The position numbers and the translations under genes are program-made. DNA of 64,000 bases, from NCBI GenBank assembly GCA_965202625.1, contig CBDBBI010000010.1, forward strand, positions 2,304,001 to 2,368,000. The letters run 5' to 3'. This document shows, piece after piece, positions 1 through 64,000 of this stretch (position 1 is its first letter; every line of letters begins with the position of its first letter). The notes beneath the pieces were generated by a model. The model was not told where the DNA came from. It worked only from the letters and a program-made list of their open reading frames with translations, and did no database searches. Origin of the DNA: a bacterium. GTDB lineage: Bacteria > UBA8248.

Positions 1-933
1 TACTACGTCCGCGTCGTCGCCGAGGACGAGGCGGGGATCACCCTGCGCGGTGCCAAGGTCCACACCTCCGTCTCCACCAACGCGCATGAGATCATCATAC
101 TGCCGACGAGAAACATGCGCGCGGGGGATGAGGCCTACGCGGTGGCTTGCGCCGTTCCGGCGAACGCCCCGGGCCTCACCATGCTCGCCAGCGGCTATGG
201 GGGCAGAAAGGGAACCGCGTTTGAAAACCCCATTTCCACCCGACACAAGATGATGGAGACCCTCACCGTATTCGAGGACGTGAAGGTTCCCTGGGAGCGC
301 GTGTTTCTGAACGGGGAGGTGGACATGGCCGGGCCACTGGCGAAAACGTTCGTGGAGTTTCACCGCTTCACCGCCGTGAGCTACAAACTGCCGCTCGTGG
401 ACCTTTTCGTTGGCGCGTCCCATTTGATGGCGGACTACAACGGCGTCCTGCGGGCGGGCCATGTGCGCGACAAGCTCGCCAGGCTCATCTCCTACGCGCA
501 AATCTGCCGGGGCATGACCCGCGAGGCCGCCCGGGAATGTCGGATGGTCGAAGGAGTCGCCGTGCCCAACGCGGAGATCATCAACGTCGCGAAACTCCAT
601 TTCGCGTCGGGCTATCATCAGGCGATCGCCTGGGTGCAGGACATCGCGGGCGGACTGCTCGTCACCGGGCCCAGCGCGGAGGATATGGAAGACCCGCAAC
701 TGGCGCGGCTGATCGAAAAATATCTGAGCGCCTCGCCCGCTGTGTCCGCCTCGGATCGGCTGAAACTGATGAACCTGCTCGCTGATCTCACGGCGTCGGA
801 CTTCGCCGGCTACCAGGCCGTACTGGCGGTTCACGCGGAGGGCAGCATTGAGGCGGAGAAGATGACGATCTGGCGCGAGCACGAGGTCGGGCCCGCCGTG
901 GAATACGCGAAACGGCTGGCGGGCATCTCATAA
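1..933 (+). CDS. HpaB / 4-hydroxybutyryl-CoA dehydratase family flavoprotein (5'-truncated by window)
   Basis: Frame open from base 1 (YYVRVVAEDEAGITLRGAKVHTS); motifs FEDVKVPWERVF and DIAGGLLVTGPS..HAEGS. Confidence 0.85.
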   Translation, partial: YYVRVVAEDEAGITLRGAKVHTSVSTNAHEIIILPTRNMRAGDEAYAVACAVPANAPGLTMLASGYGGRKGTAFENPISTRHKMMETLTVFEDVKVPWERVFLNGEVDMAGPLAKTFVEFHRFTAVSYKLPLVDLFVGASHLMADYNGVLRAGHVRDKLARLISYAQICRGMTREAARECRMVEGVAVPNAEIINVAKLHFASGYHQAIAWVQDIAGGLLVTGPSAEDMEDPQLARLIEKYLSASPAVSASDRLKLMNLLADLTASDFAGYQAVLAVHAEGSIEAEKMTIWREHEVGPAVEYAKRLAGIS

Positions 934-947
934 CCGGAGCGACCCCC

Positions 948-1658
948 ATGAGGACGACCCAGGCACTCGTCGCGATCTGGCTGAACGTCGCGCCGCAGAA
1001 CCATGAGGAATTCAGGCGATGGCACAACTGCGAGCACTCCACGGATAGAATGGACGGTCCCGGCTTTCGCGTCAGCTACCGCTACAACGCGATGGCACAG
1101 GATGCGCATCACGACTTCCTGTGCGTATTCGAGGGCGACGACCTCGCCGCTTTTGAGAGTGCCTACTATCTCGAATCGAGAAACAATCCCTCCCCCTGGA
1201 CGAGGAAATGTATGGCCTTCATCCGCGACGCCGAGCGCGCGGTGTTGAGCCTTCAGGAATCGGTCGGAGAACCCCATCGCTACGACGCGCCTTACGTTTA
1301 CGCGGTGAGCGTGAACCCCGCGGGCGGAGAGGACGTGAAGCGCGAAATTCTGGACTGGTACCGCGAAGAGCATCTGCCGCGCCTTTGCGCGCTCAAGGGG
1401 GTGACGCGGGGCCGCGTGTTCCAGCACGAGGCGGCCGCCACCGGAGGCGAGACGGCGGAGGCGAGAATTCAGGACACGAAGAGGAGCGGGCGCACCCTCC
1501 TGGCGATGTATGATCTGGAGGATCCGCACATTCCGGTTTCACAAGACTGGGCCGACGCCGCATACGGGACGCCCAGAAGCGCGGCCATGAAAATCCGGCT
1601 CAAAGAAATCATTCGGGAATCGTGGTGGCTCGACTTCGCCAAATGGAAACGGGAGTGA
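948..1658 (+). CDS. EthD/DUF4286-like dimeric alpha-beta barrel protein
   Basis: Two repeats of the W-H/Y-x-x-E-H motif (WHNCEH, WYREEHLP). Confidence 0.6.
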   Translation: MRTTQALVAIWLNVAPQNHEEFRRWHNCEHSTDRMDGPGFRVSYRYNAMAQDAHHDFLCVFEGDDLAAFESAYYLESRNNPSPWTRKCMAFIRDAERAVLSLQESVGEPHRYDAPYVYAVSVNPAGGEDVKREILDWYREEHLPRLCALKGVTRGRVFQHEAAATGGETAEARIQDTKRSGRTLLAMYDLEDPHIPVSQDWADAAYGTPRSAAMKIRLKEIIRESWWLDFAKWKRE

Positions 1659-1843
1659 ACGCAACCATCACCGAATGGTGCGCGAGAGAGAGGCGCGTGC
1701 GCCCTCCTTGCTGCGTGGATGCGAATTCCCGCAAATAAAAAAATGTACCAGAAGCGCCCACAGAAAGGGCGTTCTCCTCTCGGCGAAATGGGCGTATACT
1801 GAGAAGTTGTCCGCCCCGCTACCCCACAAGGAGCCTCGCGTCT

Positions 1844-2563
1844 ATGTGCCAGATCATCGACCTTTCCATGCCGGTGCACATGTGGATGGAGCGCTATCCA
1901 GGCACGCCGCAGCCCATCATCCAGATGATAGAGAGCACCCATGAGTCCGCAAAGCGCATCGGGACGGACAAGATGGGCTTTCCCGAATTGTTCGCGCACA
2001 GCGTGTGCATATTCAGTGAGCATTGTGGCACCCACATAGACGCGAGAAGCCACGGCGGGCAAAACGACTCCTGGTCAGAGCACATTCCGATCGATAAATG
2101 CTACGGTCCGGGGCTCAGGCTGGACCTGCGTCACAAGAAACCCGGAGAGCCGATTGAGGTGGATGACCTGAAAGCGGCCCTCACCAAGGCGGGCTGTGCC
2201 ATTCAAGGCGGAGAGATCGTCTTTCTCTGGACGGGCGCCGCTGCATATAACGACGAGCCGCGCTACCTGACAGATCACCCCGGCATGGTGGGCGAAAGCG
2301 CGGAATGGCTGATCGAGCAAGGCGTGCAGGTGATGGGCATCGACGCGCCGGGCTTCGACCTCCCCATCAAGGAGATGCTCGAAAGAAAAGACCCTTGGCC
2401 CTGCCATCGTCTGTTTCAGACGCGCGAATACTGGCACATTGAGAATCTCTGCCATCTCGACGCCATCCCCGCCGCTCAGGGGTTCATCGCCAGCGTTCTG
2501 CCGCTCCATTGGCGAGGCGCCACTGGAACCCACATTCGCGCCGTCGCCATCGTGAACGGGTAA
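1844..2563 (+). CDS. Cyclase family (kynurenine formamidase-like) metal hydrolase
   Basis: IIDLS start, HCGTHIDA, GIDAPGFD, HIENL motifs. Confidence 0.9.
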   Translation: MCQIIDLSMPVHMWMERYPGTPQPIIQMIESTHESAKRIGTDKMGFPELFAHSVCIFSEHCGTHIDARSHGGQNDSWSEHIPIDKCYGPGLRLDLRHKKPGEPIEVDDLKAALTKAGCAIQGGEIVFLWTGAAAYNDEPRYLTDHPGMVGESAEWLIEQGVQVMGIDAPGFDLPIKEMLERKDPWPCHRLFQTREYWHIENLCHLDAIPAAQGFIASVLPLHWRGATGTHIRAVAIVNG

Positions 2564-2580
2564 ATGGAAAAGCCGCTCCC

Positions 2581-3633
2581 GTGAGAAAGAGAACGGCGCG
2601 TACCCGGGGCAGCGTCACACGCTTTGTCGCCTCCCTGCTCCCCGCACTCATCTGGCCATTCTTCATGGGGGGCTGCGCGGAGGAGGTCAAATCGCCCGTA
2701 GCATGGAAAGCAAAGGCGAACGAAATCCCCAGAAGCAGAGAAGCGCGGGTCCACCTGTATGCGCGCACGCTGCGGGCGCGCCTGGCTTCCGACCCCTACC
2801 CTTTGATCGACACGGAAATCTCGCTCGGCGGATGGAAGAGCGCAGCACAACTCATAGAGGAAATGAACCGCGCGGGAGTCGCCTTGGCCGCGATCACCGC
2901 CGCAAGCGAAGACGCCATCAAAAAAGCGTCGGATCGCTACCCCGGCCGATTGATTCCGCTCACCACCTCATCCGCTCCCGAAAGCGGGGCGCAAGCGGAA
3001 GGCCGCCGCCTTGCCGACCTCAAGCGTCAACTTGCCCAAGGCGCGTTCGGAATCGGTAAAATTACCTGGCGGCCGGCACCCTCCGATCAAGTCGAAGCGG
3101 CCCGGGCGGGCGAGACGCTGGGGGCGATTATTCGCTTGGCCAAAGAGCGGCGCGCGCCCCTTTGGATCGAGATGGCGCCCGATGACGCTGGCCTGGGACG
3201 GCTCGAGCGCCATTTGAGGGAAGTGCCCGAGGCGAAAATCATCTGGACGCAAGCCGGCAGAATACCCGATCCGGACGCTCTTCCCGGCTATGGGCACGGC
3301 CTTTTGAGGGCATTGAGCCTCAGACACGTCCACCTCTTCTTCACGTTGACCCAAGAGCCCCCCCCCCCTACCGGCCTTCTGGCTGCGCGAACGAATCATC
3401 TCTTCGATCCGGCAGGTGCGCTTTCTCTCGAATGGCGGGCTTTGCTTGAGTCTCGGGTGCGACATTTCATGGTCGGAAGCGGTTTTTCATCCACGGACAA
3501 CCGGGCGACATACGCGAGAAAGACGCGCCTTTTTCGTCAAAACGTTCTCGCAAAAATAAGCCCGTCCGCCAGAGGGCGCATCGCATACCAAAACGCATGG
3601 CGTCTGTTGATGCGCCAGGACTGGAAGCCCTGA
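2581..3633 (+). CDS. Amidohydrolase_2-like TIM-barrel protein, probable lipoprotein; metal ligands look degenerate
   Basis: MGGC lipobox-like segment; PLIDTE, EMNRAGV, GIGKI, FMVGSG, RIAYQNAWRLL. Start uncertain. Confidence 0.55.
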   Translation: MRKRTARTRGSVTRFVASLLPALIWPFFMGGCAEEVKSPVAWKAKANEIPRSREARVHLYARTLRARLASDPYPLIDTEISLGGWKSAAQLIEEMNRAGVALAAITAASEDAIKKASDRYPGRLIPLTTSSAPESGAQAEGRRLADLKRQLAQGAFGIGKITWRPAPSDQVEAARAGETLGAIIRLAKERRAPLWIEMAPDDAGLGRLERHLREVPEAKIIWTQAGRIPDPDALPGYGHGLLRALSLRHVHLFFTLTQEPPPPTGLLAARTNHLFDPAGALSLEWRALLESRVRHFMVGSGFSSTDNRATYARKTRLFRQNVLAKISPSARGRIAYQNAWRLLMRQDWKP

Positions 3634-3759
3634 GCGCAAAACCTTCTCCGCCCGTTGCGACAAGGCGGAGGGGTGGGGATAATGGGGTTTTCTGCGCGTC
3701 GGAACCGTTCCGGAAAATAGTTTGCCAAGCGAAAAGCCCACGAGCGAGGAGTTCGCCCC

Positions 3760-4908
3760 ATGCACAGCATACGCCACCCGAAAAGAACCTGGTTTGGCTT
3801 AGGGACCATCGAAAAACTGAAAGACGAGGCGACGTTTCTGGGCGCTGCGAACGCGCTTTTCTTCACGGACAAGGGCGTGAGGGGCGCAGGCGTGGCGGAC
3901 ATGGCGCTGGCGCCCCTGAAAGAGGCCGGCGTGGAAGTTACGATATACGACGAATGCCCGCCTGAGCCCGCCATAGGCGATCTCGAAAAGGCTTTCTCCG
4001 AATGCAAAGGCCGTCCTTTCGACCTCGTCGTCGGAGTCGGAGGTGGCAGTTCGATGGACATGGCGAAATCCATCGGCATATTGCTGGGAAACGACGGCGC
4101 GCCGAGGGATTATCTGGGGGTTGAGCGCGTGCCGAAACCCGGCGTTCCCACCATTCTGGCGCCCACCACGAGCGGAACCGGCGCGGAAGCCACGCCCAAT
4201 GCCATCTTCTCGGTACCAGAGGAGCAGGTGAAACTGGCGATCGTCAGCACGCACGTCATTCCGTTCGCTGCGATCGTCGATCCGAACCTCACGCTTTCCG
4301 CACCCCCCAAGGTCACCTCCGCCGCCGGTGTGGACGCCTTCACGCATTGCCTGGAAACCTACGTGGCCAGAAACGCCACTCCCTTGAGCGAGATGTACAG
4401 CCTGGAAGGCATGAAGCGCATCGCCCGCTCCTTAAAGCGGGTATGCGATGACGGCGGCGATATCGAAGCCAGGACCGACATGGCGCTCGGCTCCTATTAC
4501 GGAGGCGTCGCGCTCGCCGGCGCGGGGGCGGGCGCCATCCACGCCCTGGCGTATCCGCTCGGCTCTCGGTTTCACATCCCTCACGGAGTCAGCAATGCCC
4601 TGATGTTCCCCCACGTCATGAAAGAAAACCATACGGTCGCGCCCGAGAAATTCGCCCGCATAGCCCGGTTGCTGGGCGCGCCGGTGGATAGCGCCTCCCC
4701 TGCCGAGGCGGCCGCGCTCTCCGTCGGCGCGGTAGAGAAGCTCTGCCGTGATTGCGGGGTCCCCACCCGGCTCGGTGAAGTGGACGTTCCCGCTCACGCC
4801 ATACCGGAGCTGGCGGAAGCCGCCTTCAAACTCGAACGTCTTTTAAGTTGCAATCCCAAAGAACTGACGCTTGAGGACATCGAGAGAATCTACCGCGCGG
4901 CTGCTTGA
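3760..4908 (+). CDS. Iron-containing alcohol dehydrogenase
   Basis: GGGSSMD, PTTSGTGAEAT, DAFTHCLE, HALAYPLG, PHGVSNA motifs. Confidence 0.95.
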   Translation: MHSIRHPKRTWFGLGTIEKLKDEATFLGAANALFFTDKGVRGAGVADMALAPLKEAGVEVTIYDECPPEPAIGDLEKAFSECKGRPFDLVVGVGGGSSMDMAKSIGILLGNDGAPRDYLGVERVPKPGVPTILAPTTSGTGAEATPNAIFSVPEEQVKLAIVSTHVIPFAAIVDPNLTLSAPPKVTSAAGVDAFTHCLETYVARNATPLSEMYSLEGMKRIARSLKRVCDDGGDIEARTDMALGSYYGGVALAGAGAGAIHALAYPLGSRFHIPHGVSNALMFPHVMKENHTVAPEKFARIARLLGAPVDSASPAEAAALSVGAVEKLCRDCGVPTRLGEVDVPAHAIPELAEAAFKLERLLSCNPKELTLEDIERIYRAAA

Positions 4909-5696
4909 AAATGCGGATACAATCTACCACCTCGCGCAGCCTGGGCCCGATGATGGGTATTTCTTGCGGAGATATGGTCTGCGTTATGGGCGCCGGCGGC
5001 AAGGCCACGATCATGAAGCGGCTCATTCGGGAGATGCTGGATGAGCGCTTTCCCGTCATCATCACCAGCACCACGAATCTCCACGCTCTGGGTGGAGAGA
5101 ATGCGCCGCACGTTCTGCTGAGCGAGGAGGGGCGATTCGCTCTGCAATCCGCCACTCAGGATTGGGCCGAGCGCGGCGCCGTCGTTTGGGTGGAGAAAAA
5201 ATTGCCCCAAAATATGTTTCGCGGCCTTGACGTGAGCCAGGTGGAGGCCTTGGGCCGATCAGATTTTCATGGCGTGATCATAGTGAAGACGGACGGCGCG
5301 AGAAAGCGACTCATCAAGGCGCCGGGGCCGCATGAGCCGGTCGTTCCCCAAGGCGCCACGCATTGCGTCCTCGTCCTGGGGCTGATTGCGGTTGGACGAG
5401 AAGCGAATGAGAAAACCATCCATCGCATGGAAAAGGTTTGCTCCGCAACGGGTCTGAAAGCCGGAGACGTCATCGAACCGCGCCATTTGGCGATTCTGGC
5501 AAGTCATCCGAGCAGCTATCCGCTCCGCTTTCCTCAAAACGCGAAGAAGATACTTTACCTGAGCCATTGCGCCTCAAAAAAATCTCTCCACGACGCGCAA
5601 GCGGTATGCAGTGCCATACCGGACGGCGCCTACGACCTCCTCATCGGAGGCGATTCCGTATCGGGAAATTTTCATCTCTGGAGAGTAAACGAATGA
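4905..5696 (+). CDS. yqeC: Selenium-dependent molybdenum hydroxylase accessory protein YqeC
   Basis: GAGGKAT, VIITSTT, DGARKRLIKAPGPHEPVVP; 4-nt overlaps with both neighbours. Confidence 0.85.
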   Translation: MKMRIQSTTSRSLGPMMGISCGDMVCVMGAGGKATIMKRLIREMLDERFPVIITSTTNLHALGGENAPHVLLSEEGRFALQSATQDWAERGAVVWVEKKLPQNMFRGLDVSQVEALGRSDFHGVIIVKTDGARKRLIKAPGPHEPVVPQGATHCVLVLGLIAVGREANEKTIHRMEKVCSATGLKAGDVIEPRHLAILASHPSSYPLRFPQNAKKILYLSHCASKKSLHDAQAVCSAIPDGAYDLLIGGDSVSGNFHLWRVNE

Positions 5697-6865
5697 TTGG
5701 CGCGGCGGCCATCAGAGAATCTCTCGAAACCCGCAAGGGTGAAATTATCGAGCAAATCGCGCACGTGGTGAACATCGACTCCCCGACGTTCCCCAGCCAG
5801 GGAACAAACGCGGTTTCTTCTCATTTTGCGGAGGCATACCGGAGCATGGGGGCCGACGTAGAGATGATTCCCGGAACGCATGAAACAGGGGATCACCTTT
5901 TGGCGACGTTTCATGGCGCGCGGAAAGACGGCCCCCAGATATTCGTGATCGGGCATTGTGATACCGTCTTTCCAGAGGAAACCGCCGCGCGAAGGCCGTT
6001 CACCATCAAGAAGAACCTTGCCTACGGCCCCGGAGTCGCCGACATGAAGGGGTGCCTGGTAGTCTGTCAATTCGTGATGGAAGCGCTGCTGGCGGAGGGA
6101 TTCCGGGAGTTCTCGAGAATTCAGGTTTTATACGACACGGATGAGGAGCGCGGAAATCCCTCCTCCAGAAAGGCGATAGAACAAATCGGAAAAGACGCCG
6201 CAGTTGCGCTGATCATCGAGTCCGGTCGCGCAGACGGCTCCATCGTATCTTCGAGAAAGGGAAGTTGCTACGGGAGGTTGCGCGCGCGGGGAATTCCGGC
6301 CCATGCGGGAGTCGAACCCGATAAAGGCCGAAGCGCCGTGCATGAACTCGCCCGCCAAATGGTTGTCATCCAAGGCCTGGAGCGCGAGGGCGGGACGATC
6401 AACATCACCGGACTCTCGGGCGGAGAGAGGCCGCACATCGTGGCGGATGAGGCTTCTTGCCACGTCGAAATACGCGCAGATCGGCAAGCGACCCTCCATT
6501 CCATGGCGAATGCGCTGTGCCGAATGATTGCGGAGCCCCACATCGAGGGAACGCATCTGGAATTTCAGAAACTCGGCGGAAGGCCCGCTATGGAATGCAA
6601 CCAGGGAACGGAGAAACTCCTCCTCGCAGCGGGCAAAATCGCCCGGAATGCGGGCGTCCAATTTCGGCATACTCCCACCGGCGGGGGTTCTGATGGCAAT
6701 TATCTCTCCCCGCTTGGAGTCGCGATTCTCGACGGACTGGGGCCCGTGGGGGGAAACTTGCATACGGAGGAGGAATATCTGGAACTCGACTCCATCGCTC
6801 CAAGAGGCGCGCTGCTTGCGGGATTGATCGAAAGTGTATCGTCGACTTACGATGGGTGCCTTTGA
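5693..6865 (+). CDS. M20 family metallopeptidase (glutamate carboxypeptidase-like)
   Basis: GHCDTVF, GPGVADMKG, DEERG, AHAG, GGGSDGN, LHTEEEY; ATGA coupling to yqeC. Confidence 0.9.
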   Translation: MIGAAAIRESLETRKGEIIEQIAHVVNIDSPTFPSQGTNAVSSHFAEAYRSMGADVEMIPGTHETGDHLLATFHGARKDGPQIFVIGHCDTVFPEETAARRPFTIKKNLAYGPGVADMKGCLVVCQFVMEALLAEGFREFSRIQVLYDTDEERGNPSSRKAIEQIGKDAAVALIIESGRADGSIVSSRKGSCYGRLRARGIPAHAGVEPDKGRSAVHELARQMVVIQGLEREGGTINITGLSGGERPHIVADEASCHVEIRADRQATLHSMANALCRMIAEPHIEGTHLEFQKLGGRPAMECNQGTEKLLLAAGKIARNAGVQFRHTPTGGGSDGNYLSPLGVAILDGLGPVGGNLHTEEEYLELDSIAPRGALLAGLIESVSSTYDGCL

Positions 6866-7890
6866 GGTGGGAAATGCTCCCAGGCAAGGTTTTCCAGCTC
6901 CACGATCCCGTTTGCGCATTCCAGGGAAATTCCCTCAGAAGCCGGCAAGATTTCTCCGACAGGCGTGAGAGGCACTCCCCCCGCTCCTCGAACGACCTCA
7001 TGGAGAGCGCAAACCGATTCTGCGGGCGCCGTGATGAGAAGCTCATAGTCCTCTCCGCCGCGCAACGCCCATTCACGAGCGTCTTGCGCTGTGCGAGACG
7101 CCAATGCAAGCAGGGCGGGGGACAAGGGCAGTTCTCTCTCCCAAAGGACGGCGCCCGCCCCGCTCGCATCGCACAGGTGATGGATATCGCCCGCCAGACC
7201 ATCGCTGACGTCCATCATAGACGTGGCCAATCCAGATTCCGCGATAGCCGCCCCTTCCGCAACGCGAGGCTGCGGCTTCAGCTGGGCGGAGACAAGACGC
7301 GCATATACGTCTTCGCGTATGGGGGTCTGCGGCCGGGACAATACGTGCAGTCCCCCGGCCGCATCGCCCAAGTATCCGGTGACGAGAATCTGATCTCCCA
7401 CGCGCGCGCCTTTGCGGCACAGAACGTGTTCTCGCCTCATCTCGCCTACGATAAACACGTCGACGAACAAAGGCCCATCCGTTCGTGTGACGTTTCCGCC
7501 CAGAATCACGATGCGGTATCGCTCTGAGAGCACGCGAATACCCTCATAGACGTCATCCAGAAACGGGACGTCCGTGTCCTCGGGTATGCCCAGCGAGATG
7601 AGCGCGAAGCGCGGTTTCGCTCCCATGGCCGATACGTCGCTCACGTTCACCGCCAACGACTTATAGCCAACGGCGAAGCCAGAAGCGTCTTCAACGGATG
7701 GAAAATGAACGCCGCTCACCTGCGAATCGCACGTCATCACCCAGCATTTTCCCTCTCCCGCCTTGATGACGGCCGCGTCATCTCCATTGCCAACGATGAC
7801 GTCCGCGTCATCCCGCACCGCGCCCAGTTTGCCTCTCAGACGAGCGAGCAGGGCGAACTCGCCGAATCCCTTCGCCGATTCGCCGCTCAT
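6847..7890 (-). CDS. thiL: Thiamine-monophosphate kinase
   Basis: GEFALL, GDDAAV, NVSDVSAMGA, MDVSDGL, GGEDYELL. Confidence 0.95.
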   Translation of the reverse strand: MSGESAKGFGEFALLARLRGKLGAVRDDADVIVGNGDDAAVIKAGEGKCWVMTCDSQVSGVHFPSVEDASGFAVGYKSLAVNVSDVSAMGAKPRFALISLGIPEDTDVPFLDDVYEGIRVLSERYRIVILGGNVTRTDGPLFVDVFIVGEMRREHVLCRKGARVGDQILVTGYLGDAAGGLHVLSRPQTPIREDVYARLVSAQLKPQPRVAEGAAIAESGLATSMMDVSDGLAGDIHHLCDASGAGAVLWERELPLSPALLALASRTAQDAREWALRGGEDYELLITAPAESVCALHEVVRGAGGVPLTPVGEILPASEGISLECANGIVELENLAWEHFPPQRHPS

Positions 7891-8540
7891 CCCCTCGCCT
7901 TTTCGATGCGACTGCGCAGCGCTCTGGCCGCAGATTCCGGATTGGACGCTCCCATAACCGCGCCGATCACGGCGACTCCGGAAGCGCCGGCCTCGATAAC
8001 AGATTCTACGTTCTCGACGCTGATTCCCCCGATGGCGACGGCGGGCAATTCCGGAGTTTGTCGGATGATTCTTCGGAACCCTTCCGGCCCAATCGGCACC
8101 CTCGCATCTGCCTTGCTCCCCGTCTCATAAATGGGGCCTACGCCGATATAATCCGCACCCTCCGCCGCGGCGCGCGACGCCCATGCAGATTTGCCGGCCG
8201 TCACGCCATAGAACAGAGCGTCGCCGGCTATCGCTTTGGCCCGCTGAAGCGGAAAATCCGCTTGTCCGAGATGCACTCCATCCGCGTGCGAGGCCATCGC
8301 CACGTCAAGCCGATCGTTCACAGTGAAGGTGCAATCGGCACCCTCCAGCACCTCTTTTAACGCATCCGCCAAACGAAGCATTTCCAGGTTGTGCATATTT
8401 TTCTCTCGAAACTGCACCATGCTCGCCCCGCCAGCTGCGGCCGCGCGAACGGCGTCCTTCAACTTCCATCCGGAAGCCTGCGCAAGCATTCTCTCATCGG
8501 TGATGACGATCAAAGACGGGTCAAATTCCATGATGACCAC
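7887..8540 (-). CDS. thiE: Thiamine-phosphate synthase
   Basis: VQFREK, NDRLDVA, GVHLGQAD, TGSK, VAIGGI. Confidence 0.95.
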   Translation of the reverse strand: MVIMEFDPSLIVITDERMLAQASGWKLKDAVRAAAAGGASMVQFREKNMHNLEMLRLADALKEVLEGADCTFTVNDRLDVAMASHADGVHLGQADFPLQRAKAIAGDALFYGVTAGKSAWASRAAAEGADYIGVGPIYETGSKADARVPIGPEGFRRIIRQTPELPAVAIGGISVENVESVIEAGASGVAVIGAVMGASNPESAARALRSRIEKARG

Positions 8541-8618
8541 AAGATGAAAAGCGTCCCCCTTGATAATAGGGACGCGGACTTCACGATGGGCGATATCAGT
8601 CCACCCCTAGCCCGTCGT

Positions 8619-9230
8619 TCAAGAGTCCCGTCCGGCCAGCGCGACCATTTTCTTTCCAGCGGCGGATTCTCCAGCGGCTGCTTTGTTCTGAAGCGCGCGG
8701 TGAATAAGATCGCGCGCCCGGGCGCCATTCCAATCGGCCGAACCCACAACCCAGGCGGCCAATTTCTGGGCACGGTCGATAAGATACGCTGTCGGCACAA
8801 AACGCACGTTGTGCGTGCGGCGAGACGCCCATTTCTGATCGTGTAAAATTGGATAGTTCAGATTCTTGCTCTCGGCCCACCTTCGCACAAGATTGGGGCC
8901 AGCCGCATCTACGGAAACGGCCAAAACCGTAAAGCCTTTCCCTTCATATGTATTCTGAAGGGCGGAGAACTTGGGCATCTCCTCAGCGCATAGCGGACAC
9001 CAGGTGGCGAAAAAAACGAGCACCACCGCCTTGCCCTTGAAATCGCTGAGGCTATGGGGCTTCCCCGCGAGGTCTGGATGTTGAAAATCCGGCGGCGGGG
9101 CGGAATTCGGGGGCGCCGCCCTCAAAACGTTGAAGCGTTCTTGGGCGTCCGCCGGAGAAATCGACATGGCAAAAAAACACAAGGCGCCAAGAGCGAGACA
9201 TGGAAGTGTGCGGAATGAAATTGGTCGCAT
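8619..9230 (-). CDS. TlpA/ResA-like thiol-disulfide oxidoreductase, exported
   Basis: Signal peptide, FATWCPLC (CxxC), PTAYLID; AAGGAG RBS. Confidence 0.9.
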   Translation of the reverse strand: MRPISFRTLPCLALGALCFFAMSISPADAQERFNVLRAAPPNSAPPPDFQHPDLAGKPHSLSDFKGKAVVLVFFATWCPLCAEEMPKFSALQNTYEGKGFTVLAVSVDAAGPNLVRRWAESKNLNYPILHDQKWASRRTHNVRFVPTAYLIDRAQKLAAWVVGSADWNGARARDLIHRALQNKAAAGESAAGKKMVALAGRDS

Positions 9231-9338
9231 GACGCTCCTTTGTGTAAACTGACAAGCGGCCTGGTGCAAGATAGCACATTTCAGATGATGCGAACCAAAG
9301 GAGCCTTGCGCCAAATCCCCATCAAAAGGAGCGCGCCT

Positions 9339-10199
9339 ATGTGGTTTGTCCTCGTCGCTCTATCGCTCCTCGCCTTTCCTGTTTCCGCAGAGGCCGCACT
9401 TCATGCCTGCGGGAGAGATTCTCATAAAGTCGTCAAAATTCCCGAAGGCCCCTTTTGGATGGGAAGCGACAGGGCCGAGCGTGACTACGCTTATCGAATC
9501 GGCAGCCGCACCGCGCGCAGATGGCGCTGGTTCGACAACTGGGAGCGGCAGCGCAAGCGCGTCTTTCTGCCCGCGTATTTCATCGACAAAAATCTGACGA
9601 CCCATGCCGAATACCGCCGCTTCGTCTGGGAGAGCGGCCACCGCGCTCCCTTCATCTCTCCCAAGGATTACGAGCACCAGGGCTACCTCGTCCATCCCTA
9701 TGCGTCCGTGCGCCGCTATCTTTGGATACAAGGCAAAAATGGCAGGCCGACATACCCCAAAACCCTGAAGGATCACCCCGTTGTGCTGGTAAGCCAATCC
9801 GACGCGGAGGCCTATTGCGCCTGGCGGGGCGGAAAATCTCGCGCGCAATACCGACTGCCCACCGAGTCGGAATGGGAAAAAGCGGCGCGCGGTGCCGACG
9901 CCAGATACTTCCCCTGGGGCAGTGTTTTCGCTCCCGAACGCCTGAACTATGGCTACAAAGTGCGCGGCACAACGCCTGTAGGCGCATACCCAAAGGGCGC
10001 AAGCCCATACGGAGTGCTCGACATGGCCGGAAACGTCTTCGAGTGGACGTCCACGCCGTTTTCTCCATCAAAAGCCACGATGAAAGGCGGCGGGTCCTGG
10101 GACGATCAGCCAGGCATCACGCGCGCAGCCGCTCGTCATGGACGAGACCCGAGCACCCGACACCTACTTTTTGGTTTTCGGTGCGTCTGCTCGAACTGA
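9339..10199 (+). CDS. Formylglycine-generating enzyme (SUMF1/EgtB-like) domain protein, exported
   Basis: FWMGS, HPVVLVS, RLPTESEWEKAARG, DMAGNVFEW, GFRC. Confidence 0.9.
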   Translation: MWFVLVALSLLAFPVSAEAALHACGRDSHKVVKIPEGPFWMGSDRAERDYAYRIGSRTARRWRWFDNWERQRKRVFLPAYFIDKNLTTHAEYRRFVWESGHRAPFISPKDYEHQGYLVHPYASVRRYLWIQGKNGRPTYPKTLKDHPVVLVSQSDAEAYCAWRGGKSRAQYRLPTESEWEKAARGADARYFPWGSVFAPERLNYGYKVRGTTPVGAYPKGASPYGVLDMAGNVFEWTSTPFSPSKATMKGGGSWDDQPGITRAAARHGRDPSTRHLLFGFRCVCSN

Positions 10200-10428
10200 G
10201 AAGGCTGGATGCTCCATGGGGCATCGCCGACCGCATTCTCAAGCACTTGCATAGCGCGGGTTTGAAGGAGGAAAACATTGTCGATACCATCACGGCCTCG
10301 TCGCAGAGAAAACTTCGCAAACCGAGTGCCTGTGTTTGCCGCTGCCTCCAGCGCCTCTTTATAGCGAAAAATATCGAAGACATCGAAAGAGGGAAAAGCG
10401 ACTCTTGAGAGATGAAAAAGGAAAATTC

Positions 10429-11175
10429 ATGGATAAAAAATTCTACGCTCTCTCGTCCATCTCCTATCTGGGCTTGTTCATTTCAGTCGCTTGCGCACTC
10501 GCCGCCTTGGCGTCAGGTTTGGGCCATCGCTGGGGCTTGTGGCATTTCAGCGCGGGCTTTCAGATTTGGAAGGCCGCATCCATCATCTCGCTCATTTCTG
10601 TGGCCGTCTCAATGGCGGGGGGTTTGTTTGCCTTGCGAGACGCCGCCAGGGATAAGACGCTGGCCGCCGCCGTTGGCGTCGCAGTGGGCTTCACCGTAGC
10701 GGGTTTTCTGTATGCGCAGGTGCAAATCGCAAGGCGCGTCCCTCAAATTCACGACATCACGACAGACGTTCAAAACCCGCCTGCCTTTCAATCTCTCCTT
10801 CCCCTGAGAGAAGGGGCGAAAAATCCGCCTTTGTATGAGGGCATCCGCATCGCGCGACTCCAGAAAAAAGCATATCCGGATATCAGGCCGCTCATCTTTC
10901 CAGACTCTGAAAGAGAAGTTTTCGCGCGCGCCCTGGCGGCCGCACACGCCATGGGCTGGCAAGTGGCGGCGTCAAAACCGGAAGAAGGACGCATTGAGGC
11001 GTATGACGCTACTTTTTGGTATGGCTTCATTGACGACGTTGTCATCCGGCTCACGCCGCATAACGGGGGGACGCGCCTTGACGTCCGCTCGAAATCCCGC
11101 GTAGGCGTGGGCGACGTTGGGGCGAACGCCAGACGGATTCGCAATTTTTTTGAAAGAATCAAAACAGAACCATGA
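10429..11175 (+). CDS. DUF1499 membrane protein
   Basis: Three TM helices, IHDITTD, GFIDDVVIR, DVRSKSRVGVGDVGANARRI. Confidence 0.9.
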   Translation: MDKKFYALSSISYLGLFISVACALAALASGLGHRWGLWHFSAGFQIWKAASIISLISVAVSMAGGLFALRDAARDKTLAAAVGVAVGFTVAGFLYAQVQIARRVPQIHDITTDVQNPPAFQSLLPLREGAKNPPLYEGIRIARLQKKAYPDIRPLIFPDSEREVFARALAAAHAMGWQVAASKPEEGRIEAYDATFWYGFIDDVVIRLTPHNGGTRLDVRSKSRVGVGDVGANARRIRNFFERIKTEP

Positions 11176-11259
11176 ATTAGGTTGCACCCTGTAAGATCAC
11201 GCCTCAAAATCCTTGATGAGGGAGCACATGGCGCATTATCAAGTTCCGGGCAAACCCAC

Positions 11260-11484
11260 ATGACCAGGCTCGACGCAGAGGAGAAAGTCTCGGTCACCAC
11301 CGATTTTGCCGATGACCTGCACAGGGGCGGCTGCCTCAACGCGAAATTGCTCCTCAGCCCGCACCCTCACGCCAGGATCAAAAGAATCGCCGCCGCCGCT
11401 CCCGTTCTCCGTGAATCACTGGATGATTACCCATCGTTTCCAGGCATCCTTCGCGCAATTCGGGAAAAGGTTTCCTCTGCGTAA
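11260..11484 (+). pseudogene. Remnant of the N-terminus of a xanthine dehydrogenase-family molybdopterin subunit
   Basis: TRLDAEEKVS..FADDL...AKLLLSPHPHARIKRI resembles the R.D..eKvtG...y..Dl....SphaHArI pattern, then degenerates. Confidence 0.55.
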
Positions 11485-11490
11485 ATTTCT

Positions 11491-12804
11491 CTAGTTTTTC
11501 AACGCGAATTTTTCATCATAAATATCAAAGCCCGATGATGACGCCACCTCTCGCGCCTGCGTGATGAGCCTGCGCGATAATTTTGAGATCTGCGGATTTT
11601 GAAGAAACCGCGTGTAGAAATCGTAATAGAAGGCGTCCGGCCGCACGTGAACGCGCACCCGAAGCCTCACCGCCTTCTCAGGCCGCCCCCTCCTGTATCG
11701 AAACGTGATGGATTTTTGGGGAGGAATGCGCGTGTCATGGATTTCCCGACTGAAATCGGGCGAGAGTTTCCGCTCAATCACGTTCATTTGCCTGGAACCC
11801 GGAATCGCCCGTCCTCTCTCATTCTCCAGCTCGGAGATGACGTCCACCGAAGGCGTAATGTAGGTGGGGAAATAATGGCCGGCGCCTGAGTTCGTGAGCC
11901 GAATGCTGGCGGTGACGATATCCTGCGACGACTCCTCTCCGAGCACAACCTCTATCTGGACGGCGCCCTGGGTCATATCCTTGTCATGGATGCCGCGCCA
12001 CAGATGCGCGCGATTGGGCATATGACAACTCTGGCAGGCGACGCCTTCCTTGCCCCAAAGCGAGTCTTTCCACTCGTTGTAGGTGTTCTGAATCGCTTTC
12101 CCGTTTGGGCCGGAGAACGCATGTTGGTGGCAGTGCATGCAAAATTCAGCGCGCGCAAAAAAAGGCGTGCGCTCCACGCCGGCGTGCGCACCCGTTCTCG
12201 TCGTGTCGTCCACCCCCTCGGGCGTTTCCTTTTTGGGCGGACCGTGCACGCGCCAATCGCGCACGTGACATGCGGCACAGGCGAGTCCGCGCATCTCCAG
12301 TTTTTGATCGTGGACGGGGTTTTTCCGCCAGTTCGCAAAAGGGCCCGCACCCAGCCGCGCGCGCTTTTGCTGTTCCGCCAAAGGAGCGTGGCACTCGTTA
12401 CAGCCCCGCGCTCCTTCGGGATTCGTTTTCCACATATCAACGAGCTGTCCATAGACGCCCGGGCCCATCGCTTTGGCGTGAAGCGTCGTTTTCCATTGCT
12501 TGTATTGATCGGGATGACAACTCCCGCAACTCTCGGGCAAAAGAGAACGCTCTGTGCCTTTGTGCGAGGAAGGCGCCTCGCCCATGGGGGGCAAGGGATA
12601 GCGAAAATGCGCGTCCACGAAATCTCGCCAACGCTTCCATTTTCCGGAAACCGCTCTTTTCTCTTCCGCTGCGACGGCGGAGAACAGGAAGCCATCCGAC
12701 GTTTTAGGAAGGACGCCGGAGAAAGCGAGAAAAAACGCTCCAACGATGGAGAACATAAACGTAAGGTGCATTGCACCCTTCCCGCTCCAGCGGCTCATGG
12801 CCAT
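11491..12804 (-). CDS. Pentaheme c-type cytochrome (c554-like domain)
   Basis: Five CxxCH motifs (CGSCH, CNECH, CAACH, CMHCH, CQSCH); N-terminal signal/TM; GAGHYFPT. Confidence 0.9.
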   Translation of the reverse strand: MAMSRWSGKGAMHLTFMFSIVGAFFLAFSGVLPKTSDGFLFSAVAAEEKRAVSGKWKRWRDFVDAHFRYPLPPMGEAPSSHKGTERSLLPESCGSCHPDQYKQWKTTLHAKAMGPGVYGQLVDMWKTNPEGARGCNECHAPLAEQQKRARLGAGPFANWRKNPVHDQKLEMRGLACAACHVRDWRVHGPPKKETPEGVDDTTRTGAHAGVERTPFFARAEFCMHCHQHAFSGPNGKAIQNTYNEWKDSLWGKEGVACQSCHMPNRAHLWRGIHDKDMTQGAVQIEVVLGEESSQDIVTASIRLTNSGAGHYFPTYITPSVDVISELENERGRAIPGSRQMNVIERKLSPDFSREIHDTRIPPQKSITFRYRRGRPEKAVRLRVRVHVRPDAFYYDFYTRFLQNPQISKLSRRLITQAREVASSSGFDIYDEKFALKN

Positions 12805-13066
12805 CTCCCGTCTGCTTTTCTATAACAGCGTCCGCAAAAAGAAATTCCGCAAAGAAAAACAGATGCGATGGTAACGCTCCGCCGGGCCTGTTTCCAGCCC
12901 AGAATCAGGCCGCTGCTTTCTGGAGAGACGGATTTTCCGCCTAGGCACCAAGGGTTTCGCCCACCAGGAAACAGAAAAGGCGATGACCCGCGCGGTTTTT
13001 GCTTGCCCCATTGCATTCGATAGGGTTATCAAAGAAATGGAGACCGTCCCTTTTGCATTCGGAGCG

Positions 13067-13540
13067 ATGATGGGTTTCGCTATACGTCCGGCCGGCCCGC
13101 AAGACGTGGAGAGAATTGTAGAATTCAACGTCGCGATGGCCCTGGAAAGTGAGAATCTGCATCTTGTGCCCGAGACAGTTCGGAAGGGCGTAGAAAAATC
13201 GCTCTCCGACCCCTCCATGGGACGCTATTACCTCTCTCATCGCAGCGATGAGATATTGGGGCAAATTCGCGTGACCCTGGAGTGGAGCGACTGGCACAAC
13301 GCGCACTACTGGTGGATTCAGAACGTATACGTCGTTCCATCGGCGAGAAAACAGGGCGTCTACGCCGCCATGCACCGCTACGTCCAGAATCTCGCCGCCC
13401 AGGGGGGTGCGTGCGGTCTGCAACTATACGTGGACGCCCGAAATACGGACGCGCAATCTGCGTATAAAAGCCTGCACATGGCCCAAAGCCGCTATCTCAT
13501 TTTCGAGCAAACCGAGGATGAGACGAAAAGGGGAGCGTAG
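13067..13540 (+). CDS. GNAT family N-acetyltransferase
   Basis: EWSDW, WIQNVYV..ARKQGVY, LYVD.RN..AQ. Confidence 0.9.
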   Translation: MMGFAIRPAGPQDVERIVEFNVAMALESENLHLVPETVRKGVEKSLSDPSMGRYYLSHRSDEILGQIRVTLEWSDWHNAHYWWIQNVYVVPSARKQGVYAAMHRYVQNLAAQGGACGLQLYVDARNTDAQSAYKSLHMAQSRYLIFEQTEDETKRGA

Positions 13541-13650
13541 CCATGACGGCCGCCTCCACACGACGCGTGAGAGGCGCGCTTCGCAGAGGATTTCACCCGC
13601 CTCGCTCCCCATGAGAACGGGGCTTGCGCCTCTCGCGTCTTCAGAGAAAG

Positions 13651-14112
13651 TCAAAAACCCTCTCGATTTCTCTTGAGGGGGATGACGTCCGCATGTTTTT
13701 GCGCATCGTTCCGACCGCGTCCCCTCCAGAATAAAGGCCAGACGCCGCGCGCGCGCCACAGGGCTCTGGCCGCTCCTCCCGCCGCCCATGCGATGCGCGT
13801 TCTTCTCCCCAGCGAGCGAAACGCTTTTCTCCCGCTCTCCTCCCCCATGGAGACGAGGCGCGAAGTCGCTTCTTTCGCCGCGTCAATCGGTCGCAGGGCC
13901 TGTGCGATGGCCTGACGCAAAATCCACCTCATCATGAAGCCGAAAAACACCGAGAAAACAAAAAAGACGCCCAACACCTTGAGCCCCCGAAGGGGTTCGT
14001 CCACTATCATGACGCTCACCTGGGCGATGCCGTAAAACGCCAGGCCCACCATCGCCAGGCAAACGGCCACCGCACCGCCCGAGCGCATCATCACCCGCAG
14101 CAAACCAAACAT
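13651..14112 (-). CDS. Hypothetical membrane protein
   Basis: Two hydrophobic helices; GGAG upstream. Confidence 0.5.
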
Positions 14113-14315
14113 CCTCGTCTCCTTATGTCCGCGCCGACTCCGGAGAATATTTCTCGATTCGTTCAGAATACCCTACTTTTGAAGCCGAAATCCAGCGCGT
14201 GCTTTTCATGTTTTACAAGGCGTTCTCCTGCGTTGACGCGCGCCGCCCATCGTTTTATGTTCACTGGCCCATACGAAGGCAGGACGGCATTTTCATCACG
14301 GAGGCGCCAAAGAAA

Positions 14316-15602
14316 TTGCTCGACATTCGCCTGATCAGGAACGATCCCGAAGCGGTGGCGCGCGCCCTCGCCCGAAGGGGCGGCGATTGGGACGTCTCGG
14401 AAATACGGGAAATCGACGCCCGCCGGCGGGATTTGACCCATCAGGTAGAGAGCCGGGCGGCCGACGTGAGAAGGCGCGGCAAGAGAGTGGGAGAACTCAA
14501 GCGCAGCGCGGCGTCCGATGAGGAGGTGGAGGGGTTTTTGGCGGAGAGCCATCGACTGACGGCCGAGGCCAAATCCATGCAGGGAGCACTGGGGGAGCTT
14601 GAGCGAAAGCAAAACGATTTTCTGCTCGGCCTGCCCAACGTGCCGCACGAGAGCATTCCCGACGGGCGAAGCGCTGAGGACAACGCCCTTCTGAGGACAT
14701 GGGGCGAAAAGCCCGTTTTTGACTTCGCACCCAAAGCGCACGACACCCTGGGCGAGGCCCTCGGGGTTCTCGACATGAAGCGCGCCGCCAAGATAGCGGG
14801 GGCGCGCTTCGCGCTATACCGGGGGGCGGGCGCGCGCCTGGAGCGCGCCTTGATCAACTTCATGCTCGACCTGCATACGGCCGAGCACGGCTACACCGAG
14901 TGGCTTCCGCCGTTCATGGTGAACCCTGCGGCCATGACGGGCACCGGCCAGCTGCCGAAGTTCGAGGAGGACCTCTTTCGGGTGGACGGCGGACGATTCT
15001 ATCTGGTTCCGACCGCCGAGGTGCCCGTCACCAACATCCACCGAGAGGAAATTCTCGACGGACGGGATTTGCCGCTCAGATACACGGCCTACACCCCCTG
15101 CTTTCGGAGCGAGGCGGGTTCCTACGGCCAGGACACGCGCGGCCTCATTCGCCAGCATCAGTTCAACAAGGTCGAACTCGTCAGGTTCAGCCGGCCCGAG
15201 CGAAGTTATGAGGAGCTGGAGCTTCTGACGGCGGACGCCGAGGAGGTGCTGCGGCGTCTGGGGCTTCACTACCGGGTCGTCGCCCTGTGCGCGGGAGATT
15301 TGGGCTTCTCCGCCGCCAAGACGTATGACATCGAGGTATGGCTGCCCTCCCAGAACACGTATCGGGAGATTTCCTCTTGCAGCAACTTTGCGGATTTCCA
15401 GGCCAGACGCGCCCAGATTCGCTTTCGCCCGGCACCGGGAGCGAAACCGGAATTCGTCCACACTCTCAACGGCTCGGGCCTCGCCGTCGGACGGACTCTG
15501 GTGGCGATTCTGGAGAACTTCCAGGGCGCGGACGGAAGCGTGGAAATTCCAGAAATCCTGAGAGCCTACATGGGCGGACAAGAGCGCATCGAGACGCCTT
15601 GA
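14316..15602 (+). CDS. serS: Serine--tRNA ligase
   Basis: TTG start MLDIRLIR; [42 protein letters not shown]. Confidence 0.98.
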
Positions 15603-15720
15603 GCGCCCATATTCCCGAAACCCCTTTCCGAAAATCCGCGCCTCGCAAAATTGCCCCCGTTCTTTGCGCTTGCCGGGTGCCGCGGACGTTTTCACGCATT
15701 CATTGGGGATGCGGTGCGAT

Positions 15721-15867
15721 TGCGGCCAAACGAAAATAATGGCGAACCCCTTGGAAAAATGGCTGTTTTTCAGGGCGGAAACGGCGCGGAAAAGGCCGTG
15801 CAAGGGGGTTGAAAAAGCCGTTCAAAAGGTCGTCGAGCGTGATGGCGGTGCGGGCGTCCTCGGCTCT
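15721..15867. repeat. Dispersed ~140-bp repeat, copy 1 (homologous to 38471-38607)
   Basis: Shared blocks such as GTGCAAGGG.GTTG.AAAAG.CGTTCAA and AGGTCGTCGA.CGTGA.GGCGGTGCG...GTCCTCGGCTCT. Confidence 0.8.
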
Positions 15868-15937
15868 CCTACGCCGCTTCCGCGTCGGCATGGGTATCCT
15901 CTGCTCTCTTCATTCGGGCGGGAGGCATAGCCTGGAA

Positions 15938-16088
15938 CACCCCCCATCACCGGTGCAAGCCGGCCGCATGGGCGCACCGCATCTCGTCTTACCAACCGCA
16001 GGCGAGCGTGCTAAAATATTCCTCGGCTTCGCCCCGCCATCGGGGCTTCCGGGAGGTGCGCGGAGGATGGCCGAGCGGCCGAAGGCGG
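15938..16088 (+). repeat. Degenerate duplicate of the tRNA-Ser(TGA) promoter and tRNA 5' end (partner 17950-18081)
   Basis: CACCGGTGCAAGC, CCGCATCTCGTCTTACCAACCGCAGGCGAG, CGTGCTA(A/G)AAT and GGAGG.ATGGCCGAGCGGCCGAAGGCGG occur at both sites. Confidence 0.85.
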
Positions 16089-16134
16089 GGGCTACTTTCG
16101 GTCGTGCCGCCATACCCATCATGGAAGCAGGGTT

Positions 16135-17456
16135 ATGAACATTCGGAAACTTATCATTGAAGACGTCCGCTGCTTCTCGGGCAGGCAGGAGTTCCGCATA
16201 CGCCCCGTCACCTTTCTGGTGGGCGAGAACAGCACGGGAAAATCCACCGCGCTCGGCTGTTTTCAGATACTGGCTGATTTTATGGAGGAGAGATATGCTT
16301 GGAGTTTGGACCCAGATTTCAATGCGGATCCTTACCAGATGGGCGCGTTCGCCGATATCGTGAGGAAAGCGAGGCCCGCCAAAGAGAGTTTTCAAATAGG
16401 CCTTGAATTTCAGGACGAAACAACCGACGATACCATTACGCACCTATTGACTCTGGGGGAAAAGGAAAGGGGTTCCGAGCCCGTCATTCGGGAGCAGAGA
16501 ATCGTTTTTCCTGAAGGCGAGATAAGCATGATCGCGCGGGAAAAGCAAAACGGCGCATCAAAGGAGAGCGTGAATTTTCCCCATCACCTGGAGGTGAAGG
16601 AGGTTGTTCGAGAAGGCGAGAAAAAGAAATTCGTCGTCAGCTTGCTTGGTCCAGGTAGCCCCGCCTTTAGAGCATTGTCCTTGGGGTTGGCGTGGTTGAG
16701 GGGAGAAAAAAATTTCTCACCTGAGCTCGAGGAATTGCGAAACTTTACAGAAAACTTACCTCCGTATCGCCCCTGGGCGGCCGGCGGAGTGTTCAGCTTC
16801 GCGCCCATTCGCTCCAGGCCGCAGCGGACATACGATCCTCTGAAAGAAAGAATGGAACCCGAGGGCGGCGACATGCCCATGTTCTTGAGCAACACGTTCA
16901 TATCGTACAAAAAAGCGTGGGAAAGCATCAGGCAGCGCCTGGTCGGGTTCGGCAAGGTTTCCGGGTTGTTCTCCGACATCAGCGTCCGAAAGCTCGGCGG
17001 CTCCAGAGGCGACCCGTTTCAACTGCGAATCAAGGTGAAAGGCCCCAGTGCCAACCTGGCAGACGTGGGCTACGGCGTCAGCCAGCTGCTTCCGATTCTG
17101 GTGCGCATTTTTAATACGGGTGTGCACGCGACTTTCTGATCCAGCAGCCGGAGGTGCATCTGCATCCGAAAGCACAGGCGGCACTATCCTCCCTGCTGAT
17201 CGAGATGGTGAAAGAAAGGAAGCAAGGCTTCGTCATCGAGACGCACAGCGACTATATGGTGGACAGGGCGCGCATCGAGATCATGAACAAGCGCATCGCC
17301 CCGGAAGACGTATCGCTCATCTATCTGGAGCCGGTCCGCAACAGCGTCAAGGTCCACAACATCGCATTCGACGATCAAGCGAATCTGATCGACGCCCCGA
17401 ACAGCTACCGACAATTCTTCCTCAAGGAATCCGACGAATTGCTCGGCATCTTTTGA
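16135..17456 (+). pseudogene. ABC-type (AAA_21/DUF3696-like) ATPase, frameshifted near 17135
   Basis: Walker A GENSTGKS, signature DVGYGVSQLLP; Walker B/H-loop LIQQPEVHLHP..IETHSD continue in another frame after ACTTTCTGATC. Confidence 0.8.
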
Positions 17457-17466
17457 GGGAGGAACC

Positions 17467-17883
17467 ATGTGTCTCATTCTGGATAAGAACATGTACGGCT
17501 CGTTTTTTGACCCGAAGAACGCCGACATGGAACCCGTGAGGAAGTGGATGAAGAAACAAAAAGGCAAAATTGTCTATTCACCGACGCGCAAGATGAAAAA
17601 AGAACTCTGGAATCACGGAAAAATGCGGATCATATTCGATAATTACAGACGAGCGGGAAAACTCAAACTCGTTGATAAAGCAGCCGTCGAAGCAGAAAAA
17701 AAGAATCTGCCGGAATTGAAATCGGACGATCCGGACATCATCGCTCTGGCGCGCGTCTCCAACGTCAAACTGCTGGTCTCGGCTGACAAGCCCCTGCACG
17801 CCGATTTCAAAGACATCATCCAGGGAAAGATATACCAAACCAGGCAGCATCGACGCTTGCTCAAACGGGATACTTGCCCCTGA
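17467..17883 (+). CDS. PIN-domain protein (putative ribonuclease toxin)
   Basis: CLILDKN start, SDDPDIIALA, LLVSADKPL acidic triad; GGAGG RBS. Confidence 0.75.
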   Translation: MCLILDKNMYGSFFDPKNADMEPVRKWMKKQKGKIVYSPTRKMKKELWNHGKMRIIFDNYRRAGKLKLVDKAAVEAEKKNLPELKSDDPDIIALARVSNVKLLVSADKPLHADFKDIIQGKIYQTRQHRRLLKRDTCP

Positions 17884-17986
17884 CGCCTTGGGCTGGTTCC
17901 ACCCTGCGGCTCCCTTTGCCCGCTCCTCTTCTTCATACGTCAACAGCGGCACCCCCCGGCACCGGTGCAAGCGGGCCGCATCTCGT

Positions 17987-18017
17987 CTTACCAACCGCAG
18001 GCGAGGCGTGCTAGAAT
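17987..18017 (+). promoter_or_regulatory. Probable sigma70 promoter of the tRNA-Ser pair
   Basis: TTACCA-18 nt-TAGAAT with extended -10 TG. Confidence 0.5.
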
Positions 18018-18053
18018 GGCGGCGGCGCGTTTTCCGCTCCAAAATGGAGGCGC

Positions 18054-18139
18054 GGAGGGATGGCCGAGCGGCCGAAGGCGGTGGTCTTGAAAACCACTGA
18101 GCGAAAGCTCCGGGGGTTCGAATCCCTCTCCCTCCGCCA
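18054..18139 (+). tRNA. tRNA-Ser (anticodon TGA)
   Basis: GGAGGGA/TCCCTCC acceptor stem, GTGGT-CTTGAAA-ACCAC anticodon arm, long variable arm, GTTCGAATC, CCA. Confidence 0.97.
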
Positions 18140-18280
18140 GAGGAGACGCCTTGATCGGCAGGGCGCCGGGGCGGGCGCGGCTGATTCTGAGAGAAAACGC
18201 CAGGAGGCGATGCGCGCGCTTCGGACGTTGATGGCGAGAACGGGCGGTGCGTCGTCCGATGGAAGAGGGTGCCGCATCAC

Positions 18281-18372
18281 GGAGAGATGGCCGAGTGGCT
18301 GAAGGCGCTCGCCTGCTAAGCGAGTAGGCTGGGAAACTGGCCTCGAGGGTTCGAATCCCTCTCTCTCCGCCA
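18281..18372 (+). tRNA. tRNA-Ser (anticodon GCT)
   Basis: GGAGAGA/TCTCTCC, CTCGC-CTGCTAA-GCGAG, long variable arm, GTTCGAATC, CCA. Confidence 0.97.
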
Positions 18373-18400
18373 CGTTGAAACCCCCGCATTCCCGACCCAT

Positions 18401-18916
18401 ATGAATGGAGAGGACGCCTTGCGAGCCGGAGCGAGCGAAGACAAAGGGCGACGCAACTTCTTTCGCCTGGAGGCGACCACCCGGCTTCCCATTCCGCTGG
18501 AGGACGCCTGGGCGTTTTTCGCGAATCCCCGAAACCTCGCGGAGATCACGCCGCCCGAACTCCACCTGGTGGTGGAGAACGAGCTGCCTTCCAGAATGCG
18601 CGCCGGAACCATCATCTGCTATCGCGTCAGGCCGCTCTGGCGGATTCCCATCCATTGGGTGACCGAGATAACGCACGTGGAGGAGGGCCGCTTCTTCGTG
18701 GACGAGCAGCGCTTCGGCCCCTACCGCTTCTGGCACCACCAGCACCATTTTCGCGCGATCGACGGAGGCGTGGAGATGCGCGACGTCGTCCACTATATGC
18801 TGCCGCTGGGGCCGCTCTCCTTTCTCGTTGATCGCTTTATCGTCCGCCTGCAGCTGCGGCGCATTTTCTCCTATCGAGAAGAGGCGCTCGTCCAGCGTTT
18901 CGGTCGGATTCCCTGA
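18401..18916 (+). CDS. SRPBCC family protein
   Basis: FFANPRNLAEITPP, FVDEQRFGPYRFWHHQHHF. Confidence 0.9.
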   Translation: MNGEDALRAGASEDKGRRNFFRLEATTRLPIPLEDAWAFFANPRNLAEITPPELHLVVENELPSRMRAGTIICYRVRPLWRIPIHWVTEITHVEEGRFFVDEQRFGPYRFWHHQHHFRAIDGGVEMRDVVHYMLPLGPLSFLVDRFIVRLQLRRIFSYREEALVQRFGRIP

Positions 18917-18977
18917 TCGCCCCGGCGCGCCAGGGAGGCGGAACGTCCCCGCCCGCGCCGCCACATGGAGATGCGCG

Positions 18978-19808
18978 ATGCAAATCATTCTCGCACTGGC
19001 CTTCCTGCTCCTCACCGCCTTGCCCTCTCCCGCACAGGAGATAGCGAAAGAGAAGCCGTCCAACCCGATTCTTTTGATGAAGACGAATTTCGGAGACGTA
19101 TTCCTTGAGATGTTTCCCGAGGAAGCCCCCAGGACGGTGGAGAACTTCATCGGACTCGCCACGGGGAGGCGCGCGTTCACCGACCACAAGACGAGTGCGG
19201 AGGTAAAGCGTCCGTTCTATGACGGGCTGACGTTTCACCGCGTCATCAAGCAATTCATGATTCAGGGGGGCGACCCCAAGGGCGACGGGACGGGCGGCCC
19301 CGGCTATCGCTTCGAGGATGAGATCAACGCGGACGCCCTGGGTCTCCACAAAATGAAGGCCATGAAGGACGGTCGCGCCCACTCCTTCCTGCCCATCAGA
19401 ACGCAGAGCGACTTTCAGCGCACCCTGCTGCACCCCCTGTTCCGACAGATGGGGTTGCGCTCCCAGGCCGACCTCGATAAGCGGAAGGCAGAGGTACAAG
19501 AGCGTCTTGCGAATCTCACGCTCAAGGACGCCTACAAGAACATGGGCTATCGCTACAGCGAAGCCCTGCGCTCGCGCCTCCCTCAAAAGGGCGCGCTGGC
19601 GATGGCGAACTCGGGGCCCGACACGAACGGCTCGCAGTTTTTCATCAACCTGGCGGACACCCCCTGGCTCGCCGGCAAGCACACGGTGTTCGGAAAGGTG
19701 GCGCGCGGAATGGACGTGGTGGAGAAGATCGGCGAGACGCCCGTGGGGGCGGGAAGCGCACCGCTTGCGAAGGTGCGGATACTCTCGATTCGGACGCATC
19801 CGCAATAA
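18978..19808 (+). CDS. Cyclophilin-type peptidyl-prolyl isomerase, exported, with internal insertion
   Basis: FHRVIKQFMIQGGDP, LAMANSGPDTNGSQFFI, HTVFGKV. Confidence 0.95.
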   Translation: MQIILALAFLLLTALPSPAQEIAKEKPSNPILLMKTNFGDVFLEMFPEEAPRTVENFIGLATGRRAFTDHKTSAEVKRPFYDGLTFHRVIKQFMIQGGDPKGDGTGGPGYRFEDEINADALGLHKMKAMKDGRAHSFLPIRTQSDFQRTLLHPLFRQMGLRSQADLDKRKAEVQERLANLTLKDAYKNMGYRYSEALRSRLPQKGALAMANSGPDTNGSQFFINLADTPWLAGKHTVFGKVARGMDVVEKIGETPVGAGSAPLAKVRILSIRTHPQ

Positions 19809-19824
19809 CGGGCGCGGCGGCTCG

Positions 19825-20433
19825 CTACATCTCGCGCCGTCCCTCCAGGGAGCGGGTGAGCGTCATCTCGTCCGCGTATTCGAGATGGCTTCCCATCGGC
19901 AGCCCGCGCGAGAGCTGGGTGACGCGCACGCCGAGCGGCTTGAGTATCCGTGCCAGATACAGAGAGGTTCCCTCGCCCGCCATGTTGGGGTTGAGGGCGA
20001 GGATCACCTCCCGCACCTCTCCGCGCTTCACGCGCTCGACCAGCCGGGCGATGGTGAGATTCTCGGGCTCCACGCCGTCCAGAGGGGAGATGACGCCCAT
20101 CAGCACGTGATAGCGGCCCTTCACTCCGCCCGCCCGCTCCATGGCGAACACGTCGGCGGGCTCCTCCACCACGCAAATGACGCTGGGTTCCGCCGCCCGG
20201 CAGACGGCACAATCCTCCCCGCCCGCCTCGCCCTCCACGAGCATCGAACAGGTGGAGCACAGACCCACCTTCTCGTGAAGGCACCCGCACGCGGCGGCAA
20301 TTCTGCCGGCGGCTTCCGGGTCCTTGCCCAGCAGATGAAAGACGATTCTCTGCGCACTCTTCGGCCCGATTCCGGGAAGGCGGCGAAACGCCTCGACGCA
20401 TTCCTCTATGGCGGGAAACTGGCTCAGTCGCAT
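19825..20433 (-). CDS. recR: Recombination mediator RecR
   Basis: LPGIGPKSAQR, C4 Zn finger, TOPRIM, LEYADEMTL. Confidence 0.97.
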   Translation of the reverse strand: MRLSQFPAIEECVEAFRRLPGIGPKSAQRIVFHLLGKDPEAAGRIAAACGCLHEKVGLCSTCSMLVEGEAGGEDCAVCRAAEPSVICVVEEPADVFAMERAGGVKGRYHVLMGVISPLDGVEPENLTIARLVERVKRGEVREVILALNPNMAGEGTSLYLARILKPLGVRVTQLSRGLPMGSHLEYADEMTLTRSLEGRREM

Positions 20434-20542
20434 GGGGGGTTCTCGCTCAGGTTATCGGAGGCGGCGACCGCAAAGCACGTGGGAACGAAATGCCGATGCA
20501 ATATCGCCCGGCTCTTGCCGGAGGCACGCGCCCGGCCTCGCT

Positions 20543-20860
20543 TCAGAATACGCCGGGAACCGGAAGGCCGCCGGTGAGCTTCTTCATCTCCGCAGACATC
20601 ATGTCCTTGCCCTTTCGGGACGCCTCGTTGCACGCGGCGCGCACGAGATCCTCCAGCATCTCCACGTCCTTCGGGTCCACCACCTGGGGGTCTATCTTCA
20701 CCCCCACCACGTCGCCCGCACCATTGGCGGTCACCTGCACCATGCCGCCGCCGGAGGAGGCCTCCACAGTCTTTTTCGCCATCTCTTCCTGAAGATTCGC
20801 CATCTTGTCCTGCAGCTGGCGTGCCTGCTTCATCAAGTTGCCGATACCGCCTTTTAGCAT
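20543..20860 (-). CDS. ybaB: YbaB/EbfC nucleoid-associated protein
   Basis: LMKQARQLQ, GGGMVQV, DVEMLEDLV; dnaX-ybaB-recR synteny. Confidence 0.95.
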   Translation of the reverse strand: MLKGGIGNLMKQARQLQDKMANLQEEMAKKTVEASSGGGMVQVTANGAGDVVGVKIDPQVVDPKDVEMLEDLVRAACNEASRKGKDMMSAEMKKLTGGLPVPGVF

Positions 20861-20888
20861 GAGAAGCTCCCCAATGTTCTCTACCGGC

Positions 20889-22679
20889 CTATGCGGAAGA
20901 ATTCCCGCTCGCGTTTCGCATCCGCCGGGGGCGGATGTCCACTATCTTTCCGTTGAACAGATCCACGACCTCCTGAATGGCGACGCTCTCCGCCTCCTCC
21001 GCCTGCTGGGCGCGCCCCCCGTCTTCTTTCTTCGGTTTCTCCCCTCCGCCTTGTGCGCCCCCCCCGTTGCTCTCCGCCGTCGCTATCTCGACTTTGACGC
21101 TCCACGGAGAATGCGTTTTGAAGAACGCCTCCAGTGCGGGCAGCACCTCCTCCGCCATATGCAGACTCTGCGCGTTTTGGTTCTCCGGCACCAGGGTCAC
21201 GCGGATGCGTCCCGCCGTCTCCAGGTCAAGGGCGGCGCCGTGAAAAATCACGCGCCTCGTCGCGCGCAGGGATTCCACCGCTCCCCCCCAGGAGGTGCGC
21301 ACGCGCTCCGCATCCCATTCCCCTGTCTCGGCCCTCGGGGCGGGCACCCCTCCCGAGGCGGCGGCTAAGGGCGCGGACGCTGCGCGCGGCGCGGCATCTT
21401 TTGCGGCTTTTGCGGTCGTCTCTCTCACAGCACCGGAGCGCGCGGTACCGGAGGAGGATGCGGCGGGGGAGGGCGCGGCGGGGGACGTCCCCCCGCTCGG
21501 TGTGCGCACACCGGACGCAACCGCCCCGCGCATGGATTCGAGCCTCTCTAGCAAGACGCCCAAATCCGCCAGCGGCTCAATCTGGCACATCCGCAAAATG
21601 GCTATCTCAAGCGTCATGCGCGGGTAATTCGAGGTTCTGAGCTCCGCCTCCGCCCCTTGGAGGATGGAATACGCCTGATGGGCATCGGCGAAGCACATTC
21701 TCTCGGCCACCTTCTTGCGCTCCTCCACCTCCGAGACGGCCACGTCGAACAGGGCGGCGTCGTCTCCGGCGGAGAGGAGTACCATGCAATCGCGCAAATA
21801 CGCCAACAGGTTCGCCGAGAAGAGTTTGAGGTCGTGGCCCGCGTCGAACAAGTCCTTGAGCGTGGTGAGAGCACGGCTGCCGTCGCGCTCGACTATCGCC
21901 TCGACCAGCCCCTTGTAGATGCTCCCCGGCGGTACGCCGACGACCTCTTCCACCGCTTCGCCCGAAATCGGATCGGCGGAGGAGAAGGCGAGCACCTGAT
22001 CGAGCAGGGACTGCGCGTCCCGTATGCTGCCCTCTCCCATGCGCGCGAGCATCTTGATCGCCGCCGGCTCCATCTCCCTGTTCTGCTCCTTGACGATGCC
22101 CTCAAGGTGTGCGGCGATGACGGAGGTCGCAATCCGCCGAAACTCGAACACCTGGCAGCGGCTCAGAATGGTGTCGGGAACCCCCTTCATCTCCGTGGTG
22201 GCCAGAATGAACACGACGTGGGGCGGCGGCTCCTCAAGCGTTTTCAGAAGGGCGTTGAAGGAGCTCTTCGAGAGCATGTGCACCTCATCGAAAATCACCG
22301 TCTTGTAGCGCCCCCGCGCGGGATGGTAGCGCAGCCCCTCTCTGAGCTCGCGCACGTTGTCCACCCCCGTATAGGTGGCGGCGTCGATCTCCAGAACGTC
22401 GGGGTGCCCCCCCCTCGTGATCTCCGCACAGGATCCGCACTGGTTGCAGGGCTCGGCAACAGGAGCCTCTCCGGCTTCTCCGCCTTCGCAATTCAGCGCC
22501 TTGGCGAGAATGCGCGCGGTGGTCGTCTTGCCCACGCCGCGCGTTCCGCTGAACAGGTAGGCGGATGCGACGCGCCCCGAGGCGAGCGCGTTGGAGAGCG
22601 TGCGCCGAACGTGCTCCTGGCCGATGAGGTCCTCGAAGCGCTGCGGCCGCCACTGCCTCGCACTCCCGATGAAATCCAT
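20889..22679 (-). CDS. dnaX: DNA polymerase III subunit gamma/tau
   Basis: ARQWRPQRF, GTRGVGKTT, DEVHMLS, LLKTLEEPP, SRCQ. Confidence 0.97.
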   Translation of the reverse strand: MDFIGSARQWRPQRFEDLIGQEHVRRTLSNALASGRVASAYLFSGTRGVGKTTTARILAKALNCEGGEAGEAPVAEPCNQCGSCAEITRGGHPDVLEIDAATYTGVDNVRELREGLRYHPARGRYKTVIFDEVHMLSKSSFNALLKTLEEPPPHVVFILATTEMKGVPDTILSRCQVFEFRRIATSVIAAHLEGIVKEQNREMEPAAIKMLARMGEGSIRDAQSLLDQVLAFSSADPISGEAVEEVVGVPPGSIYKGLVEAIVERDGSRALTTLKDLFDAGHDLKLFSANLLAYLRDCMVLLSAGDDAALFDVAVSEVEERKKVAERMCFADAHQAYSILQGAEAELRTSNYPRMTLEIAILRMCQIEPLADLGVLLERLESMRGAVASGVRTPSGGTSPAAPSPAASSSGTARSGAVRETTAKAAKDAAPRAASAPLAAASGGVPAPRAETGEWDAERVRTSWGGAVESLRATRRVIFHGAALDLETAGRIRVTLVPENQNAQSLHMAEEVLPALEAFFKTHSPWSVKVEIATAESNGGGAQGGGEKPKKEDGGRAQQAEEAESVAIQEVVDLFNGKIVDIRPRRMRNASGNSSA

Positions 22680-22747
22680 GGAAGAATCCGCCCTGAAGGA
22701 TGAGACGACGTGGAACGGGTTTCGCATTCCAGGAGAAACGCGCGGAG

Positions 22748-22880
22748 CACGCGATGGAGTCGACCGGCCAGGCACCCTCGTGGCACCCGGGAGTGTCCGC
22801 TTACCGCTGCTTCCTTCCGGACCTGACGGGATTCACAGGCTCCCGCCGCACAAGACCCGGCCGGCCGACTCCATCGCGTG
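22748..22880 (-). ncRNA. ffs: SRP RNA (4.5S)
   Basis: Minus strand GTCAGGTCCGGAAGGAAGCAGC domain IV inside a long hairpin; upstream of dnaX; ends approximate. Confidence 0.92.
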
Positions 22881-23118
22881 CATCCAGCGAGAATCCTATC
22901 CCGAACCCTGGTTTTTTGAAAGTGCGGAAATCCAACCGGCCCATCGCATCACGGAAAAGGCGGCCCATCCGTCCTGCGGGGTGCGCGCATCGGCGTTTTC
23001 GTGTGTAATGGAGCGCGAATTGTTTTTTACCTCGCGCGCGCGCAACCCCCCGAGGGAGGGATGGGGCTTTCGTCTCGCGCCCGACAAAGAACGACAAGGA
23101 AGGAGGGCCACCCGACGC

Positions 23119-23982
23119 ATGGCAACCTCCAGAGTCGTCGAACTCGCGGCGAAAAAGGTATACGTCCTCCAGAATGCGCTTCCGCTGGACGGCCGCATCA
23201 GCGCCTATCCCCTGAGTGCGCGCGGCTACAGCGTCTCGAACTGCTACCTCCTCAAGGAGGAGGAAGGCGCGCTTCTGCTCGACACCGGCTACGCCGCCCA
23301 CGAAGCGGCGATTCTCGCGCAGCTGGAATCCCTCATCCCGCCGGACGCGCCCCTGTCGCTGCTTCCCCTTCGCCTCAACGAATTCATGTCGGTGGGCAAC
23401 GCCATGGCGATCGCCCGGCGGTTCAACGTGGCGGATTGCTTCTCCTCCGTGCCGAGAATCAACGAGTGGCTCGCGTTCGAGACGACCGACCCGACGGGCG
23501 AGAGCGGCGGTGCTCCCGTCCTGCTTCCCACCACCATCCTGAAGCCGCTCCAGCGCGTCCAGATCGGTGCGAGGCAGGTCGAGGTGTTCAACGCACCGAT
23601 TCGCCTCATCAGCACGCGCTGGATTTATGACGAGGCCGCACACACCCTGTTCACCTCGGACATGTTCAGCCACGTGTGGGGAGCGACCGCCGAGGGCCCC
23701 TGGATACGGGAGGAGGACACGACGACGCATGATTTCGTTCGCTCCTTTTTGCTGAACACGCGCTACTGGTGGCTTGAGGGGGCGCACACGCGCACTCTCC
23801 GAAAAGGGATCGCCGCCGTCTTCGAGCGCTACGATATCGAAACCATCGCTCCGGGCTACGGCGCCGTTCTGCGCGGACGCTCTCTGGTCGAGCACCAGTT
23901 CTCGGTTCTCGACGAGGTGCTGGCGCGCCTCGACCGCCGAAGCTGCAAACCCCAATACGTCGCCCTCGGCGTGGAGAGATAG
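23119..23982 (+). CDS. Metallo-beta-lactamase-fold protein (flavodiiron/ODP-like), degenerate metal site
   Basis: NCYLL..LLDTG, LFTSDMF, IAPGYG; lacks HxHxDH. Confidence 0.7.
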   Translation: MATSRVVELAAKKVYVLQNALPLDGRISAYPLSARGYSVSNCYLLKEEEGALLLDTGYAAHEAAILAQLESLIPPDAPLSLLPLRLNEFMSVGNAMAIARRFNVADCFSSVPRINEWLAFETTDPTGESGGAPVLLPTTILKPLQRVQIGARQVEVFNAPIRLISTRWIYDEAAHTLFTSDMFSHVWGATAEGPWIREEDTTTHDFVRSFLLNTRYWWLEGAHTRTLRKGIAAVFERYDIETIAPGYGAVLRGRSLVEHQFSVLDEVLARLDRRSCKPQYVALGVER

Positions 23983-23991
23983 GCGGCTTCC

Positions 23992-24759
23992 ATGGACAAC
24001 GCGCTTCCCCGTGAAATATCGCCCGGCGTTTTCTGGCTCGGCGACTGCCTCGTCCAGCACGCAAAGGGCAAGACCTATCACTCCTACAACGCGGCCTATC
24101 TCATCGTAGGCACCACATCCTCCATGCTCGTGGAGACGGGGCATCCGAAAGATTTTCCCGTCATCGAGCGGCAGATGCGGGAAATTCTCTCGCGCACAGG
24201 AGGAGGAGGGGCTCTTCGGCACCTGTTTCTGACCCACCAGGAAACCCCCCATTCAGGGGGGCTGGGCCGCGTACTCGATCTCTACCCGAACCTCACCGTC
24301 CACGGAGACATGTCGGACTACCACCTCGCGTTTCCGCAGCACGCGGCACGCTTCAGGGAAATGGCGGTGGGAGACGCCGTTGATTTGGGCGACAGGCGGT
24401 TCGTGGCCGTGGAGCCGGTCATTCGGGATTTGCGGAGTTCTCTCTGGGGCTTCGAGACGAGCGGGCGGGTACTCTTTCCCGGAGACGGCTTCGCCTACAG
24501 CCACTACCACACGGACGGCCACTGCGGGCTGTTCGCCGAGGAGGCCACCTCTCTCGACCTGGTGGACGTCCTGGGAGTGTTCGCCGAGCGTGCCCTGTTC
24601 TGGACGACCTTCACGGACATGAACGTCTATGTCGACAAGCTCGAGGAGCTGATGGACGGGCTGGACGTGCAGGTGGTCGCCCCGACGCATGGCCTGCCCA
24701 TCAGGGACGTCGCCCGCACCATGCCCAGAGTCAGAGAGGGCCTCATCAGGGGAGAGTGA
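23992..24759 (+). CDS. Metallo-beta-lactamase-fold protein (flavodiiron/ODP-like)
   Basis: YNAAYLI..VETG, THQETPHSGG, LFPGDGF, VAPTHG. Confidence 0.8.
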   Translation: MDNALPREISPGVFWLGDCLVQHAKGKTYHSYNAAYLIVGTTSSMLVETGHPKDFPVIERQMREILSRTGGGGALRHLFLTHQETPHSGGLGRVLDLYPNLTVHGDMSDYHLAFPQHAARFREMAVGDAVDLGDRRFVAVEPVIRDLRSSLWGFETSGRVLFPGDGFAYSHYHTDGHCGLFAEEATSLDLVDVLGVFAERALFWTTFTDMNVYVDKLEELMDGLDVQVVAPTHGLPIRDVARTMPRVREGLIRGE

Positions 24760-24778
24760 GAGCGAACGCCCCCAGGAA

Positions 24779-27700
24779 TTACGCTCCCGCCTCCAGAACC
24801 AGGGGCGGCAAGCCCTCCACGATATCGACGGTCTCCAGGCTCACCGTGATCACCTTTTGTATCAGTCGAACGACGTAGCGCGGCGCGTCCGGGCGATTCG
24901 CGTCGTTGACGATGCCGCTTCGCCCGTCCGTCTTCACGCGATATTGATCGATTATCCATTCCAGTGCCGAGCGGTTTCCCAGCCGGTAGCCGAACGCCCT
25001 GGGCGGTATTCCGCCCAGAGTGAGGAAATCGTTGTAGCGGATTTTGGTTTTGTCTCTGGAGAGCTTCATCTTCTCGACGCGCAGGTCAAGCGCCAAGCCC
25101 GGCGTTTCGATGAAGTCCAGGGGATGCTCCGGCTGATCTTCGTAGCCGACGTGGATTTCCGCCAGGCGCCCCCCCGCTTGGGCGAACGCCCGGAAATCCC
25201 GCGCACAGGGGATGCGCGGCAGGTCCCGCTTGAGGTCGCGCGCGTATCGTTCCCGATAATCGGGAGAATGGAGCAGACCATAGACGTAATGGAACACGTC
25301 CCGTTTCGTGATCGCGTCGTCCTTGTAGTGTGCGCGGAATGACGCCAACGCCCCGTCGGTGACGTTCTCCCGACGCTGCGTCCCGTCCTCGGCGTAGGTG
25401 TAGAAGGGGAAAGATTGTTGTGGATCTGCATAAAAATTCAAATCAGGAATTAATGCGCTCATCAAAATAGCAAATTCTTTTCGGCCGTAGCCACCTATAC
25501 AGATCACCCGATTTTCCGTTTCAGTCTCTGGCGTGGGAAAGATGGAAGGAAATCCGCATACCCTTTGATTCATCAGCCTGTCGAAATAAAGGTTCGATTT
25601 CGTGAATGGGCGATAGAGGGACGTCCTCGCCTTTTCCGGTGAGAAATCAATGGATTTTCCTCTTTTCAGTTCTAGCTTCAGCCTGTCGGTCCATTTGATC
25701 TTCTGATCATCATACGCCACGAAATCATCGACGCTCGCGTTCCGACGTTCGCGCCGCTCCCATTGGAACGCCTGCGCATTGTAGAACCCGATCATCCGCT
25801 TCATGTTCTCCATGAGCGCGTCCCGGCGAAAATTATACGCCCACGCATCGCGGTTCGTGCTGACGCCCAGGCTGTAGGTCTTGAAAATCACGTCCTCCGC
25901 CGCACCCCGCACCGCCTTCGCTTTCTTGGTCCCCAACGGAACGAAGGTCTCGAACTCCGCGCGGAGCCCTTCCGTGAGCCACGTATGCCGCACGTCCGGC
26001 TCAAGGACGCGCCAGTCCACGTTGCCGACGTGTTCGCGTTCGTTCAGAAAATCGAATTTCCGCTTTTTATTCCACAGATCGTCCGCCTGATGGTAGAAGA
26101 TGCGCGCCCTCTCCTTTGGCTTGCGCTTCGTCTTCACGAACAGGTTGACGCTCACGCCCACCCGAATGTCGAATACGTTGGAACCGGAAACCTTCACGCC
26201 CTTGCGCGCGTTTCCGCCCAGGTCGAGAACGTAGATAGCGTCGAAATCCTCCACCAGATGCTTGCGCATTCCGTCAAACGCAACGCCGTCGAGAAAGCCG
26301 TTGTTCGTCACGAACGCGACAATTCCCTCCTCCCCGATGCGGTCCGACGCCCAGCGCATCGCCTTCACGTATGGATCGTAGAGTTTGTTTCGGAGCGTCG
26401 CCCTGGAGCTTTCGGCGTAGGTCTCCGCCACCCGCCCGTCCATCGCCTCGTATTTGCGGTTCTTGTTGTTGTCGTTCTCGTTCACCTGTCCCATGTTGTA
26501 GGGCGGATTGCCGATGACGACGAACATCGGCGTTTCCTTCTGCCGCTTCACACGTGCCGCGTTCTCTTCCGTGAACATGGCCAGCTGCCGCTCCTCCGCC
26601 AGCTCGAAGGTGTCCGCCAGGCATATCCCGTGAAACGGGGCGTATCTCCCCGTCGCCTCATAGTAGGCGTGCTCGACGTTCATGGAGGCGACGTAGTAGG
26701 GCAGGAGCATCACCTCGTTGCAGTACAGGGCGGCCTCGTATTTCTCCTCGAGTGCGATGCGGGGAATCTCCCGCATGACGCGCACCATGAAGTTTCCCGT
26801 TCCGACGAACGGGTCGATGACGCACACGCCGGCGTCCGCCAGCGAGCGGCCGAACTCGGCCTCCAGGAGGTGGGCGACGCTTCGCACCATGAAATCGACG
26901 ATCGGCTGCGGGGTATAGACGACCCCGTGCGTGTCGGCGATCTGGATCGAGAAGCCCTGGAAAAACTGCTCGTAGACGGTGTTCAGAAAGTGCTGCTTCT
27001 GCGAGAAATCGCCAATCGTCCGCGCCGTCCCCTCGATGGCGACGTAGAAGCGGTCGAGGCTTCTGAAAAAATTATCGCGGCTGAACGCGTGCTCCGTGAG
27101 TGCGGAGATGACCTTTTCGATCTCCTGGGCGATGACGTTGCGGCGGACGAAGTCGGGGTTGTCGAACACGGTGCGGAAGAGCCGCTCGGTCAGAAGGTGC
27201 TGGACGAGCATCTCCTCCACGGCCTCCTCTGCGAGGCGGGGGTTGATGGAGGAGCGGCACTTCTCCAGAAAGCCCGCAAACGCGGCGGTGAACCTGGGGT
27301 TGGTCTGGCGTTCGTTCCGTATCAACTTCGCCAGGCCGCACCCGACGTCGGGTACCTTGTCCTTGAACCGGGCGACCGCCTCCTCCCATTCGGCGATGTT
27401 CGGCGGGCGATGCGAAAAGAAAGTCTGGAGCGCATCGACCAGCTGCGCACTGTCCGTCAAATCCGCGTCGAGAACGCATTCGTCGTTCTGCCAGAGGAGT
27501 GCCCTTTTCGGCGTCTGGAACAAGATGTTGCTTCGGGGATAGCCCGCCTGGAACTTGCTCTGGACTGCGGCGGGCAGGTCGTCGTGGACGTCCTTCGCCT
27601 CCCAGAACCCGTGCGTCAGGTTGAAATCGTCCACCAGCGCGCCATCGACGGCGATGCGCCTGTTCCTCGGAAGGGCGATGGAATGCTCGGGGACGAGCTT

Positions 27701-27853
27701 CCAGCGGAATTGCCGCGCACACGATTCCAGCAGCGACTGAAACGCCGAGCGCACCGCGGTTTCATGCGTGACGCCGAGCCGCTCGAACTGGGCGAGGGAA
27801 TCATAATACGCCCGGACGGGCTTGCGCGTGGGCTTGATGTCAAGGACGGGCAC
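24779..27853 (-). CDS. Single-chain restriction-modification enzyme: nuclease + N6-adenine MTase + Type ISP-like specificity domain
   Basis: DG..GFWEAKD nuclease motif, GVVYTP, DPFVGTG, GNPPY, LYRPFTK, GNRSALEWIIDQY; GTG start. Confidence 0.88.
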   Translation of the reverse strand: MPVLDIKPTRKPVRAYYDSLAQFERLGVTHETAVRSAFQSLLESCARQFRWKLVPEHSIALPRNRRIAVDGALVDDFNLTHGFWEAKDVHDDLPAAVQSKFQAGYPRSNILFQTPKRALLWQNDECVLDADLTDSAQLVDALQTFFSHRPPNIAEWEEAVARFKDKVPDVGCGLAKLIRNERQTNPRFTAAFAGFLEKCRSSINPRLAEEAVEEMLVQHLLTERLFRTVFDNPDFVRRNVIAQEIEKVISALTEHAFSRDNFFRSLDRFYVAIEGTARTIGDFSQKQHFLNTVYEQFFQGFSIQIADTHGVVYTPQPIVDFMVRSVAHLLEAEFGRSLADAGVCVIDPFVGTGNFMVRVMREIPRIALEEKYEAALYCNEVMLLPYYVASMNVEHAYYEATGRYAPFHGICLADTFELAEERQLAMFTEENAARVKRQKETPMFVVIGNPPYNMGQVNENDNNKNRKYEAMDGRVAETYAESSRATLRNKLYDPYVKAMRWASDRIGEEGIVAFVTNNGFLDGVAFDGMRKHLVEDFDAIYVLDLGGNARKGVKVSGSNVFDIRVGVSVNLFVKTKRKPKERARIFYHQADDLWNKKRKFDFLNEREHVGNVDWRVLEPDVRHTWLTEGLRAEFETFVPLGTKKAKAVRGAAEDVIFKTYSLGVSTNRDAWAYNFRRDALMENMKRMIGFYNAQAFQWERRERRNASVDDFVAYDDQKIKWTDRLKLELKRGKSIDFSPEKARTSLYRPFTKSNLYFDRLMNQRVCGFPSIFPTPETETENRVICIGGYGRKEFAILMSALIPDLNFYADPQQSFPFYTYAEDGTQRRENVTDGALASFRAHYKDDAITKRDVFHYVYGLLHSPDYRERYARDLKRDLPRIPCARDFRAFAQAGGRLAEIHVGYEDQPEHPLDFIETPGLALDLRVEKMKLSRDKTKIRYNDFLTLGGIPPRAFGYRLGNRSALEWIIDQYRVKTDGRSGIVNDANRPDAPRYVVRLIQKVITVSLETVDIVEGLPPLVLEAGA

Positions 27854-27881
27854 GTCGTTCTCCCGGCACTCCTTCCATCGC

Positions 27882-28280
27882 CTAGACGTCCTCCACGAGT
27901 TCCCATAGCGTGCCCATCGTGCTCTTCGGCTGAATGAAGGCGATGAGATGCCCGCCAAAGCCGGGCCTTGACTTCTCGTCTATGAGCGCGAAGCCCTGGG
28001 CTTTCAAATCGGCCAGAACGCCGTCGATGTTCTTCACGTCAAACGCCACGTGGTGGATGCCCTCGCCGTGCTCTGCGATGAATTTGGCGAGGTTCGTCCC
28101 CTCCTTGCGGGGCGAGATGGGTTCGATGAGGTCGCCGCCCAAATCCAGCATGGCGAGATCGGTCGCCCCGTCGGCGGAAGTCTCCCGCGCGAGCAATTTC
28201 GCGCCCATGCCCTCATAGAGGGCGATGGCGGCGTCCATGTCCTTCACCGCCACCCCGATGTGATGCACCTTGTTGAACAT
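27882..28280 (-). CDS. Methylmalonyl-CoA epimerase-like VOC protein
   Basis: VHHIGVAV, GEGIHHVAF, IAFIQPKSTMGTLWELVE. Confidence 0.85.
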   Translation of the reverse strand: MFNKVHHIGVAVKDMDAAIALYEGMGAKLLARETSADGATDLAMLDLGGDLIEPISPRKEGTNLAKFIAEHGEGIHHVAFDVKNIDGVLADLKAQGFALIDEKSRPGFGGHLIAFIQPKSTMGTLWELVEDV

Positions 28281-28455
28281 GTCCGCATTCCTCCTCAAGC
28301 CTTCAAAAAATCGACGCGCCATCCTGCCGCGCCGCATTCTATCACCAACGCCCGCGCTTCTCATTGCGCGAAACTATACTTGCGCGCGCGTTTGTCATAT
28401 CCTGAGTGCGTCTCGCAGGCGTCAAGCGAACTACGTCACCCACAAGGAGAAAACC

Positions 28456-29016
28456 ATGGAAGGCCCCATTGACGGACACACCACGTCCACCGTCCCCGGC
28501 GAGCGCGTCATCGACAAACCCGAACTCCCCCCCAAGGGACTCTACACGGATCATATCGTCGACACCGAGATGGTGGAGGGCTCCCTGCAGCTCAAGCGCG
28601 GCAAGGCCGGAGCGTATGAGATATTCTGCGACGAGGGTGCGCACATCGGAGGGACGGCGAAATATCCCTCGCCGATGGCCTACCTGGCGATGGCGACGGG
28701 GTTCTGACTGCTCACCCAGGTGTCGCGGTACGCGCACATGATGAAACTCGCCGTCAAGGGGGCGAGCGTCTCGGTTCGGTTTCGGAAAATTCTGGGCGGC
28801 TCCGTCCTCAAGGGCACGGTGTTCAACAAGTGGGAGGGCGTGGACACGCACCTGTGCGTGGAATCGGACGCACCGAAAGAGAAGCTCGCCCACCTCATCA
28901 AGAACGCCAAGAACGGATGCTTCGCCGAGGGCCTCATCACCCAGCCGGTACCCTTGCACTCCACCGTGGAGGTGAACGGCGCGCCTTTCCCCATCGAGGG
29001 GGTGACGACCGACTAG
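28456..29016 (+). CDS. OsmC-like protein, probable selenoprotein (UGA at 28705-28707, Sec84)
   Basis: PSPMAYLAMATGF-TGA-LLTQVSRYA continues in frame to AKNGCFAE; RBS AAGGAG; hairpin follows the TGA. Confidence 0.85.
28720..28737 (+). promoter_or_regulatory. Candidate SECIS hairpin
   Basis: GTG-T-CGCG-GTA-CGCG-CAC starting at +13 after TGA; bulged U, G-first loop. Confidence 0.65.
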
Positions 29017-29135
29017 ACTCCGGCCGCCGCCTCGCCCCACGAAGCCGAGGCGATGCGGCGGGCCGAAGTCCCTGCCGAAGCGCGCTTATGGAGAAACAGA
29101 CGGGGGAGCCGGAACAAGAACCTGCGGCTGGTTTT

Positions 29136-29386
29136 TCACCCATATCTTGCCTCTATCGCCGGCAATGAAATGATAGGCGGTGAGAACGTCCTGTTGATGT
29201 GAATTCTATTCGTCGTCAGGGGATGTTCCAGGCTGGGCGGCTGATATTGCACCGGCTCCTCTTCCTTGTGAGTCGGCAATTCGTAAAGCCTGCTCACTTC
29301 CACGTATTGCTGATACTGCTTTTTCACCTCTTCCAACGTCGCCATGTAATCATCGGAGATTTTTCTTTCTTGTTTTTTTGAGACAT
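29136..29386 (-). CDS. Small AT-rich hypothetical protein; RBS-linked ATG is out of frame at an A7 run
   Basis: AGGAGG-AAACC-ATG TCT CAA AAA AAC; the long frame (…DDYMATLEEVKKQYQQY…) is -1 relative to it. Confidence 0.35.
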
Positions 29387-29713
29387 GGTTTCCTCCTTTC
29401 TCTTTCTCCTTTCCCATATTCAAGATAAGTCTCACATACCGCACAGGCAAAATCCAGGGTTCTGCACCTTGAGATGAAGCGATCATCATCCTTTTATCGA
29501 TCCCCCCAAGCCTGCGCACAGGAGGCTTTCTGCCGCGTCTTCGGCGTTTTCATCCAGCTCTGCTCGGGTCGGTCAAGCGCAAAACGTTTCCGTATGCCGA
29601 CGTCTTCCGAAAAACGACCGCAATCGCCCGTTCCCCCATTCCGGAGAACTGCTGTAGAATGGCACCCTCGACGTTTGCAAAAAGAAGCAGCCCCCATTCT
29701 GGATGGAGTTCTC

Positions 29714-30166
29714 ATGGAATACTTCGACGCATCAGAAGACGTCTCTTTCGGCTCGCAGCCCGCCCTTGAGGACCTCAAGGCACTCGCCGCCAGAGGAGTC
29801 GCGACCATCATCAACACCCGCTTTCCGGACGAGGAGCAGGGCGCCCTTCCGCCGGCGCGCGCCAGAACCGAGGCCGAAGCCCTGGGGATGCGATACCTCA
29901 ACATTCCCGTCTCGCCCGTAGAGTTCAGCGAGGATTCGCTCGCCGAGGTGGGCCGGGCACTGCGCGAGGCGAAAGCCCACGGCCCCGCCTTCGTCCACTG
30001 AAAGGCGACGGGGCGGGCCGGGATTTGCTCGCTGCATCATCTGGCGGATGAAGAGGACTGGACGGGAGAGGAGATGGAAAAGGCGGCGGACGCCACCGGC
30101 TACAACTGGCGCGAAGCGCGGCTCGCCGAGAAATTTCGGGAGTTTTTCGCCAGGCGGAGGAGATAA
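29714..30166 (+). CDS. DUF442/Blh (TIGR01244-like) sulfurtransferase/phosphatase-fold protein, probable selenoprotein (UGA at 29999-30001, Sec96)
   Basis: QP..EDL..LA..GV.TIINTRFPDE, YLNIPV, then PAFVH-TGA-KATGRAG (family HCxSGxR); 54 further sense codons to TAA 30166. Confidence 0.82.
30012..30033 (+). promoter_or_regulatory. Candidate SECIS hairpin
   Basis: GGCGGGC-CGGGATTT-GCTCGCT, 7-bp stem starting at +11 after TGA. Confidence 0.55.
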
Positions 30167-30368
30167 GCCCTTCCGGCGCGCAAGAAACGAAGCCTGCCTT
30201 CTCAAAATTTCCGCGCGACGTCCGCCCGGGCACCGCACGCAAAGGCGACCGGCGGAGGGATACAGAGCCTCCCACCCGGTCTATGCAAGAGCGTTTCCGA
30301 AGGGGAGCATTGCGTGCAAGCGCGCCGACTGGCGCCGGCGGACGAACGGAAGCAAAACTTCCGTCCCT

Positions 30369-31856
30369 TCAGGTGCTGGCCCGCCGCCGCCTCCCCCGGC
30401 GGAAGATGCCGTCGTAGAACGTGAACAGGGAGACGCAGAGCAGCACGGTTCCGACGGGGCTTGCGAGGAAGGACCAGAACGGCTTGTTCTCGAAGGTGAT
30501 CAGCGCGCGGCGCAGGTTCTCATCCGCCAGGGAGCCCAGAATGACGGCCAGAACCATGGGCGCCAGCGGAAGGCCAAGGCTGCGAAAAACGTAGCCGGCG
30601 AACCCCGCAGCCAGCATGACGTAGACGTCGAACATGCTCAGGCGCACCGCATACGCCCCCAGAATACATATGGGGATGATGATGGGCATCAGCAGGGTGC
30701 GCGGCAGGCTGTAGAGCTTGATCGCCGGCTTCACCAGCAGGAGACCGAACACGTACATCAGGAAGTTCGCCACGACGAGTGCCCCGTAGATGAAGTAGAT
30801 CAGCCCGGGGTTCTCGATGTTGATGGTGGGGCCCATCACCACGTGCTTGAGCTCAAGAGCGGCCATGAAGGCGGCGGCGGGCGGACTGCCCGGAATCCCC
30901 AGCGTGAGCGTGGGAAGGATGGTTCCGCCGATGCAGGCGTTGTTCGCCACCTCCCCGCACACGATGCCCTCGTAGCTCCCCTTGCCGAATTTCGCGCGTT
31001 CCTCGGGGCTGGCCCGGCGCTTGCCCACGTCGTAGGCGACGAAGGCGGCGATGTTTCCGCCCGCTCCGGGAATGGCGCCTATCACCGTGCCGATGATTCC
31101 CGAGCGCACCGAGGAGCGCGCGTAGCGCCACAGCATGGTGAAGGGGGGCACCACCCGGCCCACCTTCTCGGGAATCGCGGGCGGCTCTCGCTGCGGCAGC
31201 ACCCAGAGCACCTCGGTGAGTCCGAAAAAGCCGATGATCACCGGAATATAGCTGATGCCGTCCTCCAGGAGCACGCTCCCGAAGGTGAAGCGCGGGACGC
31301 CGTATATGTTGTCGAGCCCCACGTAGGCGATGAGAAGCCCCAGCCAGCCCGATATCCAGCCCTTGATGGGCGTCTCGCCCGAGGTGAGCGTTCCGCAGAT
31401 GGCGATTCCCCACAGGGCGAGGAGGAACATCTCCCAGGAGCGAAACTGCAAAGCGATGAACAGGACGAGGGGAATGAACGCCACCAGGAGCAGGATGCCC
31501 ACCCAGTTTCCGAGAAAAGAAGCCACCAGGGCGGTGCCGAGCGCCAGACCGCCCTCTCCCCTTTGGGCGAGGGGATACCCCTCGATCATCGTGGGAACGG
31601 CGGCGGGCGTGCCGGGAATGTTGATGAGCACCGCGGTGATCGAACCGCCAAAGACGCTCGCCGTATACACCCCCAGCAGGAACATGATGGCCACGTCCTG
31701 GCTCATCTGGGTGGAAAGGCCGATGAGCAGCACCATGGACATGGTCGTCGAGATGCCCGGCATCGAACCCCACAGCAACCCCAGTATCGTGCCCAGAATA
31801 CAGACGAGCACCAGATACGGGTTTAATGCGTAGATGAGCTGCTCTATGAAAAACAT
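30369..31856 (-). CDS. tctA: Tripartite tricarboxylate transporter large permease
   Basis: INIPGTPAA, EVANNA, LTLGIPGS; many TM helices. Confidence 0.92.
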   Translation of the reverse strand: MFFIEQLIYALNPYLVLVCILGTILGLLWGSMPGISTTMSMVLLIGLSTQMSQDVAIMFLLGVYTASVFGGSITAVLINIPGTPAAVPTMIEGYPLAQRGEGGLALGTALVASFLGNWVGILLLVAFIPLVLFIALQFRSWEMFLLALWGIAICGTLTSGETPIKGWISGWLGLLIAYVGLDNIYGVPRFTFGSVLLEDGISYIPVIIGFFGLTEVLWVLPQREPPAIPEKVGRVVPPFTMLWRYARSSVRSGIIGTVIGAIPGAGGNIAAFVAYDVGKRRASPEERAKFGKGSYEGIVCGEVANNACIGGTILPTLTLGIPGSPPAAAFMAALELKHVVMGPTINIENPGLIYFIYGALVVANFLMYVFGLLLVKPAIKLYSLPRTLLMPIIIPICILGAYAVRLSMFDVYVMLAAGFAGYVFRSLGLPLAPMVLAVILGSLADENLRRALITFENKPFWSFLASPVGTVLLCVSLFTFYDGIFRRGRRRRAST

Positions 31857-31859
31857 GGG

Positions 31860-32459
31860 CTATCCCGAACCCGGCAGAGGAATCCTGAACCCGTAGCGAA
31901 ACGCTGCGGCCAGAACGAGCGTGGAAATTGCGGCGACGAGAAGGCACCGCATAAAGGACTTCGGCCAGAAGATGCGCAGCACGATCGCCAGGGCGGGGAT
32001 GGTGACGGCCTCAAAGCTGCTGAAGCCGAACCGCCAGCCCGCAACCCCCAGCGGAATTGCGACGTCGAACGTCACCCAGTCGATGAGAAGCACGTAAAGG
32101 ACCGCCAGCCCCATCAGGATGAGTGCCCACTGGTTCTCATAATCGCCAAAATAGCCGCGCAGCAATTCTCCGGGAGAGAAGCCCGCCCCCGTCCAGGCGC
32201 CCTTTTTGAGGGCGCTCACTCCGAGGCCGACCGCCATCACCAGCAAACTCAAGCCCGTGAGAAAGGGCATGAAGCCCGGTGCGGTGAAGACGTTCGCCTC
32301 CGGATTGGGCATGCGCAGCCCCAGAATGATGGCGAGAACGGCAACGGCTCCCACAACGCCTGCCGCCGCCAGGTCCTTTCTCGCCCCGGCTGGGTCTCCC
32401 CCCTCCGCAGGCTTTGCGGGAAGAGGGGTCTTGCGGTCATCGTCGTTTGAGGAAACCAT
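31860..32459 (-). CDS. tctB: TctB-like small permease
   Basis: About four TM helices, APGFMP, FRIPLP C-terminus; between tctC and tctA. Confidence 0.7.
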   Translation of the reverse strand: MVSSNDDDRKTPLPAKPAEGGDPAGARKDLAAAGVVGAVAVLAIILGLRMPNPEANVFTAPGFMPFLTGLSLLVMAVGLGVSALKKGAWTGAGFSPGELLRGYFGDYENQWALILMGLAVLYVLLIDWVTFDVAIPLGVAGWRFGFSSFEAVTIPALAIVLRIFWPKSFMRCLLVAAISTLVLAAAFRYGFRIPLPGSG

Positions 32460-32565
32460 GCGATTATTCCGGCGTATATCGAGACCAAGGAAACCCGCCT
32501 GCTTCGGGCGCGTCGTCTCATCTTTTGAGCGGGGCACCCGAAGCAGACGCTGCGCGAAAAGCCGC

Positions 32566-33714
32566 CTAGCTCATGCGCGGCGTATAGCCTTTGGGCGGCC
32601 ACCAGGCGTCGAAATCCTTCGGAGCGGGAAGCCCGAGTTCCTCGGGCCCGCGCACCTTTTTGCCGATGTGCTTTTGCAGCTTGAGCAGGGTGGTGGCACT
32701 CAGGCTCTCCAGCTGCGCGGCGCGGCGATCGGCGTCCGCGCCCACGCGAATGTCGCTCTGGAAATACTTGCGCTTCGCGATCTTCGTGAAAGCGTCGGAC
32801 TTCGCAGCGGCGATCCAGGCGGGCTTGATCTTGTTGAGCGCCTCGACCGGCGTCTGCCGCCGCACCGCGATGCTGTAGGTTCCCCCCATGGGCGTCAGCG
32901 CCTTGAGGGCGGGTATGTAGTTGGCCACGGTATACGCCTTTCCGTAGTCGGGAATGTCCAGATCCTCCGGGCCCGTTTGCATGAGGTTTCTCAGTTTGCC
33001 CGCCCGGAAGAACTCGACGTGCTCATGCACGCCGCCGCCGGCGATGTCCACCTCGCCCTGCAGGCCGGCGACGGTCGCCGGCTTTCCGCCCTTGTAGGGG
33101 ACGAAGCGCAGCTCGATTCCCGCCGCGTCAGCGACGATGGCGCCCACCTCGTGCCAGATGCTGCCTACGCCCGACGTCGATATGGTGATCTGGCCGGATT
33201 TCTTCTTGGCCGCGGCTATCACGTCCTCAAAAGTCTTGAAGGGAGAGTCCGGACGCACCGACCAGCTCGCGAGCGAGGTCGCCGCCGCGAAATGCTGCCA
33301 GTCCATCCACGCCGCCGAATCCGCGTATCCCATCGGCCGGACGAACTTGTTGTAGTTCGCCGCTCCCAGCCACGTGTAGCCATCCGCCGCCTTGTTGAGC
33401 ACGTAGCGGGTAGCCACGCCGCCGACCGACCCCGGGCGGTTGATGGCGTTTATGGCCCAGCCGGTCGAGCGCGCCATCTCTCCCACGAGGGTGCGGATGA
33501 CGGTGTCCGTGCCGCCGCCCGCCGAATACATGACGACGGTGGTGATGGGACGCGCGGGCCAGCCGGCGGCACCCGCCTTGCGCGTCGTGAACGCGAGCGG
33601 TACTGCCGCCGCCGCACCCGCCGCACCGAGGGTTCGAATGAAGCTTCGGCGCGTGATGTGGGATGATTCGGGAACGATGATTCCCGAATCGTCCGGGGGT
33701 GTGTTTCTGGACAT
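32566..33714 (-). CDS. tctC: TctC/Bug substrate-binding protein with Tat signal
   Basis: TRRSFI twin-arginine motif, WPARPIT..SAGGGTD, VPYKGG. Confidence 0.9.
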   Translation of the reverse strand: MSRNTPPDDSGIIVPESSHITRRSFIRTLGAAGAAAAVPLAFTTRKAGAAGWPARPITTVVMYSAGGGTDTVIRTLVGEMARSTGWAINAINRPGSVGGVATRYVLNKAADGYTWLGAANYNKFVRPMGYADSAAWMDWQHFAAATSLASWSVRPDSPFKTFEDVIAAAKKKSGQITISTSGVGSIWHEVGAIVADAAGIELRFVPYKGGKPATVAGLQGEVDIAGGGVHEHVEFFRAGKLRNLMQTGPEDLDIPDYGKAYTVANYIPALKALTPMGGTYSIAVRRQTPVEALNKIKPAWIAAAKSDAFTKIAKRKYFQSDIRVGADADRRAAQLESLSATTLLKLQKHIGKKVRGPEELGLPAPKDFDAWWPPKGYTPRMS

Positions 33715-33944
33715 GGCGTATCCTCCGGTTGAGATGAAAAACGGTTGAGGTGAAAAGGCCGATCATGGCGAGACGCAAGCCAACCATGACCCGACGCGCG
33801 GGCTATCCCGCATCCCTTGCGCAATAGATTCCTTGCCCTCTTTCTTTCTCTTATCTTTCGATTCGGTATAACTTCCATCCTAGCATGAAAGGCGCGCGCT
33901 GCGCAAAACGGAGTATTCCGAAGCGCGCCCGCCTCCGCCGTCGC

Positions 33945-34304
33945 CTACCCGCACCGCACCTTGAGAACCCGCCCCGCATCGTCGAGGACGACGTTCAGCC
34001 GCTCCGGCCGGTAATCCATGGAGATGCGGCTGCCAAAGCGATAGACGCGCAGGGGTCGAGGCAGGGCGGCCGGGTCGATCTCCCCCCACGGCTGGCCGAT
34101 GAGTTTTTGATGTCGCGCAGCGGCACACCTGTGCTCCCGCGCCCTTTTAAGCACCGCGCGGCGCGGCCCTCTCGCATCCCCCGCTCCGGACGGGCGAGGT
34201 TCTGCGGTCGCGCCCCCCTGCCGCTCAGGTGCCGTCGGCACGGCGCAGCTGCAGAGCAGGAGTGCCGAGAACAGGGTCGGTGCGGTGCTCCAAAATGGCA
34301 GCAA
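33945..34304 (-). CDS. Peptidase inhibitor I78 family lipoprotein
   Basis: LCSC lipobox, C..LIGQ, SMDYRPERLNV..D..GRV..VRCG. Confidence 0.85.
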   Translation of the reverse strand: MLPFWSTAPTLFSALLLCSCAVPTAPERQGGATAEPRPSGAGDARGPRRAVLKRAREHRCAAARHQKLIGQPWGEIDPAALPRPLRVYRFGSRISMDYRPERLNVVLDDAGRVLKVRCG

Positions 34305-34348
34305 ACCTCCTCTCCTCCCCGCAGCCGCTTCGTCCGAGAAAACGCCCT

Positions 34349-36904
34349 TCAGAACTCAGTCCGCCAGCCCGTCATCAGGTTGAGGGCGGGCTTCGCGTCC
34401 GCGTGTCCAGGGTTGTGCGAGACGATCACCCCCGCGCGCAGCTCGCCGCCGAACACGCCCTTTCGGCGCCAGCGCGTCGATACGTCAATTTGCCGCACAG
34501 AGGGGACGAGGCTGGCCGAGAACGAATCGCTGAGCACCGCGCCGTCCCTGCCGCGTCCGACCGGCAGGGTGAGCCGCGCCGAGCCGCTCTCTACCCGGGG
34601 CGGCTGGGATACGGAAAGCACCACCTCGTCGCGATCGCCCAGGCGGCGGCTGGCGCGCAGCGAGACCGCACTCGTAGTCAGCCTCGAGAAGTCGTCGATG
34701 ATTCCGCCGCCCACGCCCGGGGCGACCAGACCGATCTCGGCGTCCAGAGCGAGGCGCCACCCGCCGAACTCGGCGGCCGCCTCAAAGCCGGCGAAAAGGT
34801 TGTCCGCAGAGAGGCTGCCGAACGCGCCGTCCGCCCTGGAGCCCAGCACGGTTTCCTCCTCACGGAGCCACCCCAGGCGCACTCCGAAGGGCGTCTCCGC
34901 CGGCCGCCAGGCGAGCAGGGCGCCGATTTCCGAGGCCTGGCTCCCCCGGTCGTGGTCGGGGGCGGCGAACATGGTCGCCTCCAGCCCGTTTCGCGCTCTG
35001 AAGGCGAGGGTCAAGGCGTTCTCGGCGACGTTGAGCAGGCTACTCTCGGCACTGCCCGGCGATCCGGACGAGGCGAATCGCCATCCGCCCCGATGGACGG
35101 CGCGCGCATGGGCACCGAGCGAGGTACGCGTCCCGCGCGCGGCGGTCCAATCCGCCTCCTTCGGCGCCATGAGATCGCTCAGCTGCCGCAGGCCGGAAGA
35201 GCGGCCCGCACTCCAGGCGAAGTCCGAAGCCTTGAACCAGAACGGCGCGCCGAGGGAGTCGAACGCGGCGATCTCGCGCCCGGCCAGTGCGCGCCTGAAT
35301 ACGTCCCCGAAAGCGGCGCCCGTCTGGAGGGAGGTGGTGCGGACGTCCTCTCCTCCGGGGGCGTCCGCGCGCGCGCTCGTCGAAATCCGCGCTGTGCCCA
35401 CCGGCGAGACCGCCGCGCCCAGGTCCATCATCCCCTGCCCGTAAATGGAGGAATAGGGCGTGCCGTCGTCGGCGGTGCTGTCCGGCGCATAGACGTCGCT
35501 CTTGTCTGCGGTCGCAAAGAGGCGCGTCAACAGCTCCCTGTTGGTGAGCTGATTCCGGAAGAAATGTTTCATCAGGGCAAGACCGCCGGAGACCATGGGC
35601 GTGGCAGCGGAGGTGCCTCTGAAGATGATGAGGTCGAAATCCGTCTGGGGACCGAAGTAGGCACTTATGACGTCGACCCCGGGGGCGGCGATGCACCAGG
35701 GGCCGGCGATTCCGCAGCGGTTGGAGAAACTGGCGATTTCGCCGCTCCGGTCCGTGGCGACGGCGACGACGTTGTGCCCCTGAAGTTCAGGCAGCAAGGC
35801 GACTATCCCGGCGTCAACGTTGGGCGAGGTCGCCCGATGGCTGTAGCCCGTGGTACTGCCGGAATCGGCGAAGCAATTCTGATCTTGGGGGCCATCGCAT
35901 TCCGCGCCGTGGTCGTTGCCTGCGGACCAGACGAATATGGCCGGATTCTCAACGCCTGTTTGTGCTACCGGTGCCACGTCATCTAACACCTCATCGAAAA
36001 GGGCGGACCCGCGTAGTGGTCCCCCCACATCATAATTCTCGACGAAGGTGGACTGGATAGCGAGGCTGTTGTTCACAATGTCCACGCCGCTTTGCAGAAT
36101 GGCGCGATACGCCGCGGCATAATCGAACGAGCTTATCTCGCTTGCCGAAAAGTAGTCGGTGATGGGTGCGGTGAACACCTTGAAATCCGCACCCCAGGCG
36201 AGACCGGTGAAACCCCCTCGTCCGGGCTGGGCGGCCATGATGCCCGTGACGGCCGTCCCATGCGAAAGACTATTCAGAGTGGGGAAACCCGCTAGCACCT
36301 CATCCGGCAGCCCCTGCAGGAGCGTTTCGGTGATGCGCGCGCCGGTGAATAGGATATGGCCGAGATCGACGCCCGAATCCAGAACGCCGATGCGGACTCC
36401 GGCGCCCGGACGCGCGTCCATGCCGTGCTTCACCTGTATCGCCGCGTGCGCCTCGTCCGCGTTGAGTGCTCCCAGACCCCACTGTCTTTGAAAATCAGAG
36501 GTCGCCGCAATCTGATCGGCGATCGGATCGCGCCGACTGTAGAATTCACTCTCCGAGATGCATCCATGGTCGGCAGTCTGAATGCAGGCGCCAGTCGGAG
36601 GGGGAGGATCAGGATCAGTCACAGGCGGAGGTGGAGGCGGAGGAGGTGGAGGTGGTGGAGGTGGAGGATCAGGCGCAGGAGTAGGTGTGGGATCAGGCGT
36701 GGGAGTAGGTGTGGGAGTAGGTGTCGGAGTGGGTGTCGGAGTGGGTGTCGGAGTGGGAGTGGGCGTGGGGTTAGGCGTCGGAGTGGGGATAGGAGCAGGT
36801 GAAGCGGCTGAACCGCCGCCTCCGCCGCCTCCGCAGCCGGTTAACGCCGCCCAGAACAACAGCAGCGCAAAGCAGGAAGCAAGTCTGCAAGTTTGGAAGA
36901 ACAT
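34349..36904 (-). CDS. S8 subtilisin-like serine protease lipoprotein with Pro/Thr linker and C-terminal beta-barrel-like domain
   Basis: LTGC lipobox; GVLDSG, HGTAV, SAGN, GTSAATP catalytic motifs; terminal WRTEF. Confidence 0.9.
36620..36795 (-). repeat. Low-complexity (Pro-Thr)n / poly-Pro coding repeat
   Basis: GGAGTGGGTGTC-type 12-mers and GGAGGT repeats. Confidence 0.85.
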
Positions 36905-37333
36905 AGGCTTTTCCTCATATCGTGGACTATATCGTGGGCTGCGAATGCGCGTGAAGGTGAGGGGCGATTCTATGCAATCCAGGAGGGGAAGTCCATGCGA
37001 TTTCACGCGGGCATCTACTGCCCTGGCCGCGCGATGAGGTGAGGAGGAGAACGGAAAAAGACGGCTGGGCACGCCCGCCTGGCGGCGGCACTGTTTTCTG
37101 GAACTGGCGTTGTTCTTCGCCGTTCTGGGCGTGAACCTGCCCCCGGAGCCTGGGTTCGAGACGCTCCGGACTCCAGGCGGGATCGTCCGCTTCAGACGCC
37201 ACGTTTTCTCCAGCGAACCGGAGATGGGCGCTCGTCCGCTCGTCAAGCCTCACGCAGTCGCGCATGACTGTGATAGGATGAGCGTCCGTTCTGGATGAGA
37301 GAACATCACCCGAATCAGAAGGAAGCGCGAGAC

Positions 37334-38362
37334 ATGAAGATAGGAGTGTTGACCGGGGGTGGAGACTGCCCCGGCCTGAACGCGGTCATCCGCGCCGTGA
37401 CGGCCTCGAATTTCCATCGCGGGATCCACACCCTGGGCATTCGCCGAGGCTGGCGCGGCCTGGTGGAGGGGGATTTCGTCGAAATTACGGGCCCGATGAT
37501 ATCCGGCATCCTTGACAAGGGCGGTACCATTCTCGGCTCATCCAGGACGAACCCGATGAAGGATCCGGCCATGCTCGAGCAGTTCAGGGAGAACTGGCGC
37601 GCATCCGGAATCGACGGCCTCATCGCCATCGGGGGCGATGACACGCTGAGCGTCGCCGCCTTTCTGGACAAGGAAGGCTTCAACGTCATCAGCCTGCCCA
37701 AGACGATCGACAACGACATCGGCCTCACGGACTATTCGTTCGGCTTTCACACCGCCGTCGGCGTCATCACCGACGCCATCGACCGCCTTCGCACCACGGC
37801 GGAGGCACACGACCGCGTCATCATTCTCGAGGTCATGGGACGCCACTCGGGCTGGCTCGCCACCTACGCGGGAATCGCCGGCGGTGCCGACCTCATTCTC
37901 GTGCCCGAGCGTCCCTTCGACATCGACGAGGTGACCGACGTCCTCAAGGCCCGCTTCGCGCGGGGGCGCAACTTCGCCAACGTGGTCGTGGCGGAGGGTG
38001 CCAAGCCCAAAGGTGCGGAAGACTACATCACGCGCAGCCAGTCGAAGGATGATTTCGGACACGTCCAGCTCGGCGGCGTCGGCGAATATCTCGCCCGAGA
38101 AATCGGGGATCGAATGGACGTGGATACGCGCGCCGTCATTCTGGGACACATCCAGCGCGGAGGATCGCCCGTGCCCTACGACCGGGTGCTGGCGACCCGC
38201 CTCGGCGTTCGGGCGAGCGAACTCGCACACGAGGGAACCTGGGGCGTCATGGTCGCCCTCCAGGGCCGCGCCATCAATCCGGTTCCGCTGAGCGAGGCGC
38301 TCGGAAAGGTGAACGAACTGCCTGAGGACTTCTTCGATACCGCGGCGCTTTTCTTCGGATAG
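37334..38362 (+). CDS. pfkA: 6-phosphofructokinase
   Basis: TGGGDCPGLN, GGDDT, PKTIDNDI, EVMGRHSG, GHIQRGG. Confidence 0.95.
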   Translation: MKIGVLTGGGDCPGLNAVIRAVTASNFHRGIHTLGIRRGWRGLVEGDFVEITGPMISGILDKGGTILGSSRTNPMKDPAMLEQFRENWRASGIDGLIAIGGDDTLSVAAFLDKEGFNVISLPKTIDNDIGLTDYSFGFHTAVGVITDAIDRLRTTAEAHDRVIILEVMGRHSGWLATYAGIAGGADLILVPERPFDIDEVTDVLKARFARGRNFANVVVAEGAKPKGAEDYITRSQSKDDFGHVQLGGVGEYLAREIGDRMDVDTRAVILGHIQRGGSPVPYDRVLATRLGVRASELAHEGTWGVMVALQGRAINPVPLSEALGKVNELPEDFFDTAALFFG

Positions 38363-38470
38363 CCCCTCACGCACCCCTCGAATTTCGCGCGTTCATGGAC
38401 GAGGCGAAGCGCTTCTCACCCTGCGAGGCGCTCATGGATGCTTTCCATTCCACCGCGCGCGCATGGACGA

Positions 38471-38607
38471 TGCAGCCAGCAAAAATCATTGCGAACCGCC
38501 CCGAGAAAGGCCGTTTTTCGGGGCGTAAAACGGCTGTGCAAGGGCGTTGCAAAAGGCGTTCAAGGCAGGTCGTCGAACGTGACGGCGGTGCGTATGTCCT
38601 CGGCTCT
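38471..38607. repeat. Dispersed ~140-bp repeat, copy 2 (homologous to 15721-15867)
   Basis: Same blocks and orientation as copy 1. Confidence 0.8.
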
Positions 38608-38652
38608 GGATGGGTTAGCCTCCGTAGGAGGGTCCCAAGTTTCTCTATCAGG

Positions 38653-39069
38653 TTACTCCAAGAAACGCGAAAGGCGTCGTTCCAGGGAGTCCACGTTGCT
38701 AGTTTCACATTCCCATACGACGTAAGTTGACCATCCCAATTCCTCAAGAATGGAAATCGAACGAACGTCCCGCTCGTGATTTTTAGCAACCCTACTCGCC
38801 CAATACTCGGTTCGGGTTTTCGGCAGAGACGCGCGCTTGCAGTTCTCGTGCCCATGCCAAAAACAGCCATGCACGAAGATGACTTTTCTTCTACCCGGAA
38901 ACACGACGTCGGGAGAACCGGGAAGGTCGTCTCGGTGAATCCTGTATCTATAGCCTTTTGAAAAAAGAAGTTTTCTGACAATCAATTCAGGAGCCGTATC
39001 TCGCTGCTTCACACGTTTCATGCGAAACGACACGCTCTCATCTACGCGCAAGTCGTCCTTGCGGCTCAT
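38653..39069 (-). CDS. vsr: Very short patch repair endonuclease
   Basis: DTAPELIVR, LPGSPDVV, FVHGCFWHGH, VWECE. Confidence 0.95.
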   Translation of the reverse strand: MSRKDDLRVDESVSFRMKRVKQRDTAPELIVRKLLFSKGYRYRIHRDDLPGSPDVVFPGRRKVIFVHGCFWHGHENCKRASLPKTRTEYWASRVAKNHERDVRSISILEELGWSTYVVWECETSNVDSLERRLSRFLE

Positions 39070-40142
39070 TATTTTTGCTCGGCAGAGTGCATCAATCCCA
39101 TTTGGCATTGACGAGATACGGCTTCCGCGAAATCGGGCGGCAGCGCGTTTCCGACGACGTTGCAGACGTGTTCCATGTATGGTGTATCGAAACGATAATT
39201 TTCGGGGAAGGTTTGCAGTAGTGCGGCCTCACGAACGGAGATCGTTCTATCCTGTATCGGATGTCCGAACCGGCCCTTGCTGAACGTCGTGCATCCGCCG
39301 GTGATCGTAGGCGACGGCTGATCCCACTTCATGCGGCCGTATACGTTCGTGAACCCCTCGTAGCCGCCTTGGTGACAACTCGGCCTTAACCGCTCGGGGA
39401 TGCTCGTCCAGGTCTTTCCTGCTTTCGCAACCTTGATGCGCTTCACGTTCTCCGGGGAAAGCGTTCGCACGACGTGCCAATCCGAGAGTCGCACTTCTCC
39501 GCGCTCCTTGGCTTCCCGCAAGGTGACCGGCTCGGCCACACGACCAATCGCGTCTTTCACTGTTTTCCAGCGATTCAGCCCATTTTCGCCATTTCTCGAG
39601 TGCGTTCGCATTGGCATATCAATCTTGAAGCCGAGTCCGCCCAGCAACACCAAACGCCGTCGAAGCTGCGGAACCCCATAGTCGGCGACTTGCAGCACGT
39701 CGTCCGTCAGATCGTAGCCGATCCCTTGAAGCCGCCGCTTCAACTCTTCATAGCGCGGCGCACCTTTCTTGGCCAAGCCGGGCACGTTTTCCATCATGAG
39801 GGCTCGCGGCTTCATCTCTTCCGCCAAGCGCGCCATCTCGAAGATCAGATCGTTTCGGTCGTCGTCTTTTCGATATTTGACAGTCAGGCTCGTAAAGCCC
39901 TGGCAAGGCGGACACCCCGCCAGTAAATCAATGCTCTTTTTGCCGGTGAGGCCCAGCAGACGTTCGCCTGAAAAGGTGGCGACGTCTTCCTTCAAAGCGC
40001 GAACTTCTGGATGATTCGCTCGATAGGTCGCGTAGGAGTGTTCCTCAATTTCAATCGCCGCCACTACGTCGAACCCGGCCCGCTTCAAACCTACGGTCAG
40101 GCCCCCGCCCCCAGCGAACAGATCGATTGCCGCAAGTGCCAT
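39069..40142 (-). CDS. dcm: DNA (cytosine-5) methyltransferase
   Basis: DLFAGGGG, GCPPCQGF, ENV, PQLRRR, REAALLQTFP, GNA. Confidence 0.95.
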   Translation of the reverse strand: MALAAIDLFAGGGGLTVGLKRAGFDVVAAIEIEEHSYATYRANHPEVRALKEDVATFSGERLLGLTGKKSIDLLAGCPPCQGFTSLTVKYRKDDDRNDLIFEMARLAEEMKPRALMMENVPGLAKKGAPRYEELKRRLQGIGYDLTDDVLQVADYGVPQLRRRLVLLGGLGFKIDMPMRTHSRNGENGLNRWKTVKDAIGRVAEPVTLREAKERGEVRLSDWHVVRTLSPENVKRIKVAKAGKTWTSIPERLRPSCHQGGYEGFTNVYGRMKWDQPSPTITGGCTTFSKGRFGHPIQDRTISVREAALLQTFPENYRFDTPYMEHVCNVVGNALPPDFAEAVSRQCQMGLMHSAEQK

Positions 40143-40150
40143 GCTAACGA

Positions 40151-42265
40151 TTACCTCTTAGAGGAAACCAACGTGCGTTGCTGCTCGGCCTCGTCCAAGA
40201 AGTCTTTGTGCATGTTTTCAGTCCGTCGCAGAAAGCTTCGCCAATTAAAGTAGGTCAACTTCTTCTGGTCCGTATAGCCATTATAGGCGGCACGCTGAGA
40301 ACCCGTTAAAGCGATCTCATCGCAAACAAGGGTGATGTGGAAATCACGAAATGATTTTTGAAAAATCGCATTTGCCTTGTCGTGTAAGAACAAATCCATC
40401 GAGTCGTAATACGTGACGATCCTGTCCATCTCTTCGTTCGTGAGCTTATGGTGAGGTTTCTTGATCTCGACGATCTGAACTATCCCTTCTTGGCTTGTCA
40501 AAACGAAATCTGGTCTCTTATTCGGATCGTGGAAATCAGACAAAGAAATAGATTGTCCCTGTTCCTTTTCATAGTGTTTCTCAAATTCTGTTCTCAGGCT
40601 ATTGAGTGATTGATTCGCAATTACCGGCGCCCATTCGGGGTTGACGAGCCAAGGGGCGTTTTCTATCAAATTCTGTAAGCAGACTTCCTTGGTACTCTCT
40701 TCGTCTTTTAGCTTTTTTAGACGATTGATGACGTTAAGACGACCCTCGGCAATCCGGCCAAACGACGAGAGTTCCGCAATGCGAGCGGTTCGCAAGAGAG
40801 AGCTAAGCATCGCAAGAGGCGTTTCTGTTTGCTTGGCGGCATCCCTCATCTTTTTATCAAGGGTGATGTGTGGGGCGAAAGTTATGCTTAGATTAACAAG
40901 ATCATCTGCTACGCTTGCATCTTCCGCCTCCGCGCGACTGATAGATCGTCCGAATATTTTGGCTACTTCGGTTGCCCGATCCCGGATCTCTTGTTGGGCA
41001 TCGTTCGGAAAACTCTCCCGAATACGCTCACAGACACGCCCGGTCTCAAAAAATAAATCTAAAGTGGCTTTTCTCATCGGGTCTCGGGATAGAGTCCCAA
41101 TGTGCGCAACTATACTTTGTCCCCATTTTTGAAACGCGAAACCGAGCTCGTCGGACCAAAGGATGTCCCGCCGATCCGTTTGAATTAAATCTTCGTCCTC
41201 GTCAAGCCAATCCGCGTGTAACTCGCCCACCAGATAAGAACGGACGTTGTGCTCTCCTGTAAAACCAGCGCGCTTGTTAAACACCATCGTTTGGGCGGCG
41301 ATTTTTCCGCGGCAATAAATTCTTACTCCAGCCATCAAGTCGTCTTTATATGGTTCTTTTGAATACGCCATCCAACCACTTATAGGATAGGGCTCTTGAT
41401 CATGCTCGAAGCCTGCTTGAAGAACGTTGATCGTATTGCCGTCGGGCCCGATGACTTCTCCTTGCCCTGTGTTGCTATTCTGCTGAAACAAGATGTTCGT
41501 ATTCGGCATCTTAGGAACGTCGAACTTACCGACGTTCCTAAGATGGTCTGGGTCGGAAGGGCATTTAGTATTGTCCTGAAGAACTATCCGCCAATTCTTG
41601 GACTGAATGCCAAACCGCTGGGCAATCTGTCGGGAGAGAGTTTGAACGTCGGGAACCTGCCGGTAATTGAAATCTTTCAGTATTACCTTCGTTCCGGTCT
41701 TGTCTCTAAGTGTATCATCCAGATTTCCAACACTTGGCTTGTACTGTTCGTCTGGTTCTCCGTTCTCGGCAACGATTTGATCATATTTGAGAATGACGTG
41801 CGACGTTAAGTATCCGCTTTCTGTCGTTCTGTTTTCTTCTCGAGTGATCTTTGAGCCACCAGCGCTTATCACCTCTATAATCTTGCAGATTCCGAAGGGT
41901 GCCAGTTTGCCAACGCCTTTCCTTCCCATGACCTTTCGCTTGTGGATCGGGGAAGTTGGGCCTCGACGGGAATCCGTTCTCCGCTCGGCGCCAACGAGCA
42001 GGAAAAAGCTCTGCATTTCTTTCGGCGTCATACCGGTTCCATCGTCTTCGACTTCTATCGTGAGATTCTTGTCCCTAAGGGTACCTTTCGCCCTTGTTGC
42101 AAGATACTGTCCCATCGGTGCGCACACGAAAACTTCCTTGGCATCGGCGTCGTAAGAGTTCGCAATGAGCTCGGCGATGACCGCGGATACCTTGTCGTAG
42201 AGTTTCACGCCGAGTTTGTCGACCGTGAGTCGGGATATCCTCATCGTATATTCGTTAGTCATCAC
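40151..42265 (-). CDS. GHKL (MORC-like) ATPase with C-terminal PD-(D/E)xK nuclease-like domain
   Basis: ELIANSYDADA, DDGTGM, GRKGVGKLA; C-terminal RPDFVL..IVEIKKP; low GC. Confidence 0.85.
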   Translation of the reverse strand: MMTNEYTMRISRLTVDKLGVKLYDKVSAVIAELIANSYDADAKEVFVCAPMGQYLATRAKGTLRDKNLTIEVEDDGTGMTPKEMQSFFLLVGAERRTDSRRGPTSPIHKRKVMGRKGVGKLAPFGICKIIEVISAGGSKITREENRTTESGYLTSHVILKYDQIVAENGEPDEQYKPSVGNLDDTLRDKTGTKVILKDFNYRQVPDVQTLSRQIAQRFGIQSKNWRIVLQDNTKCPSDPDHLRNVGKFDVPKMPNTNILFQQNSNTGQGEVIGPDGNTINVLQAGFEHDQEPYPISGWMAYSKEPYKDDLMAGVRIYCRGKIAAQTMVFNKRAGFTGEHNVRSYLVGELHADWLDEDEDLIQTDRRDILWSDELGFAFQKWGQSIVAHIGTLSRDPMRKATLDLFFETGRVCERIRESFPNDAQQEIRDRATEVAKIFGRSISRAEAEDASVADDLVNLSITFAPHITLDKKMRDAAKQTETPLAMLSSLLRTARIAELSSFGRIAEGRLNVINRLKKLKDEESTKEVCLQNLIENAPWLVNPEWAPVIANQSLNSLRTEFEKHYEKEQGQSISLSDFHDPNKRPDFVLTSQEGIVQIVEIKKPHHKLTNEEMDRIVTYYDSMDLFLHDKANAIFQKSFRDFHITLVCDEIALTGSQRAAYNGYTDQKKLTYFNWRSFLRRTENMHKDFLDEAEQQRTLVSSKR

Positions 42266-42382
42266 GAATCCCCTTGTGAATCTTTGATCTGACGTTTACC
42301 ATCACGTCCATGCTATTCTATATTCTACCGCCGACTGCCTCGGCACGCGCTCCAGAAAACGGTAGGCGCTCTGTTTTCGGAA

Positions 42383-42545
42383 ATGTCCATCTTGCTTAGC
42401 CGCCTGGCCCGAGGGGCCTTCAGTATCGTCCTGCCCCTTCTTCAAGGGGAGCGGCTCATCACGGGAACCTGGCGGCAGATCGTCCTAGTCGATTTCGACA
42501 ACGGCCCCCAAGGCAGAAGGGTGGAGTCCAGGTTCTGGGCGAGAC
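42383..42545 (+). pseudogene. C-terminal remnant of a YjbQ (UPF0047) family gene
   Basis: SIVLPL..ERLITGTWRQIVLVDFDNGPQGRRV resembles the YjbQ C-terminus. Confidence 0.6.
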
Positions 42546-42558
42546 GCCTTTGTGTGCG

Positions 42559-42978
42559 TCAATCCTCGCCCTCGGCGTATTCCTCAAAGGTGTAGAACAT
42601 CCCGTCCAGAACGCGCCCCGCCTGCTCGTCAAGCCCCGGCTTGTCGAGCGGCAGGTCGATGGCGTAGCGGAACGCGCCGTCATGGTAGTGTTCCACCTTG
42701 TGTTCTTCCTCCTCGCCGGCCTCCTCCATGCCGTCGTAGACGAAATCGTCTATCGGATCCTTGCTGTCCAGTATGGCGTGTTCGATGTCCTCGTTCATGT
42801 AGCGGTCGGCGGTGGCGAAGCTGATGCGAAGTTTGCCCGCCCCGTCGTTTTTCTCGATCTCGAACCAGGCCGTTTCGCTCATTCTCAGACGAATGGAGCG
42901 GCCGGAAGGGTCGGGCTCGGGCGTGAAGCGGTCGTCGGAAGCGTAGCGTTTTATCATGCCTGTAATAATGTCCGCCAA
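42559..42978 (-). CDS. Hypothetical acidic protein
   Basis: GGAGG RBS, TTG start, host-like codon usage. Confidence 0.65.
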   Translation of the reverse strand: MADIITGMIKRYASDDRFTPEPDPSGRSIRLRMSETAWFEIEKNDGAGKLRISFATADRYMNEDIEHAILDSKDPIDDFVYDGMEEAGEEEEHKVEHYHDGAFRYAIDLPLDKPGLDEQAGRVLDGMFYTFEEYAEGED

Positions 42979-43103
42979 ACTGGAAACCTCCGTGTGCGGG
43001 CGTGTTTCGGGAATCTGAAATTTTGGCCGCAATTTTTCGCTTCTCGCATGAGGAAGGGAGATAGCGGAAGTCGGAAATGCCGGCTCCCCCCTCTTGCGGT
43101 CTT

Positions 43104-43135
43104 CTGGCGGGGCGGCGCCGGGGCCGCCCCGCCAG
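43104..43135. terminator. GC hairpin downstream of tctC
   Basis: 13-bp perfect stem CTGGCGGGGCGGC/GCCGCCCCGCCAG; no clear U-tract. Confidence 0.4.
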
Positions 43136-43156
43136 TGTATTGCGGGTAAGTCTCGC

Positions 43157-44131
43157 TTATTTCGTCATCGCCTTGATGAGTTCCGTGAAGCCGTCGAAAT
43201 TCTGCTTCCGCATCTTGTCGTATTCCGCCCCTTCCACGAACTCCACCCCCTCGCCGATGCTGCGCATGAAGCGCTTGAAGGATTTGTTCGCCGTGAGCTT
43301 CACGAAAGCGGCGCGCAGCATCTCGAGCCGCTCTGCGGGTATTTGGGACGGCGCCATGAAGATGCGGTCCATCCGGAAGCTGACGCCCTTGTAGCCGAGC
43401 TCCTCCGTCGTGGGAATGTCCTTGAAGTCCTTGTCGCTGGAGAGACGCTTGTCGCCCGTGAGGGCGAGGACGGTGATCTTCCCCGCCAGCAGATGCGGAC
43501 GCAGCTGGGTGGGGAACCCGATGCCCACGTCGTCTTGTCCGGAGAGGACGGCGCGAAGCGAGGGGCCGCCGCCCTTGTGCGGAATGAAGTTCACCTTGAT
43601 GCCTGCCGCGCGCACGAACTGCATGGAGGGCACGTGTCCCGCTCCCCAGACGCCGCTGTGGCCCCAGTTGACCTTGCCCGGATTTTTCTTCGCGTAGGCG
43701 ACGAACTCCTCCATGGACTTCCATGGCTTGCTCGCCAGAGAGAAGAACAGCGGCTGTGCGTGGTTGATTTTGGCGATGGCCGAGAAATCGTGCATCGTGT
43801 CGAACGGAACCTTGCGCGTCTGCGGCACGAGCTGATCGAAGCCGTTGTGGCTGAACAGGATGGTGTATCCATCGGGCTTGGCCTTGGCCACGAAGCCCGT
43901 GCCCTTCATGCCCGCTCCGCCCGGCACGAGCTTCACGATCATGGGCTGGGCGAGAATGTCGGCGATGATGCTGGTGATGCCGCGCGCGTGCAGGTCGTGG
44001 CTGCCCCCGGCGCCCACGGGCAAAACGAGCGTGATGGGGCGATCCGGATAGGCCGCGATGCTTGCGGAGGGCATCGCCAGTGCGACGATGAGCGCAAGGG
44101 CGGCCAGGACGCCAAAAGAACGTTTTTTCAT
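43157..44131 (-). CDS. tctC: TctC/Bug substrate-binding protein
   Basis: Signal peptide, YPDRPITLVLPVGAGGSHD, IPHKGGG. Confidence 0.92.
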   Translation of the reverse strand: MKKRSFGVLAALALIVALAMPSASIAAYPDRPITLVLPVGAGGSHDLHARGITSIIADILAQPMIVKLVPGGAGMKGTGFVAKAKPDGYTILFSHNGFDQLVPQTRKVPFDTMHDFSAIAKINHAQPLFFSLASKPWKSMEEFVAYAKKNPGKVNWGHSGVWGAGHVPSMQFVRAAGIKVNFIPHKGGGPSLRAVLSGQDDVGIGFPTQLRPHLLAGKITVLALTGDKRLSSDKDFKDIPTTEELGYKGVSFRMDRIFMAPSQIPAERLEMLRAAFVKLTANKSFKRFMRSIGEGVEFVEGAEYDKMRKQNFDGFTELIKAMTK

Positions 44132-44154
44132 GGTGGTTCTCCTTGAATATGCCC

Positions 44155-45660
44155 TCAGGAGGGGACGGGCCCCTTGGCCCGCCGCCACATCGGACGAAGA
44201 ATGAGATACAAGACCCAAATCAGCGCGGCCACCAGAAAGGCGGACGCGATCGGCCTTTGAACGAAGAAATACGCGAAAGGAGCGCCTTTCGCATACAGCA
44301 TCGACTGACTCAAACGATACTCTATCGGCTCGGCCAGAACAAAAGCGATGATGAGAGGCGCGAGGTCGAACCCGAACTTCCTTAAAACATAGGCGCATAC
44401 GCCGATGATGACCATCAGGATCACGTCCGTGTTCGAGCCCGTGGAGAGCGTGCCCACGAAGGCCAGCGCCACGATGACGGGAATGAGATACGCCTTTTTC
44501 AGCTGAATGGCCCTCGTGAAGGGCTTGAGCAGAACGTATCCCAGAAAGAAGAACAGCACGTTGGCCAGCACCATGGTGAGGATCAGCGCATACATCAGCG
44601 CGCCCTGCTCCTGGAAAATCTGCGGGCCCGGCCGCATTCCGTGCGCGACGAACGCCCCCAGCAGAATGGCCGTCACGTTGTCTCCCGGAATTCCCAGAGT
44701 CAGCAGGGGAACCAGGGTGGGCCCGTTGACGGCGTTGTTCGCCGCCTCCGGTGCCGCGATGCCGTCGAGTGCGCCCTTGCCGAACTCCTCCGGATTTTTC
44801 GCCGCGTGCTTCGCCGCGCTGTAGCCGATGAAGGCGGCCACCACCTGCCCCACGCCCGGCACCATGCCGATTCCCGTCCCGATGGCCGTGGAGCGCAGGA
44901 TGCTGCGAATCGACGCCTTGAACTCGCCCCAGCGCAGGCGCTCTCCCGTTTTGGCGAGGTTCACGTGCTCGCTGATGAAGCGCGCGGTTCGCGATTCCAC
45001 CGCCTCGAGAACCTCCGGCATGGCGAATATGCCGATGGCCAGGGGAATGAGGGGGATGCCCGCGCTGAGCGCCTCGAGGCCGAACGTCATTCGGGTGGCG
45101 CCGGTGGTGGCGTCCGTGCCGATGAACCCCAGTCCCATGCCGATGCAGGCGGCGATGGCTCCCTTGAGGCCCGAGTCGCTCGAGACGCTGGCGATGAGCA
45201 CCAGCGAGAAGAGGATGACGGCGAACACCTCCGGCGGGCCAATCAACAGCGTGACGATGGCGATGGGGCCGATCAGCGCGAGGGTGAAGACGTCCGAGAG
45301 CGTATCGGCGATGGTGGAGGAGAACAGCGCCATCTCCAGGGCTTTTCGCCCCTCGCCCTTGCGGGTGAGCGCGGGTCCGTCGAAAGTCGTGGCGATGGAG
45401 GCGCCCGTTCCGGGGATGCCGACCAGAATCGCCGGAATGCTGCCCCCGTAAATCCCCCCCTTGTAGATGCCGATCAAGAAGGGGATGCCGAGCAGGGGTT
45501 CGAGCTTGAAGGAGATGGGAAGAAGAACCGACATGGCCAGAATGGTGGTGAGGCCGGGCATGGCGCCCACGAACATGCCGATGGCCAGCCCCGCGCTGAT
45601 ATACAGATAGGTGTCTATCCGCATCAGGAGGGTGAAGGCCTGCATGAAGGAGTCCAGCAA
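44155..45660 (-). CDS. tctA: Tripartite tricarboxylate transporter large permease
   Basis: GIPGTGAS, PEAANNA, LTLGIPGD. Confidence 0.93.
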   Translation of the reverse strand: MLDSFMQAFTLLMRIDTYLYISAGLAIGMFVGAMPGLTTILAMSVLLPISFKLEPLLGIPFLIGIYKGGIYGGSIPAILVGIPGTGASIATTFDGPALTRKGEGRKALEMALFSSTIADTLSDVFTLALIGPIAIVTLLIGPPEVFAVILFSLVLIASVSSDSGLKGAIAACIGMGLGFIGTDATTGATRMTFGLEALSAGIPLIPLAIGIFAMPEVLEAVESRTARFISEHVNLAKTGERLRWGEFKASIRSILRSTAIGTGIGMVPGVGQVVAAFIGYSAAKHAAKNPEEFGKGALDGIAAPEAANNAVNGPTLVPLLTLGIPGDNVTAILLGAFVAHGMRPGPQIFQEQGALMYALILTMVLANVLFFFLGYVLLKPFTRAIQLKKAYLIPVIVALAFVGTLSTGSNTDVILMVIIGVCAYVLRKFGFDLAPLIIAFVLAEPIEYRLSQSMLYAKGAPFAYFFVQRPIASAFLVAALIWVLYLILRPMWRRAKGPVPS

Positions 45661-45672
45661 AACCCGTCTCCC

Positions 45673-46260
45673 TTACGTCCCCAGAAAGACGCTGGACAAA
45701 AACCGCATGATCGCGTCCTCCACGATGGCGATGGATTCGAATTCGCTCCTCGGCAGCGAGATGAGCAGCAGCCTTTCGAAGACGAAGCGAATCACGATGG
45801 GCATGAGGATGGCGACGGGTGCGATAATGTGCGCCTGGCGAACCCCCAGATAGAGGATCGCCGCACCCGCCATCAGCAGGGTGGAGAGGCCGTAGCCGAA
45901 GCGCGAGACGAACACGGCGTAGGCGGCGATGATGATGGCCATTCTCGCCCCTCGGAGGAATCGCGCCTTCTCGGCGGGGTCGGCGGGGTCGGCGGCGCGC
46001 TGGCGCGCTGGCGCCCTGTGCCAGGCGTTCAGCAGGTAGCACAGGCACAGCCCGGTGAGCACGGCGAACGCGAGCCTGGGGAAGAAAATGGGCGAGAGGG
46101 TGATGAAATCCTGGGCGGAGGAGATGCCGCCGGAGGCGATCAGATACGGCATGAAGGCGAAGAGGCACGCTGCGATGAGCGACAGCGCGGCGGCGAAGTA
46201 AATTTCCAGGCGCATCAGCATGGGGCTCGCCGCGTGCGCCGATTCCTCGTCCGAAGGCAT
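45673..46260 (-). CDS. tctB: TctB small permease
   Basis: SPIFFPR, FERLLLISLP; TM helices. Confidence 0.8.
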   Translation of the reverse strand: MPSDEESAHAASPMLMRLEIYFAAALSLIAACLFAFMPYLIASGGISSAQDFITLSPIFFPRLAFAVLTGLCLCYLLNAWHRAPARQRAADPADPAEKARFLRGARMAIIIAAYAVFVSRFGYGLSTLLMAGAAILYLGVRQAHIIAPVAILMPIVIRFVFERLLLISLPRSEFESIAIVEDAIMRFLSSVFLGT

Positions 46261-46457
46261 GGGCTTATCCTGCCGGGTGCGGTCTTTCGTCGTCGCCAAC
46301 CCCAAAACTCTCCCCATCGTCTGACGAAGTGGCGGGATTCGAGAGATGCGCGTATTATTCATCAATCGGTTGGCGAGGGCAAACATGCATTCCATTTCGT
46401 CAAGCGCGCGTTTCTGCGAGGGCAGGCGGGCGGGGGCGAAGGAGGGGAGGGCGACTT

Positions 46458-46841
46458 GTGAAGATCATCAATTCCATGAGCGTGGGCAAGGACGACGCCT
46501 ATGAGCCTCCCTACTCCATCATGTGGGGGGTGAACGATGAGACGACGGACACCAGGGTGATGACCATGCAGCGCACCATCATTCCTCCGGGCGGAAAGAA
46601 CAGAATGCACACCCACGCGTGCGACGCGGTGTTTTACGTGAACAAGGGGCCGATTTACGTCTTTTGCGGCGATCCGGAAAATCCGGAAAAACATCTCGTC
46701 GAAGCCGGCCATTTCTGCTACGCACCCGCCGGCGAGCCGCACGGCCAGGAAAACCCGAGCCAGACCGAACCCGCTGAACTCATCGCCACTTACGGAAACT
46801 GCTCCCACCAGGACAAGGCGGGCACCGCCTTCGTGGAGTAG
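46458..46841 (+). CDS. Cupin domain protein
   Basis: PPGG..MHTH.CD.VFYV..G, PAGEPHGQEN; GGAGG RBS, GTG start. Confidence 0.85.
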   Translation: MKIINSMSVGKDDAYEPPYSIMWGVNDETTDTRVMTMQRTIIPPGGKNRMHTHACDAVFYVNKGPIYVFCGDPENPEKHLVEAGHFCYAPAGEPHGQENPSQTEPAELIATYGNCSHQDKAGTAFVE

Positions 46842-46870
46842 CGTCCCGTCAGCGAAACCATGGAGCCATC

Positions 46871-47626
46871 ATGATGGACCGAGGGATATGGGCGGCTTGG
46901 TATGATCTGCCGGAAGATAGAAAAGAAGACTATTGCGCGTGGCTGCATGGGGACTATCTGCCCGCCGCGTTGAGGCGCGCGGGTTTTCTGTGGGCGGCAC
47001 ATTATGAAATCACGGGAGGCGGTGCGCAGATGGAGCGGGTCCAAGCCGACGCGCTCACCTACGCCGAGGGCGGGACTGTCCCCTCCGGAACGCAGTTCGC
47101 GCTTCTTTTCGGAGCGGCGTCTCCCCACGTGTTCTTTGATCCGCTGATGGAGGAGGTCGAGGGGGAGGAGGGCGAGGAGGCGCGCGCCATGCTGCGTCTG
47201 CGCGCGGGGTTGCGCACCTGCGTGTTCAGCGAGGAGGTGCGCGTCGATGGCCCCGAGGTGGGGGCGAGAGCACCCGGAATCACGCCGGGGCCCGCGATGC
47301 AAATGGGGCAGTTTCTGGCGGAAGACGCGGCGGCGGAGTGCGACCTGGGGGCGTGGTACGCCCGGTATCGCCTGAAATTCATGGAGGGGATGCCGGGCTG
47401 CATCGGTGCGCGGAAGCTCCTCTCCGCGGCCGGTTGGGCCAAGCATTCGATCCTGTATGAGTTCACCTCGCTCGAGGCGAGACACGAGGGCTTCCAGAAG
47501 CATGAGAGCCTCTCGCTGGACGCAAGCGGGTGGTCGGGCCGCGTGGTGCGCAAACTCGTCCACGCTCCCGGCAGTCCGAGCGTGGGCCGCCGGCTGTGGC
47601 CTCCCGTGAGCGGTGAGGCGACCTAG
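46871..47626 (+). CDS. EthD/DUF4286-like protein (distant relative of 948-1658)
   Basis: WYDL....DYCAWLHGDYLP...GF, second repeat AWY...MPG. Confidence 0.55.
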   Translation: MMDRGIWAAWYDLPEDRKEDYCAWLHGDYLPAALRRAGFLWAAHYEITGGGAQMERVQADALTYAEGGTVPSGTQFALLFGAASPHVFFDPLMEEVEGEEGEEARAMLRLRAGLRTCVFSEEVRVDGPEVGARAPGITPGPAMQMGQFLAEDAAAECDLGAWYARYRLKFMEGMPGCIGARKLLSAAGWAKHSILYEFTSLEARHEGFQKHESLSLDASGWSGRVVRKLVHAPGSPSVGRRLWPPVSGEAT

Positions 47627-47910
47627 AAGGCGCGTCCCCAGGCCGAAGCGGCCGTTCGACGCCCGCCCCAGAATGCCTCATCCGCCTGGCGAGGAGCCAG
47701 GACTGGGCCCGTTCGTCCCGCTATCAGACGCCCATGAATCGGGCTTTGATCGCATCGTTTGCGGCGACCTTCCGGAGAATGGAGAGACCTGCGGTGCGGC
47801 CTTGATTCAGGGCGTGAGCGCAATCCCATGAGGTGTGCGCGAACTTCATGCTCCGCCGAGCAGTGCGGTTGCTTTCTGACGGATCACACCTAAAGAAGGA
47901 GGAAAACGGC

Positions 47911-48558
47911 ATGGCGCAACTACCGATTCTGAGCGATGAGGAGGCGGGACCCGAGGCCGGAGTGGTGTTCGACGCGAGCCGACGGATGTTTGGCCGCGTG
48001 GCCAACGCGATACGGATGAGTGCGGCCAGCCCCAGAATGCTGCAGCCGCTTTTTGGTTTCTTGATCTCGCTGTGCCGGGCCGAGATCACCGACGTGCTCG
48101 ACGCCAAGACGAAGGCGCTTTTGATTCTCAAGACGTCCATGGAGAACGGGTGCAAGTACTGAACGGCTCACAACGTCACGTTCGGTCGGGCGTGCGGGCT
48201 GTCGGATGCGCAAATCGACGCCGTGAGAGACGATGCGTATCAAGAATCGGATTTGTTCACAGACGCCGAGAAGGCGGTGATCGCCTGGGCACATCACCTC
48301 ACGAAATACACCTTCGCCCAGAACCCGCAGGTTCTGGAGAACATGAAGAAGCACTACGATGACGCCCAGGTTGTCGAGGCGACGCTCGTTTCCGGCTATT
48401 TCAACATGTGGAACCGCTTCACCGACGCGCTGGAGAGCGACGTGGAGGGCACGGATCAGATGCGTCTTTTCACGCAATCCGTCGTGATCGACAAAAAAGA
48501 CTTTGCGGATTTCATGAACGACTGTTGGTGGGCAAAGGAGGGTGTGCCCGAGAAGTAG
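47911..48558 (+). CDS. AhpD/carboxymuconolactone decarboxylase family protein, probable selenoprotein (CxxU, UGA 48160-48162)
   Basis: KTSMENGCKY-TGA-TAHN in frame with GLSDAQI..FTDAEKA..FNMWNRF; RBS AAGGAGG. Confidence 0.88.
48177..48194 (+). promoter_or_regulatory. Candidate SECIS hairpin
   Basis: CACGTTC-GGTC-GGGCGTG starting at +15 after TGA; GGUC apical loop. Confidence 0.65.
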
Positions 48559-48624
48559 GGACGCGCGCGCATCTGAACGGGACGCTTTTCGTCTCTCTCG
48601 CCGCTTCGCCGGCCTGGCGCATCT

Positions 48625-49275
48625 TCAGTTTTTTTCTTGTTTTCCGACGCCCAGCAGCGTCGCCGCCAGCTCCCTGCGCGTCCAGAGCAGCATACCCGCC
48701 AGAGCGATGGCGAGACCCATCAGGGGGAGGTTTCCCTTGCCCACGAAAATGGCGACGGCCGGCATCAGCGAGACGGCGATGAGCTCCGCGTGGTCGCGCC
48801 TGCCGGTGAGGGAGGAGACGAGCAGCGCGATGGTCGCGCTGATCAGCAGGGTGAACGGAGAGACGCCAAGGAGGGCACCCGTCGCGCTCGCCGTCCCGCG
48901 CCCGCCTCGAAACCCGTGGAACAAGGGCCATATCTCGCCAGCCACCACGGCGACGCAGGCGAGGGCGGCGAACCAGAGAGAGCCGCCTGCATACCAGGCG
49001 AGGCCCACGGCCAGTTGCGCCTTCAGGAAATCGGCGAGGAAGATGAGCCCCCCCACCCGTTTGCCGAGGACGGCGCCGGCGCCTGCAAAATCGAGTTTCC
49101 CGTCTTCTTGCGCGCGCAAATCCAGCCCCCGCGCCCTGGCGGCATAGCGCGCCGGAGAGACGGCGCCCAGGCCGTAGGCGAGCACCGCCGTGATGACGAG
49201 AGGGAACAAGGTGCGCAAAAGAATCTCCAAATGCGGTTTTCCCTTCCATGTTGCGGAATGCGCGCATCGGTGCAA
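48625..49275 (-). CDS. plsY: Glycerol-3-phosphate acyltransferase PlsY (somewhat divergent)
   Basis: AYGLG, ADFLK, GEIWPLFHGFRGGRGTAS; start uncertain. Confidence 0.8.
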   Translation of the reverse strand: MHRCAHSATWKGKPHLEILLRTLFPLVITAVLAYGLGAVSPARYAARARGLDLRAQEDGKLDFAGAGAVLGKRVGGLIFLADFLKAQLAVGLAWYAGGSLWFAALACVAVVAGEIWPLFHGFRGGRGTASATGALLGVSPFTLLISATIALLVSSLTGRRDHAELIAVSLMPAVAIFVGKGNLPLMGLAIALAGMLLWTRRELAATLLGVGKQEKN

Positions 49276-49306
49276 AGCGCGCGCAGACGGGGGAGCGGAG
49301 CGGCGT

Positions 49307-50074
49307 TTATCTTTTGTTCAAAATCGCGCTGTTCCGACGCTGGAGGAAAATACTGCGAAAGAGGATATAGGAATCCAGAGTGAGGGGGTCTTTTTTGAGC
49401 TGCGCAATGGGTTCGATCAAACGCTCTCGGGTGTCGATGCCCTCTGCGGTCTTAAGCCAGAATAAAAATTTTTCCGTATCGCCTCCGGCGGTGCCCACGT
49501 AATAATAGAGAGGGTTCATAAAGGCGTCGCCCACCTTGCCCAGCCCGTCCCGGATGGTCGAGGGACCCAGAATGGGCAACACGAGGTATATCCCCTTGTC
49601 CACCCCCCAGACGCCCAGAGTCTGGCCGAAATCCTCATCGTGATGGGGGAGTCCCATGTCTTTCGCCGCGTCGAACAGCCCCGCCACTCCCAGGGTGGTG
49701 TTGATCAAAAACCGGTGCAAGGTGATCTCCGCCCGCTTGCCCTCTCCCTGCAGGACGTCGTTCACCAGGACGAAGGGGGCGTTCAGGTTGCGGGTAAAAT
49801 TGCGGAAAGAATCACGAACCGGTTGGGGGAATACGAATCGATAAGCGTGTGCGAGCGGCAGGAATACGAAGTCGTCCAGGACTTCGTTGAAGTCGAAGAT
49901 CACGCGGTTCAGCGGCTCCAGCGGATCTATCGACTGAAGCGTTTCCTCCTCCTGACCAAGGTCGTCGTCCGACGCCCAGGCGGAGGAAGCGGGGATGAGT
50001 GCGAGCGTCAGGACGAGAGCGAGCAGTCCGCGCTTCCATCTGTCTGGGCGTTTGTTTCTGCTTGCGTGCGGCAA
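49307..50074 (-). CDS. mlaA: MlaA/VacJ family protein
   Basis: DPLEPLNR, RFLINTTLG, EDFGQTLG, LPILGPSTIRD. Confidence 0.92.
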   Translation of the reverse strand: MPHASRNKRPDRWKRGLLALVLTLALIPASSAWASDDDLGQEEETLQSIDPLEPLNRVIFDFNEVLDDFVFLPLAHAYRFVFPQPVRDSFRNFTRNLNAPFVLVNDVLQGEGKRAEITLHRFLINTTLGVAGLFDAAKDMGLPHHDEDFGQTLGVWGVDKGIYLVLPILGPSTIRDGLGKVGDAFMNPLYYYVGTAGGDTEKFLFWLKTAEGIDTRERLIEPIAQLKKDPLTLDSYILFRSIFLQRRNSAILNKR

Positions 50075-50143
50075 TGAAGTGCTCTCCGTTTTCGTTTTGG
50101 CGTCCGGTGCCCCGCCCTCCGGCGGGCTTCATTCTCTGCCGTT

Positions 50144-51163
50144 TTACGTCAAGGCGCCTCCGCAGGAGGAGCCCGCACCCGCCGTGCAGCCGAAACAATG
50201 CTCGTCCAGCAGAATTTCCCGGCCCAGAAGCTCCGCCGGCGCGACGTCCCAGAGTTTCAAGGGTCTCCCGTTGCCCAGGGACATGCCGAGCATCTGGTTG
50301 AAATCACAATCATACAGGGCGCCGTCCCATCCCACGCTGATGAGGTTTCGGCACATCAGGTCGGGGAGCGTCTCCGGGTTGTAGGCTTCCCGCAACCGCG
50401 CCGTGTAGCTCTCCCACTTGCCGCTCGCTTTCAGAAAGCTGGCGAACCGGGTGATGGGCATGTTGGTGATGGTGTAGAGGCGGTGAAAGCGGATGCCGTA
50501 GAGTTTGCGAAGCTCTCGCTTGTAGTCCGCCTCCAGCACCCCCTGGGGAGGGGGAAGGTAGTCGCCCACCGGATTATACACGAGGTTGAGCACGAGTGCT
50601 CCAGGGGGGCCGAACCCCGCCTCGTTCAGCTTCTGAAGGGCGTGGATGGATTTTTCAAAGACCCCGTCTCCGCGCTGGGCGTCCACGTTTTCCTCAAGAT
50701 AGCAAGGAAGCGAGCAGGTGAGCTCCACCTCGTTCTTCCGGTAGAAATCAATCAGGTCCTCCTCTCCGGGCTCGAACACCACCGTGAGGTTGGAGCGCAC
50801 TATGACGCGCCGGCCCTGGCGGCGAACATGTGCGACGATGCGCCTGAAATTCGGGTTGAGCTCAGGTGCGCCTCCCGTGATGTCGACCGTGGAGATTTGC
50901 GTGTTCCCGAGCCATTCAACGATGCGGCTCGCCGTCTCCTCCGTCATGATCTCCTTGCGGTGGGGCCCCGCCCCCACGTGGCAGTGCGCACAGGTCTGGT
51001 TGCAATACTTGCCCACGTTCAGCTGGAGCGTGGAGAGCTCCACCCGATCCAGCCGTGAAACGTCCCTCTGGACGCGCTCGCCGAATTTCTCCGCCCCGTT
51101 CACGTAAAGGGGCAGGGACGCCGAGGCGGGCTTCGCTCTCTCTGATGGAATCGGTCCGGTCAC
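50144..51163 (-). CDS. ArsS-like radical SAM protein (DUF3641), Cys form
   Basis: CNQTCAHCH, DITGGAPE, YDCDFNQ, HCFGCTAGAGSSCGGA. Confidence 0.88.
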   Translation of the reverse strand: MTGPIPSERAKPASASLPLYVNGAEKFGERVQRDVSRLDRVELSTLQLNVGKYCNQTCAHCHVGAGPHRKEIMTEETASRIVEWLGNTQISTVDITGGAPELNPNFRRIVAHVRRQGRRVIVRSNLTVVFEPGEEDLIDFYRKNEVELTCSLPCYLEENVDAQRGDGVFEKSIHALQKLNEAGFGPPGALVLNLVYNPVGDYLPPPQGVLEADYKRELRKLYGIRFHRLYTITNMPITRFASFLKASGKWESYTARLREAYNPETLPDLMCRNLISVGWDGALYDCDFNQMLGMSLGNGRPLKLWDVAPAELLGREILLDEHCFGCTAGAGSSCGGALT

Positions 51164-51175
51164 TTTCTCGCCACT

Positions 51176-51547
51176 TCAAGCGGTTCGCGTCAGTTTTCTG
51201 CGAAGCGATTTCATGCGCCTTCTCACGCGCTTGAGCTGGACGCCGTCTTTCGCCGCGACGTGTTGATCCCGCGCGCCCTTGAGAGATTTGAGCTGCTGCT
51301 TGACGGCGCTTCTGTCGATTCTGGAGGCGCGCTTCGTCTCAAGAATCGGAATGTTGTTGATCTCCTTGAGCGCTCGTATCAACTGGCCTTTGTCCATCCC
51401 GTGAACGCCCGAGATTTTTCCGCCGTAGCCCAGGGCGGCTTCCTTGAGTTTGGGCACGTTCATCTTCATCCTGTCGATCTCTTTGGCCGTCAAGACGGGT
51501 CCCGCATCCGCCGGGGCCTGTGCTCCTGTTTTTTTCCCTTCCGCCAT
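51176..51547 (-). CDS. Small basic protein with Rho N-terminal-like motif
   Basis: KMNVPKLKE.A...ISGVHGMDKGQLI; GGAGG RBS. Confidence 0.65.
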   Translation of the reverse strand: MAEGKKTGAQAPADAGPVLTAKEIDRMKMNVPKLKEAALGYGGKISGVHGMDKGQLIRALKEINNIPILETKRASRIDRSAVKQQLKSLKGARDQHVAAKDGVQLKRVRRRMKSLRRKLTRTA

Positions 51548-51898
51548 TTCCGCCTCCCGTGAAAAACGAATCACTGCCCGTTGGCGCGCCCCCGCCCCCC
51601 TGTTCATGGAGATGATCTCGCCGAATGGTCGCCGCTGCAACAAGCGGAACGCGCAACCTAGCAAAACAGGGGCGTGCGATCAACGCCGGAATGGAAATGA
51701 AAGCCCGCCGGGAATCAGGGGTTTGGGAGAGAGGTCGCATCGCGCGCTCTTGCGGGCGCGATTTTCTTGTCTGGTGGGGTCTCGCCTCGACAAACGCGCC
51801 ATAGCAATTTTTCGACTTGCCCGGTTCGGGTCTGGGTGATAGAAATGGGGGATAGATATCTCTGAGGGGCGAATTTTCATTGACGAAGGGGCGTCGCC

Positions 51899-52912
51899 GT
51901 GGCCCAGAAACTGCTTGAAGTGAAAGACATGGTGAAGCATTTTCCGGTGCGGGGAGGCGTATTCTCCCGGGTGCGCAACTACGTGCGCGCCGTGGATGGC
52001 GTGAGCTTCGATCTGGCGCCTGGCGAGACGCTCGGGCTGGTCGGGGAGAGCGGGTGCGGCAAATCCACCACGGGCCGCGCCCTGCTTCGCCTCATCGAAC
52101 CCACGTCGGGCGAAGTGAACTTCGAGGGCACCGACGTCTGCTCTCTGGACAGAGAGTCGATGCGCAAGCTCAGACGCGAGATGCAGATCATCTTTCAGGA
52201 CCCATACGCGTCCCTCAACCCGCGCATGACGGTGGGAAGCATCGTCGGCGAGCCTTTGACCATCCACAAAATCGCCAGGGGGAAGGAGAAAGAGAAGAAG
52301 GTCGCCTCGCTTCTCCATCGCGTAGGCTTGCGGCAGGAACATATACGCCGCTACCCCCACGAGTTCTCCGGCGGTCAGCGCCAGCGCATCGGAATCGCCC
52401 GCGCACTTGCGCTCAACCCGAAGCTCATCATCGCCGATGAGCCGGTAAGCGCCCTTGACGTGTCGATCCAGGCGCAGGTCATCAACCTGCTGGAGGATCT
52501 GCAAAAGGAGTTTGGAATCGCGTTTGTGCTCATCGCGCATGATCTGGCGGTCGTCCAGCACGTGAGCGACCGCATCGCCGTCATGTATCTGGGCAAGATC
52601 GTAGAGACGTCCACGGCCGATAGGGTGGTGATGCGCCCGAAGCACCCCTATACCGAGGCGCTGCTCTCCGCCGTGCCGATTCCGGACCCGACGGCAAAGA
52701 AAAAGCGCATGATTCTGACCGGCGACGTGCCCAGCCCCGTGAATCCGCCCTCGGGCTGCCGCTTTCATACGAGATGCCCCTACAAGGAACATAGGTGCGT
52801 ATCTGAGGAGCCGCAGATGCGCGAGATCAGCGCAGGCCATTTTGCGGCGTGCCACTTCTCGGAGAAACTTTATGGCGGCGCGCCCAAAATGAATGGAACG
52901 TCCGCAGCCTAG
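51899..52912 (+). CDS. Oligopeptide/dipeptide ABC transporter ATP-binding protein (OppF/DppF-like)
   Basis: [34 protein letters not shown]. Confidence 0.95.
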
Positions 52913-52971
52913 GTTGCGTCCTCTTTTTTTCGGGCGATCGACTTCCGCCCCGCACGGGCGAAGGCTGGCGC

Positions 52972-54651
52972 ATGATGGACGATAGCTCCTCCAAAACATT
53001 CTTGCCTCTCCTGGCTTTTGCCTTCCTCACGGTCCTCCTCGCCTTGGCGATGGCGTTCGTTTATCAATCCACCCGGCGGATGCTCCTGAGCGAATACGCC
53101 GAACGCGACCTGAGACGCCTGCGCGCCTTTGAGGAGATGGTGCGCAATCGCGTCGATTCCCTGCGCGAGAGAATGCGAGGGGCGGAGTTGCTCGTGGCCC
53201 CCTCTCCGAGGGAGAAGAAGCGGATAGGGCGCGCGCTTTCGTCCATTCTGGGCAAAAAATCGCAAGAGGGGTTCGCCGCCTCGGTGTTGCTGAATGAGCG
53301 GGGCGCAATTTTGGCTTCGCGCCGGGCCGGAAACATGCCGTCGCCGAGCACCGAGGAGAAGCGCTTCTGGGTGAGGGCGCGGAACGATCTTCTTCGGGCG
53401 GCGCGCCGGAGGAAGGCGAGACCGCCAGGGGGGACGCTCGACGTTCAGGCAGTCGCCCTGGGCGGCGTGCCTGCGGCGTATCTGCTGGCCTCCTCGCCCG
53501 CCACCGGAGGTTTTTGGGGCGTCCTCGTTCCGGCGGAGTCCCTGTTGTCCGCCGCGGAGGGGGAAGTGGCTTCCGGCGAGAGCGTTTTCCTGTTGGCGGC
53601 ACCCGCGCAAAAAATTCTTTTCGCCAGGCGGGGGGATACGTTTTTCTCTGGGCAGATCGCCCACGCCTTTGAGGAGAGGCTCGCCGCAATCCTCGGGATT
53701 TCGCGCTGCTGCGTCCCCTCTGCGTTCAACGCCGTAAACGAGGATGGGCGCTGGATGACGCAGGCCGCCTTCCAGGTGGGCGTGCGGGAGCTGCGCCTCG
53801 TCCACGTGGCGGGTCGCGAGAATATGGGCGCGGACCTGTTCGATGCGTTGACGGTGCCGGTCGTCGCTCTGGGGGCGGGCGGTTTGGTCGCCTTCGCCCT
53901 GTTTTTCTTCATGGGGCGCGGAAGACGGCCTGAACCCGAAATCCCTCGGCTGGATAGGTCTGCTGGGGGGGAGGCGTCCGCCTTGCCGGAGGAGGAGCCG
54001 CCCCATCCGCCCGACGAGGAGCCGCCCCATCCGCTTGAGGCGGCACAGCCCCCTGAACGGGATGTGCCCGTCGTGCGGCGGGCTGAACCGGGCCAGCTCG
54101 CCGTGATCTCCCGGATGAGCGAACTGGTGGCCAGCGGGGAGGACTTTCGCCGCGTCATCACCGCCAGCGCGCGCGAGGTCGCCCGATTTGTCTCGACCGA
54201 CAGGTATTGCGCCGCATTGTATGACGAGGCGACCGATCAGTTCCATGCGGTGTGCGCCTCACGCATCGGGGAGGCTTACCGGCGCGCCACGACGATGCCC
54301 GCTTTGGAACTGCCGGAGAGAATCGCGCTCAGAGAAAGAGAGATCGTCGAGGTGATGTCCACCGATGCGTGGCATGACGCCCCCGAGGTTCTGAAGACGG
54401 AAAACGTGCGGGGAGCCATCGTCTTTCCGTTGTGCGCTCTGGGCAAGGTGGTGGGCATGGCCTCTTTTTACTTTGACGCACCGCGCGAGATGTCGAGTCA
54501 GGACGTGGACTATTGCGCGATCCTCCTCAAGCAGGGCGCGGTGGCCATATCCCGGGCCTTGTCCCTGGCCGGAGCGAAAGCCGGGCCTGCTCCTTCCCTC
54601 GCATCGGAGACGCCCCCCGCTCGCTTTCGCAGAGACCACATGGGGGAATGA
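52972..54651 (+). CDS. Membrane sensor-like protein with C-terminal GAF domain
   Basis: Two TM helices around an extracytoplasmic region; GAF-like RGAIVFPL..LGKVVG..PREMS. Confidence 0.6.
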   Translation: MMDDSSSKTFLPLLAFAFLTVLLALAMAFVYQSTRRMLLSEYAERDLRRLRAFEEMVRNRVDSLRERMRGAELLVAPSPREKKRIGRALSSILGKKSQEGFAASVLLNERGAILASRRAGNMPSPSTEEKRFWVRARNDLLRAARRRKARPPGGTLDVQAVALGGVPAAYLLASSPATGGFWGVLVPAESLLSAAEGEVASGESVFLLAAPAQKILFARRGDTFFSGQIAHAFEERLAAILGISRCCVPSAFNAVNEDGRWMTQAAFQVGVRELRLVHVAGRENMGADLFDALTVPVVALGAGGLVAFALFFFMGRGRRPEPEIPRLDRSAGGEASALPEEEPPHPPDEEPPHPLEAAQPPERDVPVVRRAEPGQLAVISRMSELVASGEDFRRVITASAREVARFVSTDRYCAALYDEATDQFHAVCASRIGEAYRRATTMPALELPERIALREREIVEVMSTDAWHDAPEVLKTENVRGAIVFPLCALGKVVGMASFYFDAPREMSSQDVDYCAILLKQGAVAISRALSLAGAKAGPAPSLASETPPARFRRDHMGE

Positions 54652-54679
54652 AGCGCGCGGCGCGCAAAAAAAGGAAGAT

Positions 54680-55500
54680 ATGACGCCGTTGTGCGCGCAG
54701 AATTTCGAGGCCTTGTATAGCGGCTTCGAGAGTCCGTCCGCGCCGTTCGACTGCGGAGGAAATGCGCGTCTATCAGGGGCGGGACGCCTTTTCACTGCGA
54801 TCACGTCTGGGTTGTTTCTGTCGTCTGTCGCGCTGCGATATGTCTATCAGGGGCGGGACGCCTTTTCACCGCGATCACGTCTGGGTTGTTTCTGTCGTCT
54901 GTCGCGCTGCGATATGTCTATCAGGGGCGGGACGCCTTTTCACCGCGATGCGGTCCCGGGTCGTTCCCGCCGCCCATCGCAAGGGGCGGGAGTTTCTGGA
55001 GCCGCGCACGAGGCTTTGGCATGAGTGAAGCGCAATCCAACGCGAAACTCGAAGCGAAACCCGAATGGGAACTGATCGAGGAAGTTGCTCGAGAGAAATT
55101 GCTCAAGGGGAGAGCGTTTTCATCGCACGTTTTCATCGAACGTCGAGGAGAGCATTTTCATCAAATGCCGAGGCGCAGTGTCTTGCGAGAGGGGAAGCCG
55201 TTCCGTTTTGTTCCGCCTCGTTCCGCCCGGTTCCGTATGCGCCGCACTGCGCCTGTCCCTGCTCTACACCCAAACGCGTTGGAGGGGAAACGTTATTTCG
55301 TGGACCGTCACTGCGTGGTGACGGATGCGCTCATCAAAGCCGACTATATCGCCAGAAGATGAGCGGGGAAGCAGTCCCTCGTGGTGCTCACGCCAAACGG
55401 CCCCTATCAAGGCTGTCTACAAGGGCGAAAAACTCATTGTGTGCTGGAGATAAGGCCGATTCGCCCGAGAGAGCGTATCGGCCACAGGTGTAGGCCGGAC
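54680..55500 (+). pseudogene. Degraded Cys-rich (putative Fe-S/Zn cluster) gene interrupted by a tandem duplication
   Basis: Fragments LYSGFESPSAPFDCG, VVPAAH..EFLEPRTRLWH and KCRGAVSCERGSRS lie in different frames. Confidence 0.45.
54768..54949. repeat. Tandem repeat, 74-bp unit, about 2.5 copies
   Basis: Units start at 54768, 54842 and 54916 with GTCTATCAGGGGCGGGACGCCTTTTCAC. Confidence 0.95.
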
Positions 55501-55538
55501 ACGGAACGCGCGCGATTTTGGGCGCGCGCCGTTATGCT

Positions 55539-56747
55539 TTACGTCTGCATCTCATCCGCCATGTTCGCGATGGCCTGGCCAATCATCAAGGAAGCTGTCG
55601 CCCCCGGCGAGGGGGCGTTGCACACGTGGATGGCGCCCTCTGTGCGGATGATCGCGAAATCATCCAGAAGGGCACCGCGACGGTCCACCGCCTGTGCGCG
55701 AACGCCCGCGCCCGCGGGGATGAGGTCGGACTCCTGAATCTCGGGAATGAGTTTTTGCAGGGCGTGCGTGAAGGCGGATTTGCTGATGGAGCGGATTATC
55801 TCGCCCAGCCCCGTTTTCCAATACTTTCGCGCGAGCTTCCAGAAGCCGACGTAAGTCAGGGTTTCGAGCAGATCGTAAGGGTCGATACGGGTTTTCGCGT
55901 AACCCTCCCTCATGCAGGCGAGGACGGCGTTCGGTCCGGCTTCGACCGCACCGCTCACGCGACGAGTGAAGTGAACGCCCAGAAAGGGAAACGCAGGATC
56001 CGGCGTCGGGTAGATCAACCCTTTTACGAGCCCGCGCCGCTCAGGCGCGAGTTCGTAATACTCGCCGCGAAAGGGGATGATTTTCATCGATGGCGCGCCG
56101 CCCGCGATTTTGGCGATTCTGTCCGCGTGAAGTCCCGCGCAGTTGATGATGAATCTGGCCGCAAAATCTCCCGCCGTCGTTTCGACGCGCCTCTCTCCGC
56201 TTGCGCGCGCGATTCCCGTAACTTCCGCTGAGGTTTGGATTCTCTGCCCCCCCGCCGTGAGGAGGCGCGCATGCGCGCGCACCACGGCGTTGTAGTCGAT
56301 GATGCCGGTGGAGGGGACCCAGAGCGCCTTGACGCCTTGGGCGTGTGGTTCTATCTCTCGCAGCTCCTCGGGTCCCAGGACGGTGATGTTCGCGATGCCG
56401 TTGGCCGTCCCCCGGCGGTGGAGTTCGTCGAGTCGGGGGACTTCCGCCGGGTTCGTGGCGACGACCACCTTGCCACATATTTCATGCTTTATGTCTTGCT
56501 CTTGCGCGAAGCGCGCCATGGCGGCTGCGCCCTCGACGCAGGTTTTCGCTTTGAGCGAGCCTGGCCGGTAGTAGAGTCCCGCATGGATCACACCGCTGTT
56601 GTGGAGGGATTGATGACGCCCGACCTCCTCTTCCTTCTCGAGTACGAGCAGGCGCTTGCGGGGGTGGTGGCGGGCGATCTCCGCCGCGGCGGAAAGGCCG
56701 AGTATGCCGCCTCCGATGATGATGACGTCCCACGTCGTCTGATTCAT
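55539..56747 (-). CDS. lhgO: L-2-hydroxyglutarate oxidase
   Basis: GGGILG, HNSGVIHAGLYY, FPFLGVHFT, GVRAQA, NAPSPGATASL. Confidence 0.93.
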   Translation of the reverse strand: MNQTTWDVIIIGGGILGLSAAAEIARHHPRKRLLVLEKEEEVGRHQSLHNSGVIHAGLYYRPGSLKAKTCVEGAAAMARFAQEQDIKHEICGKVVVATNPAEVPRLDELHRRGTANGIANITVLGPEELREIEPHAQGVKALWVPSTGIIDYNAVVRAHARLLTAGGQRIQTSAEVTGIARASGERRVETTAGDFAARFIINCAGLHADRIAKIAGGAPSMKIIPFRGEYYELAPERRGLVKGLIYPTPDPAFPFLGVHFTRRVSGAVEAGPNAVLACMREGYAKTRIDPYDLLETLTYVGFWKLARKYWKTGLGEIIRSISKSAFTHALQKLIPEIQESDLIPAGAGVRAQAVDRRGALLDDFAIIRTEGAIHVCNAPSPGATASLMIGQAIANMADEMQT

Positions 56748-56876
56748 CTCGCATCCTCGGGGCCGATAGACAAGGGTAAGGCGTAAGAGCGGCATGACGT
56801 ATCTCTATGGGCTGCCGCGCCGGAAATCAAACGTCTCCGACTGATAAGGATATCCCAAAGATATACAGATTTTCTC

Positions 56877-56907
56877 TTGACATATAATTTTTTTCGCTCA
56901 TTATACT
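56877..56907 (+). promoter_or_regulatory. Possible sigma70 promoter of the TAXI operon
   Basis: TTGACA followed by CATTAT/TATACT in an AT-rich divergent intergenic region. Confidence 0.45.
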
Positions 56908-57076
56908 TTGGAGGAAGCAATCATACCGCGGAATCACTGAAAGAAGTCGTGATTTGGGGTTTACAGGAAATTCGCCACCTGTGCGGAGCGCCGGTGGCTT
57001 GCGTCAAAGGGACGCTTACCGAAAACCGATGAGCGCGCCCTCTGTCTATCTCATCGCACCTGAAGGAGGGTATCTC

Positions 57077-58066
57077 ATGAAAAAGGCAATAAAGTTCATG
57101 CTTGCTTTTGCGGCAGCCGTTTCGCTGGCGGGAGCGGCGGTTCCGGCGAGTGCCGAGAAGTTTCTGGTGGTCGGTGGCGGCTCCACCACAGGTGTGTACT
57201 ATCAAGTGGCGCTCAACGTCTGCAAACTTGTGAACAAGAACCTCAAGAGTAAGGGCTACAACTGCATCGGCCGCCCCGCCTTGGGCTCGGTGTTCAACAT
57301 CAACGCGATCAAGCGCGGACTCCTGAACTTCGGCGTCGCCCAGTCCGACAGAAACTGGCAGGCCTACAACGGCGCGGCCAACTGGAAGGGCAAGCCTTAC
57401 AAAGGTCTGCGGAGCGTGTTCAGCGTTCACGCGGAAACCATCATGCTCGTAGCGCGCGCCGATTCGGGAATCAAGATGGTCTCCGACATCAAGGGGCGTC
57501 GAATCAACATCGGCAACCCCGGCTCCGGCCAGCGCGGAAACGCGAAGGACATCCTGCGGATCTACGGCATCGATCAAAAGGACATCCAGGCGGAGGGCTT
57601 GCAGCAAAACGAGGCGAACCGCGCTCTGGTGGACAAGAAGATCGACGCGTTCTTCTACACCGTGGGCAACCCTTGGGGCGGGGGACTTGAGGTGTCCAAC
57701 AGCACGGCGATTCGCATGATTCCCGTGAACTCCATGGGCATTCAGAAGCTGGTCGCCGGCAATCCCTACTACGTCATGACGACGATTCCAGGCGGCGTCT
57801 ACCAGGGCGTTTCCCAGGACGTGCCTACCTATGCGGTGAAGGCGACCTTCGTGACGGGGGACAAGCAGCCCAACGATGTGGTCTATAACGTGGTAAAAAC
57901 CATATTCGACAACCTGGATCAGTTCCGCGCCACGCACGCGGCGTTCAAATTTCTGAAGAAAGAAGACATGCTCAAGGGCCTCTCGGCGCCCTTCCATCCG
58001 GGCGCCATGCGCTATTACGAGGAGAAGGGCATGATGAAAAAAGACAAAATGATGATGAAGAAGTGA
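57077..58066 (+). CDS. TAXI family TRAP solute-binding protein
   Basis: GSTTGVYY, GSVFNI, VAQSD, IGNPGSG, PFHPGA.RYYEE. Confidence 0.93.
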   Translation: MKKAIKFMLAFAAAVSLAGAAVPASAEKFLVVGGGSTTGVYYQVALNVCKLVNKNLKSKGYNCIGRPALGSVFNINAIKRGLLNFGVAQSDRNWQAYNGAANWKGKPYKGLRSVFSVHAETIMLVARADSGIKMVSDIKGRRINIGNPGSGQRGNAKDILRIYGIDQKDIQAEGLQQNEANRALVDKKIDAFFYTVGNPWGGGLEVSNSTAIRMIPVNSMGIQKLVAGNPYYVMTTIPGGVYQGVSQDVPTYAVKATFVTGDKQPNDVVYNVVKTIFDNLDQFRATHAAFKFLKKEDMLKGLSAPFHPGAMRYYEEKGMMKKDKMMMKK

Positions 58067-58112
58067 TTTTGAGGAATCGACGCGCATCAAGACGACGTTA
58101 TCGTTATCAAGC

Positions 58113-58137
58113 CGGGGGGCGCGCAAGGTGCCCCCCG
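58113..58137 (+). terminator. Intercistronic hairpin after the binding-protein gene
   Basis: CGGGGGGCGC-GCAAG-GTGCCCCCCG. Confidence 0.4.
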
Positions 58138-58182
58138 TGCACTTGCGCGGCGACGTAGGCAGAGAAGTTAGCTGAGGGGCGA

Positions 58183-60429
58183 ATGAACGAGCGGGCGGCA
58201 TATTCTTCGGACGTCTTGAGCGACGGGCTGGATGAGGAGTCAAGGCGGAAAGCGGAGGAAATCGCCGCCGAAGCGGAATCTGGCGGCAGAAATCCCCAAA
58301 ATCTCACGGCGTGGCTCGTCTCGATCTTGGCACTCTTCTGGTCCTCATTTCAGCTTTACATCGCCTATACCCCGATGAATTCGATCATCGCCAGAAGCGT
58401 TCATCTCACTTTCGCCATCACGATGGTCTATCTGGCCTTTCCGGGGCTGAAAAGAACGGGCGAGAGCTGGATGCAGCGCGTCTCAATACAGGTTTTTCCG
58501 GTTTTCATGCGCCCTGCCCGCCCCACCCGGGACGTGATTCCCTGGTACGACTACGCGCTCGCCCTCCTCGCCGGAGCGGGCGCGTTCTACATGGCCTGGG
58601 ACTATGTGAACATCATCCAGCGCTCGGGGCTTCCCATTCAGCGCGACGTGGTGGTGGGAGCGATTCTCGTCGTTCTTCTTTTGGAGGCCGCGCGCCGCGC
58701 GCTGGGGCCCGCGCTACCGGTTCTGGCCATCGTATTCCTGCTCTATTGCTTCTTGGGTCCCTACATGCCCTCTTTCATCGCGCATCCGGGCATTCCGCTC
58801 GAATTTGTCGTGGACCACATGTATTTGAGCGACAGCGGCATTTGGGGCGTGCCCATCGGAGTGTCCACGAGCTTCGTGTTCCTCTTCGTCCTGTTCGGCT
58901 CCCTGCTCGACAAGGCGGGGGCGGCGAACTACTTCGTCCAGGTGGCCTTCGCGGCGCTTGGCCGCTTTCGGGGCGGACCCGCCAAGGCGGCCGTGGTTGC
59001 CTCGGGCATGACGGGGTTGGTCTCGGGTTCATCCATCGCGAACGTGGCGACGACGGGAACCTTCACGATTCCGTTGATGAAAAAAGTGGGTCTGCCCGCC
59101 TACAAGGCGGGCGCCGTGGAGGTGGCTGCGAGCACGAACGGGCAACTTATGCCGCCGGTGATGGGCGCCGCCGCGTTCATCATGGCGGAGTTTCTGGGGC
59201 TCGCCTATCTGGACGTGGTGCGCGCCGCCATATTGCCGGCCCTTCTTTCTTACATCGCCCTTTTCTACGTCGTTCATCTCGAGGCGCTCAAGCTTGACCT
59301 CAAGCCGCTTGAGGCGGATGAGTTGCCCACTTTCTGGGGCACGCTGATAAGCGGCGTTCACTATGTGGTTCCCATTCTGGCGCTGATCTATACCTTGGTC
59401 ATCCTGCGAATGTCGGCCGTGGCGTCCGCGTTCAACGCCATTCTGCTGACGATGGCGATCATCGTCGTCCAGCGTCCTATGGAGAACACCATTCTCATTC
59501 TGGGCGAGATGAAGAGGGAGAAGGGCGTCGCCCGCCTGAGAGAGCTGTTTGGCGAGTCGCACTTCAAGGAGGTGGAGGAGCGGCTTTGGCATGGGGTGCT
59601 CAGCGGCTTCGGCCGGAGTTTTGGAGACGTGTGGCAGGGCTTGATGGCGGGCGCCAAGAACATGATGGGCATCGGTGTGGCGACGGCCGCCGCAGGCATC
59701 ATCGTCGGCACCGTGACCCTCACGGGTCTGAGCGGACGCTTCATTGAACTCATCGAGATCGTTTCTCTGGGCAACGTGGTGCTCATGCTCGTTCTCACCG
59801 CCGTGTGCTCCCTGGTGCTGGGGATGGGCCTTCCCACCACCGCGAACTACATCGTCATGGCGACGCTCACCGCGCCGGTCATCGTGAGCCTGGGCGGCAA
59901 GGCGGGCCTCGTGGTTCCGCTGCTCGCCGCGCATCTGTTCGTCTTTTATTTTGGCATTCTGGCCGACGACACCCCCCCGGTGGGTCTCGCCGCCTTCGCC
60001 GCCTCGGCGATAGCGAAGTCCGACCCCATCCAGACGGGCGTGCAAGGTTTCGTCTATGATCTGAGAACCGCCATCTTGCCGTTCGTGTTCATCTATAATC
60101 TGGAGTTGTTGATGATGCAGGGCGTCGGCCCCAAAGGAGAGATCATTTGGATAACGGACGCGCTGAAAATTGTCTGGGTGTGCCTGTCTTCCCTGGCGGC
60201 CATGTTCGCCTTTGCGTCCGCCCTCCAGGGCTATTTCGCCGATAATTGCAACTGGGGCGAGCGCGCGCTGCTGCTGCTGGTGTGCGTCTCGGTTTTCAGA
60301 CCTTCGCTCATCACGGATTTTACAGGCGGGGCGCGTCCGATGATTCAGCTTCTCGCAGTAGCCGTCTTCGTTGGTCTCTATCTCTATCAGCGCAGCCGAC
60401 GCAACGGGCGGACGGCCGCCGCTGCCTGA
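58183..60429 (+). CDS. TRAP transporter fused 4TM/12TM permease
   Basis: GGPAKAAV, GSSIANV, MPPVMGAAAF, GMGLPTTANY, DTPPVGLAA. Confidence 0.95.
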   Translation: MNERAAYSSDVLSDGLDEESRRKAEEIAAEAESGGRNPQNLTAWLVSILALFWSSFQLYIAYTPMNSIIARSVHLTFAITMVYLAFPGLKRTGESWMQRVSIQVFPVFMRPARPTRDVIPWYDYALALLAGAGAFYMAWDYVNIIQRSGLPIQRDVVVGAILVVLLLEAARRALGPALPVLAIVFLLYCFLGPYMPSFIAHPGIPLEFVVDHMYLSDSGIWGVPIGVSTSFVFLFVLFGSLLDKAGAANYFVQVAFAALGRFRGGPAKAAVVASGMTGLVSGSSIANVATTGTFTIPLMKKVGLPAYKAGAVEVAASTNGQLMPPVMGAAAFIMAEFLGLAYLDVVRAAILPALLSYIALFYVVHLEALKLDLKPLEADELPTFWGTLISGVHYVVPILALIYTLVILRMSAVASAFNAILLTMAIIVVQRPMENTILILGEMKREKGVARLRELFGESHFKEVEERLWHGVLSGFGRSFGDVWQGLMAGAKNMMGIGVATAAAGIIVGTVTLTGLSGRFIELIEIVSLGNVVLMLVLTAVCSLVLGMGLPTTANYIVMATLTAPVIVSLGGKAGLVVPLLAAHLFVFYFGILADDTPPVGLAAFAASAIAKSDPIQTGVQGFVYDLRTAILPFVFIYNLELLMMQGVGPKGEIIWITDALKIVWVCLSSLAAMFAFASALQGYFADNCNWGERALLLLVCVSVFRPSLITDFTGGARPMIQLLAVAVFVGLYLYQRSRRNGRTAAAA

Positions 60430-60505
60430 CGCGCCAGGCGGGTTCGAATTTTCCCGCTTCTGATTTCAGTCCTGATTCCGTTGTGCTACGCTGGGCGGCC
60501 TTTCT

Positions 60506-60582
<77 letters not shown>

Positions 60583-60621
60583 CGAAAGAACGTCTGTCCA
60601 AGAGCTGAAAGGGTGCATTTT

Positions 60622-62568
60622 ATGTTTAAGACCAATCCGGTACTTCTGGAGGATCTACTCAAGCAGGTAGAGGATGGGAGAATCCAGCTTCCGGATTTTC
60701 AACGCGGATGGGTTTGGGACGACGGCCGAATTTGCGGCCTGCTGGCTAGCATCTCTAAAGGATTTCCCATCGGGGCTGTGATGACGCTTGCGGCGGATGC
60801 GGACATCAGGTTCAGCACCCGCCCGATTGAGGGCGCACGTGATGCGGAGCGAGCACCTGAACACTTCTTGCTGGACGGTCAGCAGCGACTTACCTCCCTG
60901 TATCAGGCGATGCTCCATGAAGGTCCAGTAGATACCAAGGACCACCGCGGAAAAAAGGTCAAGTGTTGGTATTACGTCGATATGCGCAAGGCGATGGATT
61001 CGGGTGGCGACCGGGAGGATGCGATATTCAGCGTTCGGGAGAACCGGAAGCGCACTCGGGATTTCGGTCGTGAAATTACACTCGATCTCTCCAAACCCGA
61101 ATTTGAATACGAGAACCATATGATGCCGACGGAGCGACTGCTTGATTACTGGGACTGGTCGTTTGGTTATGTAGAACACTGGCAGAACAACGGTGCTGAG
61201 CATCCCGAATCCAATGCTCACGAGTTTTTCAATCGATTTAAGAAGTCGTTGCTGGATACCTTTATAAAAAAGTATCAATTACCCGTCATCGAGCTCACAA
61301 AGGAAACGCCGAAGGAGGCGGTCTGCACGATTTTTGAAAAGGTCAACACCGGTGGCGTGACCCTGAACGTGTTCGAGCTTCTTACAGCCTCTCTTGCCGC
61401 AGATAATTTTTCACTGCGAGATGATTGGAATGCTCGGAAAAAGAGATTGGACGAACATTCCGGAACGCTCCAGGGTGTTAGCCCCGAGCAGTTTCTCCAG
61501 GTTGTCGCTTTGTTGGCGACCCAGGAGAGGCGAAGAGAAGCCATGGGGGGACGCGCGTCGGGCAGACTTCCGGGCGTCGGCTGCAAGAAGCGCGATATTC
61601 TAGAACTTACGCTTCAGGAATATACGTATTGGGCTGGCAAGGTGGAGGACGGCTTTAAAAAAACAGCCGGGTTTTTGCTTGAACAAAACATATTCCGGGG
61701 GAAAGACGTGCCTTACGGCGCGCAACTGGTGCCATTGGCCGCGCTCTATGTGGAGTTGGGACAGGAATTGCGAACGGGCAAGGCCAAGTCCCGACTGGAA
61801 CGTTGGTATTGGTCGGGCGTCTTCGGGGAAGTCTATGGCGGCCCCATAGAAACGCTGTTCGCTCTCGACCTTACCGAAGTGGCCCGGTATGTCCGGGAAG
61901 ACGAAGCGGAAGAGCCCTCATTGGTCCGCGAGGCCAGTTTCATCCCTGAGCGGTTGTTGTCCCTGCGCACCCGTAATAGCGCGGCTTACAAGGGGCTTTA
62001 TGCGTTGCAGATGAAAAACGGCGCCGCCGACTGGTTGACTGGCAGCCCTATCCATATCGGCAGCATATGGAACGAACGAAACATCGATATCCATCATATT
62101 TTTCCGAAATCCTGGTGTAAGAAGACCCAGATATCGCCGAATCTATACAATTCTGTGATCAACAAAACTCCCATTGATGCGGAGACCAACCGTAAAATAG
62201 GAGGGGAAGCTCCTTCCAAATACCTGCTTGAGCTGAAAGATGCGATGGACGACGAGGAGAAATTGGCTCAGGTTTTGAGTGCGCATTGGGTGGACCGGAA
62301 TTACTTGCGAACCGATCAGTTCAAAGATTTCTTCGTGGAGCGTGGCGAAGCCATGCTCGAACTGATTGGCGAGGCGATGGGCAAGCCGATTCCCAGCGGC
62401 CGCGAAGTGTTCAGGAATGCTTTGGGATCATCCAGTTATGATGACGGGTATGACGATGGCGATATGGAGCATGATGGGATAGGAGCCATAATGCCCGATA
62501 GCGTCGCCGATAAAAGCCCCGACCACGAAAGCGTCTCCGCAGAGACGTCGCTCTCGTCTCATGCGTGA
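60622..62568 (+). CDS. DUF262 (GmrSD-like) protein with C-terminal HNH-like domain; putative modification-dependent restriction
   Basis: [37 protein letters not shown]; lower GC. Confidence 0.88.
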
Positions 62569-62912
62569 AATTACGCGGTGAGAACAAGAGCGTTAACAAT
62601 CAAATCTACACCGAAAACTATCAAGAGCGAGGTGTCAAGGGAGAGCGCCTGGAGGATCAGGAAGCGCCTTTCAGCTGGTCGAAGTAAGCCGCCCTCGCGC
62701 GCTTTTTGAAAACGACAAAAAGAAACGGGGGATTCATCTCTCCCTTCGTCCCCTTCTGAACTTCTCCAGCCCCCCGCGTTCTCTGGAGGGTTGTGTATGG
62801 AAGCCTCGCGCTAAATCCACGACCCCCTGCGCAAAAACGATGAATTTTGATACTTTCATGGGCGGAAGGGTCTCTTTTTTCAAAATTGGCTTCATTTTCG
62901 AGGAGCGCGCGC

Positions 62913-64000
62913 GTGTCCGATCATTCCTTGCCCCTTTCCCGCTTCAAGGCGCTCGACCTCACGCGGGCGCGCGCGGGCCCTACGGCGGTTCGCCAGTTTG
63001 CCGACTGGGGGGCGGACGTCATCAAGATAGAGGCGCCCCCCTCAAGCGGCTACGCCGACAACATGGTGAGTTCCCGACGCGGCTATGAGGCGCAAAACCT
63101 CCACCGCAACAAGAGGAGCATGTCTCTGAATCTAAGGGAGGCGAGGGGACGGGAGATATTCTTCCGAATGGTGCGCGACGCTGACCTCATCGTCGAGAAC
63201 TACCGGCCGGACGTGAAGCACAGGCTCGGGATCGATTACGAGTCGTGCCGCGCGGTGAACCCACGCATCGTCTATGGCAGCATATCGGGTTTCGGGCAGG
63301 AGGGCCCCTACCGTGAGCGACCGGGGCTGGATCAAATCGCACAGGGGCTGAGCGGTCTCATGTCCGTCACCGGAAAGCCGGGAGACGGCCCCATGCGGGT
63401 GGGCATTCCGATTGCCGACCTCTCCGCCGGCTTCATGCTCGCCCAGGGTCTTCTCATCGCTCTCCTTGAGCGCGAGGTATCGGGCCAGGGACAGTGGGTG
63501 CACACCTCGCTGCTCGAGGCGCAGATTCAGATGATGGACTTTCAGGCCGCGCGGTATCTGCTGGATGGCGAAGTCCCCGCCCAGGCGGGAAACAACCACC
63601 CCACCTTTTTGCCGGCCGGCGTTTTCGAGACCGCCGACGGGCGGATCAACATCCAGTCTGGCCCCCAGCATCTTTGGGAGCGGCTCGCGCGCGCCCTCGA
63701 GCTCGCTGACCTCATCGCGCATCCCGATTACGCGACCCTGAATAAGCGTTTCGAGAACCGAGAGGCGCTCCACGAGAGGATCTCGAGCCGAACGCGAACG
63801 AAACACGGCGCGGAGTGGATCAAGATACTCAACCGGGCAGGAATTCCTTGCGGCCCCATCTACGCGGTGGATGAGACGTTCGCCGACCCCCAGGTCAGGG
63901 GACTGAATATGAACCCCTCGGTTCCGCATCCGGAGATGGGACCGATCAGAATTGTGGGTCAGGCTGTGAAACTCACGCGCACGCCGCAGATGATGCGTAG
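62913..64000 (+). CDS. CaiB/BaiF CoA-transferase (3'-truncated by window)
   Basis: Read directly: LDLTRARAGP..DWGADVIKIE, HRNKRS, VENYRPDV, GSISGFGQEGP. Confidence 0.92.
   Translation, partial: MSDHSLPLSRFKALDLTRARAGPTAVRQFADWGADVIKIEAPPSSGYADNMVSSRRGYEAQNLHRNKRSMSLNLREARGREIFFRMVRDADLIVENYRPDVKHRLGIDYESCRAVNPRIVYGSISGFGQEGPYRERPGLDQIAQGLSGLMSVTGKPGDGPMRVGIPIADLSAGFMLAQGLLIALLEREVSGQGQWVHTSLLEAQIQMMDFQAARYLLDGEVPAQAGNNHPTFLPAGVFETADGRINIQSGPQHLWERLARALELADLIAHPDYATLNKRFENREALHERISSRTRTKHGAEWIKILNRAGIPCGPIYAVDETFADPQVRGLNMNPSVPHPEMGPIRIVGQAVKLTRTPQMMR

Follow-up and report, generated by a model that had tools for sequence, protein, structure and literature searches.

The SECIS element of the Escherichia coli fdhF type is a hairpin lying just 3′ of the UGA codon, with GGU(C) in its apical loop. 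A bacterial element of this sort, located inside the coding sequence some 11–15 nt past the UGA, would recruit SelB carrying Sec-tRNA(Sec). Two families of redox selenoproteins, the OsmC-like proteins (pattern UxxT) and the AhpD-like proteins (pattern CxxU), are listed in a 2026 review of prokaryotic selenoproteomes (PMC13188914). DUF442 domains, by comparison, have been described from experiment, in their Cys forms, as sulfur transferases whose thiosulfate:cyanide or persulfide transfer needs the active-site cysteine (PMC5823870, PMC9163753). According to Table 2 of a 2026 database paper (PMC13326102), three genomes of the UBA8248 lineage, labelled Nitrospinota or Nitrospinaceae, are among the selenoprotein-richest known. 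Relatives of the genome considered here are likewise labelled Nitrospinota or Nitrospinaceae.

The window analysed is a stretch of 64,000 nucleotides from a UBA8248 bacterium (assembly GCA_965202625.1, contig CBDBBI010000010.1, positions 2,304,001 to 2,368,000). It harbours an OsmC-like, a DUF442-like and an AhpD-like gene (Table 1). The initial annotation had assigned to each a single in-frame TGA within a characteristic motif, followed by an intact frame ending in TAG or TAA, and the coordinates were borne out for all three. We estimate a probability of about 0.95 that these are functional selenoprotein genes in which translation inserts selenocysteine (Sec) at the catalytic UGA. The observations are the UGA and its conservation, the pairing of Sec with Cys in homologues, purifying selection downstream, constraint at the RNA level after the UGA, and the presence of the Sec machinery. 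The OsmC-like and AhpD-like genes belong to selenoprotein families already published; the DUF442-type appears to be the new one.

Table 1. Features of the three genes, in window coordinates; signed numbers are nucleotides relative to the UGA.
Feature	Position	Strand	Details
OsmC-related selenoprotein gene	28456..29016	+	186 codons, Sec at codon 84; NF041052 and Pfam OsmC; ATG 28456, stop TAG 29014-29016
Sec-UGA of OsmC-like gene	28705..28707	+	in frame; GF-U-LLTQ, residue 84
SECIS-like hairpin, OsmC-like	28720..28737	+	stem +16 to +33 with bulged U; loop GGUAC/GUA +23 to +27, starting at +23/24; -8.1 kcal/mol
DUF442/BLH_phosphatase-like (PTP-fold sulfur-transferase-like) selenoprotein gene	29714..30166	+	150 codons, Sec at codon 96, H-U-x4-R loop; ATG 29714, stop TAA 30164-30166
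Sec-UGA of DUF442-like gene	29999..30001	+	in frame; VH-U-KATGR, residue 96
SECIS-like hairpin, DUF442-like	30010..30035	+	core stem +14-20 with +29-35 (stem limits +12/14 to +35/37); loop CGGGAUUU +21 to +28; -13.1 kcal/mol
AhpD/CMD-like selenoprotein gene	47911..48558	+	215 codons, C-x-x-U-x-x-H motif, Sec at codon 84; ATG 47911, stop TAG 48556-48558
Sec-UGA of AhpD-like gene	48160..48162	+	in frame; CKY-U-TAH, residue 84
SECIS-like hairpin, AhpD-like	48174..48196	+	stem +18-24 with +29-35 and two outer pairs (limits +15 to +37); loop GGUC +25 to +28; -10.7 kcal/mol

The OsmC-like gene is an ordinary member of its family, without notable difference from it: the product matches NCBIfam NF041052 (OsmC_like_Se) at 165.8 bits, well above the cut-off of 95 and over model positions 4–144 of 144, and its U-L-L-T sequence fits the UxxT pattern. 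The Pfam OsmC match of the read-through product (45.8 bits, cut-off 27.5) spans the TGA. Against PDB 3cje, U84 stands at the first conserved Cys, and the gene keeps the second one, within GCF. The product would be a thiol (here selenol) peroxidase in which Sec replaces the first conserved Cys. At least three OsmC-like paralogues are present in the same genome.

The AhpD-like product shares with the AhpD-like/CMD-like selenoproteins (TIGR01926, PF02627, NF041238, NF053654) the CMD domain, the C-x-x-U-x-x-H signature, here C-K-Y-U-T-A-H in accord with the CxxC(U)xxH of the AhpD/CMD family, and a U on the second Cys. The PF02627 match (35.6 bits, cut-off 23) spans the TGA, and U84 pairs with the second Cys of CxxC in 2ijc and 7xw1. 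In contrast, the product reaches the cut-off of no specific NCBIfam model. NF053654 (YciW-related) scores best, with 55.1 against 310 bits, and NF041238 (AhpD-related (seleno)protein) gives 26.9 against 175; the product is therefore placed in a separate subfamily. The family is strongly expanded in the phylum, with seven matches in the present genome and as many as 18 in relatives. An AhpD/CMD-type C-x-x-U oxidoreductase is the predicted product.

The DUF442-like product matches PF04273 (BLH_phosphatase/DUF442) at 46.5 bits (cut-off 26.1) over residues 7–102, a span that includes U96, and remains below the cut-off of every NCBIfam model that it hits, TIGR01244 included (46.8 against 85.85 bits). 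An AlphaFold2 model (pLDDT 75.7, pTM 0.69) retrieved 2f46 as its best Foldseek match (E 1.3e-4, TM 0.59), an atypical DSP as the second and 3gxh, a DUF442 protein, as the third; the fold is PTP-like, and the alignments show the H-C-x4-R loop. Cys occupies the Sec position in 13 of 13 full-length homologues, and the 3gxg and 2f46 alignments, whose E-values are weak, place Cys there as well. The pairing of TGA with Cys that the initial annotation had proposed as a check was thus found in all three families. A further Cys, nine residues after Sec, is invariant in the DUF442-like protein, kept in the closest Cys-form and missing from the other 12 aligned Cys-forms: it is subfamily-specific and may serve as a resolving residue.

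A comparison with characterized sulfur-transfer enzymes is instructive. The DUF442-like protein has PF04273, the PTP-like fold and the H-C-x4-R loop in common with the DUF442 domains of Blh (Xylella/Agrobacterium) and of Cupriavidus pinatubonensis SQR, and the loop nucleophile stands at nearly the same residue number (U96 and Cys94, the active-site Cys of SQR). It differs in having Sec instead of the nucleophilic Cys, in being a stand-alone protein of 150 residues with the extra Cys, and in that its activity is predicted: the product would be a PTP-fold sulfur transferase whose P-loop nucleophile is Sec. Rhodanese selenoproteins (UxxG forms, PF00581) are expected to perform the same chemistry, a Sec within a short loop of the Cys/Sec-x4-Arg type accepting the sulfane sulfur; however, the rhodanese fold differs from the PTP/DUF442 fold, and they are therefore functional analogues and not family members. 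A rhodanese-type candidate with U-Q-T-G-Y-R, in a 3-mercaptopyruvate-sulfurtransferase-like protein, is also encoded in the genome.

The hairpins that the initial annotation had described after each TGA are present about where it placed them, but taken alone they are weak evidence. Minimum free energy z-scores of the 61-nt stretches are unexceptional (-0.20 for OsmC, -0.35 for DUF442 and -0.07 for AhpD), and among 1500 in-frame Cys codons taken from this genome as controls, 17%, 3.2% and 7.1%, respectively, are followed by a qualifying hairpin that is just as good. Hairpin energy is therefore not above chance, and it is conservation that supports the elements. Over codons +1 to +12 the synonymous pair-difference drops to 0.10 in the OsmC-like gene as against 0.376 in the rest of the gene (rank 2nd of 173 sliding windows), to 0.141 against 0.276 elsewhere in the DUF442-like gene (7th of 137), and to 0.133 against 0.274 in the AhpD-like gene (9th of 197).

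Covariation is clear for the AhpD-like hairpin and thin for the OsmC-like one. In the former, taken over 23 orthologues and paralogues, the share of paired cells is 93.8%, as opposed to 80.4% in shuffles (0 of 500 reaching the observed value) and 24–58% in slid controls, and four of the seven pairs have changed on both sides. In the latter, 33 sequences give 87.9% paired cells; three pairs have changed on both sides, pair 20–30 occurring as C-G, G-C and A-U, which is compensatory; the covariation amounts to four cells, and slides of ±2 still pair 72–73%, the stem being a GC repeat. The DUF442-like stem is invariant in 40 sequences save for positions +14 and +18, which are G or A and face U in both cases, with the remaining variation in the loop: these changes are wobble-compatible, no double compensatory change occurs, and the invariance is not wholly distinguishable from conservation of the encoded peptide, GRAG-x-CSL. 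Each hairpin would expose an apical loop containing GG(U) between +21 and +28. They share with the fdhF type the GGU(C)-like loop and a loop G/U about 20–25 nt from the UGA, the bulged U of the OsmC-like stem being a further common trait; the fdhF loop lies one codon nearer the UGA than the AhpD-like loop, and the DUF442 hairpin departs in its 8-nt loop.

All four components of the Sec machinery that the initial annotation had proposed to look for are encoded in the genome: selB (361 bits), selA (565 bits), selD (333 bits) and the tRNA-Sec gene selC (75.8 bits, anticodon TCA), each above its curated cut-off. The selD gene itself has an in-frame TGA as the Sec codon of an AGG-U-GSK motif. TGA is also the commonest ordinary stop, closing 821 of 1615 open reading frames of at least 350 codons, so that codon reassignment, already discounted in the initial annotation, does not apply. 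Approximately 30 selenoprotein candidates were counted across the genome; the organism is selenoprotein-rich, as had been supposed. Sec insertion and SelB binding are predicted for all three genes, as are the enzyme activities of their products.

If the TGAs were inactivating nonsense mutations or assembly errors, the three genes would be pseudogenes, and public gene calls would seem to agree, since they end at the TGA: of 46 close DUF442-like relatives in the protein collection, 45 are products of 95 residues, the split that the initial annotation had foreseen. This explanation is refuted by conservation and its likelihood is minute. The same TGA occupies the same codon in independent assemblies of 35–48 genomes, and the site of all three is the catalytic Cys. 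Relatives retain TGA instead of TGC or TGT: it is kept in 57 of 57 DUF442-like matches covering the site (found in 35 of the phylum's 51 genomes), at an identical codon position in 20/20 orthologues and 20/20 further relatives, in all 150 OsmC-like matches listed, phylum-wide, and in all 150 listed for the AhpD-like gene, for which 224 more matches exist. In five of the 20 DUF442 orthologues the terminal stop is TGA too. The downstream frames are intact and their 3′ parts are under purifying selection, as the initial annotation had required, with dN/dS of 0.18 (OsmC), 0.23 (DUF442) and 0.34 (AhpD); the 5′ parts give 0.18, 0.17 and 0.11. These values derive from pairwise comparisons, made without gaps, against the gene of the window, pairs with dS of 0 or ≥3 being dropped (2–3 per OsmC set, and one for AhpD in the 3′ sets).

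A genuine stop at UGA, with a shortened N-terminal domain and a C-terminal piece started on its own as separate polypeptides, draws on some relatives that have an ATG directly after the TGA, where gene calling gave a C-terminal ORF of 53 residues. The window's three genes, however, have neither a start codon directly after the TGA nor a purine-rich ribosome site before the first downstream in-frame ATG; in the DUF442-like model the break would cut a single fold at the active-site loop, and the Cys-containing homologues are single chains. Separate halves are accordingly very improbable. Hardly better are the prospects of a near-cognate or suppressor tRNA inserting Cys or Trp at the UGA: nothing specific speaks for it. 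On DNA alone, bacterial decoding of UGA as Sec looks the same as decoding as Cys; the complete Sec machinery including a tRNA-Sec with anticodon TCA, the position-specific RNA constraint just past the UGA, the membership in selenoprotein families known from NCBIfam and from the table of PMC13188914, and the role of TGA as the main stop codon all favour decoding as selenocysteine.

The DUF442-type family appears to be unlisted: NCBIfam has no selenoprotein model for it, the main text of PMC13188914 (table included) and of PMC13326102 makes no mention of it, supplements and the BSepDB family list being outside this scope, and no paper in the searchable literature links 'selenoprotein' with DUF442, TIGR01244 or PF04273. 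The gene adjoins the OsmC-like gene in 20 of the 23 genomes of the genus, the OsmC-type gene lying upstream at a spacing given as about 25 nt (in the window the latter ends at 29016 and the DUF442-like ATG is at 29714). A joint reading, possible but doubtful, is that an unlisted family with a Sec P-loop nucleophile and a possible resolving Cys at +9 forms with the OsmC-type protein a conserved two-selenoprotein module, a selenol/persulfide relay in which recycling or loading of the OsmC-type peroxidase would fall to the DUF442 protein under peroxide or sulfane-sulfur stress.

The 'hidden selenoproteome' of the initial annotation holds as far as split annotation is concerned, but the richness of the lineage is apparently in print already (PMC13326102, Table 2). 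In this lineage standard gene callers cut dozens of redox genes in two, and metabolic reconstructions therefore miss or mislabel them. To selenoprotein specialists the OsmC-like and AhpD-like cases are routine. With the DUF442 case, the known Sec enzymes would gain a PTP-like fold and a reaction type in which a domain other than rhodanese transfers sulfane sulfur, and the Sec and Cys versions, at 47% identity, offer a natural comparison for what Sec gains in persulfide chemistry. The conserved adjacency of the DUF442-type protein and an OsmC-type selenoperoxidase suggests a functional link that is open to testing.

The OsmC-like, DUF442-like and AhpD-like genes of the window are real selenoprotein genes and belong to a selenoprotein-rich, poorly annotated lineage. 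When TGA is translated as selenocysteine (U) the three frames are intact, and the coordinates, motifs and TAG or TAA ends described in the initial annotation are reproduced. The read-through products correspond to the Pfam families OsmC, BLH_phosphatase (DUF442) and CMD, all above the gathering score and all with matches that span the TGA. The OsmC-like product also scores 165.8 bits (cut-off 95) with the NCBIfam model NF041052, 'OsmC-related (seleno)protein'; the NCBIfam matches of the other two products are all below the model cut-offs.

Features discussed in the text. Positions are window coordinates unless a contig of the window's own genome (G000) is named; U denotes an in-frame TGA read as selenocysteine.
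Feature	Position	Strand	Details
OsmC-like gene	28456-29016	+	TGA 28705-28707, codon 84, GF-U-LLTQ; stop TAG
Spacer between OsmC-like and DUF442-like genes	29017-29713		
DUF442-like gene	29714-30166	+	TGA 29999-30001, codon 96, VH-U-KATGR; stop TAA
TctA, TctB, TctC	30369-33714 and 43157-46168	-	tripartite tricarboxylate transporter; second set putative
Subtilase	34349-37246	-	Peptidase_S8
Vsr endonuclease, methylase, HATPase_c_3 protein	38653-42265	-	three genes in a row
AhpD-like gene	47911-48558	+	TGA 48160-48162, codon 84, CKY-U-TAH; stop TAG
selD	G000 C10:1611050-1612009		outside window; AGG-U-GSK
Ogt (locus L109)	G000 C10:2039704-2040252		outside window; P-U-H-R-V

Alignments with homologues pair a cysteine with the TGA codon in all three genes, placing the UGA at the catalytic residue. 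The solved OsmC-like protein 3cje has its first conserved Cys opposite U84 of the window's OsmC-like protein, which retains the second one (G-C-F). In the two alignments inspected, with 2ijc and 7xw1, U84 of the AhpD-like protein takes the place of the second CxxC cysteine. For the DUF442-like protein, a 10-sequence profile searched against 1.84 billion representatives retrieved 2329 relatives at E <= 0.001; in an alignment of the best of these, the U position is occupied by the Cys of an H-C-x4-R motif in 13 of 13 full-length proteins. Three further entries are truncated at this very site, two of 95 residues ending at the His before U and one of 53 residues beginning right after it. Profile matches in the PDB search were weak (E 0.018-0.16); those to the DUF442 structures 3gxg and 2f46 likewise place this Cys opposite U. 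By contrast with the profile, phmmer with the DUF442-like protein found no match among PDB sequences.

Pseudogenes and sequencing errors are excluded as explanations of the in-frame TGA codons by their conservation across genomes, together with the selection acting downstream of them. Among 51 species genomes of the phylum, the DUF442-like gene occurs in 35, all of one family, and TGA is kept in 57 of the 58 matches listed, the 58th being a contig-end fragment that spans only residues 105-149. In the sequences fetched, the position of the codon is identical in 20 of 20 orthologues and in 20 of 20 paralogues or out-of-genus relatives. For the OsmC-like and AhpD-like genes, TGA is present in 150/150 among the matches listed in each case, with 30 and 224 further matches outside the listing, respectively. 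The 3' halves are under purifying selection, with downstream dN/dS values of 0.18 (OsmC-like), 0.23 (DUF442-like) and 0.34 (AhpD-like), the corresponding upstream values being 0.18, 0.17 and 0.11; these figures derive from comparing each sequence with the gene of the window without gaps, and they exclude the first 12 codons after the TGA and a small number of pairs whose dS was 0 or >= 3. A general reassignment of TGA, which the initial annotation had already discounted, is contradicted by its use as the stop of 821 of the 1615 ORFs of >= 350 codons in the genome; 5 of 20 DUF442 orthologues themselves end in TGA.

The decoding machinery is in place. The genome (3.09 Mb, 10 contigs, 99.7% complete) harbours selA, selB, selD and a tRNA-Sec with anticodon TCA, each above the curated cut-off. 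The selA and selB genes are neighbours located ~30 kb past the window end, and selD contains one in-frame TGA of its own.

The SECIS-like hairpins proposed downstream of each TGA are present, with G-containing loops, but their folding energy taken alone is weak. Since the z-scores of minimum free energy over the 61 nt after the TGA are close to zero (-0.20, -0.35 and -0.07 for the OsmC-like, DUF442-like and AhpD-like genes, in this order throughout), folding energy was abandoned as an argument. A positional score, which requires a single hairpin whose loop starts at +17 to +30 (nucleotides 3' of the TGA) with a G among the first two loop bases, gave -8.1, -13.1 and -10.7 kcal/mol; among 1500 control Cys codons, 17%, 3.2% and 7.1% are followed by a hairpin at least as good, so that on their own the three hairpins remain weak evidence even by this measure. 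Rfam at gathering thresholds had no match at any of the TGA sites; its only matches in the window were an SRP RNA and three tRNAs.

It is evolution, not single-sequence energy, that gives the hairpin signal. Synonymous differences among orthologues fall over codons +1 to +12 relative to the rest of the gene (0.10 versus 0.38, 0.14 versus 0.28 and 0.13 versus 0.27), and in each gene few 12-codon windows have lower values than this stretch. The AhpD-like hairpin (loop GGUC, +25 to +28) is paired in 93.8% of alignment cells across 23 orthologues and paralogues, against 80.4% in shuffles, none of 500 of which reached the observed value; both sides change in four of seven pairs, slid controls pair at 24-58%, and pairing is retained through some changes that alter the protein (Leu-Gly-Gln versus Phe/Leu-Gly-Arg). 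The OsmC-like hairpin (loop GGUAC or GUA, with a bulged U) hardly varies across 33 sequences; C-G, G-C and A-U are all found at pair 20-30, just four cells have changes on both sides, and 72-73% of cells still pair when the hairpin is slid by +/-2. In the DUF442 hairpin, +14-20 pairs with +29-35 around the loop CGGGAUUU; across 40 sequences of 38-84% protein identity the stem varies only at +14 and +18, where G or A faces a U, and the remaining variation is confined to the loop. As this stem encodes G-R-A-G-x-C-S-L, RNA and protein constraint are not fully separable here.

The view of a selenoprotein-rich organism holds at genome scale, with about 30 candidates by a rough count that combines a crude TGA scan with family searches. 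The scan, neither complete nor clean, yielded 299 raw candidates, mostly neighbouring genes sharing a frame, and missed two OsmC-like paralogues recovered by homologue search. Family searches on 43 of the 299 exposed L129 (two fused genes), L130 (UrtB/UrtC), L136 (L16/L29) and L117 (PcaC, which ends ahead of the TGA) as false positives; the same searches matched no family for loci L116, L132-L135, L137 and L138, and gave only weak matches for L131 and L140. The candidates comprise four OsmC-type, about ten AhpD/CMD-type, three UGSC and three or four PrdB/GrdB-like proteins, together with ArsC-family, Ogt, rhodanese, DUF3179, DsbA-like, ResA/Trx-like and deiodinase/Prx-like proteins and SelD. 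Some 20 of them are backed by a model match above a curated cut-off or by strong paralogy to genes of the window, the others by weaker matches or by a motif and hairpin. Copy counts may be slightly inflated, because ORF contexts on the small contigs C2, C3, C7, C8 and C9 are identical to places on C10 (for example C2:13186/C10:2152353 and C9:3430/C10:2487210), which points to repeats or to redundancy in the assembly. The phylum shows a strong expansion of the AhpD-like C-x-x-U family: 374 matches are spread over 48 of 51 genomes, with seven here and as many as 18 in a single relative, and many of the paralogues share the GGUC-loop hairpin at +25. In the Ogt gene (TIGR00589, 101 bits) the TGA replaces the acceptor Cys and is followed by a hairpin; the product would be a suicide repair enzyme that relies on Sec.

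The OsmC-like and DUF442-like genes form a same-strand pair in the genus. Match coordinates in 23 genomes place them 24-28 nt apart in 17 and 76-211 nt apart in three; the pair was not seen in one 79%-complete genome. The junction seems insertion-prone, since the typical distance of about 25 nt becomes about 700 nt in the window's genome and about 6.8 kb in its closest relative. The spacer occurs once in the genome and looks to hold a small minus-strand ORF behind a strong ribosome-binding site. TctA, TctB and TctC genes flank the selenoprotein genes, those at 43-46 kb seeming, from ORF translations, to be a second set. The window also encodes a subtilase with a long Pro/Thr-rich low-complexity stretch ahead of the catalytic domain, and a putative cluster for restriction or defence linked to methylation, made up of a Vsr mismatch endonuclease, a C-5 cytosine DNA methylase and a HATPase_c_3 protein of 704 residues. 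Sampled words from 28400-30200 were shared with sponge metagenome runs (0.58-0.71) and with four marine metatranscriptome runs of one study (28-43%), which offers no more than a hint about habitat and expression.

An AlphaFold model of the DUF442-like protein built from 10 sequences (pLDDT 75.7, pTM 0.69) retrieved 2f46 as the top Foldseek match, followed by an atypical dual-specificity phosphatase, the DUF442 structure 3gxh and other PTP-fold phosphatases (TM 0.5-0.6). An invariant Cys lies nine residues past Sec; it is shared with the nearest Cys-form, P0050 (47% identity), and missing from the other 12 aligned Cys-forms. That it acts as the resolving residue is speculation. Another Cys-form, P0055, is by our own reading of its sequence a fusion with a metallo-beta-lactamase-type domain, and further segments look rhodanese-type.

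Part of this picture is already known. The selenoprotein families tabulated in the review PMC13188914 include OsmC-like (UxxT), AhpD-like and CMD-like (CxxU), Ogt, UGSC, DUF3179 and several rhodanese forms. Lineage richness is likewise published, as Table 2 of PMC13326102 ranks three UBA8248 genomes in the top ten bacteria by selenoprotein genes (54, 50 and 48). The main texts of these two 2026 papers contain no DUF442, PF04273, TIGR01244, phosphatase or sulfur transferase; a literature search never found 'selenoprotein' or 'selenocysteine' together with DUF442, PF04273 or TIGR01244, and NCBIfam has no selenoprotein model for the DUF442 form. DUF442 domains are sulfur transferases by experiment: that of Xylella Blh moves thiosulfate sulfur to cyanide or GSH (PMC5823870), and Cys94 to Ser in the SQR-fused domain of C. 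pinatubonensis abolishes function (PMC9163753). Two of the families, OsmC-like and AhpD-like, and the richness of the lineage are known; novelty may lie solely in the DUF442-type selenoprotein and in how it is paired with the OsmC-type protein.

Follow-up and report, generated by a model that had tools for sequence, protein, structure and literature searches.

A DUF442 (PF04273) protein of a UBA8248 bacterium as a well-supported selenoprotein of a fold not catalogued as such

Judging from its sequence, the gene analysed here encodes a selenoprotein that is genuine and well supported, and whose fold has not been catalogued as such. The in-frame UGA at codon 96 is very probably decoded as selenocysteine (Sec), because four independent lines of evidence point to it: the conservation of the TGA, the Sec/Cys pair formed with relatives, a SECIS-like hairpin in the coding region and the presence of the decoding machinery. 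The enzyme family is a known one, of which the protein represents a new Sec form, and the decoding follows the ordinary bacterial mechanism. All positions given below are those of the window, that is, the whole 64,000-nt stretch of contig CBDBBI010000010.1 that was analysed.

Results

Reading frame and position of the in-frame TGA

When TGA is translated as U, the reading frame comprises 150 codons with a single TGA, at codon 96, followed by 54 further codons and a TAA, and the residues surrounding codon 96 read GPAFVH-U-KATGRAGICSL (Table 1). This translation bears out the claim of the earlier note that the frame continues past AFVH-TGA for 54 more codons to give 150 aa. Under table 11 the frame terminates at 30001, as an ORF of 175 aa (29474..30001). 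The upstream start of this ORF was considered and ruled out. The start is placed at 29714 and not at 29474 because the OsmC-like gene of the relatives ends 22-25 nt before the equivalent ATG and because M1 is invariant. Every relative extracted shares this ATG start and has U at residue 96.

Table 1. Positions of the selenoprotein gene, its upstream neighbour and their elements in the window.
Feature	Position	Strand	Evidence or remark
OsmC-like selenoprotein gene (known family), in-frame TGA 28705-28707, motif ATGF-U-LLT	28456..29016	+	PF02566, NF041052
Spacer between the two selenoprotein genes, 697 nt	29017..29713		22-205 nt in relatives; single copy in genome
ORF in spacer	29136-29519	-	No Pfam family match
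Predicted Sec-containing DUF442 (PF04273) CDS, 150 aa	29714..30166	+	TAA stop 30164-30166; translation and Pfam
Active-site loop codons H95-U96-K-A-T-G-R101	29996..30016	+	20-sequence alignment; H-C-x4-R relatives
UGA codon 96, predicted to be read as Sec, putative nucleophile of the H-U-x4-R loop	29999..30001	+	TGA conservation; Cys in relatives
bSECIS-like hairpin in CDS	30012..30033	+	Fold, codon entropy, published constraints
Hairpin stem (7 bp), 30012-30018 with 30027-30033; 8-nt loop CGGGAUUU at 30019-30026	30012-30033	+
Cys105 codon TGC, 3' arm of hairpin	30026..30028	+	Invariant in all Sec forms

Family, fold and Cys-type relatives

By its profile match the protein is a member of PF04273 (BLH_phosphatase, formerly DUF442), with 46.5 bits against a cut-off of 26.1 over residues 7-102, and by the NCBI cut-off it is a relative of TIGR01244 and not a member (46.8 bits over residues 7-132, below the cut-off of 85.85). 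Given these ranges, both matches span the TGA, and the read-through frame is not accounted for by chance. The Pfam result, together with structure matches that are likewise DUF442 proteins, agrees with the family and fold named in the earlier note. The 150-aa protein is without a dioxygenase domain and falls outside the Blh equivalog NF040641 by cut-off, scoring 52.8 bits against 625 and covering only profile positions 4-130 of 423. In the Pfam search PF00581 (rhodanese) gave no match at E ≤ 1, and PTP-NADK, PTP-SAK, Y_phosphatase3 and Tc-R-P, which are DSP-PTPase families, all remained below their cut-offs. NCBIfam holds no model dedicated to a DUF442 selenoprotein.

The AlphaFold2 model, built from 20 sequences, has a mean pLDDT of 79.9 and alternating strands and helices, with U96 located directly after the strand formed by residues 92-95; the active-site loop is poorly modelled (pLDDT <50 at residues 99-102). 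The best PDB matches found with Foldseek were the DUF442 proteins 2f46 and 3gxh (probability 1.00), TpbA and dual-specificity phosphatases, at TM values of 0.57-0.60, and the matches also included the phosphatases Tk-PTP, PTPMT1 and several DUSPs. By profile the best matches were 2f46 (E 3.4e-9) and 3gxg (1.3e-6), the E-value of 2f46 by Foldseek being 1.7e-6. Identity to solved DUF442 proteins is about 17-20%.

A profile search of 1.84 billion representatives gave 7494 relatives at E ≤ 1e-3. In the best 149 of them the column aligned with U96 holds Cys in 134, Ser in 6, Asp in 2, Gly in 1 and a gap in 6, four of the gaps being gene calls that stop at ..VH. The complete H-C-x4-R motif occurs in 127 of the 149, so that the proposed placing of Sec at the nucleophile site agrees with the alignment.

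The structural matches to phosphatases and the sub-threshold Pfam matches, along with the title of 2f46 as a putative phosphatase, would suit a P-loop enzyme acting on phospho- or arseno-esters, namely a protein or small-molecule phosphatase or an arsenate reductase with the PTP fold and a Sec nucleophile; Sec-type arsenate reductases of other folds have moreover been catalogued (PMC13188914). Such an activity is nevertheless quite unlikely, since the loop of all Sec forms, U-x4-R, and of the 127 H-C-x4-R relatives is one residue shorter than the C-x5-R of classical phosphatases. A loop shortened in this way is said, after Bordo and Bork 2002, to have the rhodanese-type, sulfur-specific geometry. 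The close Cys-type relatives are also fused to rhodanese and metallo-beta-lactamase-fold domains and not to kinases or ars genes: P0054 combines Lactamase_B, two rhodanese domains and DUF442, P0051 two rhodanese domains and DUF442, and P0103 Lactamase_B and DUF442. The characterised DUF442 domains, finally, are described as sulfurtransferases in the accessible text of two papers (PMC5823870, PMC9163753).

The relationship between Sec and Cys forms was examined in a quick tree (SH-aLRT) of 118 rows. Of these, 31 were Sec forms, retained from 50 once near-duplicates (over 90% alike) had been dropped, and 87 were Cys forms that stand alone, measure 140-175 aa and carry H-C-x4-R; fusions, truncations and forms without that motif were excluded. 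A single group of 33 (support 85) took in the Sec rows along with P0048 and P0179, the latter on a long branch, and this quick tree is compatible with a single origin of Sec. P0048 (HCKAIGRAGVCSF), the closest full-length Cys form among the best 149 of the 7494 relatives, retains Cys105; its nesting among the Sec forms would fit a recent change from Sec to Cys. A metagenome scan with the P0048 peptide pattern returned two loci only, both unrelated integrase-like frames. P0112 has 94 residues, ends in ..FVH and might belong to a third Sec clade; it had no relatives in the protein collection. For the exported Cys-type DUF442 protein of genome G049, no relative cut at the catalytic position was found among the matches listed (the best 120 of 152, the four shortest being checked).

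Conservation of the TGA across the phylum

The phylum, which is small and uncultured, was sampled with 51 genomes, all of them MAGs, which bear the public labels Nitrospinota, Nitrospinaceae, Candidatus Tectomicrobia or "bacterium". A stop-tolerant search of these genomes yielded 59 matches, and 56 of them carried exactly one TGA while covering residues 1-146 or more. The frame downstream of the TGA, on whose conservation the earlier note had made its claim depend, is thus maintained. The remaining three matches were one with two TGA codons, a C-terminal contig-edge fragment that does not extend to residue 96, and an exported Cys homologue that is distant. Of the 51 genomes, 35 had forms with TGA, and every one of these belongs to the window's own family; this family is represented by 42 genomes, in seven of which the gene was not found. 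No TGA form was returned by the same search from the nine genomes of the phylum's other three families.

The TGA forms constitute two paralogous clades, with 38-50% identity between them. Identity to the window protein is 64-83% for orthologues and 38-51% for the paralogue clade. The extracted Sec proteins follow the motif [HY]-U-x4-R-A-G-[IVL]-C-S-L. H95, U96 and R101 were invariant in 20 aligned sequences, with Y95 in one further relative, and the residues invariant after the TGA in the alignment are R101, A102, G103, C105, S106, L107 and W132. All 78 motif hits in the extracted loci (44 distinct 66-nt sequences, places reached by two routes being counted twice) had TGA and none a Cys codon, and two more loci outside the reach of the motif also had U96. 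When 185,579 species genomes were scanned with a peptide pattern blind to codon 96, 41 loci were recovered, all under labels of the same lineage.

A global reassignment of TGA was ruled out. TGA is the commonest ordinary stop in the window, ending 15 of its 29 long non-overlapping frames, and selA and selB have no internal stops.

A hairpin frozen in the coding region

The hairpin begins 10 nt past the UGA and its loop 17 nt from it; with the U of UGA as position 1, the stem pairs 14-20 with 29-35. The bSECIS consensus, as given in the accessible text of section 5 of PMC13188914, comprises a loop of 3-9 nt, a stem of 4-16 bp, a spacing of 16-37 nt, a G in the first two loop positions and an MFE ≤ -7.5 kcal/mol. 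The 8-nt loop, the 7-bp stem, the G at loop position 2, the 17-nt spacing and the consensus energy of -11.1 kcal/mol found here lie within all four of the constraints published there. The consensus stem with the loop CGGGRUYU was predicted in 24 of 24 diverse sequences, and the only variation in the stem concerned one pair, which is GU in 14 and AU in 10 of them. None of the seven stem pairs showed a compensatory double change in these 24 sequences, so that the case for the hairpin is made by invariance together with the one GU/AU switch. The fold of the single sequence was no better than that of shuffles (z = -0.24).

Within the hairpin the synonymous sites are frozen. In 50 distinct CDS, codon entropy was zero for GGG of G100, GCC of A102, GGG of G103, TGC of C105 and TCG of S106, against 0.8-1.7 bits for equally conserved Gly, Ala and Pro codons outside the hairpin. 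Arg101 is encoded by CGG or CGA only, either of which pairs with U31. The TGC codon of Cys105, found in 50 of 50 distinct CDS, contributes two stem pairs, and Cys stands at this column in only 6 of the best 149 Cys-type relatives. Cys105 may act as a resolving residue, or it may have been fixed as a side effect of the RNA constraint. That constraint could by itself account for its invariance, because its TGC pairs within the SECIS stem, and the overlap of the invariant GRAG[IV]CS segment with the hairpin is therefore a caution against calling Cys105 catalytic. The coincidence of the two is an exceptionally clear example of protein sequence being shaped by a coding-region SECIS.

Selenocysteine machinery and annotation of the gene

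The genome encodes tRNA-Sec (75.8 bits), selB (361), selA (565) and selD (333), all above the curated cut-offs, and its selD itself contains a TGA and is thus of the Sec type. The DUF442 selenoprotein gene is located about 720 kb from selD and about 64-67 kb from selB and selA.

All 46 public protein calls that were found are broken; 45 end at residue 95, the remaining one has 112 residues and looks frameshifted, and the only name attached to them is "sulfur transferase domain-containing protein". This, together with two relatives that look decayed (a G009 paralogue carrying a second TGA and the window genome's own paralogue, a TAA-bearing remnant beside a transglutaminase-like ORF), might suggest that the TGA simply ends a 95-residue product or that the gene is a decaying pseudogene. 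We regard this as extremely unlikely, as a 95-residue product would, according to the model, be devoid of the catalytic loop and of three helices of the fold, while both clades, at identities of 38-83%, have kept the 54 downstream codons in frame. Moreover, the TGA has Cys as its counterpart in relatives, synonymous positions of the hairpin are frozen and the Sec machinery is complete.

Genomic context

The gene upstream of the DUF442 selenoprotein scores 165.8 bits against NF041052, "OsmC-related (seleno)protein", for which the cut-off is 95. Directly upstream, and on the same strand, 15 of 18 orthologous loci have an OsmC-like gene with a TGA, conserved within the motif MATGF-U-LLTQ; the gap measures 22-25 nt in 11 loci, 71-73 nt in two and 205 nt in one. 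The window shows this arrangement too, with a gap of 697 nt. A glyoxalase-fold gene, divergently oriented, is found upstream, and TctABC genes are also among the neighbours. Members of the paralogue clade stand behind a transglutaminase-like (SirB1-like) gene, facing ilvD, and have no OsmC neighbour.

According to the annotation of the neighbours, no sulfide:quinone reductase, persulfide dioxygenase or rhodanese gene is adjacent to the DUF442 gene. When the genome was searched with P0054, the DUF442 gene was the best match (33% identity), followed by two metallo-beta-lactamase-fold ORFs (32%), and rhodanese-domain ORFs were matched elsewhere. A scan of 28300-30450 for promoters and terminators gave nothing decisive. 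In a metatranscriptome index, four runs of one study contained 27-41% of the sampled words of 28400-30300, an index-level figure that is not evidence of expression.

Discussion

Proposed function in sulfane-sulfur transfer

The Cys-type DUF442 domains provide the closest biochemical guide to the activity of the selenoprotein. The accessible text of PMC5823870 reports that the DUF442 domain of Xylella Blh, when isolated, passes thiosulfate's sulfane sulfur on to cyanide or GSH. The DUF442 domain of the Cupriavidus SQR is likewise described, in the accessible text of PMC9163753, as a rhodanese with the active-site residue Cys94, one that limits cellular sulfane sulfur and stimulates persulfide dioxygenase. 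The earlier note's statement that DUF442 proteins use an H-C-x4-R loop for sulfane-sulfur transfer is, for Cys-type domains, supported by these parts of both papers. Sulfane-sulfur chemistry is favoured here because of this activity of the Blh and SQR domains and because of the fusion of Cys relatives with rhodanese and Lactamase_B domains. Since sulfur genes are not adjacent to the gene, the proposed role is derived from distant homology and from fusions in other organisms. The function of selenosulfide or selenium carrier that the earlier note had put forward would be plausible.

The following sequence of events is proposed. The protein would be a cytoplasmic, single-domain member of 150 residues of the DUF442/PF04273 branch of the PTP/DSP fold, in which SelB and tRNA-Sec would decode UGA-96 under the direction of the hairpin that starts 10 nt downstream, and Sec96 would replace the catalytic Cys of the H-C-x4-R loop. 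Its selenolate would attack the sulfane sulfur of a persulfide, polysulfide or thiosulfate, and the resulting enzyme Se-S adduct would be held by the amides of the loop and by Arg101 before being handed to a thiol or sulfite acceptor. By analogy with the Cys enzymes, sulfane-sulfur transfer through a Se-S adduct on Sec96 has about an even chance of being the actual reaction. The OsmC-like and DUF442 genes appear to be co-transcribed in most relatives, and because of this arrangement the two proteins may well share a single task in stress response or detoxification, which would concern reactive sulfur or peroxide species. The complete explanation, comprising a selenoprotein, sulfane-sulfur transfer and a task shared with the OsmC-like protein, is on balance slightly favoured as a whole.

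The same gene order may also be read in terms of redox chemistry, with the DUF442 protein acting as the redox partner of the OsmC-like selenoprotein and the PTP fold serving merely as a scaffold. In such a case a Sec96-Cys105 selenenylsulfide would re-reduce the OsmC-like peroxidase, or it would trap a peroxide or electrophile. The position of the OsmC-like Sec gene at distances down to 22 nt and the presence of Cys105 in every Sec form, along with its rarity in Cys-type relatives, speak for this function, yet a paralogous clade retains Sec without an OsmC neighbour, as do 3 of the 18 orthologous loci, and Cys105 could be accounted for by its pairing in the SECIS stem. We know of no DUF442 protein that acts as a reductant of OsmC. 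A redox partnership is therefore unlikely, with a small but real chance of being correct, even if most catalogued selenoproteins are redox proteins according to the accessible text of PMC13188914.

Rhodaneses can carry selenium in vitro, and a role as selenium carrier has to be considered as well, in which a perselenide (Se-Se) or a selenotrisulfide-like adduct on Sec96 would deliver selenide to SelD. The in vivo selenium donor for SelD is presented as unresolved in the accessible text of PMC13188914, and the lineage is unusually rich in selenoproteins: the accessible text of the BSepDB paper gives 48-54 known selenoprotein genes for MAGs of GTDB UBA8248, which places them among the ten richest bacteria, and the labels suggest that these MAGs are of the window's lineage. 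Selenium delivery is nonetheless very unlikely as the function, for the gene is unlinked to selD, selB and selA and was not found in seven genomes of its own family. A broader proposal would join the two neighbouring selenoproteins into a dedicated two-selenol relay, in which sulfur or selenium would travel on the P-loop selenolate, bound as a Se-S or Se-Se adduct, either to feed selenium to SelD or to recycle a selenoperoxidase. This proposal is unlikely and its chance of being right is small. If it were true, selenocysteine chemistry would be described for the first time on a phosphatase-type P-loop, and there would be a candidate for the physiological selenium donor, a question still open. 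The sulfane-sulfur transferase remains the preferred reading of the gene.

Novelty and significance

The earlier note took this fold not to be a commonly listed selenoprotein family, and the catalogue is in accordance with this: Table 1 of PMC13188914 (May 2026), with 119 prokaryotic families and subfamilies, has no entry for PF04273, TIGR01244, DUF442 or a phosphatase fold. In a search of the full-text literature, no paper was found that links the DUF442/PF04273 family names with selenoprotein or selenocysteine. The family is not mentioned in the accessible text of the GOS, Olavius-symbiont, deep-Sep and BSepDB papers, text that does not extend to BSepDB's own family list. The protein described here would thus add to those 119 a selenoprotein family in the PTP/DSP (DUF442) fold. 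New bacterial selenoprotein families are still regularly reported, and the finding therefore extends a known phenomenon and introduces no new principle; it is of solid specialist interest and leaves concepts unchanged. Its practical consequence concerns annotation. Gene callers truncate this gene systematically (45 of 46 calls), and as a result selenoproteome counts for this selenoprotein-rich lineage are too low. The family also offers a natural Sec/Cys pair for asking what selenium gives a sulfane-sulfur carrier, and the Cys form P0048, nested in the Sec clade, and thousands of Cys relatives provide material for comparison.

Comparison with known systems

The OsmC-related protein of NF041052, the operon partner, is a catalogued selenoprotein with a U-x-x-T motif; its fold is unrelated to that of the DUF442 protein, with which it is connected as a neighbour only. 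The solved structures that match best in both sequence and fold, NMA1982 of Neisseria meningitidis (2f46), a DUF442 protein of Shewanella (3gxg/3gxh) and TpbA of Pseudomonas (4r0s), are all Cys enzymes, unlike the window protein, and TpbA is a C-x5-R phosphatase. The rhodanese-like selenoproteins (PF00581 forms 1-5) are likewise of the sulfurtransferase type and have Sec in place of the catalytic Cys in a short loop. They occur in selenoprotein-rich anaerobes and symbionts (PMC13188914, Table 1, and the accessible text of the Olavius symbiont paper), and they differ from the window protein in that its structural neighbours are of the PTP/DSP fold.

The nearest known systems are the Cys-type DUF442 domains, namely the N-terminal sulfurtransferase domain of Xylella/Agrobacterium Blh and the domain fused to the Cupriavidus pinatubonensis SQR. 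They have in common with the window protein the Pfam family, the position of the H-C/U-x4-R loop and the N-terminal motifs FG.QP, N.R and IPV, and Cys94 of the SQR domain, as described in the accessible text on that enzyme, compares with U96. Unlike these domains, the window protein has a predicted UGA-encoded Sec with a coding-region SECIS and an additional invariant Cys105, is a stand-alone protein of 150 aa that lacks dioxygenase and SQR domains, and is encoded among neighbours that are not sulfide-oxidation genes.

Features of the window and of the paralogous and selD loci

Table. Positions of the features discussed; those without a prefix are window positions (G000, genome of the window; G009, genome of a relative; L, loci; C, contigs).
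Feature	Position	Strand	Remark
1059-aa ORF	24779-27958	-	contains stretch GNPPYN
OsmC-like selenoprotein gene	28456-29016	+	NF041052, 165.8 bits
Spacer between OsmC-like and DUF442 genes	29017-29713		697 nt
ORF in spacer	29136-29519	-	127 aa
TctA/putative TctB/TctC tripartite tricarboxylate transporter operon	30369-33714	-	Pfam for TctA, TctC
selD	L093 = G000:C10:1611050-1612009	-	one in-frame TGA
Paralogous Sec-DUF442 copy	L029:1501-1773 = G000:C10:131447-131719		33% identity
Paralogue with two TGA	L047 = G009:C5:285343-286389	-	second TGA in place of Trp132

The in-frame TGA of selD in the window's genome indicates that selenophosphate synthetase itself is a selenoprotein here. In the same genome, the copy of the paralogous Sec-DUF442 gene has a TAA in frame and lacks an open frame, and it seems to be a decayed remnant. 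This copy adjoins a transglutaminase-like ORF (L029:485-1495), and the same gene flanks the intact paralogues in relatives. The paralogue of G009 carries its second TGA where Trp132 stands in all others, and its hairpin, the bSECIS-like stem-loop 3' of the UGA, differs by one base in the 3' arm; this paralogue is probably a pseudogene or the result of a sequencing error. Trp132 is otherwise invariant in all Sec forms. In the alignment of the top 149 relatives, this column is occupied by Cys (motif GF[ED]C) in 29 of these 149 Cys-type proteins, and this second cysteine may be of importance in part of the Cys-type subfamily. The search of representatives also returned P0112, a singleton DUF442 fragment of 94 aa, which ends in ..GPVFVH, precisely at the catalytic position, and resembles the two Sec clades only distantly. 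It may be a sign of a third Sec clade elsewhere.

Within the window, the GNPPYN stretch resembles a motif of N6-adenine DNA methyltransferases, and the 1059-aa ORF may therefore be a large restriction-modification type enzyme. The Tct operon lies downstream of the DUF442 gene on the opposite strand; Pfam confirmed TctA and TctC, the latter carrying a TAT signal.

The conserved partner upstream of the DUF442 selenoprotein is the OsmC-like gene, whose in-frame TGA (28705-28707, motif ATGF-U-LLT) causes translation table 11 to break it into two ORFs. The OsmC-like selenoprotein belongs to a family that is already known. The minus-strand ORF in the spacer that follows had no Pfam match. This long spacer was found in the window's genome alone, whereas in relatives the gap between the OsmC-like and DUF442 genes is 22-205 nt.
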